NCBI GenBank assembly: GCA_964016885.1
Contig: OZ024756.1
Location: forward strand, 20,584,001 to 20,648,000
Length of the DNA stretch: 64,000 nt
Reading direction: 5' to 3'
Source: Eledone cirrhosa
Taxonomy: Eukaryota
Positions within the stretch are counted from its first letter, which is position 1. The number at the start of each line of letters is the position of its first letter. The notes beneath the pieces are model-generated. The model worked only from the letters and a program-made list of their open reading frames with translations. It was not told where the DNA came from and ran no database searches. This document shows positions 1-64,000 of this stretch, in pieces. The position numbers and the translations under genes are program-made.

Positions 1-74
1 TAGCTGTGTGTGTGTACATGTATATAGATGTATAGCTGTGTGTGTGTACATGTATATAGATGTATAGGTGTGTG

Positions 75-143
<69 letters not shown>

Positions 144-228
144 ATAGGTATGTGTGTGTGTACATGTATATAGATGTATAGCTGTGTGTGTGTACATGTA
201 TATAGATGTATAGGTGTGTGTGTATGTG

Positions 229-271
<43 letters not shown>

Positions 272-405
272 GTGTGTGTGTGTGTGTGTGTATAGGTATG
301 TGTGTGTGTACATGTATATAGATGTATAGCTGTGTGTGTGTACATGTATATAGATGTATAGGTGTGTGTGTATGTGTACATGTATATATAGATGTATTTG
401 TGTGT

Positions 406-453
<48 letters not shown>

Positions 454-617
454 GTACAGTTGCATGTATGTGTATGCATACATGTATACATATGTAGACC
501 AGTATATGTGTACATGTTTCTATCTGTGTATGCCTGTGTGTGTGTGTGTGTGTGTGACCTTTTGTGAATGTGTGGGTGTGTATTATATGTGTGCATGTTC
601 ATTCATGTAAGAGTAAT

Positions 618-985
618 ATGTGTGTGTTTTTACATGCTTGCAAGTATGTGCATGTGTGTGTGTGTGTGTTTTTACATGCTTGCAAGTATGTGCATGTGTG
701 TGTGTGTGTGTGTGTGCGTTTTTACATGCTTGCAAGTATGTGCATGTGTGTGTGTGTTTTTACATGCTTGCAAGTATGTGCATGTGTGTGTGTGTGTGTT
801 TTACATGCTTGCAAGTATGTGCATGCATGTGTGTGTTTTTACATGCTTGCAAGTATGTGCATGTGTGTGTGTTTTTACATGCTTGCAAGTATGTGCATGT
901 GTGTGTGTGAGTGTGTTTTTACATGCTTGCAAGTATGTGCATGTGTGTGTGTGTGTGTGTGTTTTTACATGCTTGCAAGTATGTA
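618..985. repeat. Tandem repeat TTTTACATGCTTGCAAGTATGTGCA(TG)n, about 9 copies
   Basis: Directly visible. Confidence 0.9.
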
Positions 986-1185
986 TCAATTGGTGTATGT
1001 TTGCATATGTGCTTTTTTGTTTATGCGTGTATGTTAATGCAACATGAAAGGAACTGAAAGGGTTAAATACATTTGTACAAGTGCATCAATGTATGTGTGC
1101 ATACATGTGTGTGCATTTGTCACTAAAATTATGTATATAAAGTTCTGCTTGTATATATGTGTTTATATATATATATATATATATC

Positions 1186-1412
1186 ACTGATGGGTGAAGA
1201 AGTGCCAGGAAATGCCAGTTGAAGGAAGACGTGGTAGAGGTAGACCACGAAAAACATGGGCGGAGGTGGTGAGAACAGACCTCAGATCATTGAAGCTCAC
1301 GGTGGAGATGACGAAGGACCGTGACGAGTGGAGAGATGCTGTGCTGAATAAGACCCATCCCACCCTTGCAAGCAGGGAAAAGCGGACTAAAATGATGATG
1401 ATGATGATGATG
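1186..1412 (+). mobile_element. RTE-clade LINE 3' end fragment with (ATG)n tail
   Basis: Peptide VEGRRGRGRPRKTWAEVVRTDL...DRDEWR is the typical RTE ORF C-terminus. Ends in ATG repeats. Confidence 0.8.
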
Positions 1413-2198
1413 ATATATATATATATATAAATAAACACATATATACAAGGAGTTTTCTTCGGACTTACTGAACCTTTTATATATATATATATAAAAGGTT
1501 CAGTAAGTCCGAAGAAAACTGTTTGGTAACTCCGGAGAAAGCTGGTGAGAGTATCAATGTCAGCACTCAATGCAGAGCAGAGTGTGTATGATAAGAACAA
1601 AGTAGAGGTGTTACATATGAGATTTATTGCTCAACCCAGTTACAAATGTTTCCCCAGGCAGCCGGCTCGTGATCTGGGGTCATCATCCCAGACCAGACTC
1701 CAAGCCTGCCTGATCCTCAGACCAGTGTTAACACAACAAAAATCACATCAAATCTGAAGACGAACCAGCCAGACGCAAACAAGTCTATAGAATGTCCAAT
1801 CACGGGCTTAGAATCCAACGGACACACATATCCTGAGTATTACAAGAAAATAACCGTTATATATATATATATATATAGTGTTTTTGAAGAAGACGGCCTA
1901 TTGAACAGGGATTTTGAGACTATAATAGGCAGTAACTTAACCACTGCCATGCTAGTCGTTACATTGATCTCCACCAATCAATCGACCCTTTGAAACGACC
2001 ATAAAACAATAAACTAACTATCTACCTACACCCGACTTCTGTTTTTTTATTGTTCTATGCACACACACACATATATATATATATAGAGAGAGAGTATATC
2101 ATGTATTTTAATAATGCCCACACTGATGATTTGACAAAACAATAAAACATGTCTCTCTGGTGAGACATATCTGTTAGTGTAATAAATAACTATATATA

Positions 2199-2544
2199 GA
2201 GACACATGGCTTAGTGGTTAGAGCATTGGCCTTGCAATCGAAAGGTTGAGAGTTCAATTCTCAGACCGGGTGATGTGTTGTTTCCTTGAGCAAGACACTT
2301 TATTTCACATTGCTCCAGTTTACTCAGCTGTAGAAATGAGATGATAGGGGCTGGAGTCCCTATCATTCCACTGCAAAGTGGTCGTGGAGGTGCCACAGCA
2401 AAAAAGCACCCAGCACTCACTGTAAATGAGGTTGGTGTTAGGAAGGGCATCCAGCTGTAGAAATCAAGCCAGAATCAGTTCCCGTCCCACCCTTGCAAGC
2501 AGGGAAAAAGCGGACGTAAAATGAAATGATGATGAAATGATGAT
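2199..2544 (+). mobile_element. tRNA-derived SINE (family 1) with RTE-derived tail
   Basis: A box TGGCTTAGTGG, B box GAGTTCAATTC, central TCCTTGAGCAAGACACTT domain, tail shared with the RTE at about 1359-1412. Four near-identical copies in the window. Confidence 0.85.
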
Positions 2545-2547
2545 ATA

Positions 2548-2848
2548 GGTAGAGAGTCGGACACCATGCTTTGAAACAGAGTTACGTCCCTTTATGATCT
2601 GAGTTCAAATCCTGCCGAGGTTAACTTTGCCTTTCATCCTTACGGGGTCGATAAAATAAAGTACCAGTAATGCACTGAGTAATTTGCTGGCCTTGTGCCA
2701 AAAAGTAGAAACAATTATTATTCCATTCTGAGTTCAAATCCCGCCAAGGTTAACTTTGCCTTTCATCCTTACGGGGTCGATAAAATAAAGAACCAGTAAT
2801 GTACTGGGTAATTGCTGGCCTTGTGCCAAAAGTAGAAACAATTATTAT
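2548..2848 (+). mobile_element. SINE family 2 with tandemly duplicated 3' half
   Basis: GAGTTCAAATCC..GAGGTTAACTTTGCCTTTCATCCTTACGGGGTCGATAAAATAAAGTACCAG core, ending in (ATT)n. Other copies at about 18391-18583, 27850-27927, 28364-28565, 30550-30657(-), 44441-44590, 58020-58165(-) and 59660-59735. Confidence 0.75.
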
Positions 2849-3202
2849 TTATACTTATATATACACTATATATAATTATAAACAGGAAAGGTCAGTAATT
2901 CATTACCACCTTATTACTAATAAGAAAAATAGCTCAAATGTTTTACAGAGCCGGAATATAAATTACAGAATAATCAAAACTATGTTCAAAACATTTTGAA
3001 CATCATCATCATCAACTTCATCGTTTAACGTCTATCTTCCACACTAGCATGGGTTTAGACGGCGGTTTTGATTATTCTGTAATTTATATAAATATATATT
3101 CTTTTTTTTTGTTTTGGATTATGTTATACATAAGCCTTGCATCTTCGAAATATATATATAATAAAATAAATAGAGATGATCTAAAATAATTATCTTTTTT
3201 TT

Positions 3203-3279
<77 letters not shown>

Positions 3280-3554
3280 CATATATATATATATGTCTGT
3301 GTGTTCAAGAAGAAGGAGGACGTTAGCTTTTTCTGCAGCATATCACATAATTGGATTTTCATCTGAAGATATTGTTCCCATACCAACAACAAATACATAC
3401 GTTACATCTTGGATTACATAAAGGAACCATTGAAATAATTATAATGAATAAACGATTTATGTAACACACACACACACACACACATATAAACACACACACA
3501 CACACACATCACCCTTGCAAGCAGGGAAGAGCGGACGTAAAATGATGATGATGA

Positions 3555-3600
<46 letters not shown>

Positions 3601-3855
3601 ACTCATCATCATCATCATTTAATGTCTGTTTTCCCCCGCTAGCAAGGGCTGGATGGATCATTCACAGACACAGTCAGTACATAATCAGTATTACTGACCT
3701 CTGAGATGAACTAGGAGCCCTGCAACTTGTTTACATATATTCACACCACACTTTACAGAGTGGGTGCTTTTCAATGTAGCACCAGCACATCATCGTTTTA
3801 TGTCCATTTCCCACACCAACATGAGTTAGACAAGGGTATGAACCATATATATATA

Positions 3856-4247
3856 TCATCATCATCATCATACGTCCGCTTTTCCCTGCTTGCAAGGGTG
3901 GGACGGGAACTGATTCTGGCTTGATCTCTACAGCTGGATGCCCTTCCTAACACCAACCTCATTTACAGTGAGTGCTGGGTGCTTTTTTTTTTTCCGTGCC
4001 ACCTCCACGACCACTCTACAGTATGGGCTGGGTGCTTTTTTTTTGCCGTGGCACCTCCACGACCACTTTGCAGTGGAATGATAGGGACCCCAGTCCCTAT
4101 CATCTCATTTCTACAGCTGAGTAAACTGGAGCAATGTGAAATAAAGTGTCTTGCTCAAGGAAACAACACATCACCCGGTCTGAGAATTGAACTCACAACC
4201 TTTCGATTGCAAGGCCAATGCTCTAACCACTAAGCCATGTGCCTCCA
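3856..4247 (-). mobile_element. tRNA-derived SINE (family 1), with an internal duplication
   Basis: Reverse complement of 2199-2544. Confidence 0.85.
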
Positions 4248-4423
4248 TGCCTATATATATATATAATTGGTGTGGGATGCTTAAAGCGTCCGTAAGTGGT
4301 AGGCCGATTGAGCACTCGATGCTCTTACAGAATATAATATTACATAAGAAACGGAGAATCAGTGGTGCTACGAATAAAATTTATTAGACATTCGTAGCAC
4401 CACTGATTCTCCGTTTCTTATGT

Positions 4424-4475
<52 letters not shown>

Positions 4476-4717
4476 CAAAGGGATATTTAATTTGTTGGTA
4501 ATTCAACAAATATATATATTTATAACAGATTCGAAGCACTTGACAGGTTTTCTGGAGTATAATATCAATGATATTAATAAATGGAAACTATATTTATAAA
4601 ACCATATTTATTCTATTATATATATTTCAAGGGTACCAAAACTTTGGTACGCTATCTGGTAAAACTTGAACCGTTAAGGTCTCATTCCTGGATAAGTCAA
4701 TATTTATAAAAACTCTG

Positions 4718-4778
4718 TATTTTATCTGATGAGAGCGTACCAAAGTTTTGGTACCCTTGAAATATATATAATAGAATA
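4718..4778 (+). ncRNA. Minimal type I hammerhead ribozyme motif (family A)
   Basis: Stem I TATTTTAT/ATAGAATA, CTGATGA at 4726-4732, stem II GAGCGTACC..GGTACCCTT, GAAA at 4759-4762, palindromic TATATA stem III, predicted cleavage after AUA (4770). Confidence 0.8.
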
Positions 4779-4819
4779 AATATGGTTTTATAAATATAGT
4801 TTCCATTTATTAATATCAT

Positions 4820-4857
<38 letters not shown>

Positions 4858-5729
4858 TTCATGAATAATTTTTCCAAACATAAAACATCTCAGGTGACGA
4901 ACGGTGTCTCAAGTAATGAACACGCAAACCAGCAACAACAGTTGGCAACAAGCTGGGAGTATTGGTGGGAAAGTGTCACTTGCTGTGTAGTTAGTTACTA
5001 TGGTGATATTTATCTGTCTTTCACAGTCCCCCTCTCTCTCTCTCTCTGTCTGTATTTTTCTCTCAACATTTTGTATGGGAAAAGGTTTTGGTTTACAAAC
5101 ACTTCAGTTGACAAACAGCTTTCAGGAATGAATTAAGTTTGTGAACCAAAGTTCCACTAAATGTGTATAATACCTGTACACACACACACACGCAAATACA
5201 CAAATATACATATACACACATAAATATACAAATATATCATCATCATCATCATCACCATCACCATTCTACGTCCATTCTTCCACGCGAGCATGGGTTAGAT
5301 TGGGTTGTCCTGTTGTGGGCAATGCCAGGTCGGGTGACCTTGTCTTGCTCATATGGGAACTGATTTTGGATTGATTTCTACAGCTGGATGGCCTTCCAAT
5401 ATATATACACACATAAATACACAAATATACATACACACACACACACATAAATACACAAATATACATACACACACACATAAATACAAATATATATACACAC
5501 ATAAATACACAAATATACATACACACACATAAATACACAAATATACATACACACACATAAATACACAAATATACATACATATACACACATAAATACAAAT
5601 ATACATACATATGCACACATAAATACACAAATATACATACATATGCACACACAAATACATAAATATACATATGTACACACACAAATATCTATATCTATAT
5701 ACATGTACATACACACAAACATGTATGTG

Positions 5730-5785
<56 letters not shown>

Positions 5786-5815
5786 CATATATACATACAT
5801 ATATATATATATATG

Positions 5816-6195
5816 GTGGCTGCCAACTCGTTTTCGAGTACGGCCACTACTTTATATCCATGTAGGAGAAACCCTACCGAAGCGCTGAACGAGTGACTTT
5901 TTAGTCCAGCCAGCGACTTGAAAACTCTGGTACAAACACTACACTTGTGACAATTATTGACACATAGTGCTGGGCCCATGGTACCATGTGACAAGTGCAG
6001 AGAGATCTCCAGATATAAAGCAATGCCTGTGCCGTGAAGCTTTTATAGTGAGCAAAGGCACTGCACAAAGCCAGTCCCACTCTCTTAACCAAGATGATAT
6101 TTACCAAAAAGAAGAACAAGTCAACATCATTGGATACCATCAGGGTTGCAGGTGTTATATCAGAGTTTTCCTTCTCCTAGAATTCTGCCTGACAT
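5816..6195 (-). mobile_element. LINE 3' end fragment with C2H2-like finger (RTE-like); second, longer copy at 38399-38971 (+)
   Basis: Peptide [19 protein letters not shown]. Two highly similar copies in opposite orientation, both within microsatellites. Confidence 0.65.
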
Positions 6196-6981
6196 AATAT
6201 ATATACATACATATATACATACATATATATATGTAGTCAGTTATACTTATTGATATGTGTGTGGGAGAAAAGTTGATTTCCAAACACATGATGCTGCTGC
6301 TACTGATGGTGATGGCGGTGGTGGGGAGGATGGTAGTGGTGGCGATGGGGAGGATGGTGGTGGTGGTGGCGATGAGGAGGATGGTGGTGGTGATGGTAAT
6401 TGATAATTTAGAGTAGTGAAGTAGTAGTGACTGATAATGTTGGTAGTAGTAGTGGTGGTGGTGACGATAATGCTGGTAGTAGTAGTGGTGGTGGTGGTGG
6501 TGGTGGTGGTGGTGGTATATGAGCCAACCAGCAGACATAGTAAAAGGTGTTGGTGCTGGTAGAAGTAGTAGAGTAGGTGAAAGGAGAAATGAAAGAACTT
6601 TTGTTAGGTGGTGATGGTGTTGGTGGTGGTAGAGGTGGTGGTGGTGGTGGTAGAGGTGGTGGTGGTGGTGATGGTGGTGGTAGAGGTGGTGGTGGTGGTG
6701 GTAGAGGTGGTGGAAGGAAGAAGTTGGGGGGAAAGGTTGCTTTGCCATTGATGAGAAGGAAAAACTGAAGATTGCACACAGCAAGAAACATAAGAACTGA
6801 CATTGAAGGTAGACAGATGGGGTGGATGACATAATGGTGGGTATGAATGGTGGGGGAACCACTGCTCATAGGGAAATGCCTATCTCTCTCACACATATCT
6901 ACATACACACATATACCTATATAATGTACATGCATGCGTGTGTGTCTCTCTCTCTCTGTATATATACATATATACATATAT

Positions 6982-7320
6982 GGAGGCACATGGCTTAGTG
7001 GTTAGAGCATTGGCTTTGCAATCGAAAGGTTGCGAGTTCAATTCTCAGACTGGGTGATGTGTTGTTTCCTTGAGCAAGACACTTTATTTCATATTCCTCC
7101 AATTTACTCAGATGTAGAAATGAGATGATAGGGACTGGGGTCCCTATCATTCCACTGCAAAGTGGTCGTGGAGGTGCCACGGCAAAAAAGCACCCAGCAC
7201 TCACTGTAAATGAGGTTGGTGTTAGGAAGGGCATCCAGCTGTAGAAATCAAGCCAGAATCAGTTCCCGTCCCACCCTTGCAAGCAGGGAAAAAGTGGACG
7301 TAAAATGAAATGATGATGAT
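6982..7320 (+). mobile_element. tRNA-derived SINE (family 1)
   Basis: Near-identical to 2199-2544, flanked by (TA)n. Confidence 0.85.
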
Positions 7321-8609
7321 ATATATATCTAACCCATGCTAGCGTGGAAGAACGGACGTAAAACGGTGATGATGATGATATATATCTGTGTGTGTCATAT
7401 ATATATATAGATAAGATCCCAGACCTCATCAAATCGGACCGAGGAAACAATGTTTCCATTGGTCTTTCCAGTTGCTAATACTATCTACCAGTCGCAAATC
7501 TAGACAGAAGGGGCAACATGAAATAAAGTGTCTTGCTCAAGGATACAACATATCGCCCAGTCCAGTTCTGAACTCAAGATTGTGAATATAATTTCTAACC
7601 ATTCAGCCATGCCCTTTCACACATATATATATATAAACACATATGTATGTATATCATCGTGATCCTTTTATGGCTACGTCCAAATCTAGCATGGGTTGGA
7701 TGAGCTGTCACAGTCCAAGACTAAATGGGTGAAAGAGCCCACATCTTGCTCATATGTTCCATATTTGGTGTGGTTTCTATGGCTGGATGCCCTTCAAAAT
7801 ACCAACCACCTTACAGAGGGTAGTGGTACTAGCACTACCACATTACTGAGTAGATAGGGTTCAGTTTATCATGGCACCAGCTCTATCATTTTTCTGAGGT
7901 GGATGAAGGGTTGAGGAGGGGGGGTACTAGGTACATTTTATTGTGACACCAGCACTAGAGAGGTTATCAGACTGAAGACTCCTCTCAAACCCATTAATGT
8001 CTTCCTTTCATTGCTAAACATCATAGCTTCTGGTCTTACATCACATTTTAGTGTCACAGTGCTTCTACTGGTGGGTGAGTCATTTGTATTATCGTTCCTT
8101 GAAGTCATTCTTCACAACATTACTCCATGTCTTTCTTGATCTCCTTCTTCCACATGTTCCATCCATTTCAAGTGCTTGGCATCTTTTTTTTCTACAACTG
8201 TTGCTCCCCTCATGCATCATATGACAATACCAGCACAATTGTCTCTCTCTCTAGCATGCTACATTCATTTCATCTTATTCTCAGCTTTTCTATCAATTAT
8301 TTGTGTTCTGTCATTCATACAAAGTAACATTACACATCAAACAAAGCATGCATGCCTCATTTATTTTTACTGCTGCAAATCTTCTGCACTTAAACACATG
8401 CATCAATTAATCTGCCTTTTACTTTGAGAGAGAAGCCCTTTGTTTCCAGCAGAGTTATCACTCCCTGAATTTATTCCACCCTTTTCTCACTTTAGCTACG
8501 ACACTTTAGCTACATTCACCTCCACTGCTAATGAGGTTACCTATTTAGCAAGAACTTTCTATCATTTATAATGAACCTTCTGAACATTCTAAAAGTCTAA
8601 AGTCTGTCA

Positions 8610-8855
8610 AGCCCAGAAGCTCATCAAGCCAGTATTTACTCAGGTGTTAAGCGACTGAGAGTACATGACTTCCCCCTGGATAGGACACCAGTCTATCACA
8701 GGATTAAACCCCTAGCTATTGCTGGTACTCATTTTCAGTTGAGTATACTGGAGCAACATGAAATAAAGTGTTTTTGCTCAAGAACACAACACACCCCAGT
8801 CCAGGGATTGAACCTGCAACATTATGATTCTAAGTCCAACACTCTTACCACTAGT
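8610..8855 (-). mobile_element. SINE family 3 (copies at about 48390-48730 and 53975-54232)
   Basis: Shared GACTGAGAGTAC..GCTGGTACTCATTTTCAGxTGAGTATACTGGAGCAAC..TTGCTCAAGAACACAAC. tRNA-like head on the minus strand in the 54 kb copy. Confidence 0.7.
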
Positions 8856-9139
8856 GAAGTATATCTCTTGTGTATCCTTACTGTCGACTACTCCTGTGCA
8901 TCTGTTACATATAAAGTCTACTCTTTCTGTCAACCTTCCTGTAATCCCACCACATCTTCTGTATGTCCCCTGTCTCCACTGGGTACAACCGAATCCTATT
9001 ACAGATCACAACACCGTACAACCCTCCCCACCACTTCAGATATTTCCACAACATTGCTACATGGCAAACATGTTTAATGATTTATTTATTGATTGCAGGA
9101 AATTACAATATATTTAAGTTAATTATACAAATACAAATT

Positions 9140-9685
9140 TGTATAAACCACAAAACTTTAAGTTTCAGTAATGCACCTCTCTGAAGTCTGTGCCCTAGAT
9201 CGCTGCCATGTTGGCCTACATTGAAGTACCAGCCCTCTATAAACCATAAACCTTTAAGGTTTAGTAAAGTATCTCTTTGAAATCTGAGCCAAGTTGGCCT
9301 TAATAGTGGCCCCAGCCCTATATAAACCCCAAACCTTTAAGGTAATGTGCTCTAGGTAGCTTCCAAGTTGGCCTTAATAGTAGCACCAGCTCTGTATAAA
9401 ACCCACAAACCTTTAAGATTTAGTAAAGTACCTCTCTGAAATCTGTGCCCTAGATGGCTACCAAGTTAGCCTTAATTGTAGTACCAACTCTGTATAAAAC
9501 CCCAAACCTTTAAGGTTTAGTAAAGTACCTCTCTGCAATCTGTGCCCTAGGTAGCTGCCAAGTTAGCCTTAATTGTAACACCAGCCCTGTATAAAAACCC
9601 CAAACCTTTAATGTTCAGTAAAGTACATCTCTGAAGTCTGTGCCCTAGATGGCTGCCAAGTTGACCTTAATAGTAGCACCAGACC
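9140..9685. repeat. Minisatellite, about 80-95 bp unit, about 6 copies
   Basis: Recurring AAACCTTTAAG..AGTAAAGTACCTCTCTGAA..TGTGCCCTAG..CCAAGTTGGCCTTAAT. Confidence 0.85.
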
Positions 9686-10150
9686 TAGGTCACTATCATC
9701 AATTCAAATTCTTGAAGGTAGTGCTCCAGCATGGCCACAGTCCAATGAATGAAACCAGTAAATGATAGAAAAACAAAGCCGCGTTACACAGAGAAACAAG
9801 ACATATATATATATATATATATATATATAGCATTAGACTAGATTATAAATAACTAAATTCCACTAACTAAATGTTGTGGTCCAACAGGTTAATGTGTGTG
9901 TCTATATATGTGTATATTTATCTTGTCTTGTGTGTAGATGTGTGTATATGTGCGTGTATATATCTTGTCTTGTGTGTAGATGTGTGTATATGTGCGTGTA
10001 TATATCTTGTTTTGTGTGTAGATGTGTGTATATGTGCGTGTATATATCTTGTTTTGTGTGTAGATGTATATGTGTGTGTATCTTGTCTTGTGTGTAGATG
10101 TATATGTGTGTATCTTGTTTTGAGCATGTATGTGTCTATGTGTGTCTGTA

Positions 10151-10185
<35 letters not shown>

Positions 10186-10668
10186 ATGTATGTGTGTGTG
10201 TGTGTGTGTGTGGATGGTTGGGTGTTTCCACATCTATGTGTATATATGTGTTCGTATGTATGTGAATCTGTGTGTGTCTGTGGATGGATGTTTACACACA
10301 CATATGTGTGTATATATGTGTGTGTGTGTATATGTATGTGTGTATCTGTATGTGAGCATGTTTGTGTGTTTGTGTGTGAGTGTGGATGGGTGTTTCCACA
10401 CATGTATGTGTATATGTGTATGTATGTGTATCTGTGAGTGTGTGTGGATGGATGTTTACACACACGTATATGTTTGTGCGTGTGTGTATATATGTGTGCG
10501 TGTGTGTGTATATGTATGTGTGTATCTGTTTATGTGAGCATGTTTGTGTGGATGGTCGGGTGTTTCCACATGTATGGGTATGTATGTGTATATATGTGTT
10601 CGTATGTATGTGTATCTGTGTGTGTGTGTGGATGGATGTTTACACACACATATGTATGAGTGTATATA

Positions 10669-10705
<37 letters not shown>

Positions 10706-11421
10706 CTCTGCGCATGTTATATTAATACAGCAAAGACAATTAGTTAAACATTGGAGTCTGAAAATAACTCCACAAACAAGATCAATCAGTTGTCATCACT
10801 TTCATTGACGTCAAAGAACAACAAGAAGACAGGAAAGACCTGACATTAAATATAGAAATAAACAACTAAATACACTGTTTTGTTTGGGGATTTATGACTG
10901 GGAGCACACACACACACCCACACCCATCTCCTCCCTGCGCCCCCTCACTTGATAGATTGACCAACAGATTTCCTTGCAGTAGTTGTTCCCACTTGTTCCC
11001 TGAGCTTGGAGTTCAAATCTCACTGCTACATTTGTTATTGAATCGACCTCAGAGGGTTTTCAACTGAGAGAGGCTGAGGACTGGAATGAATACTGCAAAT
11101 AATTCTGTCTGACGTTCTAACAACTCTGCCAATGACCCTATGTGTGTGTAAAAATATATATATACTAGCAGAATGGCCCGGCGTTGCTCGGGATTCTAAA
11201 CATAGATTGGCATGTTTATCCCTCCTTTCTGAAACAGTACAGAGAAGCACGGAATACCTCGGCCTGGGGATGGTGTCTACGTTTTGTGCTTATAAAAAAA
11301 AATTTGTCATAGATTACCAGGGGTTTAACTTAATTGGGTGCCTGAGAGTAAAATGTTCAACCCTCGAAAGCCAAGACGATAGGGTTAAGTAAAAAGGCAT
11401 TCGACAAACCAAACATGTATT

Positions 11422-12262
11422 TGTTGTGCTATGGTACAATGAAAGCAATAGTTACAGAGCAGTAAGCATGTGGGACTGCAGTGGTGGAGAGTGGTGTTGT
11501 CTTACTGTAGTGCTATGGTACAATGAAAGCAATAGTTACAGAGCAGTAAGCATGTGGGACTGCAGTGGTGGAGGGTGGTGTTGTCTTACTGTAGTGCTAT
11601 GGTACAATGAAAGCAATAGTTACAGAGCAGTAACCATGTGGGACTGCAGAGGTGGAGAGTGGTGTTGTCTTACTGTTGTGCTATGGTACAATGAAAGCAA
11701 TAGTTACAGAGCAGTAACCATGTGGGACTGCAGTGGTGGAGAGTGGTGTTGTCTTACTGTTGTGCTATGGTACAATGAAAGCAATAGTTACAGAGCAGTA
11801 AGTATGTGGGACTGCAGTGGTGGAGAGTGGTGTGGTCTTACTGTTGTGCTATGGTACAATGAAAGCAATAGTTACAGAGCAGTAAGCATGTGGGACTGCA
11901 GTGGTGGAGGGTGGTGTTGTCTTACTGTTGTGCTATGGTACAATGAAAGCAATAGTTACAGAGCAGTAAGCATGTGGGACTGCAGTGGTGGAGGGTGGTG
12001 TTGTCTTACTGTTGTGCTATGGTACAATGAAAGCAATAGTTACAGAGCAGTAACCATGTGGGACTGCAGTGGTGGAGGGTGGTGTTGTCTTACTGTTGTG
12101 CTATGGTACAATGAAAGCAATAGTTACAGAGCAGTAAGCATGTGGGACTGCAGTGGTGGAGGGTGGTGTTGTCTTACTGTTGTGCTATGGTACAATGAAA
12201 GCAATAGTTACAGAGCAGTAAGCATGTGGGACTGCAGTGGTGGAGAGTGGTGTGGTCTTACT
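11422..12262. repeat. 84-bp minisatellite, 10 copies
   Basis: Exact 84-nt period (420-nt offset equals 5 units). This explains the 28-aa repeat ORF at 11426-12310. Confidence 0.95.
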
Positions 12263-12469
12263 CCTTTCAATGTTTCATCGAATCTTCACCAATTGATGCA
12301 GAAGCCCTAATGAAAAGTGAAGTCCCCATGGGTGAATAGGCAAATAATTTTCCATTACGATTTTTCAAAAGCTTGTAATTGCGTTCCTTCTCTTTTTTGT
12401 AGTTGTTTTTGCTGCTGTTTATATTTTGTTTTTGTGTATGCAAAAATATCTGTACATGACACGAATATA

Positions 12470-12500
<31 letters not shown>

Positions 12501-12984
12501 TAACACAATAGATTAAAGTTTAAGCAAAGTATCGCTGCTTTAACCCTTAACGGGAACTTATATATTATCCTTATCGAGCCCGCTTTGGATTTTAGTCTTC
12601 ACATTTATTATTATTTATATATATGGTGTCCGACCCTCTACCGATACTGCCAATCCACCGCCTCATAATAAAAAAAATAATAATAATAAAATTATTGTGT
12701 ACAAGTGCTCAGGTATATATATATATATATATATATAAATATATATGTATATATATGTATAGAATGAGAGAGATAGGGACAGACAGACATTATAGAGACA
12801 GTCTTTATAGAGAGAGAGAGAGAGAGACATTATAGAGAGAGAGAGAGAGAAAGAGAGATACATTATAAAGAGAGATTTTAGAGACACAGAGACAGTTATA
12901 GAGAGAGAGAGAGAGAGAGTGTGTGTGTAGTTTAAAGAGTCTGGATGATAAAGTAATAGTAAAAGTAATCAAGATTGGACATGA

Positions 12985-13540
12985 CAGATGACCACAATAA
13001 TAACTACAGTAATGACCACAGTAATAACCACAGTAATGGTCACAGTAATAACCACAGTAATGACCACAGTAAAGACCGCAGTAATGACCGCAGTAATGAC
13101 CACAGTGACAACCACAATAACCACAGTATTAACCACAATAATGACCACAGTATTAACCATAATAACGACAGTAATAACCACAGTAATGACCACAGTAACA
13201 ACAGTAATAACTACAGTAAATACCACAGTAATAACCACCAATGACCACAGTAATAACCTTAGTAATGACCACAGTGACAACCACAATAACCACAGTATTA
13301 ATCACAGTAATGACCACAGTATTAACCACAGTATTAACCACAGTAAAGACCACAGTATTAACCACAGTAAAGACCACAGTAATAACCACAGTAAAGACCA
13401 CAGTAAAGACCACAGTATTAACCACAGTAATGACCACAGTATTAACCACAGTAATGACCACAGTAATAACCACAGTAAAGACCACAGTATTAACCACAAT
13501 AATAACCACAATAACAACAGTAACAACCACAGTAATAACC
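12985..13540. repeat. 12-bp-unit repeat (AATGACCACAGT variants)
   Basis: Directly visible. Confidence 0.9.
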
Positions 13541-14216
13541 TCTTTTATGTATCCAATCTACATATATAAACAGAATATAGTCATTCCTCACAATTGAGTA
13601 TGACTTGGTATCAACATGTACTGTATATCTTGTGTTTGTGCAAGTGCATGGATTAGAAGTTAAGGCATTCAGTACAAGATTGAAAAGTTGTGATTTTGAT
13701 ATCCTGGTGTGTGTTGTCTCCTTGAGCAAGATATTCTATTTCTCGTTGCACAAATAATTAGTCAAAAAGGTTAAATTAGATAAAATGCACTTTAGTTTTG
13801 TGCCAAGAAGGGCCACCACAAATACCCTCTTTTTAATGAGACAACTACAAGAGAAGTTCCTAGCCAAATGTAAGCCACTATATCTAACTTTCGTTGGTCT
13901 GGAGAAATCCTTTGACAGAGTACCACAACCTGTTCTCTGGTGATCCTTAACCTTCTGGAGGTTCCGGGCGCATTAAGTCGTCGATGGAGTAATCTCCCCT
14001 TGATACATAATGCAGTGGCAAGGGAAGCAATTCATAAAAATTTCTAGCGTGCTAAAGGTTAGGGAGTAGAAAATATGCTTGTGAAAGCACTGCAAACCAA
14101 TTACAGGGGAGCTGTCAGTAAAGTGAGAGAGAGTAAAGAATTTAGTTAGAAATTCAATGCAGGTTGGTGTTCAGCCCTTCTCTTTGTTATACCTCTCCAG
14201 ACCCTAACAGAGGAGT

Positions 14217-14446
14217 TTAACCCTTTAGCATTTACATTACTATATATATATACTATTGTATTTTCATGGTAAACCCTTTATCTCACATAATTATCCCACA
14301 TAATATCGAATCTACAAGATTTTGATATTATTTATTTTGAGAACAATACCTTAACATAAGTATGAGTGGCCAGTTACAGCCAGTTTGAACAAAATGAGAT
14401 GAGAGAATTCTGGCCGGATATGGCCGGTTTAAATGCTAAAGGGTTA
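14217..14446. mobile_element. TTAA-flanked MITE (piggyBac-like) inserted in decayed LINE RT-like sequence
   Basis: TTAA-CCCTTTAGCATTTA ... TAAATGCTAAAGGG-TTAA terminal inverted repeats. Further copies at about 22047-22486, 46516-46630, 56155-56328, 56514-56671 and 61930-62120. Confidence 0.8.
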
Positions 14447-15835
14447 AGACTTGCTGTTCATGGGAACTTATGTATGATAACAAACTGGTTCTTATGGCTG
14501 AATCTGGAGAAGAACTAGAGTAGAAATTCCAGCTTAGAGTAAATTTAGCAAAAACCAAAGTTTTAGTAAGTGGAGAAAGAAGTTAGGATCCTGATCCCAT
14601 CAGGGAAATGGTCTTGCTCAATATGTAGAAATTCTATATGATATACTCAATGTAAATCTTATTAGTGCTAGAGCCAGATTAAGTCTTTTTTGAGCCCCTA
14701 AGCACTTAAAAGATTATTCTATGTGTCTGTGTCCTACATATATGAGAAATATATTTAATTGAAATAAAATAGTACCCCTATTAGCTTGGTGCCTTAAACG
14801 TGTTTGTCTTGCTTAATGGTAAATCCTGTCCAGCTAATGGCTGCAAAGTGACCACCATATACAGCAGACAGTAAGAGGTTTGGTAGGAGAGAAACACTGA
14901 CAGAGATGAGATGATTTTATATATATATATATATCTTTTATATATATAAGAGAGAGAGAGAGAGGGGGGGGGAGAAATAGAGATGGGAATAGGTGGACAA
15001 AACAGACAGAAAGACACAGAGCGAGGGAGAGAGAGAGAGATGGGAAATGGTGGAAAAGAAAAAGAGAAAATAAGAGATAGGAGGTTAGAAAAGAAGATGG
15101 AAAGAAAGAGATAAATAAGTACGGGAGAGAGAGAGAGAGAGATTAGAAAAGGAGAGAGAGAGAGAGAGATTAAAGGACGGTGGAAGGAGAGAGAGAAGAA
15201 AAGACAAACAAAGACAACCAGAGAAGGGAAAGAAAATATCTAAACAATGATTTGTTAATATAGTGACAATATTTTGAAGTACACACATACACAGACACCA
15301 GCACACATGCTAATACATACACACACACAAGCACACACAACCCCACACACACACATACACAGCCATACAGACAGACACACACACAGACACATACACAGCC
15401 ATACACACAGACACATACACAGCCATACACAGACACATACAGACACACACACAGACACATACACAGCCATACAGACAGACACACACAGACAGACAGACAT
15501 ACGCACACACACACATACACAGCCATACAGACAGACACAGACACATACACAGACACACACACATACAGCCATACAGACACAGACACACAGCCCCACACAT
15601 ACACAGCCATACAGACACACACAGACAGACAGACATACGGACAGACACACACACACACAACCCCACACACATACACAGCCATACAGACACACACACACAC
15701 ACACAGCCCCACACACATACACAGCCATACAGACACACACACACACAGTTGTTTTTGTTGACCAATCGTTTACAACAATGAAACACCTACAAATATTGTA
15801 ACAGGAGAGAGTAACAACAAAAGGTTTTATCAATA

Positions 15836-16930
15836 GTAACAGCAACACCACCAGAAGCAGCAGCAACACCAGAAACAACAGCACCACCACCAGATGCAGC
15901 AGCAACAGATGCAGCAACAACAGCAACAACACCACCAGAAACAGCAACAACAGAAGCAGCAGCAACACCACCAGAAGCAGCAGCAACACCAGAAGCAGCA
16001 GCAACAACAGAAGCAGCAGCAACACCAGAAACAACAGCAACAACAACAACAGAAGCAGCAACAACAACACCACGAGCAGCAACAACAACAACAGAAGCAA
16101 CACCACCAGAAGCAGCAGCAACACCAGAAGCAGCAGCAACACCACCAGAAGCAGCAGCAACACCAGAAGCAGCAACAACAACAGAAGCAGCAACAACAAC
16201 ACCAGGAGCAGCAACAACAACACCAGATGCAGCAGCAACACCAGAAGCAGCAGCAACACCAGAAACAGCAGCAACACCAGAAGCAGCAGCAACAACAACA
16301 GAAGCAACAACAACAGAAGCAGCAACAACAGAAGCAGCAACAACAGCAACAACACCACCAGAAACAGCAACAACAGAAGCAGCAGCAACACCAGAAGCAG
16401 CAACAACACCACCAGAAGCAGCAACAACACCACCAGAAGCAGCAACAACACCACCAGAAGCAGCACCAGAAGCAGCAGCAACACCAGAAACAACAGTAAC
16501 AACACCAGTAGCAGCAACAAGACAACCAGAAGCAGCAGCAACAACAACAGAAGCAGCAGCAACAACACCAGGAGCAGCAGCAACAACACCAGATGCAGCA
16601 GCAGCAACAGAAGCAGCAGCAACACCAGAAACAACAGCAGCAACAACAACACCACCAGAAGCAGCAGCAGCAACAACAACAGAAGCAGCAACAACAACCC
16701 CAGATGCAGCAACAGCACCAGAAGCAGCAATAACAGCAGCAAAAGCAGCAGCAACAAAAGCAGCAGCAACAACAGCAGCAGCAATACCAACAGCAATATC
16801 AACAGCAGCAGTACAATAATATACATCAGTTATCAATAGTAACAACAACACCAGAAGCAGCAACGGCAGCAGCAACAACAGTAGCAGCAACGTCAGCAGC
16901 AACAACAGTGTCAGCAGCAGCAATACAATA
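15836..16930. repeat. Compound GCA/ACA/CCA/GAA triplet repeat
   Basis: About 1.1 kb made almost entirely of NNA triplets in one phase. Confidence 0.9.
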
Positions 16931-17044
16931 ATATATATCAGTTATAATTGTTGTGTATCATAAGAATTACATAGCTACAGCAGCAATGTCAGCAGCAACA
17001 ACAGCAGGAACAGCAGTACAATAATATAGATCAGATGTTATCAG

Positions 17045-17758
17045 CACCATACCACCAACACCATCACCACCACACCACCAACATAACCATCACCATCACA
17101 TCACACGACACCACCACACCACCACGGCCATCACCACCATATCACAACCACCACCTCCATACCACCACCACCGCAACCACCACCATACCACTACCACCAC
17201 ACCACCATCACCATACAACTGTCACCACCACAACCACAACCACCACCATCAAACCACCACCACCACCGCAACCACCACCATACCACTACCACCACCACCA
17301 CCATACAACCGTCACCACCACAACCACCACCATCACACCACCACCATCACCATACCACCATCACACCACCACCATCACCATACCACCGTCACCACCACAC
17401 CACCATCACACCACCACCATCACATTACCACCACCACCACCACAACCACCACCATCACCATACCACCGTCACCACCACACCACCACCACAACCATCACCA
17501 TCATACCACCACACCCACCACCATCACCATCACCATACCACCGTCACCACCACACCACCACCACAACCACCACCATCACCATCATACCACCACACCCACC
17601 ACCATCACCATACCACCGTCACCACCACCATCACACCACACCCACCACCATCACACCACCACACCACCGTCACCACCACACCACCATACCATCACCACCA
17701 CACCACCATACCATCACCACCACACCACCATACCATCACCACCACACCACTATACCAC
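17045..17758. repeat. Degenerate (CAC)n repeat
   Basis: Directly visible. Abuts the CRE-like fragment. Confidence 0.9.
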
Positions 17759-17760
17759 AG

Positions 17761-18350
17761 TTGTATCACTACATCAATAGCCTGCGCATCGGTGTTTCCT
17801 TGAGGCTCGGCCTCCGGATCTGCGAGCCACACCAATGTCGCTGCGGATCCACTGTGGACCCTTTCGGCCTCCACCCGCTTTCCTGTCGCCACAGTGCCGG
17901 CCGCCTTCCACGCCATGCTGCCCTCAACGAGGTCATAAAGCATGGCTTGGACGCTGCAGGCTTCCCTTCCCAGTTCGAGCCGGTGGGGCTGGACCGAGGG
18001 GACGGCAAAAGGCCAGATGGCATGACGATCTTCTTGTTCCGTGGTGGCAAACCCCTTGTCTGGGATGCTACTTGCACCGACACTTTCTGCGGCCGCAACC
18101 TGGTGCAGTCTGCGACTGACCCAGGTTCTGCTGCACGTCGGGCTGAAGAGGCCAAGCCCCTCAAATACTGGTCACTCTCCGACAGGTTTGTGTCCTCGGC
18201 CCCAGGGCTACCTCCCTACTCACCACCATAGGCGCTGAGCTGGCCAGCCGCAGCTGTGAACCCAGCGAGTTGGAGTGGCTTTTCCCTTGCTGTCCTCCGC
18301 GGGAACGCCTTCTCCATCCTGTCCGCCGGGGCTGTGGGGGGGCCCCATCA
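17761..18350 (+). mobile_element. CRE-like non-LTR retrotransposon 3' fragment (Cys/His finger plus restriction-like endonuclease)
   Basis: HQCRCG..GLHPLSC..GRLPRHAALNEVI..EPVGLDRGDGKRPDG..LVWDATCTDT. GC-rich island, disrupted near 18190. Decayed relatives at about 41115-41480 and 53366-53540. Confidence 0.8.
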
Positions 18351-18390
18351 CGTAACATTCCATATTTAGGTATCCAGATTAATAGTTATT

Positions 18391-18583
18391 AGGGTGTGGA
18401 TTGGCAGTATCGGTAGAGGGTCGGACGCCATGCTTTGACGCATAGAGTTACGGCGCTTGCCATTGTGAGTTCAAATCCCACCGAGGTTAACTTTGCCTTT
18501 CATCCTTACGGGGTGGATAAAATAAAGTACCAGTAATGTACTGGGGTAATTGCTGGCCTTGTGCCAAACGTAGAAACAATTAT
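18391..18583 (+). mobile_element. SINE family 2, near full length
   Basis: 5' head TTGGCAGTATCGGTAGAG, B-box-like GAGTTCAAATCC, and the same core and tail as 2548-2848. Confidence 0.75.
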
Positions 18584-21012
18584 ATTAAACATTTCATACG
18601 CTTATCAAAGGAGTGCTTAATTATTGGAATATATAAACTGCTACTGCCACAGCCAAACAGTAATATTGAAAACAAATTCAAAATATAAAATATTTTTAAA
18701 AAAACGCCATAGCAACAACTGTCAAACCTACAACCTTACCACCATAGCCACCACCACACCACCACCATCACTATTAGCAACACCACCACCACCACCATCA
18801 CACCACCAACATCAACATCACTATTAGCAACACCACAACCACAACCACCACCACCACCACCATAGGATTCTCTACCTGTGTGTTTGTGTGTATCTGTTTC
18901 AATCTCATATATATGTGTGTGTGTGTGTGTGCATGTTTCACTATTGTGTGTGTGCTTCAATCTCATCTATATATATGTGTGTCTGTGTGTGTGTGTAAAT
19001 TCCCGAGTTGTGTCAAGGGGTAATCACAGTTAAAAAAGGGTACTCAATACATTGATAGAGGCATTTTTATTAAATATAGAAATGACTTCTACAGGACTAG
19101 AACTGTTTCATTCATATGAAATCATCAGGAATGTCAGATATACAGGACTCAGGAATGTTAGATATACATATATATATATATATATATATTTTTAAAAACT
19201 CGGGACATCCAATGGACATGTGGTTAGAATGTCTCAGGAAAGAATCGCTGGACAGATCTGTAGCTCGGAGATCAGAGAGTCACTCCAGGTAGAGCCACTA
19301 CTTCTCCAAATTGAGAGATCACAGCTCTGATACTATGGGCATGTGGTTAGAATGCCGTAAGAAAGAATCGCTGGACAGATTTTATGGGCGAAACCAACTG
19401 GCAAGAGACCCAGGGGTAGACCCTGAGCAAGATGGTTAGATAACATCCATGAGCTTGGCTGGTCTCGCTTGGAGATCCAGCCGGATCAGTTGGAGATGGT
19501 TGCTTCTGACAGGACCCGCTGGAGGGAGTGTTTGAGGATGCCCCCATGACCTTCTCAGGAATAAGTGAGCAAAGAAGGGAACATTCAAGAAGTTTTCCTA
19601 AAAAAAATTTGTGGATCCCTTTCTGAAAAAGGTTGTGCATCATTCTTCTGTGCAGTTGTATGTGAAAGTGCAGCTGTGCACCTCTTGAAACTCACTTAGC
19701 AGCTTAGAACCTTTGATACCAAACCTCCTGAAACTTTCAGCAGGTTCTATGATACTATGTTGTTTATATTTATTTTAAAACCTTCCATCATAATTTCATG
19801 TAATAACCTTTGTTATGTTTCAAACATCAGCTAAACAATGAGAAGTTTAGTTGGATTTAGTTTTAATTCAATAAGATATAAAACACCCAGTCCACTCTGT
19901 AAAGTGGTCATACTGGTGACATGAGAAATACAGCACTCAGTCCACTCTGTAAAGTGGTCATACTGTGACAGAGAAAGCACCCAGTACACTCAGTAAAGTG
20001 GTCATGTTGGTGACACAAAAAAGCACCAAGTTCACCCTGTAAGGTGGTTATACAGGTGACACCATGAAAAAGCACCCAGTCAACCTTGTTAGATGGTTGC
20101 TTCATTGCAATGATAAAGATCACCCAGTCTACACTGTAACGTGGTTGGCATCCAGCCATAAAAGCCAAGCTAAAATACAGGCCCATATGAGCAAGACGTG
20201 GTCACCTGAATTGACTTGTCCCAATACCTGATAAACCTATCTAACCCATGCAAATGTGGAAAAATAGATGTTAAACGAGAACGATGACGATTTAAAATTA
20301 AGAAATTAACCATGCATTGTATAAGAATGATATAAAGAACAGAAGTAGGGAGGCGATCCAATTGGCATGGGCCTGGCATTTTGAGAGGGCCTATGATTGA
20401 GACAAAGAAGGGGACTCTTTGGTAAAAAATTACCCCTTTTTTTATAAACCATTCCAGTTCTTTTAGTCCGTTTTGTTACATATACTCGGGTCTCGAAAAA
20501 TCGCCCCTCCCCCTTCCCACTTAATATTTCAGACCCTTTCTTCCTACCCTGCTCTTATTCCAATGCCCCCACTTATTAAATTAGGCTAATCTGTCTCCAG
20601 CAAAATTTTTATTCAAGTGGTAGCATTCTTGCGACATTGAATTTTCTTTAGACATTCATTAAAAGACATTATACATGACCCCAAAAGTACATTACTAGAA
20701 ATCCCATACATCATAAAATAAATTGAGGAGGATGAGTGACCTCAACATGGGCAATCTGTGACCTCAAGATGGAGGACAAGTGACTTCAACATGGAGAACC
20801 AGTGATCTTGACATGGACAATCTGTGACCTCAAGATGGAGGACAAGTGACCTCGACATGGAGAACCAGTGATCTTGACATGGACAATCTGTGACCTCAAG
20901 AACTAGTTTAGTGACCCCTCAATACCAACAGCTTTGTTAATGGATTTTCTTTTTAATGAAATTTTGCAGGTGTATGGTTTTCCATGATGTAGATTACAAT
21001 AATGTTAATGGA

Positions 21013-21058
<46 letters not shown>

Positions 21059-22046
21059 CACACACAGGAGAGAGAGAAAAATTTTACCTCTCTATATACC
21101 CTCTCTGCATTGAGTACTCCCATGATTTGTGGTCTCCTCGGTCTCAGCACTACAGACTCTCAAACTCTCTAAATATATATATATATATTAAAATAACAGA
21201 TTAAAGTTTAAGCAAAGAATCGCTGCTTTCACCCTTAATGGGATCTCCTGAAGGGTGAAAGCAGCAATTCTTTGCTTAAACTTTAATCTGTTATTTTAAT
21301 AAATATTTGCTCTAGGGTTCTTATATATTTGATATATATTTATCCTTATCGAGCCCTCTTTGGATTTTAGTCTTCAAATTTATTATTATTACTATATATA
21401 TATATATATTTATATATTATTTCAAGTATTACATCAAAGCTGAAACTACAATAAGGCAACACGAGTTGAATTATCTGAGAGAGTCCCTAAACACACTCAA
21501 TGATGCGAGAAATGAATTAATTCCGCCATCAGAGTGAACACATTAAGGAGGGGAAACACCATGAATAATATATAGACCAGGTGTATGCCAACTATAGTAT
21601 ATAAACAATGACGAACATATATATATATATATATATATGAACAGTCGATCAACAAGATCCCAGATCTCATTCGCTTAATGAGTGGGGTGGAGCTCGTCAA
21701 ATCGGACCAAGGAATCAATGTTTCCATTGGTCTGTCCAATTGCTAATACAATCTACCGGTCACTTAGAATCCTCAAACACTCCTTCCAACAGATCCTGTC
21801 AGAAGTAACAGTTTTTAACTGATTCGGCTGGATCCCTAAGCGAGACCAACCAAGCCCATGAATGTTATCCAACCATCTTGCTCGGGGTCTACCCCTGGGT
21901 CTCCTGCCAGTTGGTGTTGCCCATAAAATAAATTAATAAATAACAAATAAATAATGTTTTATTTCTTTTAAATTTCATGGACATAAACCTAATCTAAACT
22001 TTTGAAATTGTAGATCAGCAAAATTTAATTTTAAAAATATTCATTG

Positions 22047-22486
22047 TTAACCCTTTAGCAATATATTACTCTATATATACTATTGTATTTTCATGTTAAC
22101 CCTTTAATGTTCAAACCGGCCAAAACCAGCCAGAATTCTCTACCTCTTTCTGTTGAAACTGGCTGTAACTGGTCACCAAACTGATGTTAAGGTATTGTTC
22201 TCAAAATAAATACTTTCAAAATCTCATAGATTCGATATTATGTGAGATAATTATCCGAGGTAGAGCCTTTACCTTGAAAATTATATAGAGTAATGTGAAT
22301 GCTAAAGGGTTAAAGGCTTTATCTCACATAATTATCTCACAATATTGAATCTACAAGATTTTGATATTATTTATTTTGAGAACAATACCTTGACATCAGT
22401 ATGAGTGGCCAGTTACGGCCGGTTTGACTAGAAAGAGGTGGGAGAATTCTGGCCGGATATGGCTGGGTTAAATGCTAAAGGGTTAA
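22047..22486. mobile_element. TTAA MITE nested in a copy of itself
   Basis: Outer copy 22047-22486 is interrupted by an inverted inner copy at about 22097-22313 at a TTAA site. Confidence 0.65.
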
Positions 22487-24441
22487 GAAAGTTATGGAGA
22501 AATAAAGTTGAGGAGTGTAGCGTGGAAGGGGGAGGGGGGTCATAGAACTCTAGTTATGACCCCCTGAACCTGAGTGTGTGTGGGGGGCGATGGAGTCATA
22601 GAACTATTGTTTTGGCCCCGACCCTGGGGGAGCTAGTGTGTGTAGGGGGGATGGGAGTCATTGAACTATTATGGCTTCAACGGGGGGGGGGGGCAAGTGT
22701 GTGTGTGGAGAGGAAGGTGGGTTATTGAAATGTAGTTGTGGTCCCTGACTCTGGGTGTGAGTGTGTGGGGTTAGGGCAGTTATGGCTGACCCAGAGACTA
22801 AGTGCGTGGGGGTAAGAGGGGGTCATTGAATGTAGTTGTGGCCCTGACCTGGGGAAAAAGTGTGTGTGTGTGTGAGGGGGGGTCATTGAACTGCAGTTAT
22901 GGTTCCCCCACCCTGAGGAGCAAGTGTGTGTGTGTGTGTGGGGGGGGGGGATTGAACTGCAGTTATGGTTCCCCCACCCTGAGGAGCAAGTGTGTGTGGT
23001 CATTGAACTGTAGTTATCGTCCTCTCACCCTGAGGAGCAAGTGTGTGTGGTCATTGAATTGTAGTTATCGTCCTCTCACCCTGAGGAGCAAGTGTGTGTG
23101 TGTGTGTGTGTAGTTATGGTCCCGACCCTGGGGACCATAGGGGGGGGGGGGTATTTTGAACTGTAGATATCCCCCCACCCCCACATAAACTTCGACATAA
23201 ACCTGATGTTATGGCCCTAAACAATTAAATATACAGCAGGAATGTGTTTTTGATGATAGGTCTGCCCAATTAGGGCCGACCTAAGGTTAAATACAACAAC
23301 TACTACAACTTGAAGAGCTATCTATATCTTCTCCAGAGATATTACTAGTTAATATTCAATAGTTAGTAAGAAATGTACTAGCAGTACTAATAGTACTAAC
23401 AACAGTAATAGACAAAATCCCATCACAACGGCCAACCAACGATGTAGAGATTGAGAGAGACAGAGAGAGAGGAGGGGACCGAGAGAGAGAGGAGGGGACC
23501 GAGAGAGAGAGGAGGGGACCGAGAGAGAGAGAAGGGGACCGAGAGAGAGAGAAGGGGACCGAGAGAGGGAGAGACCGAGAGGGAGAGTACGAGAGAGAGA
23601 GAGACCGAGGGGAGAGGGAGAGAGTACGAGAGAGAGAGAGAGAGACCGAGAAAGAAAATCCGAGGTCGTTCACCCAGCTACGATTGATTTCTTAACTTGA
23701 AGCACAAGGTCTCCAATATTTGGAGGTGGTTATTAATAGTTAAAAACTATTCCTGTACAGTACAAATTTTGCAAGGCAGTACGAGCCCGAAGCAGGCAAA
23801 GATTTTTGTCAAAATGGATTTTGCATGGTTGTTGTGGGCTTCTTAGCTCTTGGCCCCAGGAACAAGGTACCGACTGGACCCCACTCTGATAGGCTCTGTC
23901 TGTACCAAATGATGTCTCATGTCTGCTTGTCGGATTTGAACTCAAAGCTGCTAAGATTAAAAACAGAAGACAACTTTCTTAATAATCTCCCAACTCAACC
24001 GTCTTAAAAAACAATATAGCAGACCTGCCAATCTCTAAAAACCCAAACGGGGAGTAACATGAAAAGCAATGTCCAAAAATGGGGAGATTTTTCACAATGA
24101 AAGCTATACCCATTTTCACAAAAACGGGAAGATGGGCAGAAATAAGACAAAACGAGATCTCCCCGTCGGACGGGGAGAGTTGAGAGGTCTCAAACAGAAT
24201 ATAATGGATGGAGTTTGGGATAATGTAGTATACTCAAATAAACGTAATGTTTTAGTTTAAATGTTGTCTTCCTGTTTCTTCTACAAGAACTACAACGGTA
24301 CGCGATGTAGTAATAGATAGGTACGGTACACTGAAAGGGAAAATTAATAGGACAGGGTGGTCAGGAATGGAACACCTTTGAAGAGTATAGGTTTGCTTAA
24401 TAACAGTACAAACGTTATAACACACAAGCTAACTTACATAC

Positions 24442-24505
<64 letters not shown>

Positions 24506-25078
24506 AATATACTAATAAACAGATATATGTATATGCATACATATACACACACAAATGTATATACATATAGATATATGTATACACACTTCAACAGCATTGT
24601 ATATACTAATAAATAGATATATGTATAATCATATACACACACAAATGTCTATACATATAGATATACACCTCTTCAACAGCATTGTAATCAAAGTGTGTAT
24701 ACATTTTTTTTTTTGGGGGGGGGGGGGGGGGTACCCAGTATATATATATATATATATATATTCATACGCACACATGTATATACACATGTACTTACATATA
24801 TAAACACACACACACACATACACACACATGTACTTACATATATAAACACACACACACACATACATACACACACATGTACTTACATATATAAACACACACA
24901 CACACGTACTTACATATATAAACACACACACACACATGTACTTACATATATAAACACACACGTACTTACATATATAAACACACACACACGTACTTACATA
25001 TATAAACACACACACACACATACGTACTTACATATATAAACACACACACACACACGTACTTACATATATAAACACACG

Positions 25079-25110
<32 letters not shown>

Positions 25111-26039
25111 AGAAAAACAATAACTATAGCAACGACACAACCAAGACTTATAAACAGTCACAACAATTAGCATTAACAGCCACAACAACAACAACAACAA
25201 CAACACGAGCCAAACGAGGAAACCTATGAGGTCGCTCAACCTGCTAAAAATAGCAGTCAAATTACACTAAAATCAGGGGGGGGGGGGAAGGCACATTAGA
25301 TAGTATAGTTTTAGATAAACTAATCCTTAAACAATAAGACGGGTGTTTCATAATGATTACCCCATATTTCAAATTGAAACAAACGTGATCTAACCCTTAA
25401 TAGTAACCCTAACCTAATTTATATAATGTTACTTTCAATTTGAAATGCGGGATACTAACGAAGAAGCACCAAAAGACATGATGGTCACGGCTGGAATTTT
25501 TTTTTACTGTGGCCGAGTTATGGTCAACAGGTGCCCTAAACACAGCTTAACAAGGCCCTGGTGACTCGCTCCATTGTCCAGTTAACAAGACATTAAAACG
25601 TGCTGAATGTTAAATACATTTTAAATATCAAGATTTCTCCCAGGCCTGACCCCTCGGGACTAAACAACAGCAACGAGAAACCTTATGTGCGGTCGACAAC
25701 CATGAAAGAAATAGGAGCCGAATTTGTTTTAAATCAAACGTTGTTTTAGTACAGAATAAATAGTGTTGATATAATAAATAATAATATTGTGACTGTCATA
25801 TATATATATATGGAAATTGACGGGATGGTCACGGCTGGAAATACACTTGTTCAGTCCTAAGCTGGCGCTAAACATCTACAATAACACCATCCCCCATAAC
25901 ATCATCATAACAACACCACCATCCCTATCACAACATTCTTCATCACAACATCCCCCATCACATCTTTCATAAGAACACCCCCACCCACCCCAGCACAACA
26001 ACAACAACTATCCCAACTACCAATAAGAGGCACCTGTCT

Positions 26040-26400
26040 GTGATCATTCGAGCAGCTAAAAATGGCAGCTAAATCTCCCTCAAAATTACACCCTTGATGA
26101 AAATAAAATTAAAATATTATATTGGATACTGTTGTTCCAAAATACAGTTTTTGTATATACCTGGACTCGAGCAGCTAAAAATAGCAGCTAAATGTCCCTC
26201 AAAACTACACCTTTGATGAAAATAAAATAAAACTATCATATTGGATGCTGTTGTTCCAAAGTATACTGTATGTATATTCCTGGACTCGAGCAGCTAAAAA
26301 TAGCAGCTAAATGTCCCTCAAAACTACACCCTTGATGACAATAGAATTAAAAATATCATATTGGTACCGTTGTTCCAAAGTATAGTTTGGGTATATTCCC
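26040..26400. repeat. About 120-bp tandem repeat, 3 copies
   Basis: TCGAGCAGCTAAAAAT..CAGCTAAAT..CCCTCAAAA..TACACC at about 26048, 26167 and 26287. Confidence 0.85.
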
Positions 26401-29400
26401 GTAAGGGTTTATTTGGGATCAGGGCCCTCCAAAGGAGTCAACAACAACAATAACATAGATAGAATCAGAAGATTTCACCATAATTATAACAAATATTACC
26501 TACCCTTCGCAGTGTTTCCAATTCTGTTCCAAATATTTTCTGTTTCCTCCATCACAGAAAATCGCAGGGTTTTATTTTTGTTGCCTTTTTTTTAAATTTG
26601 CTTTCGACTTCGTCATTTTACGTCTATCTCCCTCTTTCTCTATTGCACTTTATCTCTCTGTCTGTGTTTCCCTCTCTCTCTTTCTCTTCGTCCGTCTTAC
26701 TTCCCTCTCTTCTGTCTGTCTTATTTCACTCTCTCCATCTATCTTACTTCCCTCTCTCTCTTCTCTCTGTCTGTCTTATTTCTCCCTCTATTCTGTCTGT
26801 CTTATTTCACTCTCTCTCTCTCTGTATCTTACTCCCCTCTCTCTCTTCTCTTTGTATTCCCCCTCTTTATCTCCGTCTGTGATACTTCTCTCTCTCTCAC
26901 TTCTGTATATCTTATTTCCCTCTCTCTTTGTCCGTCTGTCTTGCTACCCCTCTCTCACTCTCTCTCTCTTTCTCTGTATTTCTCCCTCTGTCTCAATTTT
27001 TCTCTTTCCCTCCCTCTGTCTCAGTCTCATTCAAACCTGACGCTTCGCTTGTTTTGATTCTTGGGTATTTTCCCGTCGTTTCTCTATATTTCCTTGTTTG
27101 TCTCTAAGCTTGATGTTTCGTTCATTCATCGAGTTCGTTCAGTCTCCATTATGTTATTCATTCATTAATTAAATTCGTTCAGTGTTGTTTTTTTCAGTCA
27201 TTCATTCAGTGAATTCGTTCAACCTTCTATCTTTCTTTCATTCATTTACTTAGTTCCTTCGCCGTTCTCTCATTCATTCAATGACTTCCACCCGTATTCA
27301 TTCTTCTATTACGTCTGTTAAGTGTTCTTTCATTCATTCGTTCACTAAATTCGTTCAATGTTCTGTCATTCGTTTAGTTAGTTCGTTCGGTAATCCGCCA
27401 TTCATTCATTTAGTTCATCGAGTTCGTTCAATGTTCTTTCATTCATATTTCCTTCAGATATTTGTAACGTCACATATCATTTGCCATTCCTTCACAAACC
27501 ACATTAGAAGCACCTATTGTCTTTCTATCTTCTATTATATCAAAGCTGGTGTATCTGTAGGGTAAAAAGTCTGTCACGTTGTGAACAAGGTTTGGTAATA
27601 AAAGTATGTTTGTGTGCGTGAGAGAGAGGAGGGACGGTAGTGGGGCCGAATTATTATTTTCAAACCTATACTACAAAAATATTGTTTATCCACAAATTAT
27701 ATGAATAACATATTCAATTTTGGGAGTTTATATATAAACTTATAAATAAAATATTTAGATAGTCATGTTGATTATTAATACTTTGCAGTTATTTCTAATC
27801 AAACCGAGGAATTCCCACGGAGGCTGTTAGCCAGTCATTATCATTGCAGCAGGGTCGATAACATAAAGTACCAGTAATGCACTGGAATAATTGCTGGCCT
27901 TGTGCCAAAAGTAGAAACAATTATTATTGCAACTGTTTTTAAAAAATAGCCATTTCAAACTAGACAAACAATATTATTACTGTAATTCCCCGTAATGTTG
28001 TGTTGTGTTATTTTTTTTCTGTGCGTTTAACGACTTACATGTACGTCTGTTTGTCTTCAGTCGCTTTCTTCCTTCCCGCTATTTTTTTGCTTCTGGCAAC
28101 ACCTCCGCGATTTCTTGGAGTTCTTTATTGTCTTTTTCTTTTTGGTTATCGTTTGTTAATAACAAAGTGCTTTCTCCTGCTTCCATATTTGTTGTTGTTC
28201 TTGTAATAATTCCACAACATAAAAACTTGGAGAGAATAGGAAATACAAAGAGAGAAGATATATATATGAAGACGTCTCGCAGATTCTACTTTCATACGTT
28301 GTACTTATTTTTACAAAGTGACGCAAATAATGCCGGCATGATGCGTTTCGCTGCCATTATACTTTGCCTTTCATCCTTACGGGGTCGATAAAATAAAGTA
28401 CCAGTAATGCACTGGGAAATTGCTGGCCTTGTGCCTAAAGTAGAAACAATTATTATTATTGAGTATTAACTTTGCCTAACATCCTTACGGGGTCGATAAA
28501 ATAAAGTACCAGTAATGCACAGGGGTAATTGCTGGCCTTGTGCCAAAAGTCGAAACAATTATTATTGAATATATAGAGAGGGGGAGAGAGGCGTGCTATA
28601 TAAAACCATGTTATTCTGTGATTAGAGAACAGACTTACTTTACTTATGAGTTCTTTTTCCCCTACATGTGTTAATGTTGTCGTGTGTGAGTATGAAAGAC
28701 TGCTTGTGCGAAAGTGAGAGAAAATAGAATTTTGTGATAGTGTTCGTGTGTTGTCAGGTGTGTAAAAATGTGTGTGTGTGTGTGTTAGTTCGATTAAGTG
28801 GATGAAAGAGAGACTGTGTTGGTTCAAGTGAGTATGTGGGTGAGAGAGAAAGAAAGAGTGTGTGCGTGTTAGTTGAAGTGAGAAAGTGTGTGTGTTAGTT
28901 CAAGTGGATGAGAGTGTAAGTGGAATGGTTAATAGAGAAAGCGAAAGATATGGAGGGGGGAGGGTATACCATAGAGTGTGTGTGTGTACGTAAGTGGAAT
29001 GGTTAATAGAGAGAGAGTGGCGAAGAAAGTGTGTATTCTTATGTGTACAAAAGAAGGGGAGAGGGGGATAAAGATTTTGTAGTAAGAGTACGTATGTGTT
29101 CGGTATTGTTTGCATGTTCATGCGTGTGCACGTGCACGAATTGCAGGTGATGTATGCATTTGAGAGAGAGGGGGGGTTAAATGTATGATTTTTAGTTTGC
29201 CATGCAGTTGTTGGCATGCAGTGTAGTGTGGTCTATTATTATAGATGCATAAATTGTTGCGTGTGTGTATTATTTGCGTGAGTTGAACAATGTAGGACTT
29301 AGTTAACATGTGTTGGTAAGGACGTACACGTACAAACTGTGCTGTGTAGTACGTCTGTGAATTAGTGTAAACACACATCTTTAAAGTACAGTCAAAATGG

Positions 29401-29588
29401 AATAGCACTGAATAATATATATATATATATCTATATATATATATATGTGTGTGTGTGTAGAAGTTCTATTTAAATTGTTGGGATACAACAAGCAAATATT
29501 TTTATAACTGATATAAAGCACTCAACAAACTATTGGAGTAAAAATACGATATATTAACAAATGGAAACTATATTTATAAAACCATATT

Positions 29589-29653
29589 TATTTCATTATA
29601 CATATTTCAAGGACACCAACTTAAATTATGGTGTGCTTTCATCAGATAAAATA
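29589..29653 (-). ncRNA. Minimal type I hammerhead ribozyme motif (family A)
   Basis: Minus strand reads TATTTTAT CTGATGA AAGCACACC..GGTGTCCTT GAAA TATGTATA^ATGAAATA. Confidence 0.75.
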
Positions 29654-29875
29654 TAATATAGATCAGTTTTATAAATAAATATTGACATACTCTTAAAGAA
29701 TGCGACCATTTCTGTTGGAAGCTCCCGGATAGTGTCCTTGAAATATGTATAATGAAATAAATATGGTTTTATAAATATAGTTTCCATTTGTTAATATATC
29801 GTATATATATATATATATATATATTTATTATATTTTTGTTTTTCAAATCCACTTTCAATAAATACACCAGGATTT

Positions 29876-29935
29876 TTTCATTCTGATGACTGAAAGCAAA
29901 TGTGTTTGCTTTCAAGAAACCACTGGTAAATGAAA
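29876..29935 (+). ncRNA. Type I hammerhead ribozyme motif (family B)
   Basis: TTTCATT CTGATGA c-TGAAAGCAAA tgtg TTTGCTTTCA-a GAAA CCACTGGTA^AATGAAA. 7-bp stem I, 10-bp stem II, GUA cleavage triplet. Confidence 0.8.
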
Positions 29936-30216
29936 TAATTATCTTATGTTGTTTATTACATAACTATATCAGCCCGTAGGTTGAGGAAAAGGAGGAGGAG
30001 AGGAAAGGAGTACAAGCTCTTCGTACTCCTGGAGATGAGGGTTGCACATTTTTTTTCGGGGGTATGTGTTACCCATATAAACTGTCTCCCTCTATTGGGG
30101 AAAATCGACTAACTTTTAAATTCCATCTGTGATAACATTTTACACGTTTTTATTGTATGTAAACTTCCCCCTTTGTATTTGTCCCCTTCTTTTGTGCCCC
30201 TGTGGCTAATAAAGAA

Positions 30217-30260
<44 letters not shown>

Positions 30261-30364
30261 TAGGTAATTCCGAAGAAAAAGCAAAGGGAAAAAGAGTGCT
30301 CTATGTATAGAACAGAGCTATTTAATTAGAAAGTGAACAACACACTATATAGAGTTTTTATCAT

Positions 30365-30432
30365 CTCTGTCTGATGAACGATCTAGACATATATCAATAT
30401 TGTCTAGGGTCCAGAAACCTTTGGTAACGGAG
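30365..30432 (+). ncRNA. Type I hammerhead ribozyme motif (family C)
   Basis: CTCTGT CTGATGA ..GATCTAGACA..TGTCTAGGGTC.. GAAA CCTTTGGTA^ACGGAG. Base of stem II is mismatched. Confidence 0.65.
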
Positions 30433-30470
30433 TAGTTATATATTGTGTTGTTCACTTTCTAATTAAATAT

Positions 30471-30508
<38 letters not shown>

Positions 30509-31422
30509 TTTACGTCCGCTTTTCCCTGCTTGCAAGATATATATATATATAATTGTTTCTACTTTTGACACAAGGCCAGCAATTACCTCAGTACATTACT
30601 GGTACTTTATTTTATCGACCCCCGTAAGAATGAAAGGCAAAGTTAACCTCGGCAGGATTACAAGGGTGAATGGTTACTCCTTCATTACGTTTATTGGTTG
30701 GTGACGCGCATTTCGCTACTGATCAGCTCAAGGTTTGGTCTGTATCGATCTAGCCTGACTCTGGAATCAAAAGCTCGTGGGACCTCTGTGGTAGTGATGT
30801 CAGAATGAAACACAGGTGAGCCTACAGTAACTCTGCATCACACTCCCTGGATATATATATATATGTGTGTGTGTCTGTGTGTGTGTGTATGTGTGTGTGT
30901 TAAGTATTTCCGTAGAAAAGGTAAAGGAAAGAAAGACCTCTGTGGTAGTGATGACAGAATGAAACACAGGTGAGCCTACAGTAACTCTGCGTGACACTCC
31001 CTGGATATATATATATATGTGTGTGTATGTGTGTGTGTTAAGTATTTCCGTAGAAAAGGTAAAGGAAAGAAGAGTGCTCTATCTATAGTACAGAGCTATT
31101 CAATTACATAATAAACAACATAATATAATTATTCCATTACCAAAGGTTTCAGGAAACATGAAACGTCCAGCTCGTTCATCAAATGAAACAGTTAGCATAA
31201 CTCCTTCATAGTCAGCCTGTGAACTCTTCAGTGGACCCTTGTATATATATATATATATATATATCATATATATATATATATATATGATACAGTGAATTAC
31301 TACTAGTGGTGGTACCAATTTGAGCACTCGAACCACAGGCAGAATGTATATAATAAGAAAAAAGTTTTGTTTACATGTTCTTATGTTTCTCTTGAGTTTC
31401 AACCGTTACATGCGTTTCACAG

Positions 31423-31519
31423 ATGGCTGGCTCAAGGTCACTTATGGAAACCATGAACCTGACTCCAGCATCGATGAAACTTCATTGTTTTTTCTTCTTA
31501 TACATCAGATTTTCCCGCG
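31423..31519 (+). CDS. Candidate exon of an unidentified gene (DGWLKVTYGNHEPDSSIDETSLFFLLIHQIFPR)
   Basis: TTTCACAG acceptor, GT donor at 31520, unique island among repeats. Phase-compatible with the next two exons. Confidence 0.4.
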
Positions 31520-31568
31520 GTGTGATCAGCCTTGTGTGTGTGCGTGTATGTGTATATATATATATATA

Positions 31569-31910
31569 TCATTCATCATTCATTTCATTTTACGTCCACT
31601 TTTCCCTGCTTGCAAGGGTGGGACGGGAACTGATTTTGGCTTGATTTCTACAGCTGGATGCCCTTCCTAACACCAACCTCATTTACAGTGAGTGCTGGGT
31701 GCTTTTTTGCCATGGCATTTCCACGACCACTTTGCAGTGGAATGATAGGGATCCCAGTCCCTATCATCTCATTTCTACAGCTGAGTAAACTGGAGCAATG
31801 TGAAATAAAGTGTCTTGCTCAAGGAAACAACACATCACCCAGTCTGAGAATTGAACTCACAACTTTTCGATTGCAAGGCCAATGCTCTAACCACTAAGCC
31901 ATGTGCCTCC
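31569..31910 (-). mobile_element. tRNA-derived SINE (family 1)
   Basis: Reverse complement of 2199-2544, flanked by (TA)n. Confidence 0.85.
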
Positions 31911-31971
31911 ATATATATATATATTATTCAAAATATTAATAAATGAAAAATATTCTCATAACCAAAATATA

Positions 31972-32034
31972 TATTTTATTATACATATTTCAACGGTACA
32001 ATGGTGTTTAAGTACATTTTCATCAGATAAAATA
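31972..32034 (-). ncRNA. Minimal type I hammerhead ribozyme motif (family A)
   Basis: Minus strand reads TATTTTAT CTGATGA AAATGTAC..GTACCGTT GAAA TATGTATA^ATAAAATA. Perfect 8-bp stem I. Confidence 0.7.
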
Positions 32035-32619
32035 TATGAGAGATTGGATATGCGACATACCGCCAAGGTTTTGATTATTCAATTCCTGTAGTGGAATTGA
32101 ATACATAAGTCTTGTTTATGGAAGACCAACAATCACCCATGCATATCAGTCTCCCCTGTCCATGCCACCGATCTTGTCCAAGGGAAAGGCAAAGGCCAAT
32201 ACAGCTTGGCACCAGTGACTTTGCAACTCATTTCTTCACCTGAGTAAACTGGAATAACATGTAATAAAATGTCTTGCTCAAGGTCACAATGCATCACCTG
32301 GTTCACCTGGTCCAAGAATCGAACTCACAACCTCCTGATTGCAAGCCAGCCCGATGCTCTAATCTCTAAGACATGTGCCTTTACACACACACACACACAC
32401 ACACACGTGTGTGTGTGAATGTGTGAGCCCCGGGTGCAGCCACAGTAAGGTACTCAATACATTAGTAGAGTGTGTACAATAAATTTAATATAGAAATGGC
32501 TTCTACAGGTCCGTTTCCTGATGATTTCCTTTGAATGAAACGGTTCTAGTTCTGTAAAAGCCATTTCTATATTAAATTTGTTATATATATTATATATAGA
32601 CACACACGCGAACGACAAA

Positions 32620-32829
32620 GCATAAATGAATTGAGAGAGAGACTGAGCATAAGAGGAATCAAATGCTGTGTGCAGGAGAGGCGGATGCATTGGTATGGAC
32701 ATGTGATGCGTATGAAGGATGACAGCTGCATAAAAAGCACTAGAAGTCGATGGAAACCGCGGAGTGGGGAGACCCAAGATGACCTGGGATGAGGTGATAA
32801 AAGCCGACCTTACCCAATTACACCTCTCA
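32620..32829 (+). mobile_element. RTE LINE fragment truncated by the assembly gap
   Basis: ERRMHWYGHVMRM...GRPKMTWDEVIKADL. Confidence 0.7.
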
Positions 32830-33029
32830 NNNNNNNNNNNNNNNNNNNNNNNNNNNNNNNNNNNNNNNNNNNNNNNNNNNNNNNNNNNNNNNNNNNNNNN
32901 NNNNNNNNNNNNNNNNNNNNNNNNNNNNNNNNNNNNNNNNNNNNNNNNNNNNNNNNNNNNNNNNNNNNNNNNNNNNNNNNNNNNNNNNNNNNNNNNNNNN
33001 NNNNNNNNNNNNNNNNNNNNNNNNNNNNN
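32830..33029. other. Assembly gap (200 N)
   Basis: Run of N. Confidence 1.
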
Positions 33030-33043
33030 TATAAACATAACAG

Positions 33044-33083
33044 GTTCTTGTCATGGAAACAGCTTGACCAAATCGTTAAGATG
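33044..33083 (+). CDS. Candidate exon of the same gene (FLSWKQLDQIVKM)
   Basis: CAG acceptor (weak tract, next to the gap) and GTTTGT donor. 40 nt, phase 2 to 0. Confidence 0.35.
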
Positions 33084-33599
33084 GTTTGTTTCATAATCAT
33101 TAGGTCCGGGGTTGGCAATTGTATTGTGGGACATCATCACCCCCTCTCTCTCTCCCACACTCTCCCCTTCTATCTCTCACTATCTTTCTCTCTTTCTTCC
33201 AATCATTATCTCCTTCTCTTACTCTCTCTCTCTCGCTTTCTCTTCCCACTCTCCTCTTCTATCTCTCACTATCTTTCTCTCTTTCTTCCAATCATTATCT
33301 CCTTCTCTTACTCTCTCTCTCTCGCTTTCTCTTCCACACTCACTTTCTCCTCCCTCCCTCATCCTCTCTTCCAACCAGTTTCCTGCTCTCACTACTACCC
33401 TCTCTTCCAACCACAATATACAGCTTCTGTTATTTTGTATTTATTTATTTATCCCAATTAATCTTCATGTACAAACACATAAAACATCTCTCCCCCCTCC
33501 CCCCCCTACACTCTCCAAAACACATTCATGTACACTAGTACACACACTCAGAGACACAAATAAAAACACAACACAAACACACTAGTACAGACACAAAAA

Positions 33600-33746
33600 C
33601 ACATACACATAATTAGATACACATATGCATACACACACACACACACATAATATATATATATATAGATAGATATATACATACATACATATATATACATATA
33701 TCTACATATATATATATACATATATCTACATACATATATACATACA

Positions 33747-33786
<40 letters not shown>

Positions 33787-33814
33787 CCATACACATATAC
33801 ATACATACACATGC

Positions 33815-33845
<31 letters not shown>

Positions 33846-33859
33846 CACATGCAATATAC

Positions 33860-33890
<31 letters not shown>

Positions 33891-33974
33891 CATACATATA
33901 TATACATATATATATATATATACATACATATATATACATATATATATATATATACATACATATATATACATATA

Positions 33975-34044
<70 letters not shown>

Positions 34045-34106
34045 CAATACATATATATACATACATATATATATACATACATACATATACATACATATAT
34101 ATATAC

Positions 34107-34161
<55 letters not shown>

Positions 34162-34490
34162 CATATACATACATACATATACATACATTATATACATACA
34201 TAAAATATATATATATATATAATATACACATGCATACATATATACACATACATATATATATACATACATGCATACATATATACACATACATATATATACA
34301 TACATACATACATATATATATATATACATACATACAAACATATATATACATACATACAAACATATATATACATACATACATACAGATATATATACATACA
34401 TATATATATACACATACATATATATATATATACACATACATACACATATACACATACATACACATGCATATATATATATGCATGTGTATG

Positions 34491-34522
<32 letters not shown>

Positions 34523-34591
34523 CATACACATACATACATACACATACATACATATATATACATACATACATATATAAAAATATATATATAT

Positions 34592-34636
<45 letters not shown>

Positions 34637-34678
34637 GACACACACATACATATATATACATATATATATACACACACT
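33600..34678. repeat. (TA)/(TACA) compound microsatellite
   Basis: Directly visible. Confidence 0.95.
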
Positions 34679-34734
34679 ATGTTACCTCATGAATATTTCT
34701 AGTATGGTTGACATATTTTCATTTTCCATTTCAG

Positions 34735-34818
34735 GCAATTTCTAATGTTTCACAATTCATCAAGTGGGAACATTTTCTCCAAGTCTTTTATGATCTTGCT
34801 AATGATACTGCTACTTAA
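34735..34818 (+). CDS. Candidate terminal coding exon (AISNVSQFIKWEHFLQVFYDLANDTAT*)
   Basis: Strong acceptor TTTTCATTTTCCATTTCAG. Unique island between two multi-kb microsatellites. In-frame TAA at 34816-34818. Confidence 0.4.
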   Translation, partial: AISNVSQFIKWEHFLQVFYDLANDTAT

Positions 34819-34844
34819 GCACACATTGTAAAATTAGATATCTC

Positions 34845-37800
34845 TGTATGTGTGTGTATGTATGTATGTGCGTGTATATATATGTATGTGTTGTGTGTAT
34901 GTGTCTATGAATGTGTATGTATGTATGTATGTATATATGTATGTGCGAGTGTATATTTGTATATATATGTATGTATGTACATTTATGTATGTATATATGT
35001 ATGTATGTGGTGTATGTATATGTGAGTGTATATATTTGTATATATATGTATGTATGTACATTTGTGTATGTGTGCATGTATGTATATATGTATGTATGTA
35101 CATTTGTGTATGTGTGCATGTATGTATATATGTATGTATGTGGTGTATGTATATGTGAGTGTATATTTGTATATATATGTATGTATGTATGTACATTTGT
35201 GTGTGTGTGCATGTATGTATATCTGTATGTATATGTGAGTGTATATTTGTATATATATATGTATGTATGTACATTTGTGTATGTGTGCATGTATGTATAT
35301 CTGTATGTATATGTGAGTGTATATTTGTATATATATATGTATGTATGTACATGTGTGTGTGTGCATGTATGTATATATGTATGTATGTGGTGTATGTATG
35401 TGTGAGTGTATATTTGTATATATATATGCATGTATGTATGTGGTGTATGTATGTGTGAGTGTATATTTGTATATATATGTATGTATGTACATTTGTGTAT
35501 GTGTGCATGTATGTATATATGTATGTATGTGGTGTATGTATGTGTGAGTGTATATTTGTATATATATATGTATGTATGTACATTTGTGTATGTGTGCATG
35601 TATGTGGTGTATGTATGTGTGAGTGTATATTTGTATATGTATGTACATTTGTGTGTGTGTGCATGTATGTATATATGTATGTATGTGGTGTATGTATGTG
35701 TGAGTGTATATTTGTATATATATGTATGTATGTACATTTGTGTGTGTGTGCATGTATGTATGTGGTGTATGTATGTGTGAGTGTATATTTGTATATATAT
35801 GTATGTATGTACATTTGTGTGTGTGCATGTATGTATATATGTATGTATGTGGTGTATGTATATGTGAGTGTATATTTGTATATATATGTATGCATGTACA
35901 TTTGTGTGTGTGTGCATGTATGTATATCTGTATGTATATGTGAGTGTATATTTGTATATATATATGTATGCATGTACATTTGTGTGTGTGCATGTATGTA
36001 TATATGTATGTATGTGGTGTATGTATATGTGAGTGTATATATTTGTATATATATGTATGTATGTACATTTGTGTATGTGTGCATGTATGTATATATGTAT
36101 GTATGTGGTATATGTATATGTGAGTGTATATTTGTATATATATATATGTATGTATGTACATTTGTGTGTGTGCATGTATGTGGTGTATGTATATGTGAGT
36201 GTATATTTGTATATATATGTATGTATGTACATGTGTGTGTGTGCATGTATGTATATATGTATGTATGTGGTGTATGTATGTGTGAATGTATATTTGTATA
36301 TATATATGTATGTATGTACATTTGTGTATGTGTGCATGTATGTATGTGGTGTATGTATGTGTGAGTGTATATTTGTATATATATGTATGTATGTACATTT
36401 GTGTATGTGTGCATGTATGTATATATGTATGTATGTGGTGTATGTATGTGTGAGTGTATATTTGTATATATATGTATGTATGTACATTTGTGTGTGTGTG
36501 CATGTATGTATGTATGTATGTATGTATGTATATATATATATGTATGTGCATATATTTGTATGTATGTATGTGTATATGTGTTGTGTGTATGTGTCTATGA
36601 ATGTGTGTATGCGTGTATGTATGTATGTATATTTGTATATATATGTATGTATGTACATTTGTGTATGTGTGCATGTATGTATATATGTATGTGGTGTATG
36701 TATATGTGAGTGTATATTTGTATATATATATATGTATGTACATTTGTGTGTGTGCATGTATGTATGTATGTATGTATATATATGTATGTGCATATATTTG
36801 CATGTATGTATGTATGTGTATATGTGTTGTGTGTATGTGTCTATGAATGTGTGTATGTGTGTATGTATGTATGTATGTGGTGTATGTATATGTGAGTGTA
36901 TATTTGTATATATATATGTATGTATGTACATTTGTGTGTGTGCATGTATGTATATATGTATGTACATTTGTGTGTGTGCATGTATGTATATATGTATGTA
37001 TGTGGTGTATGTATGTGTGAGTGTATATTTGTATATATATGTATGTATGTACATTTGTGTGTGTTTGCATGTATGTATATATGTATGTATGTGGTGTATG
37101 TATATGTGAGTGTATATTTGTATATATATGTATGTACATTTGTGTATGTGTGCATGTATGTATATCTGTATGTATATGTGAGTGTATATTTGTATATATA
37201 TCTGTATGTATGTACATTTGTGTGTGTGCATGTATGTATATATGTATATGTGAGTGTATATTTGTATATATATGTATGTATGTACATGTGTGTGTGCATG
37301 TATGTATATATGTATGTATGTGGTGTATGTATGTGTGAGTGTATATTTGTATATATATATATGTATGTATGTATATTTGCGTATGTGTGCATGTATGTAT
37401 GTATGTGGTGTATGTATATGTGAGTGTATATTTGTATATATATGTATGTATGTACATTTGTGTGTGCATGTATGTATATATGTATGTATGTGGTGTATGT
37501 ATGTGTGAGTGTATATTTGTATATATGTATATATGTATGTTCATTTGTGTATGTGTGCATGTATGTATATATGTATGTATGTGGTGTATGTATATGTGAG
37601 TGTATATTTGTATATATATATATGTATGTACATTTGTGTGTGTGCATGTATGTATATATGTATGTATGTATGTACACATGTATGTATGTATATATATGTA
37701 TGTGCATATATTTGCATGTATGTATGTATGTGTTGTGTGTATGTGTATGTATATATGTGTTGTGTGTATGTGTCTATGAATGTGTGTATGTATGTATGTG

Positions 37801-38398
37801 GTGTATGTATATGTGGGTGTATATTTGTATATATATGTATGTATGTACATTTGTGTATGTGTGCATGTATATATGTATGTACATTTGTGTATGTGTGCAT
37901 GTATGTATATATGTATGTATGTACATTTGTGTATGTGTGTATGTACACATGTATGTATGTATATATATGTATGTGCATATATTTGCATGTATGTATGTAT
38001 GTGTTGTGTGTATGTGTATGTATATATGTGTTGTGTGTGTCTATGAATGTGTGTATGTGTGCATGTATGTATGTATGTGGTGTATGTATATCTGAGTGTA
38101 TATTTGTATATATATGTATGTATGTACATTTGAGTATGTGAGCATGTATGTATATATGTATGTATGTACATTTGTGTATGTGTGCATGTATGTATATATG
38201 TATGTATGTACATTTGTGTAAGTGTGTATGTACACATGTATGTATGTATATATATGTATGTGCATATATTTGCATGTATGTATGTGAGTGTATATATATG
38301 TGTGTTGTATGCGTCTCTGAATGTGTGTATGTGTGTATGTATATATGTATGTATGTGGTGTATGTATATATGTATATATGTATGTATGTATGTATATG
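34845..38398. repeat. 3.5-kb (TATG)-based satellite with about 60-75 bp higher-order unit
   Basis: Recurring GTGGTGTATG..TGTGAGTGTATATTTG..GTACATTTGTG..GTGCATG. Confidence 0.95.
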
Positions 38399-38971
38399 TC
38401 AGGTCACCAGTTGGTGCTACTGGTAACATGTATCCCAGTACAACCTGTCCCATGGTCGGGTCGTTGGCGACTAAACTGGCCACCCCACCAAGGTGCAGGA
38501 CTAAAAACAAAACCTGTCAAAGGGCAAAGGAGCTCTTAAGAGTCAATGGCCATCCAAAATCACCGGGAGAGATGACCCCTTAGCCTTTGTCAAGGCAGAA
38601 TTCTAGAAGGAAAACTCTGATATAACACCTGCAACCCTGATGGTATCCAATGATGTTGACTTGTTCTTCTTTTTGGTAAATATCATCTTGGTTAAGAAAG
38701 TGGGACTGGCTTTGTGCAGTGCCTTTGCTCACTATAAAAGCTTCACGGCACAGGCATTGCTTTATATCTGGAGATCTCTCTGCACTTGTCATCACATGGT
38801 ACCATGGGCCAAGCACTATATGTCAATAATTGTCACAAATGTGGTGTTTGTACCAGAGTTTTCACGTCGCTGGCTGGACTAAAAAGTCACACTTGTTTAG
38901 CGCATCGGTAGGGGTTCTCCTTCATGGATATAAAGTAATGACCGTACTCGAAAACGAGTTGGCAGCTACCA
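38399..38971 (+). mobile_element. LINE 3' end fragment, same family as 5816-6195
   Basis: Reverse-complement similarity to 5816-6195; the ORF track gives near-identical peptides. Confidence 0.65.
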
Positions 38972-41844
38972 TGCACGTGTATATATTTGCATGTATGTAT
39001 GTATGTGAGTGTATATATATGTGTTGTGTGTATGTGTCTATGAATGTGTGTATACGTGTATGTATGTATGTATGTATGTGAGTGTATATATATGTGTTGT
39101 GTTTATGTGTCTAAGAATGTGTGTACATTTGTATATATGTATGTATGTACATTTGTGTATGTATATATATATGTATGTGTATATATTTGCATGTGTGTAT
39201 GTATGTGTGTGTGTATGTTTGTATATATGTTTGTACATGTGTGTATGTATGTGTGTGTGTATGTTTGTATATATGTTTGTACATGTGTGTATGTATGTGT
39301 ATGAAAGAGAGAGAGAGAGAGAGAAAGAGTGTGATAAAGGAGCATAAACAGGCAGACAGAGAGATAAAAAAATATATATATGATGATGAGGAGGAGGAGA
39401 ATGGTGATGATGATGATGATGATGATAGTGCCAGTGGTGATGATGATATGGTGACGATGATGAAGATGATAAATGATGATGATAGTGCTGGTGATGATGA
39501 TGATGATATGGTGATGATGATGTAGATGATGTAAATGGTGTTGATGATGATGATGATTATGTTGATAATGATAGTGATGTTGATAATGATGATGATGAAG
39601 ATAATGATAGTGATAATGATGCTCATGATCATAATGATGATGATGATGATGATGATGGTTTTTGTAGATAATTTATAGATATTTAATTTTTCCCGATTAT
39701 TGTTCTATCTTCCAGTTGGTGTAGAAAACAATTGTTCAGATTTGTGTGTCTATGATTTTGTCTGCTATAAACTGCAGTAATCATATCGTTTAATCCTACA
39801 AATCTATATATCTATGTCTATATTAGACAAGTGTTTCTCATAGCAGTATAGTTAGGTTTATAAACATGCCATCCAAACTTCAAAGCCTCCTGAAAATAGA
39901 TCAGTATCAGTTTGTAAACCATTCCATTCTTGTCGATCTAGATTACAGCCAAGAGACATAAAAGAAAAAATATATAACAAACTAAAACCAGAAATAGAAG
40001 TACTTAAAAAGCTTGTTCTAACTAAGACGTGGGAAATTGATATGTTGCAGTGTGTGTGTGTTGGACTTATATCGGTTTCAATGATTAGTGGTTCAAGTTG
40101 ATGCAATTAACGGAACTGCCTGTACATGAAATTAATGTGGAAGTGGCTCAGCATTCCACAGACACATGCACCCTTAACCTGTCATATTTCGTGGTGTTGA
40201 AGACGTTACTTTTTTTCCTAAAATAAGTCTCATGAATCTATCATGCGTCCTGGTTGTTTATTATTTTTTTTTCAAATTTTTGGTTGTCAAAATTAGGGTG
40301 CATCCTCGAGGATGAAGTGTCTTCGGCACCGGAAAATATGGTAGTTCTTTGAGAGATTCAGTGTGACACCCATGCTAGCATGAAAAATGGACTTTAAACG
40401 ATGATGGTGTTGATGATGATGAAGGCTTGACCCTTTGATTTACAGGTACAAATAAGTTTTTGCCAGCAGAGTTGAGTGGAGCAACGTGAAATAAAATGTC
40501 TTGCTCAAGGTCACAACAGCCAGCTGGGAATGGAACACTTGTCTTTAAAATTGCGATCCAAACACACTAACCACAGAGCCACACACCTTTATATGGTGTC
40601 ATCTATTATACAAATAACAGCATTCCTTCTAAAGAAGCTTTGTTCAAGTCACATTTGTTTTTGTTTTTTTAATCACCATAAATCTAGAAATTAAAATTCA
40701 GAATATTTTCATTTTAGAAGATCATTAAAGATAAAACAAAAACAGAAAAAATTGTTTAAGCAAAAAAAAACAAAAAACATTATTATTGTTTTTCGATTTT
40801 AGATCATTTTTATGAATTATATATAACTGCTAAATTCAAAGCAGCATTGAATAATCTCGTAACACTTGTAAATCAGCAACCATTTTGATTAATCAATAGC
40901 TTGGCTATTAATATCAACACAACCATTAAATAATCTTGCTCATTCACATATTCCTGTTCCAGTTAAAGACTGCTTCCTTCCCACTTGACAATTGTTTGGG
41001 GGGGGGGGGGGGGGGGCAAAAGAAAAAGTAACAAACCAACAAATAAATAATAAAACAAAGCTGAGAGCTGATTGCATTTGTTAGTCACTGGAGAGTTGTT
41101 TCCCTTACATACATAACAAGATCATAAAGCATGCCTTGGATGCAGCAAGCTTTTCTCCCCACCTCAAGCCAGATGGACTGGACTGAAGGAACAGTAGAAG
41201 ACCAGACGACATAACGATCCTCCCGTTCTGTGGTAGTAAGTCACCTTCATCTGGGACACAACATGTAGCGATACTTTCTCCAGTGGCAACCTGGTGGTGC
41301 ATTCGGCGACAGACTGAGATTTCACTGCTCATCAGGATGAAGGGGGGAAAAATATCAAAATATCGGTCGCTCTCTGATAGGTTTGCAGTTGAACCTGGAG
41401 CAGGGGATTCTTCCTGCGTTTTGGCCTTCCGACAACCTCTCTACTCACAACTATCGGGGTGGAGTTGGTCATCTGCAAGATGAAAACAGACATTCATTTT
41501 AATTTTCGGATATTTAATTCAACATAAGGAGCAAGTGTATAACAACATATTTAAGTCAACATAAGGAAGCAGGTGCATAACAACATATTTAATACAACAT
41601 AAGGAAACAGGTGCATAACAACATATTTAAGTCAACATAAGGAAGCAGGTGCATAACAACATATTTAATTCAACATAAGGATTCCAACATGTATCTCTCC
41701 CTATCCCCTAAGGTAATGCTTTCTCTATTTTGTTTTCTGGGACCATACGACTGCCTGTGCCTGGGGTGTGTTCTGCACACTAATGAGCACTCTTCCACAC
41801 TGTGGGGCTCTATATCATTGAGGTAGCAACGTTTGAGCACACTT

Positions 41845-43083
41845 TGGGTCTAGGTGGTATATCACACCAACATAGCACCAGTTAGGTAGACACTACACCC
41901 CAGTCTAGGTGGTATATCACACCTACATAGCACCAGTTAGATAGACACTACACCCCATCTAGGTGGTATATTACAGCTACACAGCACTAGTTAAGGAGTG
42001 GTAGACACTACACCCCAGTCTAGGTGGTATATTACAGCTACACAGCACCAGTTAAGGAGTGGTAGACACTACACCCCAGTCTAGGTGGTATATCACACCT
42101 ACATTGCACCAGTTAGATAGACACTACACCCCAGTCTAGGTGGTATATTACAGCTACACAGCACTAGTTAAGGAGTGGTAGACACTACACCCCAGTCTAG
42201 GTGGTATATTACAGCTACACAGCACCAGTTAAGGAGTGGTAGACACTACACCCCAGTCTAGGTGGTATATCACACCTACATAGCACCAGTTAGATAGACA
42301 CTACACCCCGTCTAGGTGTATATTACAGCTACATAGCACCAATTAGGGAGTGGTAGACACTACACCCCAGTCTAGGTGGTATATTACAGCTACACAGCAC
42401 CAGTTAGATAGACACTACACCCCAGTCTAGGTGGTATATTACAGCTACACAGCACTAGTTAAGGAGTGGTAGACACTACACCCCAGTCTAGGTGGTATAT
42501 TACAGCTACACAGCACCAGTTAGATAAACACTACACCCCAGTCTAGGTGGTATATTACAGCTACACAGCACTAGTTAAGGAGTGGTAGACACTACACCCC
42601 AGTCTAGGTGGTATATTACAGCTACACAGCACCAGTTAGATAAACACTACACCCCAGTCTAGGTGGTATATTACAGCTACACAGCAGTAGTTAAGGAGTG
42701 GTAGACACTACACCCCAGTCTAGGTGGTATATTACAGCTACACAGCACCAGTTAAGGAGTGGTGGACACTACACCCCAGTCTAGGTGGTATATCACACCT
42801 ACATAGCACCAGTTAGGGAGTGGTAGTGGTAGACACTACACCCCAGTCTAGGTGGTATATTACAGCTACACAGCACCAATTAGGGAGTGGTAGTGGTAGA
42901 CACTACACCCCAGTCTAGGTGGTATATCACACCTACATAGCACCAGTTAGATAGACACTACACCCCAGTCTAGGTGGTATATTACAGCTACACAGCACCA
43001 GTTAAGGAGTGGTAGACACTGCACCCCAGTCTAGGTGGTATATTACACCTACACAACACCAGTTAGGGAGTGGTAGCGGTAGA
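41845..43083. repeat. Minisatellite, about 53-65 bp unit, about 20 copies
   Basis: Recurring TAGACACTACACCCCAGTCTAGGTGGTATATTACAGCTACACAGCACCAGTTA. Confidence 0.95.
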
Positions 43084-44089
43084 CAAAATACTGGAGGCAT
43101 TGCCATGGAGAACAACCAGTGACACCTGCTGCATCAGTCACTCTTCCTCAGGCGTATCTTTCTTCAGGTGTGATGTACTCCTGCTTTTGCAGAGGAAACC
43201 AGCAGTTTTAAGACTGAGGACACTAGAGATCAATGGTGACCAGCATGAATAGAAAGCGGTCGGTTTTGTCCCTCTGTTTAGATATCTTTCTTTCCTCTGC
43301 TTTACTATAAAACAACTAATTTTTTAGTTTTTATTAATTAATTTATTTTCTACTCTCCAATTCAAAATCATCATTATCGTGACACCGGTCTATTGGCTGA
43401 GCAGGATTCATTTTATATCCCTTTACCAGACTTTTACGTATCACTGTATGAATAAAATACTAACCCCCACCTCCATTTCATTAACTGATGGGATAATAGA
43501 CCAAGAAAACAAAATTTTATGTATGTGTACATATGTCACCCTTTCTCTTTCTTTCCTTCCCTAGAAGAAATCGGGTGTGTTGTACCTGGAGAGTTGGATG
43601 GTCTTCACCAGGTTTTTGAAAATATGCCCAAGGCATTTGTTACTGTGATGTCCCTACGACTCCATCAGAAATTATAATTAAAATAGATAGTAGATGTGTG
43701 TGTGTGTTGGTACCAATGACAGATGATGCACTAGATTCGATCAATGGAACAGCCTGCTCATGAAGTCAACATGCAAGTGTCTGAACGTACCACAGACTTG
43801 TATAGCCTTAAGTGTATGTGTGTATGTACTTATATATATATCTACATATATACATGTATACGTGTATATATATACATATATGCACATGTATATTTATATA
43901 TATGTTAAATTATAAATGTGAGGAAAGAATAGACAAAGAATTATTTAATTTTTCTTCAAATTCCCGACTGCAGTTTCATCGACTGGTCTGCAGCAATGAT
44001 GCTCCACAGAAGTGCACCAGTGCTGTGAGGCTGTCGATTCTTCTGAGCTCCTCATTTTGTGAACAATTTCTTGACCTGACCGTTACAAA

Positions 44090-44149
<60 letters not shown>

Positions 44150-45239
44150 AGTGATATAATATACACACACATGATATATATACACACACATATATATATA
44201 TATACACATACGTGTGTGTCTTTCAACGATGTATGTGAGTAAAAGATGTCATCATCTGTGAAAAAACTGATAAACAGTTTTCTAATGTATTTGTTCTGCT
44301 TGAGTTACATAGAAGCTATTTTAAATAGTGAAACTGATGTGCTCGTTGGAAACCTATCGCCAACGACGCTATTCTTCACAAAATGCCTGATATGTCCCTA
44401 AACCACCCAACCCTAAATGCTATGACTATCATTGTGGGGTAGGCGGCAAATTGGCAGAATCGTTAGAACGTAGGACAGAAAGATTTGCGGTATTCGTTCC
44501 GGCTCTCTGAATTCAAATCCCGCCGAGGTCAACTTTGCCTTTTATTCATTCGAGGTCGATAAAAGAGTACCAATCAAGTACTGGGGTCAATTCTTTCTCT
44601 TATATATCTTTCTCATTTCCATTCACTCCGCCTATTATTCTCTGGAAGAAATCTGTTGTATTCAAACCCGTAAAGGAGATGGGCTCCATGTCACTACATC
44701 GCGCCTAGGAGTTTCGAGATTATGCATACATCAATGTGAAGACACTGAAGTAGCCTCCCTTGGATTTCTTCATTTCGACAAAAATACAAAACAAAAAGAA
44801 AAGCTTTTCCAAAAAATAGTTGTTTAGCTTCAGATCTGCCCTGATCAAACAGAATTATCACCCAAATCGTTCTATCGTTTTGATGGAATATCCAGGATTG
44901 CATTGTCCAAGATATCCTTCGTTATTTAAGACAATACGGTGTGTTAGTTGAAGGAGATTTGACTGTTATTATTTCTCACGATTTGAGTAAAGTCTACGTC
45001 ATTGGATTATTAAATGAAGTGGAATAGTTACAAACGTGAAAACATTAAAGTAGTATTTATCTCACTGCAAGTTTAACTTCCACGGTGTTCAAGTGTCTAA
45101 TTACTGTACTATCAATTAATATTTAAGCTATAACAGCAAAATAAAGTATATGTATTTTATATTGCTTAAGAATTAAACAAAGGGACCTAATTTGTTAGCG
45201 AGAGTTATCTCCCTTAGAAATGTGAAATTGTTTTCCCGA

Positions 45240-45530
45240 TTCACATTGCCAGCTGGCACACCGTCAGTTACGACGACGAGTGTTCCAGTTGATACGAACA
45301 AAGGAATACCCTGCTCGTGAAATTAAGGTGCAGGTGGCTGAGTATTCCACAGAAACGCGTAACCTTAACCTAGTTCTCAGGGAGATTCAGCGTGATACTG
45401 AGTGTGACAAGGCTGGCCTTTCGAATTGCAGGCACAACTCATTTTTGTTAGCTGCATAGTCTGAAACAACATGAAATAAAGTGTCTTGCTCAAGGACACA
45501 ACGCGCCGCCGGGAACTGAACTTATGACAT
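45240..45530 (-). mobile_element. SINE family 5 (related fragments at about 40080-40590 and 43710-43810)
   Basis: GAAATTAAxGTGxAxGTGGCTxAGxATTCCACAGA..CCTTAAC segment plus the common SINE central domain. Confidence 0.6.
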
Positions 45531-45706
45531 TTTCCACATAGGAAAAAAATAAATTCTAAGGAGGTCCCTGAAGGTGTGGCCCTAAGCTATAGCTTAAAGG
45601 TAAGTCCAACACTGCGTGGACAATGTCTAAAAGTGGGTTTGTTGATCCAAATTAATACTGGCCAGATCATTTGCAGTATTAAATTAAAAACTTTGATATT
45701 CAATAT

Positions 45707-45900
45707 CAGACCTGTCAACTCTCCCTGTCCGACGGGGAGACTTACCACTCACTCTGAGGTGGGTGAGAGATGTCTTCTCTTGTGAAAATGGGTATAGCTT
45801 TCATTATGTAAAATCTCCCCCTTTTTGCCTCATTTCTCCGTTTTGGTGCACTTTTTTTCAAGGTACTCCTCGTTTGGGTTTTTAGAAGTTGGCAGATCTG
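45707..45900. mobile_element. MITE with CAGACCTGxCAACT terminal inverted repeats (second copy at about 24020-24191)
   Basis: CAGACCTGTCAACT ... AGTTGGCAGATCTG. Internal similarity to 24020-24191 in the opposite orientation. Confidence 0.65.
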
Positions 45901-47379
45901 TAATATAATGCAGTTGTAGTGTTGTTTTATACTTTATAAGAATGTTTTGTTAATGTAGTTTTAAGAGAGAAAACATCCTTGAAAAGTACATTCTTTGTTA
46001 CACACTTGCCACCTTTTCTACCTAAAGTGTTGTTATCAATTATTTTTATCTTTACACCAAGAAGTGGATCTGTTCTAGAAAGAGTTACATCCAATTGTCC
46101 ATGAGAAAATACTAGTTTACTTCTCTTTGCTTTTCCAGTATGGTTGTTATTAAAATTATTGAAAATATATGTATATAGCAAACATTTAAAACTATCTTAA
46201 CTATGGATTGAAATCGAAGATATATTCTATGTATAGTATTATTTTGCTCCTGTATCCCTATATTGATAATGCTTTAATAAATCTTAATATTCTGTACTTT
46301 CTAACCAAATTGTGATACTGCTTTCTGTAACATCTGTTTTGTTTGCTCTCTGTAGTATATGATGAAAATATGTTGCCTCCATTCCTTCAAAATCATATTT
46401 TAACCTACATATCATCCTAAATTACTAGTAGTTCTGTATCATCAGGAGATAGTTTGAGGAAATCTTCCTGATATTTATACAATACAGAAATGAAATGTGA
46501 GAAAAAGCAGTCATTAAACCCTTTAGCATTCACATTATTCTATATATCCTATTGTATTTTCACAGAAAAGGCTTTATCTCACATAATATCAAATCTACGA
46601 GATTTTGATATTTATTTTGAGAACAATACGTTACTGTAAAAGCTAGGGAATTCTGGCATAGTTAATTTACCATCAGGTGTCAAGACTCAGGTGTGATGAC
46701 TTCATTCTTAAAAATTAGGTTATTCCAGTATAATGACCAACAGAACCAAGTTTCACTCCCATTATACACTTGAGAAATTAGGGGCTCTCACTCCTACTTA
46801 AATTATTTAATTTCACCCTGGATTATTTGATTTCCTTGATTGGTGAGCTGCCAGCTTCAGCATGGATAATTTATTTAATTAGAAATATGGTCATGAAAGG
46901 GTTAATTAGAAGAAGGACCTAGATTTAATTATTCAATTAGAAATATGGTCATGAAAGGGTTAATTAGAAGAAGGATCTAGATCTAATTATTTAATTAGAA
47001 ATATGGTCACGAAAGGGTTAATTAGAACAAGCAAGGACCTAGATGTTATGGAGTATTGAAACTCATCTTGCAGAGTATGAGACCAACTTATATTTTCCAG
47101 GCTTACACAAAGATTTGAACTCAGTACTATAAACTAACAAGACATCCAATCTGCTAAAGTGACATGAGAAATTAGTAATATAGATTTAAGGAATCTACTA
47201 TTTTAGTTAGTGTTCTACCCCGATGTGGCCATAATACAAAGCACTTGTCCACCTGTACAAACACTATAACAGAAAAACTAAATATAGTGAGTGACCAGTG
47301 GCTACAATGTTGCTGTTCAAACAGGGACAATATAGAGTTTGAAAGGACCCTTCAGTCTGGGTGAACATGTGACAACCTC

Positions 47380-47895
47380 TCTAGTGCTGGTACCATGATA
47401 AAATGTACCCAGTACACTCTGTAAAGTGTTAGTGCTGGTGCTATGATAAAATGTGCCCAGTACACTCTGTAAAGTGTTAGTGTTACAATAAAATATACCC
47501 AGTACACTCTGTAAAGTGATAGTGTTGGTGCCATGAAAAATGTACCTAGACTCTGTAAAGTGATAATGCTGGTGCTATGATAAAATGTACCCAGTACACT
47601 TTGTAAAGTGATAATGTTGGTGCTATGATAAAATGTACCCAGTATTAGTGTACCATGAAAAGTGTACCCTGTACTCTTTGTAAAGTGTTAGTGTTGGTAA
47701 CATGCAAAGTGTACCCAGTAGCCTATGTAAAGTGTTAGTGGTGGTACCATGATAAACTATACTCAGTACCTTCTGTAAAATGGTAGTGGTGGTACAATGA
47801 TAAAATGTACCCAGTACACTCTGTAAAGTAGTAGGGGTGGTACCATGATAAAATGTACCCAGTACACCCTGGAAAGTGGTAGTGGTGGTGCCATA
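47380..47895. repeat. About 40-bp minisatellite derived from a SINE internal segment
   Basis: Unit ATGATAAAATGTACCCAGTACACTCTGTAAAGTG. Similar arrays at about 19880-20145 and 52620-52925. Confidence 0.8.
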
Positions 47896-49059
47896 AAATA
47901 AATAAATAACCTTCACCCAATATACCATGTAAGGTTTATTAGTATTGGAAAGGAAATCCAGCGACAGACACCATACCAAATATGGAACATATGAATAAGA
48001 TGAATTGATTCAACTTGTCAAGACGTGGATCACGACATCTTGTCCAACCCATGCCAACATGGAAAGTAGATGTAACATGATGATGATGATGATGATGATG
48101 GCACTGAGATACCAAAAACAACTTAATACTAGTGTTTAGTAGATTACAAGAAATGTACTTTGGAATTGATAATAAACTTTAATATCCATTCGTAGTTATA
48201 TACCCATGCTAGCGAGGAAGATGGACGTTAAACGATGATGATGATGATTTCTAAATAAAGAATTTGATTACATTTAGTAAAATAACAATGTTGTACATTA
48301 ATTTCTATACTGTGCTGTTTTGTTTAAACATAATTTAATAAAGGTTATTACCACAGATTCTAATGGCAGGTTTTCGTTTAGATCTCGTAAGCCTGCCTTG
48401 AGCCTGGAAATTCACCAGGACGGTGATTATTCCGGTTTCTGGCGTGAAGCGACTGAGAGTACAAGACTCCCAACTGGACAGGATGCCAGTCCATCGCAGG
48501 ATTAAACTCCCATCTATTGCTGATACTCATTTTCAGCTGAGTATACTGGAGCAACGTGAACTGAAGTGTTTGCTCAAGAACACAACACAGTCCAGGAATC
48601 AAAACCACGACATTCTGATCGTAAGTCTAACACACTTACCACTAGGCCACACACACCCACTGACTATACTGGAGTAACGTGAAATGAAGTGTTTTGCTCA
48701 AGAACACAACACACAACTCAGTCCAGGAATCACTAGGCGAGTTACTATTTTTTTTTTAAATGGAAGAATGTAATTTGATGGGGATTTAGCTGCTATTTCT
48801 AGCAGGTCGAGCAATCATGTAGAAACTCGACAGAGGTTTAGTAGGTATTGATAAACAGTTGAGTAATTTACTAACATTCGGTACATAATAAACTTACTTT
48901 CTGCAGGTGTATCCGAGAAACAGGGTTATTGATTTTGTTCGATTAACAATTGATGTATTTAGATTCTTTATGAATGAGAAAAGGGAGGAAAGAAAGCGAT
49001 TGATTAAATAAGCTAAAGTGAACCGAACATGTGTTGTCAGCGACATTAACTTTTGTCTG

Positions 49060-49160
49060 TTTCTGATTGGATAAAATTTCGATTTAGTAGCCAATCAAAG
49101 AAAGTGTTACAGTTTTAAATCAGTCACACCGCTTTCTTTCATAATCTTTCCTTTTCCGGT
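49060..49160. promoter_or_regulatory. Putative (bidirectional) SSR1 promoter with two opposed CCAAT boxes and a pyrimidine-rich initiator-like tract
   Basis: CTGATTGG at 49063-49070, AGCCAATCA at 49089-49097 and CTTTCCTTTTCCGG at about 49146-49159, in repeat-free sequence 100-200 nt upstream of the ATG. Confidence 0.6.
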
Positions 49161-49257
49161 TAGCTTGTCGTGTTGACAACAAGAAGTCTTCCGTTCTAGG
49201 TGGATGATCGTTTACCATCCTCAAGAATAATTCACTCTTTCTTTCAGATCATCAGAC

Positions 49258-49333
49258 ATGGGAAGAATATTAAGACATTTCTTTCTTTTCCTCTTGTTGG
49301 TATTACCAACAACAATCAACTTACTCAATGCAG
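49258..49333 (+). CDS. SSR1: Translocon-associated protein alpha, coding exon 1 (signal peptide MGRILRHFFLFLLLVLPTTINLLNA)
   Basis: ATG at 49258, hydrophobic signal peptide, canonical G|GTAAGT donor at 49334. Phase 1 matches exon 2. Confidence 0.85.
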
Positions 49334-52300
49334 GTAAGTTCTCCGACTTTAGATTTTAACATTAGTTTTGGTATTTATTCATACGTGGCATTCCGTCCCT
49401 TTCTCGTCTAAGTGGGTCGCTTCTATCACGACCAACCTTTAGCAGAAGCAAACGCGAAAAGATTCTTTTTATTCTTCTAACGTATTACCAATGTAAAGAA
49501 TTCTTCGCTAAAATACTTAAAACATTCCAACAAAAAGATCTTTTCTTTAATTTGTTCAGTGCTTCATATCTTGTATTTTGCGATCACGGCACTTTTTCTC
49601 GAAATCAACTTTTGTAGGTGGTTACCGCCTTCATTATGGGAATCATGGGTCATCACCAGATTTATCAATTTTTTCCTAACATTATATGTCTTAATTCTTT
49701 ATTTCGCTGCTACCATTAAATACATTTACAATAGATCTACAGATCTTTCTATAGTTTCATTTTAAATCGAACTCACTGTACAAATGCCGGCCGGTTTCAA
49801 TAAGTTACTGATCATGCCTAGCAGACAGCATTAACGTTCGACTTGTTTTTAACGAATTAAATTAAAGAGAACTTTTTCTCTTTATTTTATATTAAAGACT
49901 ATTATTCAATCTTTACATGTTTTCTGTCTCTTCTTTAACCACCACCTGGATTTACCAAACGTTTTTCCCATAAATCTGAAAGTTACTCATGTAACATATC
50001 GTCCAGACATTACAATTCCCACAAACTTTCCTTCTGTAACACATGTTTCTGTCGTAAATATATCGATTGTTCTAATTAGTTACTGGTGTGATTGTCTAGT
50101 TTTACTAATTATAATATATTTTTCGATTTATTATTATTTTAATACATATATAAAAAAGAGAAACCCTAGAAGTTAGTTTAGTAAAATTGTACACAACGAT
50201 TTTTTTTGCTGTTTATTTCTATTTTATTTCGTCTTAAATGAAAGTGGATCAATCTTAATTATAAAATACTACACATTTAGAAATATTCCTGTTTGGAACG
50301 TGTGTGGTGTAGTGAGGTGGGGATATGACAGAAGACACAGTATGCCCTCAACTTTGTTGGGTGACTCTAGTAAGACCATTTTACTTACACGTAAGCACTG
50401 TTTCACCTCCACCCTCTTCTCTCTCGTTCCTCTTATAAAGTTATTTTCTTTACACTCCTTGTTTTTCTTCGTCTAGTTTTAAATCCGGGCATGTGTTTCT
50501 CACCTAATTTTTTTTTTTTTTTGTTACCTAAGCTTATTATATATTCTTTTTAAACCTGACATAAATATTTTGTTCTCTGAAAACACCTGCAAACAGGTTT
50601 TTTTTTTGTTGTCTTCATTAATATCGAACATATCACATGATTGTGATCGTTTTCGTTATGAAGTACTGACCCTTTTTCTTAGAAAAACACACCAGCGATC
50701 GCCCCGTTATATTGCAATTAAATTAGTAATTTGTAGATATATCAGAATTTTATATAGGAAAACGTTTAGTTAAATGTAAAATGGAAATCATTTAGGAAGC
50801 AGCCATATGGTTGTTTTATTATTGATGTCGAGAAAACGTCGACTAGTTTCCTATTTTTCTGTCTAATTTTAATAGCAAATTAGACTTAAGACTTAAAAAG
50901 TATTATAGCTATTTCGATATTCGAGACAAAAAAGTTGATTTGCTTCTATATAACTCAGATTTATAAACAATTACAATTTTCTCTTCGCAAACGAAAGTTT
51001 CCAATAACGAAAGTATGCTATATATTAATAAACATCCTGTGTGATGTTCCCGTTATTTTAATCAGATCCAGTAAATATTTTGAGATTATATTCATAATTA
51101 ACGTGATCAAAGCATGCTTATTAATTAACGGAGTGTATCATATGTTAATAAAGTTATGTCGATTAACGGAAGATTAAAGGAAGTACGATTATTGCTTCTT
51201 AACCAAGGCCTTTTTCATCGCATTCGACTTTGTCCTGGTTGTAGTGATGATATATAAAGCTCATTGAAGACCTGTTAATAATCGCATCGAAGAAATTATT
51301 AATTAAACATGTTGATCACTTGTAGTAATTAAATAATAATTCCTCTGTTTAGCTAGGAAAACACCTTCACATTTGACAAGATTAGCTCTTACTTTCATGA
51401 GGTTCCGAAAATGAAAAAGCTATTATTACCCAAAGTGTCATGGCTTTAAAAATAAAAAAGTAGGATTTGATAGATATTTGCCTGTTATTTCTAACACGTT
51501 TAGCGACCGCATATAGGCTCCCTCCAGCTGTAAAAAAATATGTCACCACTACATATTTTCTATGTAGGAATAAGTATTTTATTTTTTTGGTAACTGGATC
51601 TCTGACCTTTGCTCGTCTGATTGGGGTTGGACTCTGTAGTTAATCAAAAAATGGTTGATTTGTGGATTTTTTTTTATCAGTCTTCTTTGTTTTTGTTTGT
51701 TTCGTGTACAACATTCATTTTAGAAGGTTCTGGATTATCCAAATATTCTTTTTCGTCCACTTATTCCTGAGAGGGTCATGGGGACTGAGTCAGCGGGTCC
51801 TGTCAGAAACAACCGTCTCCAACTGATTCGGCTTGATCCTCAAGCGTGACCAGCCAAGCCCATCCCTTGAGTCTCTTGTTGGTTGGTTTTGCTTGTAAAA
51901 TCTCTCCATTGATTCTTTCCCATGACATTCTAATCACATGCCCTTAGTATCTCATTTGCAGAAGTAGTGGCTCTACTTGGAGTGATTCTCTAATCTTTGA
52001 GTTACGCACTTTATTGAGTAATCTTACTCTAACGACCCTTCGGAGGAACCCCATTTTGGCCGATCGTATTCTTTCCGTCATTACTCAAGATTCATGACTA
52101 TAGGCAAGGGTTGGCACGAAAACTGAATTGAAGATAGCAAGTTTGGTTTTTACACCTAATCCCTTCTTCTGAAGGCTGAAGCTGGCACATTACTGCACCA
52201 GCTTTTGCAATTATTGAATTTAAAATTATAACAAATTATCAACTTCATGTTCTTGTTAAGGTCTGCTCTAACCTCTTTGTTTAATAACAATGTTGAATCT

Positions 52301-54599
52301 GGAATTTCACTTATCCCTTCATATTGTAAATGTTGAGTGTGTTGTTTCTCCATTAGGGATCTATAAAGACCACGTGACACTTCAATGAAGCGGGGTTGGG
52401 GTGTAGTTACACAGGGCACTGCATCACTGACATTGGCACTGATGTGTGTGGTACCCCAACTGTTGTAACGAAAGGGCTACCATTTGTGATTCCAAAAAAC
52501 TTGAGTCAGTTTCACTGAAAACATAATTGTTGTGATACAATATAAAATAGGAGAATTGACAAGATAATTAAGCCAATTTCAGATACATATATAGTCATAT
52601 ATACATGTATACTTCCTTTCACAGTCAACACTGTAAAGTGGTTGTTTTGGTGCCCTGACTAAAGGCCCCAAGTCCACACTGTAAAGTGGTCGTTTTAGTG
52701 CCCTGACAAAAGACTCCAGTCAACACTGTAAAGTGGTCATTTTGGTGACCCAACAAAAGGCCCCCAGCCCACATTGTAAAGTGGTTGTTACTGTGCCATG
52801 ATAAAAGACCCCCAGTCTACACTATAAATTGGTTGTTTTGGTCCCCTGAGAAAAGGCCCCCAGTCCACACTGTAAAGTGGTCGTTTTTGTGCCATGATAA
52901 AAAGCACCCTTTACTCACTGTAAATGTGGTTGGTGTTAGGAAGAGCATCCAACTGTAGAAACCAACCCCAAATCAGTTCTGTATGAGCAAGACATGGTCA
53001 TCTGATCTGATTTTGTCTCACGAGACAACTCGTCTAACCCATGCTAGTGTAGAAAAATGAACATTAAACGGTGATGATATATATATATATATTTACTGTT
53101 TTGTTGTGAGAGAAAGGGCAGTTCTCAGGGCAGACGTTCATAATTTTTGGGGGTGTGCAGTTGCACCACCATGCACCCATACATAAAGGCCACTTTTGTC
53201 TACAATATAATTTTGTTCCAGCATTGTGTCATTTTTCCCCAGTAATATCTATCTTTAATATTTGCTAAGCTCTTAAATTCTTTTTCATAATTATACAATA
53301 TAGGGCAGTGTTGAGTTGTTGTGTATTCTGAGGTCAGCTCTAATCAAACAGATCTATAGAGGAGACCTCTGGTGTCCTTGGCCCTAGGGCCAACTCCATA
53401 CTCACTGCCATCGGCACAGAGTTGGTTACCTGCAGGTGTGAGCCTCACGTACTGGAATGGTTCTTACAGCGCATCCTCCGATGAAACGCTTTCTCTATTC
53501 TGTCCGCTGGGGCTGTAGGACGGCCAGCGCACGGGCCCCCATTTGCTCATAATAGTGAGAGATGGGGAGAGAGGCAGTGATGGTGGGAGTTTGGTTCCTT
53601 TGTGTTCGGACCTGGTGTATATGTTTTACAGACACGCACTAAATCTAGATAAAATATTAATATACATATGACCAGGATTGATCCACATATAACCATATCC
53701 CTATCTAGCTGAGAACCATACTGCACACGTCTTCAACATGTAGCAATGGTTTCTATTGGGTGTCATGTGGCAATCTGGGCTTACTATTTCTGTATGTCTA
53801 CTGAACATGTGGCAATGGTTTGTATAGGGTCTCATGTGGCAATTTGGACTTACTGTTCCTGTGTGTCTACTGAACATGTAGCAATGGTTTGTATAGGAAC
53901 CATGTGACAGTCTGGCCATGCTATTTGTTTACCTACTCAACATGTCAGTATCTCTAAGTCTATCTTAAGCCAGAAGGCTTGTTAGACCAGTGCTTATTCC
54001 GGTTTCATGGCGTGAAGTGACTGAGAGTACAAGACTTCCCCCTAGAAAGGACGCCAGTCCATTGCAGGGTTAAACCCCCAGCTATTGCTGGTACTCATTT
54101 TCAGCTGAGTATACTGGAGCAACATGAAATGAAGTGTTTTGCTCAAGAACACAACACGCAACCCAACCCAAGATTTGAACCCATGACATTATGATTGTAA
54201 GTCCAATACCTTCACCACCAAGCCACACACCTCCACAACTTAACATGTAGAAATGGTTTCTATAGGATGTCATGTGGCAGACAGTCTGGACTTGCTATTC
54301 CTGTATATCACAACATGTAGCAATGTCAATATAGGACATCATGTGACAAGACAGTCTGGATTTACTATTCTTGTGTCTACATGTCTACTATCCCAACACA
54401 AGACACATCATGTCTGTCATTTCAGCTGATTTACAATATATCTCATGTGTTTACTGCAATCAAGGAATTATTGAGACGTGTTGTAAAAATTTAGGAAATA
54501 TTTTAACAACACTACTTGACCTGATTAGAACAATAGAATGTGTAGTTAACTCTTCACATCTAATCTCTCTCTCTCTCTCTTTATATATATATATTTATA

Positions 54600-55126
54600 T
54601 ATATATATATATAAACGAAAATGTCTGCCTTTCTGTATGCAAGTGATGCATTTCCAGTTTCTATCCAATTTTGTTCAAATTTGATACATAGGTTATTTAG
54701 CTCCCAGAGCATGTCAACATATAGTTTAAATCTTTCTCTCCCCTAAAATAGCAGAGTTCTGGGGCTATTTAAAGACGGCCTTGTTGAGGAGAGAAGGGGT
54801 CTTTATTTACAGTGGCGAAAGGTGTGCTAGTGATTTATAAAAATAGTCTAAATTTATAAGAAAATATCTAAATGTGTGTTTCATAATTTATATATTTATT
54901 GCGTTTACATCGTAAAAATTTGCAGTAAACTAAAGACTTCAATTTTTAATGTGAGGCAGTCATAGAGTTGTTTTATACTATTAAAAAATGTCTTGCCACT
55001 GTGGTTTCTTGCAGTGCAGGATGTTAAGAGTTAAACAATTAAAAAAAAATGTATGGATCACTGATGGTTTATTAAAGTTAGTTGTTGAGTTGTGTTAACA
55101 ACTTAATTGGTGCCAGGAATAGCTAG
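54600..55126 (+). mobile_element. Possible non-autonomous Helitron-like element
   Basis: Starts TATATATAAACGAAAATGTCTG and ends GCTAG-T. A Helitron-like 3' end (CTAG plus hairpin CCCGGCGTTGCTCGGG) also lies on the minus strand at 11163-11192. Confidence 0.4.
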
Positions 55127-57609
55127 TGATAGATGAAGTAGTAGGTCGTAGAGATTTAGGAAACTACACTTTTGATAAAACACAGAGAGAATGTATGTAT
55201 AAGGAGTAGAGTTATATGGTGTGTATATATATATATCAATTATGTGTTGTGTATATATCAGTAATATGGAGTGCACATGTCAGTAATATATTGTTAGGAG
55301 AGTATATAAAGAGTAGAATTATATGGTGTGTATATATCAGTAGTATGGAGTGTATATATCAGTTATATATTGTGAGATGATAATGAAAGATGGGCAATGG
55401 AAACAGAATAGGAAGAGAATTGTGGGAGGAAGTGGGTATTGATAGACATTAGACTGGTGTATATGGAGGGAGAGAGAGAGAGAAAAGGGGTATTGAGGCA
55501 TTAGATTGATGTATATGGAGAGAGAGAGAGAAGGGGGTATTGAGGCATTAGATTGGTGTATATGGAGAGAGACAGAGGTATTGATAGACATTAGATGGGT
55601 ATATATAAAGATGCACTGTAAGTGTTAGGTCATAAGTCCACTTAATGTTCAGCTAAGTTTTGTTTAACCCAAAATAAACACATCTCCGCCTTCATTGTAA
55701 ATTATAAGATCAATAGAACTGCATAGTTTTTACCTTAGGTAGGGAGCAACTGAACAGGTGTTTACATAAATAGTAGCTCCCTTATTGGGTTTCTTGTGGG
55801 AGTAGTATTAGGGTTAAATTTAGATCTCTTCTAAGAATAGTTTCAATAAATGTTTGTGTCAAGACACTGGGTACAAGTATAGGTGTAAAAAGCATCTTGT
55901 AGATGGAGTCAAAGAACTGATTCCTTGTTTTGGGTTTCATTTGTTTCAGGCCATTGTTTGAAAGTTAAATCTAGTTACTGCTATTAATATGGCGTCAGCC
56001 AAAGATGTACCGATTCTATTCAACTAGCTTTATAAACCAATATATATACACACACACACCTACAAGACATTTCTGTTGACCAGCTTTACCAATATGGTTT
56101 TATAGTAAAAAATATATTATAATATAATTAACAACACATCTCAGGTACTTAGATATTTAAACCGGCTGTATCTGGCCAGAATTCTCTCACCTCTTACTGA
56201 TGTTAAGGTATTGTTAGCAAATTAAATAAAATATCAAAATCTCAGTTTTGATATTATGTGAGGTAAAGACATTACTGCGAAAATACAATAGCATATATAT
56301 AGAGAGTAATGTAAATGCTAAAGGGTTAATGACTATTTTGCTGACCTGTCTGATAGTGGTCAAAGAATAAATGGAGATCAACTGATGACCTATAATGTTG
56401 CCCTAGTTTGTCAGTGTGAGGCTGTTTATATAAATGACAAAAAATATTTAACCCTTTTGATAACAACCCTGCCAAAATCCTGCTCTGATTCTATGAAGCT
56501 AAACCATACATATTAACCCTTTGGCATTTACATTACTCTATATATATTATATTTTCATGGTAAAGGCTTTATATCATATAATATTGAATCTATGAGATTT
56601 TGATATTATTTATTTTGAGAACAATACCTGAACATCAGTATGAGTTGTCAGTTTAAATGCTAAAGGGTTAACGGATTCCAACTGATGGAAAACGTAGTAG
56701 AGGAAGACTTGGTTGGACATTTATTGATCAACTCTCATATGATACAAACTGCAGTAGGAAACAGTTGCCAGGAGCAATGGAAAATGGTGGATTGTAGAGA
56801 GACTATGGTCACAAATACGATTTAGATAAAATTCTTCCAAAATAATTATATATAAGAACCATATTTTAGTGATGAACCATTAATAATTCTAGTAAATCCC
56901 TCAAAATACTTCATTAATCAATTGACATAGTGTATTTAATTCGACATAATTTTAGTAAATTCCTCCAAATTCTTCATTAGTTAATTGAAGTGGAGTGTAT
57001 TTAATTAGAAATACAAACTAATTCGTTAATATTATAATTGCATATTATATTACTTTCAGATCTGAAACCTAAAACTGTTTTAACTGACAAGCTGCTGTTT
57101 AGAAGTCTGTCTAGATTTTCAGGCTGTTTACATAAATAGTAGCTCCCTATTGGGTTTCTTGTAGGAGTAGTATTAGGGTTAAATTTAGATCTTCTCTTCT
57201 AAGAATAGTTTCAATAAATGGCTGTGTTAAGACACTGGGTACAAGTATAGCTGTAAAATATTTGTTATTGTGTGTATAAAGCATCTTGTAGATGGAGTCA
57301 AAGAACTGATTCCTTGCTTTCGGTATCATTTCTTAGTTAAATCTAGTTACTGCTATCAACACTGCCACAGACATGGCTTTATAATAAAACATTTCAAAGA
57401 AGACTATTAAAAAGTTATGGAGAATATATTTCAAATAGAAATATTAGTGTTTTGGGCTTTGAGATTCTATTTTAAAACTAAAAATATCATTTCTATCTCA
57501 GTAGAAATTGGGAATGTTTGCGAGGTGGTGGTGAGGGTAGTAAATTTAGTTCCTTCTCAACAAATAACATAATAATCCCCTTATTTGCTTATCAAGTGAG
57601 GTGGAAGGT

Positions 57610-57820
57610 AGATCTCGTCAAATCGGACCAAGGAAACAATGTTTCCATTGGTCTTTCCAATTGCTGATACTATCTACCGGTCACAACTTCTGACAGAAAG
57701 AGCAATGTGAAATAAAGTGTCTTGCTCAAGGACACAACGCATCACCCAGTCAGGGAATCGAACTTGCAACCTCACAATTGCAAATCCAACTGTCTAACCA
57801 GTAAGCTACACACTTTCACC
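57610..57820 (-). mobile_element. SINE family 4 (copies at about 7410-7620 and 21650-21762)
   Basis: Shared TCAAATCGGACCxAGGAAxCAATGTTTCCATTGGTCT segment, joined here to the AAGTGTCTTGCTCAAGG domain. Confidence 0.65.
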
Positions 57821-59407
57821 TACCTATGCTAGCATGGAAGATGGACGTTAAACGATGATAATGATGTATGTATGGTACCATAACTCCTGATAGTCGTAGG
57901 GGTGTCGTTCGTATTGACATACTGTGTTTCTTGGGTATTTTAAGCCTGGCGGAGCCCACCCCTCTCCAGGCCTGAGTACAGCAGATTTCTTCATGAGAAA
58001 GAGATATAGAGGAAGAATCAACTCCAGTACTAAACTGATACTTTTTTTTATCGACCTCGAAAGAATGAAAGCAAAGTTGACCTCGGTGGGATTTGAACTC
58101 AGAGAGCAGATATAATAATATAAAACATTAATCCAATACTCAACAACTTCCACCAATTCACTACCTTACTGTTTCTCTCACATCTTTATAATAAAGATGA
58201 TATCTCCTCATGTAATTTTCAGAAATGTTGCATCAGCTTTTTTATTCTTCTTTTTTCCCCTCTTATCATTTTATGTCAGTTTTTCCTCCTTTATCATCTT
58301 ATGTCAGTTTTTACATACTCACAACCACCCACTCATTAGTTGTTTTTTTTTAATCTGATTGTCTTGGTCATTATAAAACTGATATAGACATAACTCTAGG
58401 TTGGTAGTGTTATTGTTTAACTTTAACTCAGTTCTGATTAGGCAAGGCTGATCTATAAGGAACCATTCCAGCTGATTCTGTCTGCTAACATTATAGAGAT
58501 AATTTTAATACCAGTCATATCCTGATAACAATCCAATATTTTCCTCTCCTGCATATTTATGATCTTGTGTCAATATGGGAAAACAATATGTTATATGGAG
58601 ATGGGAGAGGGATAGACTGTAGGGGTAAGGGAGAAGTTTGTTATGGGGCCTGCACGATCAAGTTGGTTTCTTCTTCTACTACTATCTTTGTTGAGTTATC
58701 CTATTTAAAGTGAAGCATTCATTTTGCTTTTTCTAATAGCTAGAATATATGCAGCTTGCCACACCTGGATACTCATAGATTTCTCCGCTAACTGGAGCAG
58801 TTGTTCCGACCCATTGTCAAATTAATAGTCAATCATCTGTGAAGCCATTGATGTTCATGACACCAAGGTCATCTAATTAAACTGATAATCGTCAGATGAA
58901 CTACTGTTTATTATGAGACAAGCAGGATTATTATCCCGGCTTACTCCTGTAGATCCAACCTGTTCTGCTAGACTATCCTATGATAGCCATAACAGAGGCA
59001 CTTCATGTACAATGTGGCTCTTCACCACGTAGGTCAGTCTTCAAACTGAGAGGCTATGTACTCAGCTTGAATGAGCATACATGGCACATCATCATTTCAT
59101 TGAGTGGCATGTTGAACAAACACTGGAATACACAGGGACACCTCGAAAGAACATTCACTGCCAACCAGTGAGATCTACTACAGCTCAGCACACTCTTAAA
59201 TTAACATATACATATTTACACACCCTCATGATATATTTACATATGTACACACTATTGAATGGCCATTGACTCTCATGAGTTCCTCTCTACTACTACTACA
59301 CACAAACTCCTTTTAAAACCTTAGCAGGGAAGATGACTTTAAAATGTTTGTTGTTGTTATATGAAGATGAGAAAGAAAGAAATGTTTGTTCTATTTTGTT
59401 TTTGTAG

Positions 59408-59547
59408 GGGGCTACCAGAGTGGATTGGCAATGGCAGAAGATTCTGATCCAGTTGAAGGAGAAGAGGAAGAAGCCACTGTAGAGACAGATGATGGAGCAA
59501 GTGAGGAAGCAGGTACAGTTGAGACTGAATCTGCTGTATCAGATAAA
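59408..59547 (+). CDS. SSR1: TRAP-alpha exon 2, acidic N-terminal region (GGYQSGLAMAEDSDPVEGEEEEATVETDDGASEEAGTVETESAVSDK)
   Basis: Polypyrimidine tract plus TAG acceptor and GTGAGT donor. 140 nt, phase 1 to 0. Acidic stretch typical of TRAP-alpha. Confidence 0.9.
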
Positions 59548-60064
59548 GTGAGTCATCCCTCTTGAGGTATAGTAGCTGATAATTGTCTTTTTCCATTTAC
59601 TATGTTATATCAAAGTCTTTAGCAGGCCTTGGTATTTATTTTGGTGACCTCAGTGTGCTCTGAGTTCAAATCCTGCTGAGATTAACTTGGCCTTTCAATC
59701 CTTTCAAGGTTGGTTATAAAGTACCAGTCATGTATTGAGGGTTGATTTACTCTTCCTCTGGAAGAAATCAACTCTTCTCCGACTTGGAGAGGGATGGGCT
59801 CTGCCAGGTTTAAAAGGTCTAAGACCAGCCATATATCAGGATGGTACACCTATGACTCCAGCAGGAATTAAGGAACCTTTTACCATTTTTTTGTTATTTT
59901 TACCTATGCCATATTAAAATACCAAGTCAACTTGCACAAAAGTTATCAAAGTTTCAAGACGGTGATAGAGCAACAGACACCAAAATGTTTGCTATATTTA
60001 GTTACAACCCTTTAAGTTCTGAGTTCAAATCCCACTGGTGTCAATTTTGCCATTCATCTTTCTC

Positions 60065-60560
60065 TCATCATTTTACGTTCATTGTTCCACGCTTGCATGG
60101 GTTGGACAGGTCCTTCTCAGTACAGCATCTCTCCACTTGTCACATTCCTTTGACATCTTTTCCGTTGAGCTTTAACAATCTGAGATCAGTTCTCACTACA
60201 TCTATCCAGGTCTTCCCTGGTCCACCTCTACTGCAGCCTCCCACCACTGGGATTACTTGGCACTTCTTCACCCAGCAATCATCATCCATGTGCATCACAT
60301 GTCGATACCAACACTGTCGCCTCTCCTGCACACTACTTCTGATTCCTCTTATATTCAGTTTCTCCCTCACTTCATCCATGATTTGTCATTCTCACACATT
60401 AACATTGCACATCTAGCGAAGCATGCTTACCTCATTTCTCTCCAGCTATCACATGTCCTCGGTGTTCACTGCCTATGACTCACTACCATGCAGCATGGCA
60501 CTTTGCACACAGGTGTCATACAGTTGACCTTTCATTCGTAGGGAGAAACCTTTTGTTGAT
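60065..60560 (-). mobile_element. RTE LINE 3' fragment in SSR1 intron 2
   Basis: Peptide REKLNIRGIRSSVQERRQCWYRHVMHMDDDCWVKKC..RGGPGKTW. Confidence 0.75.
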
Positions 60561-61089
60561 AAACTAAATCACTAATCCAATATAGAGGCCTATTTATTTG
60601 ACTATATTATCATCCACCCTAGCTACCACCTCTACATATCACAAGAACTATCATAAATCAGGTTCGTTAAGTGAGATCAGTCCCATCATTAAAATTAACC
60701 CCAAAGGAGTTTCTATTATTAATACCCTGGGATAATTGCTGGCCTTGTGCCAAAAGTAGAAACAATTATTAAAACTTCTTTTTATAAAATGAAGATAAAA
60801 CCCATACTAACATGAAAACTAACACGATAGGTGGTGGTGGTGTTAGTGATAGTAGTAGTGGTGGTGGTGGTGGTGGTGGTGTTAGTGATAGTAGTAGTGG
60901 TGGTGGTGGTGTTAGTGATAGTAGTGGTGGTGTTAGTGATAGTAGTAGTGGTGGTGCTGGTGGAAGTAGTAATAGTTGTGGTGGTGGTAGTAAAAGTATT
61001 AGTAGTAGTAATAGCAACAATAATATTAGTAGTAGTAATAGCAGTGTTTAGATTTTATAATTTATGTTGATCTTTTTATTGTATTTCAG

Positions 61090-61183
61090 GGAGAAGAGGA
61101 AGATGAGGATGATGATAAACCTTTAAGTGCATCACCTTTTGCTGACACCTATATTCTTTTCATTAAGCCAGTAACATCTGCAG
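61090..61183 (+). CDS. SSR1: TRAP-alpha exon 3 (GEEEDEDDDKPLSASPFADTYILFIKPVTSA)
   Basis: TTTCAG acceptor and GT donor. 94 nt, phase 0 to 1. Contains the conserved ASPxADTxILF motif. Confidence 0.93.
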
Positions 61184-61236
61184 GTGGGCAACATATCTTT
61201 ACACTAATTATTTCAACATAAACTTTGGACTGTGTA

Positions 61237-61826
61237 GATTAACTCAATGTCCTGTACCACACAAAACTGATTTAGCAAAACATTCCTTGAAAAATAGAAA
61301 ACAGCTCTATGACTGCATTACATTAAAAATTAAAGTCATTACCTTAATGCTGCAAAATTTCACAACAATCTGTCCACTAGCTAAGATACTAAAACATCTG
61401 AATTAATAAATTACATTAAGAAGACATTCTTGAAAAATAGAAAACAGCACTGACTGCATCTCATTAAAGTCTTTACAACAGTCTGTTCACTAGTAAAGAT
61501 ACTATAAACATTTAAATTAACAAACCTGATTAACTCAATGTCCTGTACCACACAAAACTGATTTAGCAAAACATTCCTTGAAAAATAGAAAACAGCTCTA
61601 TGACTGCATTACATTAAAAATTAAAGTCATTACCTTAATGCTGCAAAATTTCACAACAATCTGTCCACTAGCTAAGATACTAAAACATTTGAATTAATAA
61701 ATTACATTAAGAAGACATTCTTGAAAAATAGAAAACAGCACTGACTGCATCTCATTAAAAATTAAAGTCTTTACAACAGTCTGTTCACTAGTAAAGATAC
61801 TATAAACATTTAAATTAACAAACCTG
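61237..61826. repeat. Recent tandem duplication of about 291 bp in SSR1 intron 3
   Basis: GATTAACTCAATGTCCTGTACC starts at 61237 and 61528. The two copies are nearly identical. Confidence 0.9.
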
Positions 61827-62488
61827 CTTTTAATTATTTCCTGTGGAATCACTATAGGATGTTAGGAGTTAAAAATGAATATTAGGTGTAAACAAACTAT
61901 TGCTCACCGTGTTTTTTGATTCCTTGTTCTTTAACCCGTTAAGCATTTACATTACTCTATATATACTATTGTATTTTCAGGGTAAAGGCTTTATCTCACA
62001 TAATATTGAAGCTATGAGATTGTGATGTTATTTATTTTGAGAACAGTACCTTAGCATTGATATGAATGGGCAATTACGGTTGGTTTGAACAAAAAGAGGC
62101 TAGAGGATTCTGGCCAGATGCTAATATAGAGCCACAATCAATACAAACCTTTAGCTATGGAACTGAAACTTCTATCATGAGATTTCTTACATAACATTAA
62201 TGGTTTTTAATTACTCTTGAGAATAATTATTAGCAGGTTGGTATTTAGAACATAGCTTAACAAAGGTTTTTTTAGATAAATATAAACACATTAAAACAAA
62301 GTTTTGTGTCTTATTTCTAGGGGCAGTTTCAGGCATGTTGATAATAAAAAAGGGTCAAATCATTTTCATAGGTTTTTAGATAAATATAAACACATTAAAA
62401 CAAAGTTTTGTGCCGTATTTCCAGGAGCAGTTTCAGGCGTGTTGATATCAAAAGGGTTAAGTTATTTTTATTCATATTTCATGTATAG

Positions 62489-62616
62489 AACTGCCAGCTG
62501 GAAAATCTGTTCGTATATTAGTTGGATTTACAAATGGTGGTAAGGCTGACTTCACAGTTGACACGATGGAAGCATCCCTTAGATATCCCCAAGACTTCTC
62601 ATTTTATATCCAAAAT
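62489..62616 (+). CDS. SSR1: TRAP-alpha exon 4 (ELPAGKSVRILVGFTNGGKADFTVDTMEASLRYPQDFSFYIQN); gene continues beyond window
   Basis: Diagnostic LVGFTN...ASxRYPQDFxFYIQN motif, TAG acceptor and GTAAGT donor. 128 nt, phase 1 to 0. Confidence 0.95.
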
Positions 62617-62754
62617 GTAAGTATATCAATTTCCTGAAATATAATTCTTTATTGTGTATGTGATTATGTTTTTGAATTCTTTTTTTAAAAAAAAAGCCTC
62701 ACAGTATAGTGTGTGTGTGTGTGTAAGATGTCATATATATCTATCATCATCATC

Positions 62755-63000
62755 ATGGTCCCCTAACCCCTCTCGGGGTTGTTGGGACACTGCAGTGCCA
62801 AATGCTGCACCAACTGCCTCCATCTTTGGCAGTCATGGGGCAGGTGCTTGGGTTGTGGCAAAGTTCTTCCCTGTTCACTGCTGCTTGTTTCTCCTGCCTT
62901 CTCTTCCTTTGCACTGTTCCTTGGAGAGTTGTCTTAGAGAGTCTGACTGCTCTTGTCACATGTCCACACCACCTCAACTTTCTCCTCTTCACCGTGGTCA
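62755..63000 (-). mobile_element. RTE-like LINE 3' fragment
   Basis: Peptide LTTVKRRKLRWCGHVTR..LSKTTLQGTV, with an (ATG)n tail on the minus strand. Confidence 0.7.
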
Positions 63001-63214
63001 ACAAACAGACATTAAATAATGATGATAATGTTAGTGATTATATCTATCAATAATTATACAGAATATTTGATAGAAAGATCTGTATTTTAATGTAGAAATT
63101 GATAGAAAGATCATCAAGGTGCATAGAATAATGTACAAATGTCAGGAAAGTGAACAGTGTATGAGTCATGATATACACACGCAGATACATGAGTGCGTGT
63201 GTATGGCGGGGGGA

Positions 63215-63455
63215 ATATCGGGTTTACTGTTGGCGAATTTCGGAAAGCATGGAGGTTTTAAAGGATGCAGTGTCCTGACAGCTAATAACCGATGCAGGTA
63301 GCTTGTTCCATGGTTCAGCAACTACGAGTATGAAAAAATGTTTCCGAAAGTCATGGGAGCTGTTTTGTTTTCTGACTTTGTAGGCATGCCCACGGATGTT
63401 AGACATTTGGATTTAAAAAAGGTCCTCAGGGTTGTTGTTGGCAAGATGGAACATA
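63215..63455 (-). mobile_element. CR1/L2-group LINE 3' fragment
   Basis: Peptide RGHAYKVRKQ..DFRKHFF..V.EPWNKLPASV...FK. Confidence 0.75.
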
Positions 63456-64000
63456 GATATTGATTTCTCTAAATTTCAGGCAAGATTCTGCAGAGTTTCT
63501 TGTCGAAAGGGATTCTTATTTTCACTGAAATTCATGACAATTTCTTTAGATCCAGATGCTGGTATTGCTTCGTGCTTTCATCTCTGATTTCTTGGAATAG
63601 TTCCCTCATCACCTTTTAACGTCCATTTTCCCACACTAACATGGGTTAGACGAGTTGTCCCATTGTGAGATATGTCAGATCAGGTGACTGTTTCTGTGGC
63701 TGGATGCCCTTCCTAACACCGACCACATTTACAGTGTGAACTGGGTGCTTTTTATTGTGACACCTACATGACCACTTTACAGGGTGGACTGGGTGCTTTT
63801 TGTTATGTCACCAACCTGACCACTTTACAGTGTGGACTGTCATCAATCTGACCACATTCCTAATTAAATTTATTAAGTAGGAATTTTTAAAATCAATTTG
63901 ATTAACTGTGTTTATGTTAAAATTCTATTCTAGGAGAGCCAGATGTTCCAAGGTAGGTAATTTCTCCCTGTCTGTGACTGGTATCATTTAACAGTTAAGC

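What the first reader, a model, noticed from the sequence alone, without database searches (positions are those of the whole stretch)
4562..32582. Short, often fold-back elements carrying minimal hammerhead ribozymes, associated with (TA)n microsatellites
Seen: five type I hammerhead folds (4718-4778 +, 29589-29653 -, 29876-29935 +, 30365-30432 +, 31972-32034 -) with intact CUGAUGA/GAAA/UH cores. They fall into three families with unrelated stems. All lie in 150-400 bp non-coding segments within or beside (TA)n or other simple repeats. Three of the five sit within a long inverted repeat. Established: Penelope-like retroelements carry minimal type I hammerheads in their pseudo-LTRs, often show an inverted terminal segment, and mobilise non-autonomous ribozyme-bearing elements. 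Inference: these are several cephalopod lineages of non-autonomous PLE-derived/retrozyme-like elements with a (TA)n target preference. No RT or GIY-YIG ORF was recognised in the window.
Basis: partly seen in the sequence, partly recalled or inferred. Interest (0 to 1): 0.85.

Follow-up and report, generated by a model that had tools for sequence, protein, structure and literature searches.

The report
Penelope-like retroelement end fragments with hammerheads
The hammerhead-ribozyme motifs are real and sit in short, very abundant repeats that are most likely the protein-less end pieces left by several Penelope-like jumping genes, often laid down as two head-to-head copies, so this is a known kind of element rather than a new one.

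Summary
The five type I hammerhead folds are present at the stated places and far exceed chance (4 hits vs 0.01-0.13 in shuffles; a wider descriptor gives 6 vs 0.05-0.11). The window holds about five more. By the sequence downstream of the ribozyme the five fall into two families, not three. Each fold-back is two 5'-truncated copies joined head to head, with arms 91-100% identical, one ending at a short 3' end and one at a long 3' end 50-80 nt further on. Laid reads show both ends joined to (TA)n in many copies, but the junction is not shared. That matches the inverted pLTR plus optional 'tail' of Penelope-like elements (PLEs). It does not match tandem retrozymes or a fold-back unit that copies itself whole. 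No RT or GIY-YIG was found, so the autonomous partner and clade are inferred. Departures from published PLEs: longer tails and no G10.1-C11.1 pair (0 of 10). One lead: two diverged copies begin at the same 5' base, hinting at a short template RNA. New member of a known kind.

The parts
4473..4653 (-). Family A copy E1, tailed arm: 5'-truncated inside hammerhead stem II, runs through the short end to the long end at (TA)n
   Evidence: 92 of 92 nt identical to the other arm
4652..4825 (+). Family A copy E1, tailless arm, inverted; carries the whole hammerhead 4718-4778 (core 4726-4732, GAAA 4759-4762, predicted cleavage after 4770); ends at (TA)n
29472..29732 (-). Family A copy E2, tailed arm with the whole hammerhead 29589-29653 (predicted cleavage after 29597); short end about 29551, long end about 29472; 5' start aligns with that of E1
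29732..29802 (+). Family A copy E2, tailless inverted arm, truncated in the 3' strand of stem II; ends at (TA)n
   Evidence: 73 of 73 identical
31930..32060 (-). Family A copy E5, single tailless copy with hammerhead 31970-32036 (weak stem II); 5' boundary approximate
29838..29969 (+). Family B copy E3, single tailless copy with hammerhead 29876-29935; 5' boundary approximate
   Evidence: (43 contigs continue into (TA)n after 29969), 59
30260..30351 (-). Family B copy E4, tailed arm, truncated just downstream of the cleavage site
   Evidence: 32 of 33 identical
30352..30469 (+). Family B copy E4, tailless inverted arm with hammerhead 30365-30432 (predicted cleavage after 30426)
31040..31240 (-).
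32429..32580 (.). Family C fold-back E6: tailed arm 32429-32517 (-), tailless arm 32515-32580 (+) with core at 32518; stem I lost at the junction
18997..19165 (-). Family C copy E8: single tailed copy with hammerhead (core 19128, U.U at the base of stem II, long palindromic helix III)
1493..1858 (-). Family D copy D3: tailed copy between (TA)n tracts, hammerhead with CUGAGGA core at 1720 and a 61-nt stem II
4267..4423 (.). Family D-like fold-back D1: tailed and tailless arms, both truncated downstream of the hammerhead
   Evidence: 34 of 34 identical
31290..31535 (-). Family D copy D2: tailed copy with a decayed hammerhead (3' half recognisable)
   Evidence: by eye
3354..3453 (+). Weak further hammerhead candidate (core CUGAAGA at 3363, 62-nt stem II); not the minimum-energy fold
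   Evidence: z = +1.28

Best explanation
These are short, protein-less, high-copy repeats with a type I hammerhead motif and two alternative 3' ends joined to (TA)n, and they are most likely the end modules (pLTR with or without tail) of several endonuclease-bearing Penelope-like retroelement families. Inferred mechanism: the element's RT/GIY-YIG protein nicks both strands of an AT-rich target. It starts cDNA at two fixed internal sites of one RNA, about 45-50 nt after the hammerhead cleavage site and 50-80 nt further on. Both cDNAs stop early, in or just upstream of the hammerhead, and are joined head to head. This gives a fold-back with one tailed and one tailless arm; one priming event gives a single copy. 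The hammerhead is inherited from the master element and would need a dimer through its palindromic helix III. In read-through transcripts of E1 and E2 it is predicted to be locked in the arm duplex. Most copies are likely dead ends. Shown: motifs, arms, two ends, variable junctions, (TA)n abutment, abundance. Inferred: the PLE enzyme, double priming, cleavage, and whether the template was a full mRNA.
For: (1) All 5 fold-backs whose arms I compared (E1, E2, E4, E6, D1) have both 3' ends facing outward, one tailed and one tailless arm, and arm identities of 92/92, 73/73, 32/33, 31/34 and 34/34. E1 and E2 are only 63/91 to 46/50 identical by region, so each fold-back was made from one template. 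(2) (4 of 23 listed runs laid at 80% likeness on 29447-29975): 9,702 contig records of X1 and 34,022 reads of X21 lie on it. Loose ends of (TA)n appear at 29551/29544 (72 and 47 contigs), 29551/29556 (1,264 and 5,195 reads) and 29969 (43 contigs). 800 molecules end at 29473 (depth beside 1,377). (3) Depth is 2,524.5 at 29734 against 1.1-2.2 million on the arm, and joints between the arms fall at many other positions (15 of 39 rows shown). (4) Of 40 variant rows shown (48 hidden), the only core position is N7 (29887). 29890 C>T restores the closing pair of stem II; 29594, 29899, 29913 and 29933 are wobble-compatible. A loose-end consensus at 29613 (5,155 reads) carries a different but still pairing stem II with C-G replaced by U-A (read by eye). 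(5) All 10 folds have a self-complementary helix III, as in the PLE variants of PMC4209133. (6) 5' truncation, an adjacent inverted copy, a tail at one end only and (TA)n bias are described for PLEs (PMC8557442; PMC3846280). Two internal RT start sites, extension of both strands and no need for cleavage were shown in vitro for an anole PLE (PMC11167929).
Against: No RT or GIY-YIG sequence is linked to any copy, and four collection scans found no relative with a flank to read, so PLE identity rests on architecture alone. Tails are 50-80 nt, not the 30-40 nt in print. 0 of 10 folds have the G10.1-C11.1 pair that PMC4209133 calls highly conserved. Covariation among the three window copies of family A is not significant (2 compensatory pairs; 143 of 500 shuffles reach it). 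Only E3 folds into all three hammerhead stems as its minimum-energy form (1 of 10). E1 and E2 share a 5' start, which random truncation does not predict. Frequent 1-nt indels at 29529-29553 in reads argue that this stretch is not the ORF start, unlike the tails of PAc and Pen2a. Arkhipova 2013 explains head-to-head repeats by self-priming instead of double priming.
Confidence: 0.62

Rival explanations
1. The copies come from short dedicated non-autonomous RNAs (about 250-300 nt, starting about 75-85 nt upstream of the core) that borrow a PLE enzyme in trans: SINE-like, pLTR-derived families. Fold-backs would still form at insertion.
For: E1 and E2 begin at the same aligned base within 2 nt, and their first ~40 nt are homologous (26 of 37 columns, 0 of 2000 shuffles). 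Sequence beyond 29734 is heterogeneous (17 contigs, agreement 0.67). No ORF trace among about 12 copies. Indels in the post-ribozyme stretch. Non-autonomous PLEs and pLTR action in trans are described.
Against: Only two copies share the start. Family B copies start at different places. Internal priming near the 5' end of an autonomous mRNA would give the same boundary. In the anole element the RNA must extend beyond the RT start sites, which a genomic end copy lacks. Depth fades gradually upstream (1.15 million to 0.12 million), though divergence blurs this.
Confidence: 0.27
2. They are dispersed monomers of non-LTR retrozymes: tandem hammerhead repeats that spread through circular RNA.
For: Size range and type I hammerheads fit. 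Monomer share can reach 1 in vertebrate families, and these derive from pLTRs. One contig steps back 110 nt across the family B hammerhead.
Against: No tandem hammerhead unit in the window. Ends do not fall at the cleavage site: depth shows no step at 29597 and none of the junctions lies there. The tail and the inverted arm are PLE traits.
Confidence: 0.07
3. They are fold-back DNA transposons (MITE-like) or chance hairpins in AT-rich, microsatellite-rich DNA.
For: Long inverted arms; the window holds other short inverted-repeat elements.
Against: Ends are asymmetric, junctions vary, single-arm copies exist, the ribozyme core is kept with variation at N7, and 0 of 100 shuffles reach the motif count.
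Confidence: 0.03

Closest known systems
Insertion units of endonuclease-positive Penelope-like elements: pLTR, adjacent inverted 5'-truncated copy, optional tail (Craig et al. 2021, PMC8557442, passages and section 11; Arkhipova et al. 2013, PMC3846280, passages)
   Same: 5' truncation, head-to-head inverted copy, extension at only one end, microsatellite targets that hide target-site duplications, solo end copies, hammerhead in the end repeat.
   Different: No ORF seen in any copy here; tails of 50-80 nt against 30-40 nt; clade unknown. (TA)n bias plus a hammerhead fits Hydra or Neptune; Naiads lack canonical hammerheads.
Poseidon element PAc of Anolis carolinensis (Frangieh et al. 2024, PMC11167929, main text read)
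   Same: Two fixed 3' ends downstream of the hammerhead, AT-rich targets, no truncation step at the cleavage site; the family A long end follows a hairpin with an AC-rich 3' arm.
   Different: In PAc the ORF starts at stem II and the tail is coding; no conserved ORF start was found here. Double priming is shown in vitro for PAc and only inferred here.
Minimal and variant hammerheads of metazoan PLEs (Cervera and De la Pena 2014, PMC4209133, parts 1-2 of 4 read)
   Same: Type I, long helix II, short palindromic helix III suited to dimers, mostly single dispersed motifs, some pairs on opposite strands, many families per genome.
   Different: 0 of 10 have G10.1-C11.1 (A-U, G.U, U.U, U.G, C.A or A.A instead); helix III is present, not absent; two folds have stems II of about 60 nt.
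Non-LTR retrozymes (Cervera and De la Pena 2020, PMC7229834, passages; Li et al. 2026, bioRxiv 10.64898/2026.07.22.740005, parts 1-3 of 5)
   Same: Short, non-coding, type I hammerhead, pLTR-related, AT-rich.
   Different: Defined as tandem arrays with a hammerhead in each unit and expressed as circles; here copies are single or inverted, with PLE-type ends.

Membership tests
Type I hammerhead ribozyme | CUGANGA, GAAA and UH core with three stems | tested here: met
   the five reported cores are intact. Rfam models do not score them.
Type I hammerhead ribozyme | Covariation of stems among copies | tested here: inconclusive
   91.7% of cells paired against 40-54% for slid partners, but 143 of 500 shuffles reach the covariation score (3 copies). 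Read variants are mostly pairing-compatible but largely unphased, and 48 rows are hidden.
Type I hammerhead ribozyme | Self-cleavage after UH | not testable with these tools
   Needs an in vitro assay or RNA ends.
PLE-type minimal/variant hammerhead | Short palindromic helix III (dimer form) | tested here: met
   10 of 10 self-complementary; self-duplex -2.2 to -12.8 kcal/mol against 0 to -1.4 as monomer hairpin.
PLE-type minimal/variant hammerhead | Conserved G10.1-C11.1 pair | tested here: not met
   0 of 10. A U.U at this place is reported for an axolotl retrozyme hammerhead.
Endonuclease-positive PLE (full element) | ORF with telomerase-like RT and GIY-YIG endonuclease | tested here: not met
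   None in the window. The genome is not held, so linkage elsewhere is untested. The copies are filed as PLE-derived end fragments, not as full elements.
PLE insertion unit | 5' truncation at variable points | tested here: met
   joints and depth decay.
PLE insertion unit | Inverted 5'-truncated copy, head to head | tested here: met
   5 of 5 fold-backs compared.
PLE insertion unit | Optional 3' tail at one end (two fixed 3' ends) | tested here: met
   loose ends and molecule ends. Length 50-80 nt, longer than the published 30-40.
PLE insertion unit | AT-rich or (TA)n target | tested here: met
   9 of 16 hand-set ends within 8 nt of (TA)4+, against 5.7% of positions within 12 nt (partly circular); independent (TA)n loose ends in reads.
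PLE insertion unit | Partial tandem (direct pLTRs) | tested here: inconclusive
   None in the window; one contig with a 110-nt step back.
Non-LTR retrozyme | Head-to-tail tandem units, each with a hammerhead | tested here: not met
   no same-strand tandem unit. The two same-strand family B cores 488 nt apart are separated by other repeats.
Non-LTR retrozyme | Expression as small circular RNA | not testable with these tools
   Needs raw RNA reads, which were not on offer.
MITE / fold-back DNA transposon | Symmetric fixed termini and a shared internal sequence | tested here: not met
   Asymmetric ends and unshared junctions.

The most novel reading that the evidence does not exclude
Family A, and perhaps the others, is copied from a short RNA with a fixed 5' start about 80 nt upstream of the hammerhead: either a dedicated non-autonomous 'Penelope SINE', or a strong-stop-like product of internal priming at the 5' end of the autonomous mRNA. 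It would carry a conserved cis-code for the two RT start sites: a quasi-palindromic 8-mer shared by the tails of families A, B and D (loosely C), and a terminal hairpin. This would explain on the order of 100,000 ORF-less, ribozyme-bearing copies, and would make this genome a natural map of PLE priming, junction and tail rules.
Probability: 0.3. Interest if true: 0.55.

Novelty: new member of a known kind. Interest (0 to 1): 0.3.

Why it matters
As found, it extends a known association (hammerheads in PLE end repeats, inverted copies, tails) to another animal genome and says how such hairpins should be annotated: as PLE insertion by-products, not as MITEs or retrozymes. My searches found no paper on hammerheads in cephalopod PLEs ('hammerhead' and 'ribozyme' are absent from PMC13282606 and PMC8967140), but most subscription papers and Repbase/Dfam are not searchable here. 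The very high copy number makes open PLE questions testable on one assembly: whether every fold-back pairs a tailed with a tailless arm (double priming versus self-priming), whether there is a fixed 5' start, and whether hammerheads without G10.1-C11.1 cleave. Many 30-90 bp perfect hairpins could also be a source of double-stranded RNA for editing or silencing (speculation, untested).

Tried and rejected
Whole-genome search: no genome held. Rfam: no hammerhead family hit. Pattern scans of metagenome contigs, prokaryote genomes and viral contigs: 0 matches each; these collections are not expected to hold this animal, so the blanks say nothing about linkage to an ORF. Pfam on 150 and 143 ORFs: no retroelement domain; Pfam also missed the LINE fragments seen by eye, so its power on short decayed pieces is low. 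A regex scan for PLE protein motifs gave only scattered short matches. No RNA holder listed; run X20 (RNA is a guess) gave 0 laid records: neither bears on expression. The 16 runs with a small share were not used as evidence, except X5 and X20, which were laid. Four short motifs were absent from the supplement of PMC8557442 (long cells there are cut at 400 characters, so this is weak). The supplement of PMC13282606 was listed but not read, and bioRxiv supplements are closed; a repeat library there could already name these families. The first inverted-repeat scan was swamped by microsatellites. A conserved ORF start or intron in the tails was looked for by eye and not found. Candidate cores at 1754, 2123 and the one-mismatch hits (8961, 19830, 44833, 58222, 62221, ATC repeats) were rejected or left as doubtful. 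Earlier-findings look-ups by place, by one word set and by sequence were empty.
Full report
OBSERVATION. The five reported folds are in the sequence. Each has CUGAUGA, a long stem II, GAAA, a short helix III, UA, and a 6-10 bp stem I. A strict type I descriptor finds four of them, against 0.01-0.13 per shuffled window; 0 of 100 shuffles reach four. A variant kept three. A version allowing long stems II and an unpaired closing pair found six perfect cores against 0.05-0.11; it added 1720(-), 3363(+) and 19128(-) and lost 30371 and 32026. The descriptors were written with the examples in view, so these counts show that the motifs exceed chance, not how many there are. Rfam scores none of them. 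Folded alone, only 29883 takes all three stems as its minimum-energy form, and z-scores run from -2.5 to +1.3 (10 folds).

FAMILIES. Self-comparison and alignments give family A (E1 4473-4825, E2 29472-29802, E5 31930-32060), family B (E3 29838-29969, E4 30260-30469, E4b 31040-31240), family C (E8 18997-19165, E6 32429-32580) and a looser family D (1493-1858, 4267-4423, 31290-31535). E3 and E4 have unrelated stems II but share the stretch from GAAA to the 3' end (38 of 53 columns, 0 of 2000 shuffles). The same test between A and B gave 55 of 2000, so a distant relation of A and B is possible.

ANATOMY. Every fold-back I compared (5 of 5) is two partial copies joined at their 5' ends, with 3' ends facing out. 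One arm stops about 45-50 nt after the cleavage site (short end); the other runs 50-80 nt further (long end). Arms are 92/92, 73/73, 32/33, 31/34 and 34/34 identical, while E1 and E2 differ much more (51/61 in the ribozyme, 46/50 to the short end, 63/91 in the tail). The junction differs each time: in E1 the whole ribozyme is in the tailless arm, in E2 in the tailed arm. Single copies end at either end (E3 and E5 short; E4b, E8, D2, D3 long). Nine of 16 hand-set ends lie within 8 nt of (TA)4+, against 5.7% of positions within 12 nt; five of the other seven abut (CA/TG)n (ends were partly set by the repeats, so this is partly circular). Three other local inverted repeats (21189-21298, 22096-22486, 56188-56647) and two tail-to-tail pairs (1451-1520, 2956-3089) were not counted as such fold-backs.

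OTHER COPIES. No genome is held, so I laid 4 of the 23 listed runs on 29447-29975 at 80% likeness. X1 (contigs, organism A) laid 9,702 records, X21 (RAD reads, organism A) 34,022, X5 (organism B) 89, X20 none. Summed X1 depth on the family A arm is 1.1-2.2 million, while seven of the eight listed single pieces have 8-15 (one 49.5). The tool warns that this is no copy number; with 3 loci in 64 kb it points roughly to 10^4-10^5 copies (my estimate). Loose ends of (TA)n mark the short end (72 and 47 contigs; 1,264 and 5,195 reads; also X5) and the family B short end (43 contigs). The long end shows as 800 molecule ends at 29473 and as 13 contigs whose loose end before 29494 runs into TA repeats. 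Depth in the tail is 0.55-1.2 million against 1.8-2.2 million just inside the short end, so the tail is optional. Depth at 29734 is 2,524.5, and inter-arm joints fall at many other places (15 of 39 rows shown), so the fold-back is not copied as a unit. There is no depth step at the cleavage site. Among 40 variant rows shown (48 hidden), the only core position is N7; the stem II closing pair of E3 is restored in most copies; several stem changes are wobble-compatible; loop positions vary. A loose-end consensus at 29613 (5,155 reads; 2 contigs of X5) has another stem II that still pairs, with C-G replaced by U-A (read by eye). RAD reads may over-count a few loci. Formal covariation on the three window copies is not significant.

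NO CODING PARTNER. No RT or GIY-YIG hit in 150 long ORFs or in 143 short ORFs at the elements, and no informative motif match. Pattern scans of three public collections were empty. The link to an autonomous element is therefore not shown.

MECHANISM. Craig 2021 (PMC8557442; passages, section 11, supplement search) describes PLE insertions as highly 5'-truncated, often with an adjacent inverted truncated copy and a 30-40 bp tail at one end. It reports (TA)n bias in Hydra and Naiad, a proposed microsatellite bias in Neptune, and no canonical hammerhead in Naiads. Arkhipova 2013 (PMC3846280; passages) reports head-to-head repeats, microhomology junctions and solo pLTRs, and favours self-priming. 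Frangieh 2024 (PMC11167929; parts 1-2 of 4) shows that an anole PLE protein nicks and extends both strands of AT-rich DNA, starts at two internal RNA sites that bound the tail, and does not need ribozyme cleavage. My inference is that each fold-back here is two cDNAs from one RNA, primed at the two sites on opposite strands and joined after early termination. Helix III is self-complementary in all 10 folds, the dimer-type design of Cervera 2014 (PMC4209133; parts 1-2 of 4), which reports low activity in vitro. Read-through transcripts of E1 and E2 fold into -147 and -119 kcal/mol hairpins that bury the 3' half of the ribozyme. A transcript starting inside the element would not be blocked.

AGAINST, AND OPEN. 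Tails are longer than published, show frequent indels near the short end and have no evident ORF start. No fold has G10.1-C11.1. The ribozyme-bearing arms of E1 and E2 start at the same aligned base within 2 nt, and their first 40 nt are homologous. With two copies this is a lead. It fits a short non-autonomous RNA, or priming near the 5' end of an autonomous mRNA; the paper I read does not discuss solo copies. Tandem retrozymes (PMC7229834, passages; bioRxiv 10.64898/2026.07.22.740005, parts 1-3 of 5) are not matched: no tandem unit in the window, and one contig with a 110-nt step back. That preprint itself notes that most PLE insertions are truncated to a single terminal repeat.

HOST AND NOVELTY. 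If right, PLEs are known there: 31 recently active families in Octopus vulgaris (PMC13282606; part 1 of 3 and passages) and Penelope expansions in coleoids (PMC8967140; passages); neither main text mentions ribozymes. Paper searches found no account of these families. PMC8969392 (passages) gives the same PLE hallmarks for curators. Earlier scan notes on other genomes reached the same reading; they are unchecked and not evidence.

VERDICT. Real, well supported, and of a known kind: PLE-derived end fragments with hammerheads, several families, very abundant. Interest 0.3. The shared 5' start, long tails and unusual closing pairs are the parts worth a follow-up.

Noticed in passing
window 4310, 4534, 21112, 29516, 30294, 31072, 31322: A quasi-palindromic 8-mer (R-A-G-Y-R-C-T-Y type) lies in the tails of families A, B, D and a further tail at 21080-21172, about 20-30 nt beyond the short end. 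The looser pattern scanned occurs 23 times on the + strand of the window, so it is not specific by itself.
   Followed up: partly
window 4486-4507 and 29476-29492 (-); 30269-30274, 31049-31054, 1510-1515 (-): Family A long ends follow a 6-8 bp hairpin with conserved stem and different loops. Family B and D3 long ends carry a C-UNCG-G motif shortly before the end (by eye; not in the minimum-energy folds).
   Followed up: partly
window 2205-2545, 3853-4239, 6989-7322, 31568-31903 and fragments: tRNA-derived SINE family (Rfam tRNA 31840-31903), 83-96% alike, whose 3' end matches the 3' end of an RTE-like LINE fragment at 1187-1395; RTE label recalled, not tested.
   Followed up: partly
window 22096-22486, 14216-14447, 56155-56653, 61929-62119, 46495-46633: Inverted-repeat elements with TTAA-CCCT-type termini, resembling non-autonomous piggyBac-like MITEs; label recalled.
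   Followed up: no
window 17760-18230 (+) and 41115-41385: Fragment reading like a CCHC zinc knuckle plus restriction-like endonuclease of a non-LTR retrotransposon (by eye); no Pfam hit.
   Followed up: no
window 21189-21298, with a relative at 12482-12558: Symmetric fold-back with about 50-nt arms and no clear hammerhead, next to a family D-like tail.
   Followed up: no
window 1451-1520 and 2876-3205: Tail-to-tail pair of element ends around one (TA)n, and a probable further fold-back split by a SINE piece, with a GAAA-helix III-UA half at about 3147-3170.
   Followed up: no
window 2116-2175 (+): Decayed hammerhead-like fold (CUGAUGA at 2123, GAAA changed, long helix III) between (TA)n and a SINE; by eye only.
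   Followed up: no
window 19126-19165 (-): Upstream of E8 a short duplication repeats the stem I and core start, then jumps to the helix III end at the cleavage site; possibly a deleted partial tandem.
   Followed up: no
window 29400-32600: Six ribozyme-bearing insertions of three families plus D2 cluster in 3.2 kb, with another cluster at 1450-4830; the rest of the window has one (19128). Fits repeated insertion into AT-rich or earlier insertion sites; not tested.
   Followed up: no

Follow-up and report, generated by a model that had tools for sequence, protein, structure and literature searches.

A short hammerhead-bearing element inserted head to head in a (TA)n microsatellite: a likely Penelope-like insertion with an arm predicted to block the ribozyme

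Results

The inverted repeat and the hammerhead motif

The window analysed here, i.e. the whole stretch of 64,000 nucleotides, contains at 4562-4825 two arms (4562-4653 and 4734-4825) that are complementary at all 92 positions, or over 95 nt with one mismatch if the pairing is extended inward. They enclose a loop of 80 nt (4654-4733), in agreement with the original prediction of a near-perfect inverted repeat of about 90 bp. The catalytic box CUGAUGA (4726-4732) was located within this loop, where it had been placed, and the right arm was found to hold stem II as claimed, except for the first base (G4733), which falls outside the arm. The insertion had been taken to begin at 4562; the left arm does start at this position, but the insertion reaches further to the left through a tail of about 90 nt (4472-4561). 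The fold of the inverted-repeat stretch had an energy of -146.3 kcal/mol (z = -23.9), and none of 200 shuffles was equally stable. The features of the locus and of two further copies of the same family (copies 2 and 3) are listed in Table 1, the locus at 4562-4825 being hereafter named copy 1.

Table 1. Features of copy 1, its flanks and the two other family copies in the window.
Feature	Positions	Strand	Remarks
(TA)n microsatellite, left flank	4427-4472	.	Likely target site, judged from sequence
3' tail, about 90 nt	4472-4561	-	Carried by the left (broken, inverted) copy alone; matches the tail of copy 2 in 61/91 columns
Left arm	4562-4653	-	Inverted, 5'-truncated copy of the element, broken where stem II starts; in + strand RNA, antisense to the ribozyme
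Junction, where the complete copy has its fixed 5' start	4653-4660	+	Start common to copy 2; nine listed contig joints end at 4655-4663
Loop, upstream part of the element	4654-4717	+	Matches copy 2 in 55/88 columns over 4653-4725
Hammerhead stem I, 5' strand	4718-4725	+
Catalytic box CUGAUGA	4726-4732	+
Stem II	4733-4758	+	10 pairs, one C.C mismatch, closing G.U at 10.1-11.1
Right arm	4734-4825	+	3' part of the complete, tail-less copy
GAAA box (4759-4762), palindromic stem III (4762-4769) and predicted cleavage after A4770 (AUA)	4759-4770	+
Hammerhead stem I, 3' strand	4771-4778	+	8 bp with 4718-4725
(TA)n microsatellite, right flank	4822-4855	.	Judged from sequence; the right arm ends directly in the run
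Copy 2, head to head	29460-29804	-	Copy on - (core 29645-29639) complete and with tail; copy on +, from 29732, broken and without tail
Copy 3, solo	31915-32040	-	Core 32026-32020; the short 3' end runs into (TA)n; 84/119 columns identical to copy 1

As read from its sequence, the segment 4718-4778 (+) is a type I hammerhead with a palindromic stem III, for which cleavage is predicted. Five hammerhead motifs were found in the window with the full descriptor and none in each of 100 composition-preserving block shuffles. The palindrome of stem III is ATATATAT in copy 1 (4762-4769) and ATATGTAT in copies 2 and 3, the latter with two G.U pairs in the dimer. CUGAUGA, GAAA and AUA are retained in all three copies, across which 94.7% of the 57 cells in the hammerhead helices pair, as against 38.6-52.7% for slid structures. 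Two pairs of stem II are altered on both sides among the three copies; covariation is weak, since 53 of 500 shuffles scored as high. Stem I can be extended by a further 12 bp through pairing of 4700-4711 with 4786-4797. The pair 10.1-11.1 is G.U in copy 1 and A-U in copies 2 and 3, unlike the usual G-C pair, and the activity of the ribozyme is therefore uncertain; there is no extra base at 9.1. At the gathering score, Rfam gave no hammerhead match in the window (the sole match was one tRNA), and the 31 sub-threshold matches obtained for 4200-5000, up to E = 10, were of the hairpin type, with no ribozyme among them. No CUGANGA catalytic box is present on the - strand of 4472-4825.

Flanks and other copies in the window

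(TA)n runs were found at the 3' ends of the family copies. The depth of public contigs (see below) rises near 4564-4581, and loose ends enter AT-rich DNA near 4571-4579 and 4477. The same (TA)n run from which the tail of copy 1 departs is the end of a perfect 34-bp inverted repeat with a 14-nt spacer (4342-4423), whose best Rfam scores were those of sub-threshold miRNA models and which is possibly another short fold-back insertion.

Two of the three family copies are arranged head to head, none forms a head-to-tail tandem in the window, and at both fold-back loci one of the copies carries a tail. The arms of copy 2 are complementary at 73 of 73 positions, with the break in the 3' half of stem II. 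Whereas the arms are identical within each locus, those of copies 1 and 2 share 66 of 75 positions, which indicates that both arms of a locus arose from one template in one recent event. The bases shared at the own junctions of these two fold-backs amount to only about one.

Other hammerhead-like sequences were also observed. A second family, with a 3-bp stem III (A-CC...GG-U), is present at 30292-30469 (+), 29876-29935 (+) and 31050-31190 (-). The first of these is arranged head to head, with the whole ribozyme inside the loop and the tail on the left copy; the last is a solo copy with an altered core, and a candidate fold-back within it (31070-31156) was dropped, no inverted repeat being present. 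A third CUGAUGA...GAAA family with a short stem II was found at 32449-32610 (+) and 19020-19140 (-); the former has a head-to-head layout in which the loop holds the core and a tail lies on the left, and it fails the full hammerhead descriptor.

Folding with and without the left arm

The original prediction had proposed that RNA folding be compared with and without the left arm, and had held that hairpin and ribozyme folds exclude each other in a + strand transcript. The computation bore out both the exclusion and the role of the arm. In + strand RNA with both arms the pairing probability of stems I and II was 0.0, and the hammerhead fold cost 56.9-60.4 kcal/mol. Removal of the left arm lowered this cost to between 3.0 (stem III open) and 6.5 kcal/mol; stem II was then formed with a probability of 0.73-1.0 and stem I only partly (0.13-0.16). 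When the RNA with both arms ended just past stem I the cost was still 51.7-55.2 kcal/mol, and for copy 2 the values were 39.4 kcal/mol with the arm and 2.6 without it. Thus, the left arm is predicted by these models to block the hammerhead fold in read-through RNA. The stem III palindrome had been said to need dimerisation. Intermolecular pairing is possible, the double-hammerhead dimer having an energy of -27.8 kcal/mol, but the best unconstrained duplex, which is inactive and runs through stem II, is more stable (-32.2 kcal/mol).

Junctions in public contigs

Contigs of four runs (X1, X4, X5 and X7) among the 13 listed were aligned at 80% likeness to 4474-4733, which includes one arm only. 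X1 and X5 bear the same organism label and come from different samples, and X4 and X7 come from other organisms. Among the 13 runs (10 holders, 6 studies) no RNA holder is listed, which has no bearing on expression. Matching contigs numbered 6310 in X1, 644 in X5, 6 in X4 and 7 in X7; from the first two counts the family is abundant in the organism of X1 and X5. The family motif gave no exact match in metagenome and viral contigs.

In nine listed joints of X1 (eight of the 12 rows of a filtered joint table plus one further row, each joint being one contig with a depth of 4-14) a broken left copy meets a copy that starts at 4655-4663, a region in which detection is favoured because the reference loop begins at 4654. 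The left copy breaks at 4513, 4518, 4519, 4545, 4566, 4568, 4616, 4623 and 4623, so that three of the nine joints reach the ribozyme (4616 corresponds to 4771, and 4623 to 4764). The remaining four rows of the table are an internal deletion, joints to 4685 and 4706, and an ordinary run from core to arm. TAT followed by (C/T)CA was read at all six printed joints, and both fold-backs of the window have the same start. Five X5 contigs extend upstream of 4658, so longer forms of the element exist. The depth of X5 relative to X1 falls from 3.4% to 0.5% across 4564-4644; this fall was left out of account, since contig depth cannot rank the parts of the element.

One X1 joint at 4616 (= 4771) and one X4 contig at 4617 (= 4770) have 5' ends at the predicted cleavage site. 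These 5' ends were dropped as evidence, since the left copy contains 19 TAT ends, of which 4616 is one, and the X4 case is a single contig. In X5, a loose end at 4611 belongs to a fold-back whose sense part, like that of the X4 contig, starts within a base of the predicted cleavage site; both are single cases in AT-rich sequence.

Two other explanations of the inverted repeat were considered. The fold-back at 4562-4825 could be an artefact of assembly: none of the contigs listed bridges the exact junction of copy 1, and short-read assemblies are described in PMC8557442 as troubled by PLE inverted structures. The same layout with different breaks was, however, present in the contigs of public runs, and three more loci of the window show it with their own sequence variants common to both arms, which makes an artefact highly improbable. 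The second explanation, a MITE or other DNA transposon with terminal inverted repeats that contain a hammerhead by chance, would account for the inverted arms, the short spacer and the TA on both flanks. Against it, the ends are unequal, with a tail on one side and arm lengths of 92 and 73, and in all four runs there are contigs in which a sense copy runs from the core into the arm (joint 4653/4733). Together with the variable joints, the solo copy 31915-32040, which has no arms, largely refutes this explanation, whose probability is close to negligible.

Sequence variants in the arm

The inverted repeat had also been proposed as a possible ADAR substrate. At four of seven listed rows the variants of the arm were more than tenfold more frequent in X5 than in X1, and all four are A>G or T>C. 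T>C at 4589, 4591 and 4597 reached 22, 41 and 31% in X5 (0.16, 0.61 and 0.14% in X1), and A>G at 4587 reached 5.4% (0.47% in X1). The three T>C changes correspond to A>G on the sense strand at 4798, 4796 and 4790, each after U. In the low-depth tail three of 15 variant rows were also enriched tenfold in X5, two of them being of other types. The kind of run is unrecorded for X5, whose sample differs from that of X1, and the excess could also stem from a few dominant loci. These edit-like sites are at the level of the family and not of the locus, and 4790 and 4796 also lie within the 12-bp helix of the element itself. ADAR editing of the family arm is regarded as a lead only: the proposal finds a family-level excess of A>G and T>C in the single run X5. 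Heavy editing of Penelope repeats in a lizard and X. tropicalis is described in PMC5625713 and PMC10636886.

Other features of the window

Several further features were recorded. At 21181-21306, 56-bp arms (54 positions matching) follow (TA)n with a geometry like that of PLE fold-backs; this sequence has a solo relative at 12482-12560, and no hammerhead core was seen. A perfect 70-nt palindrome at 1451-1520 is centred on a (TA)n run, in a tail-to-tail geometry. The multi-copy element at 22096-22486, with long inverted arms ending in TTAACCC...GGGTTAA and relatives at 14216-14449, 46495-46633, 56155-56671 and 61929-62119, is presumably a piggyBac-like MITE. The tRNA-like head of a SINE family is present at 31840-31903 (-), about 6990-7050, and 4180-4245 (Rfam tRNA, 29.1 bits); the (TA)n in which copy 3 (31915-32040) ends adjoins the first of these heads. 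The only clear Pfam match among 272 frames was an exon of the translocon-associated protein alpha (TRAP-alpha) at 62461-62634 (+) (PF03896, E 4e-10). With microsatellites and tRNA-derived repeats besides this exon, the host genome is animal-like and may resemble octopus DNA. A non-repetitive frame at 17780-18230 (+), which ends a low-complexity ORF and has Cys/His clusters and a 'KRPDG' motif, gave no Pfam match; we take it to resemble a fragment of a retrotransposon RLE endonuclease.

Discussion

The evidence presented here makes it likely that two copies of a short, high-copy hammerhead element lie head to head in a (TA)n microsatellite as an insertion of a non-autonomous Penelope-like element (PLE) of the pLTR type, and that the left arm is a by-product of integration whose silencing of the ribozyme is predicted to be incidental. 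None of the 272 window frames of at least 50 aa matches a Pfam family of RT or GIY-YIG, as expected for solo or non-autonomous copies. No such frame being linked to the element, its membership of the PLEs rests on the layout and the ribozyme. According to PMC8557442 and PMC3846280, PLEs are marked by microsatellite targets, a tail that is not always present, and a 5'-truncated copy lying inverted at the 5' end, and by this analogy the locus behaves like a PLE solo pLTR insertion. Recently active Penelope families have been described in an octopus in PMC13282606, whose main text does not mention ribozymes.

Comparison with known systems reveals both likenesses and differences. The PLE pLTR (Pen2a_Av) is likewise arranged head to head, with one copy 5'-shortened and the tail on one side only, and shares with our family the microsatellite target and the hammerhead inside the repeat (PMC3846280, PMC8557442). 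The repeat unit is of about 170 nt here and of 193-218 bp in A. vaga (PMC3846280, PMC8557442), and the tail of about 90 nt here compares with 30-40 bp in PMC8557442; moreover, here no ORF lies between or beside the repeats, the target duplication is unreadable in (TA)n, and the start of the complete copy is fixed.

The minimal type I hammerheads of PLEs have a long helix II and a palindromic helix III, show low activity even as dimers, and have been reported close together on opposite strands (PMC4209133). Those of our family share with them the CUGAUGA and GAAA cores, the long helix II, the short palindromic helix III, the occurrence mostly as single or opposite-strand copies and the predicted activity as dimers. 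They differ in helix I (4-5 bp in PMC4209133, 8-11 bp here), in a helix II of 10 pairs with an internal mismatch, and in that all three copies lack two typical features of the hammerheads of PMC4209133, the G10.1-C11.1 pair and an extra base at 9.1.

Non-LTR retrozymes, for which mobilisation by PLEs has been proposed, are likewise non-coding elements of low GC and 150-450 bp with a type I hammerhead (PMC7229834; bioRxiv 10.64898/2026.07.22.740005). They form, in the same accounts, head-to-tail tandems with at least two same-strand ribozymes and release circles, whereas each of our three copies is either solo or part of a head-to-head pair. A tight dsRNA of their own is also supplied by self-folding repeats that ADAR edits, namely Harbinger in Xenopus and Penelope in lizard and X. 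tropicalis (PMC5625713, PMC10636886); by comparison, the hairpin described here would arise from the geometry of insertion, and its editing is a lead.

At the junctions one copy has a fixed start while the other breaks at varying places; there are two 3' ends, and either copy can carry the tail. This pattern speaks for two cDNAs, each primed on its own, that annealed at a short TAT. Such a route would agree with the biochemistry of PMC11167929, where a PLE protein in purified form is reported to cleave both strands and extend them on uncut RNA without need of ribozyme cleavage, the tail being defined by two internal sites in the RNA at which the protein starts. In the proposed mechanism, the PLE endonuclease would cut both strands in TA-rich DNA, and from each DNA end a separate cDNA would be primed on element RNA left uncut, at the short 3' site in one case and at the tail site in the other. 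One cDNA would extend to the fixed 5' end of the element RNA, and its terminal ATA would anneal to a TAT in the other cDNA, which would be trimmed at that point. The place of annealing would be accidental, and the arm would thus cover all, part or none of the ribozyme. Any read-through RNA would then fold into a long and perfect hairpin that keeps the ribozyme from forming and that ADAR would be likely to edit, while the ribozyme would have its role in the RNA of the parent element, probably as a dimer. In LINE-1 twin priming, too, both DNA ends prime and the products are joined by microhomology. That process inverts one RNA without duplicating its 3' end, whereas here the 3' region is present in both copies and the result is a true inverted repeat.

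An alternative within the PLEs is that the inverted copy is a by-product of self-priming, in which one cDNA, or an antisense RNA, folds back at a palindrome. Such a process has been proposed for the inverted junctions with palindromes of rotifer Penelopes (PMC3846280), and it would fit the location of both window junctions at or within the stem II hairpin. However, in copy 1 the broken copy has the 90-nt tail and the complete copy lacks it, so the former was not copied from the latter by fold-back; the broken copy of copy 2 stops at the same short end as the complete copy of copy 1; and six of the nine listed joints break far from stem II. On these grounds self-priming seems unlikely.

The idea implied by the original prediction, a designed antisense control of the ribozyme, found no support: the arm is an inverted, 5'-truncated second copy, its break varies, and most of the listed fold-backs miss the ribozyme. 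The corresponding explanation is an evolved, riboswitch-like device in which the arm keeps the ribozyme inactive and is relieved by unwinding or editing of the hairpin, or by transcription that begins in the loop. The folds do exclude each other by 57-60 kcal/mol, the cleavage site is covered in both window fold-backs of the family, and the arms are perfect. Perfect arms are nevertheless what is expected of a young insertion, and an energy gap of this size would suggest a lock rather than a switch. The fold-back at 30292-30469 leaves the whole hammerhead in the loop, and with six of the nine listed joints missing the ribozyme its coverage is not kept, which makes an evolved switch very unlikely. 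Silencing by the arm is likely to be incidental.

The favoured reading, a PLE insertion joined from two cDNAs, can be taken further, although with little confidence. Under this tentative and rather doubtful extension, the family would be a PLE 'SINE', young, non-autonomous and present in very many copies, whose 5' end is fixed and whose 3' end is of two kinds. Its fold-backs would record two-ended priming joined at TAT, and the way in which PLE inverted insertions form could then be studied by counting over thousands of junctions. The family would also yield perfect ribozyme-locking hairpins that are a main ADAR substrate of the animal, comparable to inverted Alus but produced in one step, and some copies may start at the cleavage site and so record ribozyme activity in vivo. 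The literature search found no antisense-controlled pLTR hammerhead and no two-ended priming model for PLEs, in sources whose supplements may hold such structures.

Taken by itself, the locus is an ordinary young PLE-type insertion, and inverted truncated copies, tails, pLTR hammerheads and Penelope editing have already been published. The fixed start, the variable breaks guided by TAT and the swapping 3' ends discriminate between two-ended priming and self-priming, a point left open by the PLE papers cited here. An A>G excess confirmed in RNA against matched DNA would make the family a defined source of dsRNA as well.

Follow-up and report, generated by a model that had tools for sequence, protein, structure and literature searches.

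A hammerhead-bearing fold-back repeat in Eledone cirrhosa, probably a truncated insertion of a Penelope-like element

According to Craig et al. (2021, PMC8557442), insertions of Penelope-like elements (PLEs) are strongly 5′-truncated and often accompanied on the 5′ side by a truncated copy in inverted orientation, a tail of 30–40 bp may lie at either end, and hammerhead ribozymes reside in the pLTRs. The same source describes an insertion bias towards (TA)n and microsatellites, with (TA)n in nearly all families of the Hydra clade, the proteins of which carry RWK, DKT and CxCX5C motifs and no CCHH, and it reports non-autonomous pLTR-forming Chlamys elements. In vitro, a PLE protein nicks and extends both strands of AT-rich DNA, reverse transcription begins inside an AC-rich stem-loop, at two positions that delimit the tail, and the hammerhead is assisted by the protein and dispensable for insertion (Frangieh et al., 2024, PMC11167929). 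Type I hammerheads with a palindromic helix III occur in pLTRs, for the most part as lone truncated motifs; single hammerheads of the pLTR type number in the thousands per genome, show covariation within families, and cleave weakly and in a dimer-dependent manner (Cervera and De la Peña, 2014, PMC4209133). Recently active Penelope families have been reported in Octopus vulgaris (PMC13282606). A further kind of hammerhead repeat, the non-LTR retrozyme, consists of tandem units of 150–450 nt that make circular RNA, and solo monomers are common (preprint 10.64898/2026.07.22.740005; PMC7229834).

In this study, the window is the whole stretch of 64,000 nucleotides that was analysed (Eledone cirrhosa, contig OZ024756.1, positions 20,584,001 to 20,648,000), a microsatellite-rich, low-GC DNA with tRNA-like SINE repeats. 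The repeat at 29.6 kb, here called E2, is a hairpin-shaped sequence of 346 bp with no ORF in the copy and with (TA)n at both ends (Table 1). An earlier note on this DNA had placed two arms of about 72 bp at 29545-29616 and 29732-29803; they are a perfect inverted repeat of 73 bp (29544-29616 and 29732-29804) with a spacer of 115 nt, and 72 bp is also a fair count because the 73rd pair merges into the (TA)n tract. The same note had delimited the element as 29545..29803, which captures the fold-back and misses part of the extent, since a tail at about 29459-29543 falls outside those coordinates. The minus strand of E2 folds at −117.6 kcal/mol (z = −20.7), and none of 200 shuffles folded as low.

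Table 1. Positions of the fold-back repeat E2, of its parts and of related hammerhead elements in the window.
Feature	Position	Strand	Remarks
(TA)n tract, then (TG)6	29415..29458	.	In element sense the tail ends in (CA)6, then (TA)n; read from sequence
E2 tail	29459..29543	-	About 85 nt, beyond the inverted repeat and absent from its other side; homologous to the E1 tail
Tail motif CTCY-N11-17-RAGYRCY	29517..29538	-	Begins 5 nt beyond the tail-less end
E2 direct arm	29544..29616	-	Contains stem II 3′ strand, GAAA, stem III, predicted cleavage site and stem I 3′ strand
Type I hammerhead motif	29589..29653	-	Intact core, 9-position stem II, short palindromic stem III
E2 stem I	29653-29646 with 29596-29589	-	8 bp
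E2 CUGAUGA	29645-29639	-	Core
E2 stem II	29638-29630 with 29617-29609	-	One C-C mismatch, A-U closing pair
E2 GAAA	29608-29605	-	Core
E2 stem III, AUA-UG-UAU	A17 at 29597	-	Short palindrome, 8 nt
E2 region upstream of hammerhead	29654..29731	-	5′ junction at 29731; homologous to 4654-4717 of E1
E2 inverted arm, tail-less	29732..29804	+	Truncated inside stem II; identical to direct arm
(TA)n tract, tail-less end of E2	29805..29825	.	Read from sequence
E1 (4.6-kb copy)	4484..4825	+	Tail 4484-4561, inverted arm 4562-4653, hammerhead 4718-4778 (+), direct arm 4734-4825, then (TA)n
E3 (31.9-kb copy)	31920..32140	-	Hammerhead 32034-31972; upstream limit approximate
Family B hammerheads	29875, 30363 (cores 29883, 30371)	+
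Family B hammerhead with C3-to-U core mutation	near 31182	-
Family C hammerhead	19128	-	Element 18998-19167 (-)
Family C hammerhead	32518	+	Element 32420-32585

E2 resembles the PLE insertions described in these sources (PMC8557442; PMC11167929) in that a type I hammerhead lies near its 3′ end, an inverted 5′-truncated copy is adjacent, a tail is present at one end only, and the target is a (TA)n microsatellite. E2 is unlike the insertions described there in that no ORF is left, the tail is 78–85 nt instead of 30–40 nt, and there is no tandem pLTR; by eye, the tails of the Hydra consensus sequences in the supplement of PMC8557442 look 50–70 nt long. We consider it likely that E2 is a heavily 5′-truncated insertion of an endonuclease-positive PLE together with the hammerhead of its pLTR, and our best guess from the sequence is that the parent was Hydra-like. 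This anatomy has already been described for PLE insertions, and the small extras of the present case are the tail motif, the (CA)n repeats at tail ends and the nearly shared 5′ junction.

Two further copies of the same family (family A) occur in the window. The homology to the 4.6-kb element E1 that had been claimed from the first inspection holds, with 66 identities, 7 mismatches and 3 gaps over the arm, and the tails of the two copies (78–85 nt) align with 58 identities, 18 mismatches and 7 gaps. The hammerheads of E1 and E2 point in opposite directions although both tails lie to the left of the left arm; that is, the tail continues the direct, ribozyme-bearing arm in E2 and the inverted arm in E1, and the interior is flipped relative to the tail. 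Both inverted arms end inside stem II. All three copies reach (TA)n at the same homologous point, which lies 53 nt beyond the cleavage site in E2 and 55 nt beyond it in E1; in E3, which has neither an inverted arm nor a tail, the tract likewise stands at this short end. The arms are identical within copies (73 of 73 positions in E2 and 92 of 92 in E1) and differ between copies by the mismatches and gaps given above; therefore, each insertion most likely drew both of its arms from one template, with later gene conversion as the alternative cause of the identity.

To account for the observed anatomy, interior flip, arm identity and shared ends, we infer a nick-and-prime mechanism from the in vitro work on PLEs. 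The PLE protein would nick both strands of a (TA)n tract, and the nicks would prime two cDNAs that copy one RNA sequence: one would start at the distal site and include the tail, the other would start at the proximal site and lack it. One cDNA would run through the hammerhead to about 70–90 nt upstream of it, the other would stall in the GC-richer stem II, and repair would join the two head to head. Because either cDNA may be the longer one, both orientations of the interior relative to the tail are expected. The hammerhead would be the pLTR ribozyme of the parent, which would cleave as a dimer or with protein help in the parent RNA. Snap-back copying of one cDNA, instead of two primings, would give identical arms just as well.

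The hammerhead motif was located with a descriptor scan, which gave six matches in the window against a mean of 0.02 (maximum 1) in 100 block shuffles; in Rfam, no hammerhead model passed the gathering score anywhere in the window, and none reached E ≤ 10 in 29400-32700. In E2 the motif is on the minus strand (29653-29589), and cleavage is predicted from the sequence to occur between 29597 and 29596, which is 53 nt from the short end, all within the direct arm, and about 135 nt from the tail end. The catalytic core is invariant in the three family A copies, and helix III is palindromic, with a loop III self-duplex of −2.2 kcal/mol. Family A resembles the min-HHR of PMC4209133 in the core (CUGANGA/GAAA/UH), the long helix II, the short palindromic helix III, and the U-rich 5′ and AU-rich 3′ context; unlike the min-HHR as described there, it has no extra nucleotide after A9, no G10.1-C11.1 pair, a helix I of 8 bp, and an internal mismatch in helix II. 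The claim that the complete ribozyme overlaps the 3′ arm of a minus-strand transcript was correct, and the overlap is 28 nt. In a secondary-structure model, forcing the hammerhead fold costs 5.4 kcal/mol for the motif alone, 6.2 kcal/mol without the inverted arm, 42.1 kcal/mol in the whole of E2, and 59.7 kcal/mol in the whole of E1, and the mean target pair probability of the hammerhead in the whole of E2 is 0.00. The perfect arm is thus predicted to sequester the 3′ half of the ribozyme, so that the hairpin stops the ribozyme from folding; in a read-through transcript, the inverted arm is made first and would capture that half. Because its ribozyme is predicted to be silenced by the 73-bp duplex, E2 is likely a dead product.

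The earlier note had further observed that stem II of E2 differs from that of the 4.6-kb copy and still pairs (GCACACC/GGTGTCC versus GCGTACC/GGTACCC), that stem I keeps its pairing with a shifted G-U pair, and that these compensatory changes argue for selection. The letters are as given, and two pairs of stem II do covary. However, stem II does not pair in full, because a C-C mismatch is present in both copies; the shifted G-U pair of stem I reflects a one-sided A/G change opposite an invariant U; and the case for selection is partly supported, given this one-sidedness, the loss in E3 of two stem II pairs that E1 and E2 keep, and the shuffles that match the covariation. In the alignment of the three copies, pairing holds in 91.7% of cells, a level that 21 of 500 shuffles reached, and pairs changed on both sides number 2 of 20, both in stem II and both in E2 only, a result that 47 of 500 shuffles reproduced. 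Stem I has two one-sided changes across the three copies, position 4 of stem II never pairs in any of them, and the closing pair of stem II is A-U in two copies and G-U in one. When the five differences between E1 and E2 were placed neutrally on the 18 letters of stem II in a simulation, all pairs were kept in 1.3–10% of trials, and all pairs were kept together with two double changes in 0.4–1.7%. The compensated pairs lie side by side and together make up a GT/AC swap; therefore, they need not be independent, and one or two events could suffice. A common variant at 29634, found among the 40 of 113 differences listed in the contig comparison, turns an A-U pair of stem II into G-U or G-C (307,229 of 821,729 depth, or 37%, in the contigs of run X1). 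The evidence leans towards a maintained stem II, as expected of a PLE hammerhead, without reaching significance. Because the fold-back makes ribozyme formation cost E2 about 42 kcal/mol, selection, if real, probably acted on the source retroelements. The covariation evidence says little about this locus, and the changes in stem II likely reflect how subfamilies of the source elements evolved.

When ten downstream regions were aligned, a common motif emerged just beyond the short end (Table 1). It stands at the start of the E2 tail and is shared by four further elements with hammerheads. The strict pattern has five matches in the window against a shuffle mean of 1.0 (maximum 4 in 100 shuffles), and the relaxed pattern, which is needed to catch E1, has 10 against 7.4 expected and hence no window-wide enrichment; the pattern was set after published and window examples had been seen, and so these enrichment figures are generous. 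All five strict matches fall in hammerhead-bearing elements, and 8 of the 10 relaxed matches fall in the tails of such elements. The motif in its relaxed form, present in the tails of both E1 and E2, arises in 12 of 5000 local shuffles of each tail, the pattern again being post hoc. TGAGYRCT alone is not enriched in the window (12 versus 7.6), and six tails folded alone had no excess structure (z from +0.6 to −1.3). Tail-motif elements that bear no hammerhead were also seen at 4270-4423, 21186-21400 and 31270-31400, the first two being fold-backs with perfect arms of 34 and 35 bp that end in (TA)n.

According to the consensus sequences supplied with PMC8557442, a similar motif can be seen by eye in the 3′ tails of three of six Hydra consensuses (Hydra-2_Amil, Hydra-2_Ajap and, as a variant, Hydra-1_Crog) and twice at the 5′ start of a fourth, Hydra-1_Ajap, and three tail-less Hydra consensuses end about 35–46 nt past the cleavage site. 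Family A is like the Hydra clade, Hydra-1_Obim included, in its insertion into (TA)n, in a short end about 35–55 nt past the cleavage site, and perhaps, judged by eye, in a motif of the type CTCY...GAGYRCT just beyond that end. The comparison covered the Hydra consensus ends and the Naiad file, and one similar string is present in the latter, so the motif may not be specific to Hydra. Most Hydra hammerheads in that source combine a 9–10-nt stem III with a mismatched stem II base, a pattern that families B and C fit by eye; in family A, stem III is 8 nt long and stem II is closed by an R-U pair. The stem III of family B has the ACCA-N-TGGT pattern known from Hydra-1_oBim, and that of family C is like the one in several Hydra hammerheads (PMC8557442); family A shares neither.

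A second feature of the tail ends is a (CA)n repeat, which follows five of nine tail ends and none of seven short ends (Fisher p = 0.034, with ends picked by eye and B1 left out because its tail could not be placed); as general background, (CA)n is present at 10 of 188 ends of (TA)5+ tracts. Among 15 (TA)n-(TG)n junctions, five lead into tails (one of them a local duplicate), eight lie in microsatellite arrays, and two lie elsewhere. Repeats of this kind stand between tail end and (TA)n in three different families, at 29446-29458, 30218-30259, 31018-31037 and 18976-18997; the tail of E1 has none. Slippage at the AC-rich start site of reverse transcription would explain (CA)n at tail ends.

The two other hammerhead families in the window repeat the PLE-like anatomy. 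The family B element at 30258-30469 consists of a tail, an inverted arm, a hammerhead, an arm, and a microsatellite, and the family C element at 32420-32585 has the same plan of tail, inverted arm and hammerhead in an older fold-back with imperfect arms. We rejected these imperfect arms as proof of two RNA templates because ageing explains them. The family B elements span 29830-30200 (+), 30258-30469 and 31036-31245 (-), with a stem III of ACCA-C-TGGT or ACCT-T-TGGT, and a local duplication of about 175 bp at 30780-31060 repeats a family B tail end with its (TA)n(TG)n tract. In family C, a short stem II is closed by U-U and stem III has 4 bp, as in the Hydra-clade motifs. A family-A-like hammerhead with a poorly paired stem II of 61 nt, followed by (CA)n, lies at 3355-3480 (+), and a 3′ half-hammerhead without CUGAUGA lies at 3140-3220 (+). 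The window also holds a young repeat family of about 325 bp, 95–96% alike (2182-2508, 4039-4265, 6963-7292 and 31600-31924), which includes a tRNA-like part (Rfam tRNA match at 31840-31903) and is likely a SINE; a long imperfect palindrome with a 24-bp perfect core (22100-22480); an inverted repeat with a 25-bp perfect core that encloses a SINE-like piece (2956-3089); and about ten tandem copies of an 84-bp unit, 96–98% alike, with a plus-strand open frame (11338-12393). The C-terminal part of a frame at 17770-18230 (+) resembles the cysteine knuckle and restriction-like endonuclease of a non-LTR retrotransposon, and this frame has no Pfam match.

Family A appears, from contig depth, to be highly repeated. 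In run X1, 78,684 contig pieces were placed on 29300-31300, and the summed contig depth, which is neither a copy number nor a measure of expression, was 0.8–1.5 million over 29501-29701, 0.3 million over the tail end, and 2–4 over 29300-29433. Contig pieces matching E2 were also found in runs X5, X6 and X7, from three other organisms. A parent with coding capacity was not found nearby: among 150 of the 374 candidate frames of at least 45 aa in the window, no Pfam match, and hence none to a reverse transcriptase or GIY-YIG domain, reached the curated cut-off, and the four sub-cut-off matches were not related to PLEs. Exact-pattern scans for families A and B gave nothing in metagenome contigs, prokaryote genomes and viral contigs, and a sigma-70 promoter scan stayed at chance level, with a model that is irrelevant to a eukaryote. 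The motifs of families A and B are absent from the supplement of Craig et al. (PMC8557442), and a search of the supplement of Frangieh et al. (PMC11167929) gave no matches. In the open literature covered by this search, we found no paper on family A, the tail motif or (CA)n at tail ends.

A truncated PLE insertion has to be weighed against other sources of such a repeat. The nearest is a short non-autonomous PLE parasite, an RNA of about 270 nt, made up of the upstream part, the hammerhead and the tail, with its own fixed 5′ end, that would be mobilised in trans by a PLE protein. The insertion chemistry is the same and the two readings overlap; they differ on the source RNA, a defined mini-element versus random truncation. 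The upstream homology of E2 to E1 reaches within about 12–20 nt of both 5′ junctions, which places these junctions near the same homologous point; all eight hammerhead copies examined in families A–C retain at most about 105 nt ahead of the core; the X1 contig depths ahead of the core and over it agree in order of magnitude; and non-autonomous relatives are known from Chlamys (PMC8557442). However, the alignment at the junction loses support as the junction is approached (p = 0.0008 for the first 35 nt and 0.027 for the first 20 nt), and the first 12 nt align no better than chance (p = 0.30). Moreover, E3 appears to run farther upstream, with weak homology, families B and C have varied 5′ junctions, and contig 18 of run X6 matches E2 to 29720 and then continues with unlike sequence. 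Because truncation is strongly 3′-biased, nearly coincident 5′ junctions are plausible without a defined source RNA, and we regard the parasite as possible but doubtful. Its boldest form, which we consider unlikely, is that family A is a protein-free mini-Penelope: a hammerhead RNA of about 270 nt with a fixed 5′ end that would borrow a Hydra-like PLE enzyme through a conserved CTCY...GAGYRCT recognition motif between two start sites of reverse transcription, twin-prime as a self-silencing fold-back in either orientation, and have the telomerase-related reverse transcriptase stutter (GT)n onto the target at the distal site. If this were true, the stuttering would explain why (CA)n is seen at tail ends and never at short ends.

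Family A also shares with non-LTR retrozymes the small, non-coding character of animal type I hammerhead repeats linked to PLE pLTRs (PMC7229834; preprint 10.64898/2026.07.22.740005), and a solo derivative of a retrozyme with a chance inversion would fit the type I hammerhead, the size of about 270 nt, the low GC and the common occurrence of solo monomers. However, unlike the retrozymes in those sources, the family A copies are dispersed and inverted, none of the three in the window is a head-to-tail tandem, and their ends map 53–55 nt and about 135 nt past the cleavage site, not to it; the one-sided tail and the inverted copy are also marks of PLE insertion. The solo derivative is accordingly quite improbable, and a tandem retrozyme was rejected because the window contains no head-to-tail units of family A. 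The long perfect inverted arms and TA-rich flanks recall a MITE or fold-back DNA transposon carrying a captured hammerhead, with the arms as terminal inverted repeats. Against this, the arms are not terminal, a homologous tail is present on one side only, arm lengths differ (73 versus 92 bp), E3 lacks the arms altogether, and the arms consist of ribozyme sequence and track the variants of each copy; conserved terminal inverted repeats at both ends were not found, and this reading, largely refuted, is rejected as very improbable. As little probability attaches to a locus-specific ribozyme or hairpin RNA gene selected by the host. The intact core, the pairing-compatible changes in stem II and the common 29634 variant that keeps stem II paired, within the same 40 of 113 differences listed, would suit such a gene; we rejected it because E2 belongs to an abundant dispersed repeat, a read-through transcript is predicted to favour the hairpin over the ribozyme fold, and the absence of any difference between the arms suggests a young insertion.

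The truncated PLE insertion accounts for the fold-back and the ribozyme together in a single reading, and as it stands, E2 is an ordinary repeat remnant. We believe that the value of such copies lies in their being fossils of PLE insertion, the mechanism of which the cited papers still call unresolved. These short, fully readable copies show both tail orientations, stem II stalls, a common motif that lies between the short end and the tail end, and (CA)n bordering the tails. Such features can be counted genome-wide, and they offer the available in vitro assay of PLE insertion a candidate binding motif. Furthermore, if many perfect hairpins of 70–90 bp sit in transcribed regions, they may be a source of double-stranded RNA.
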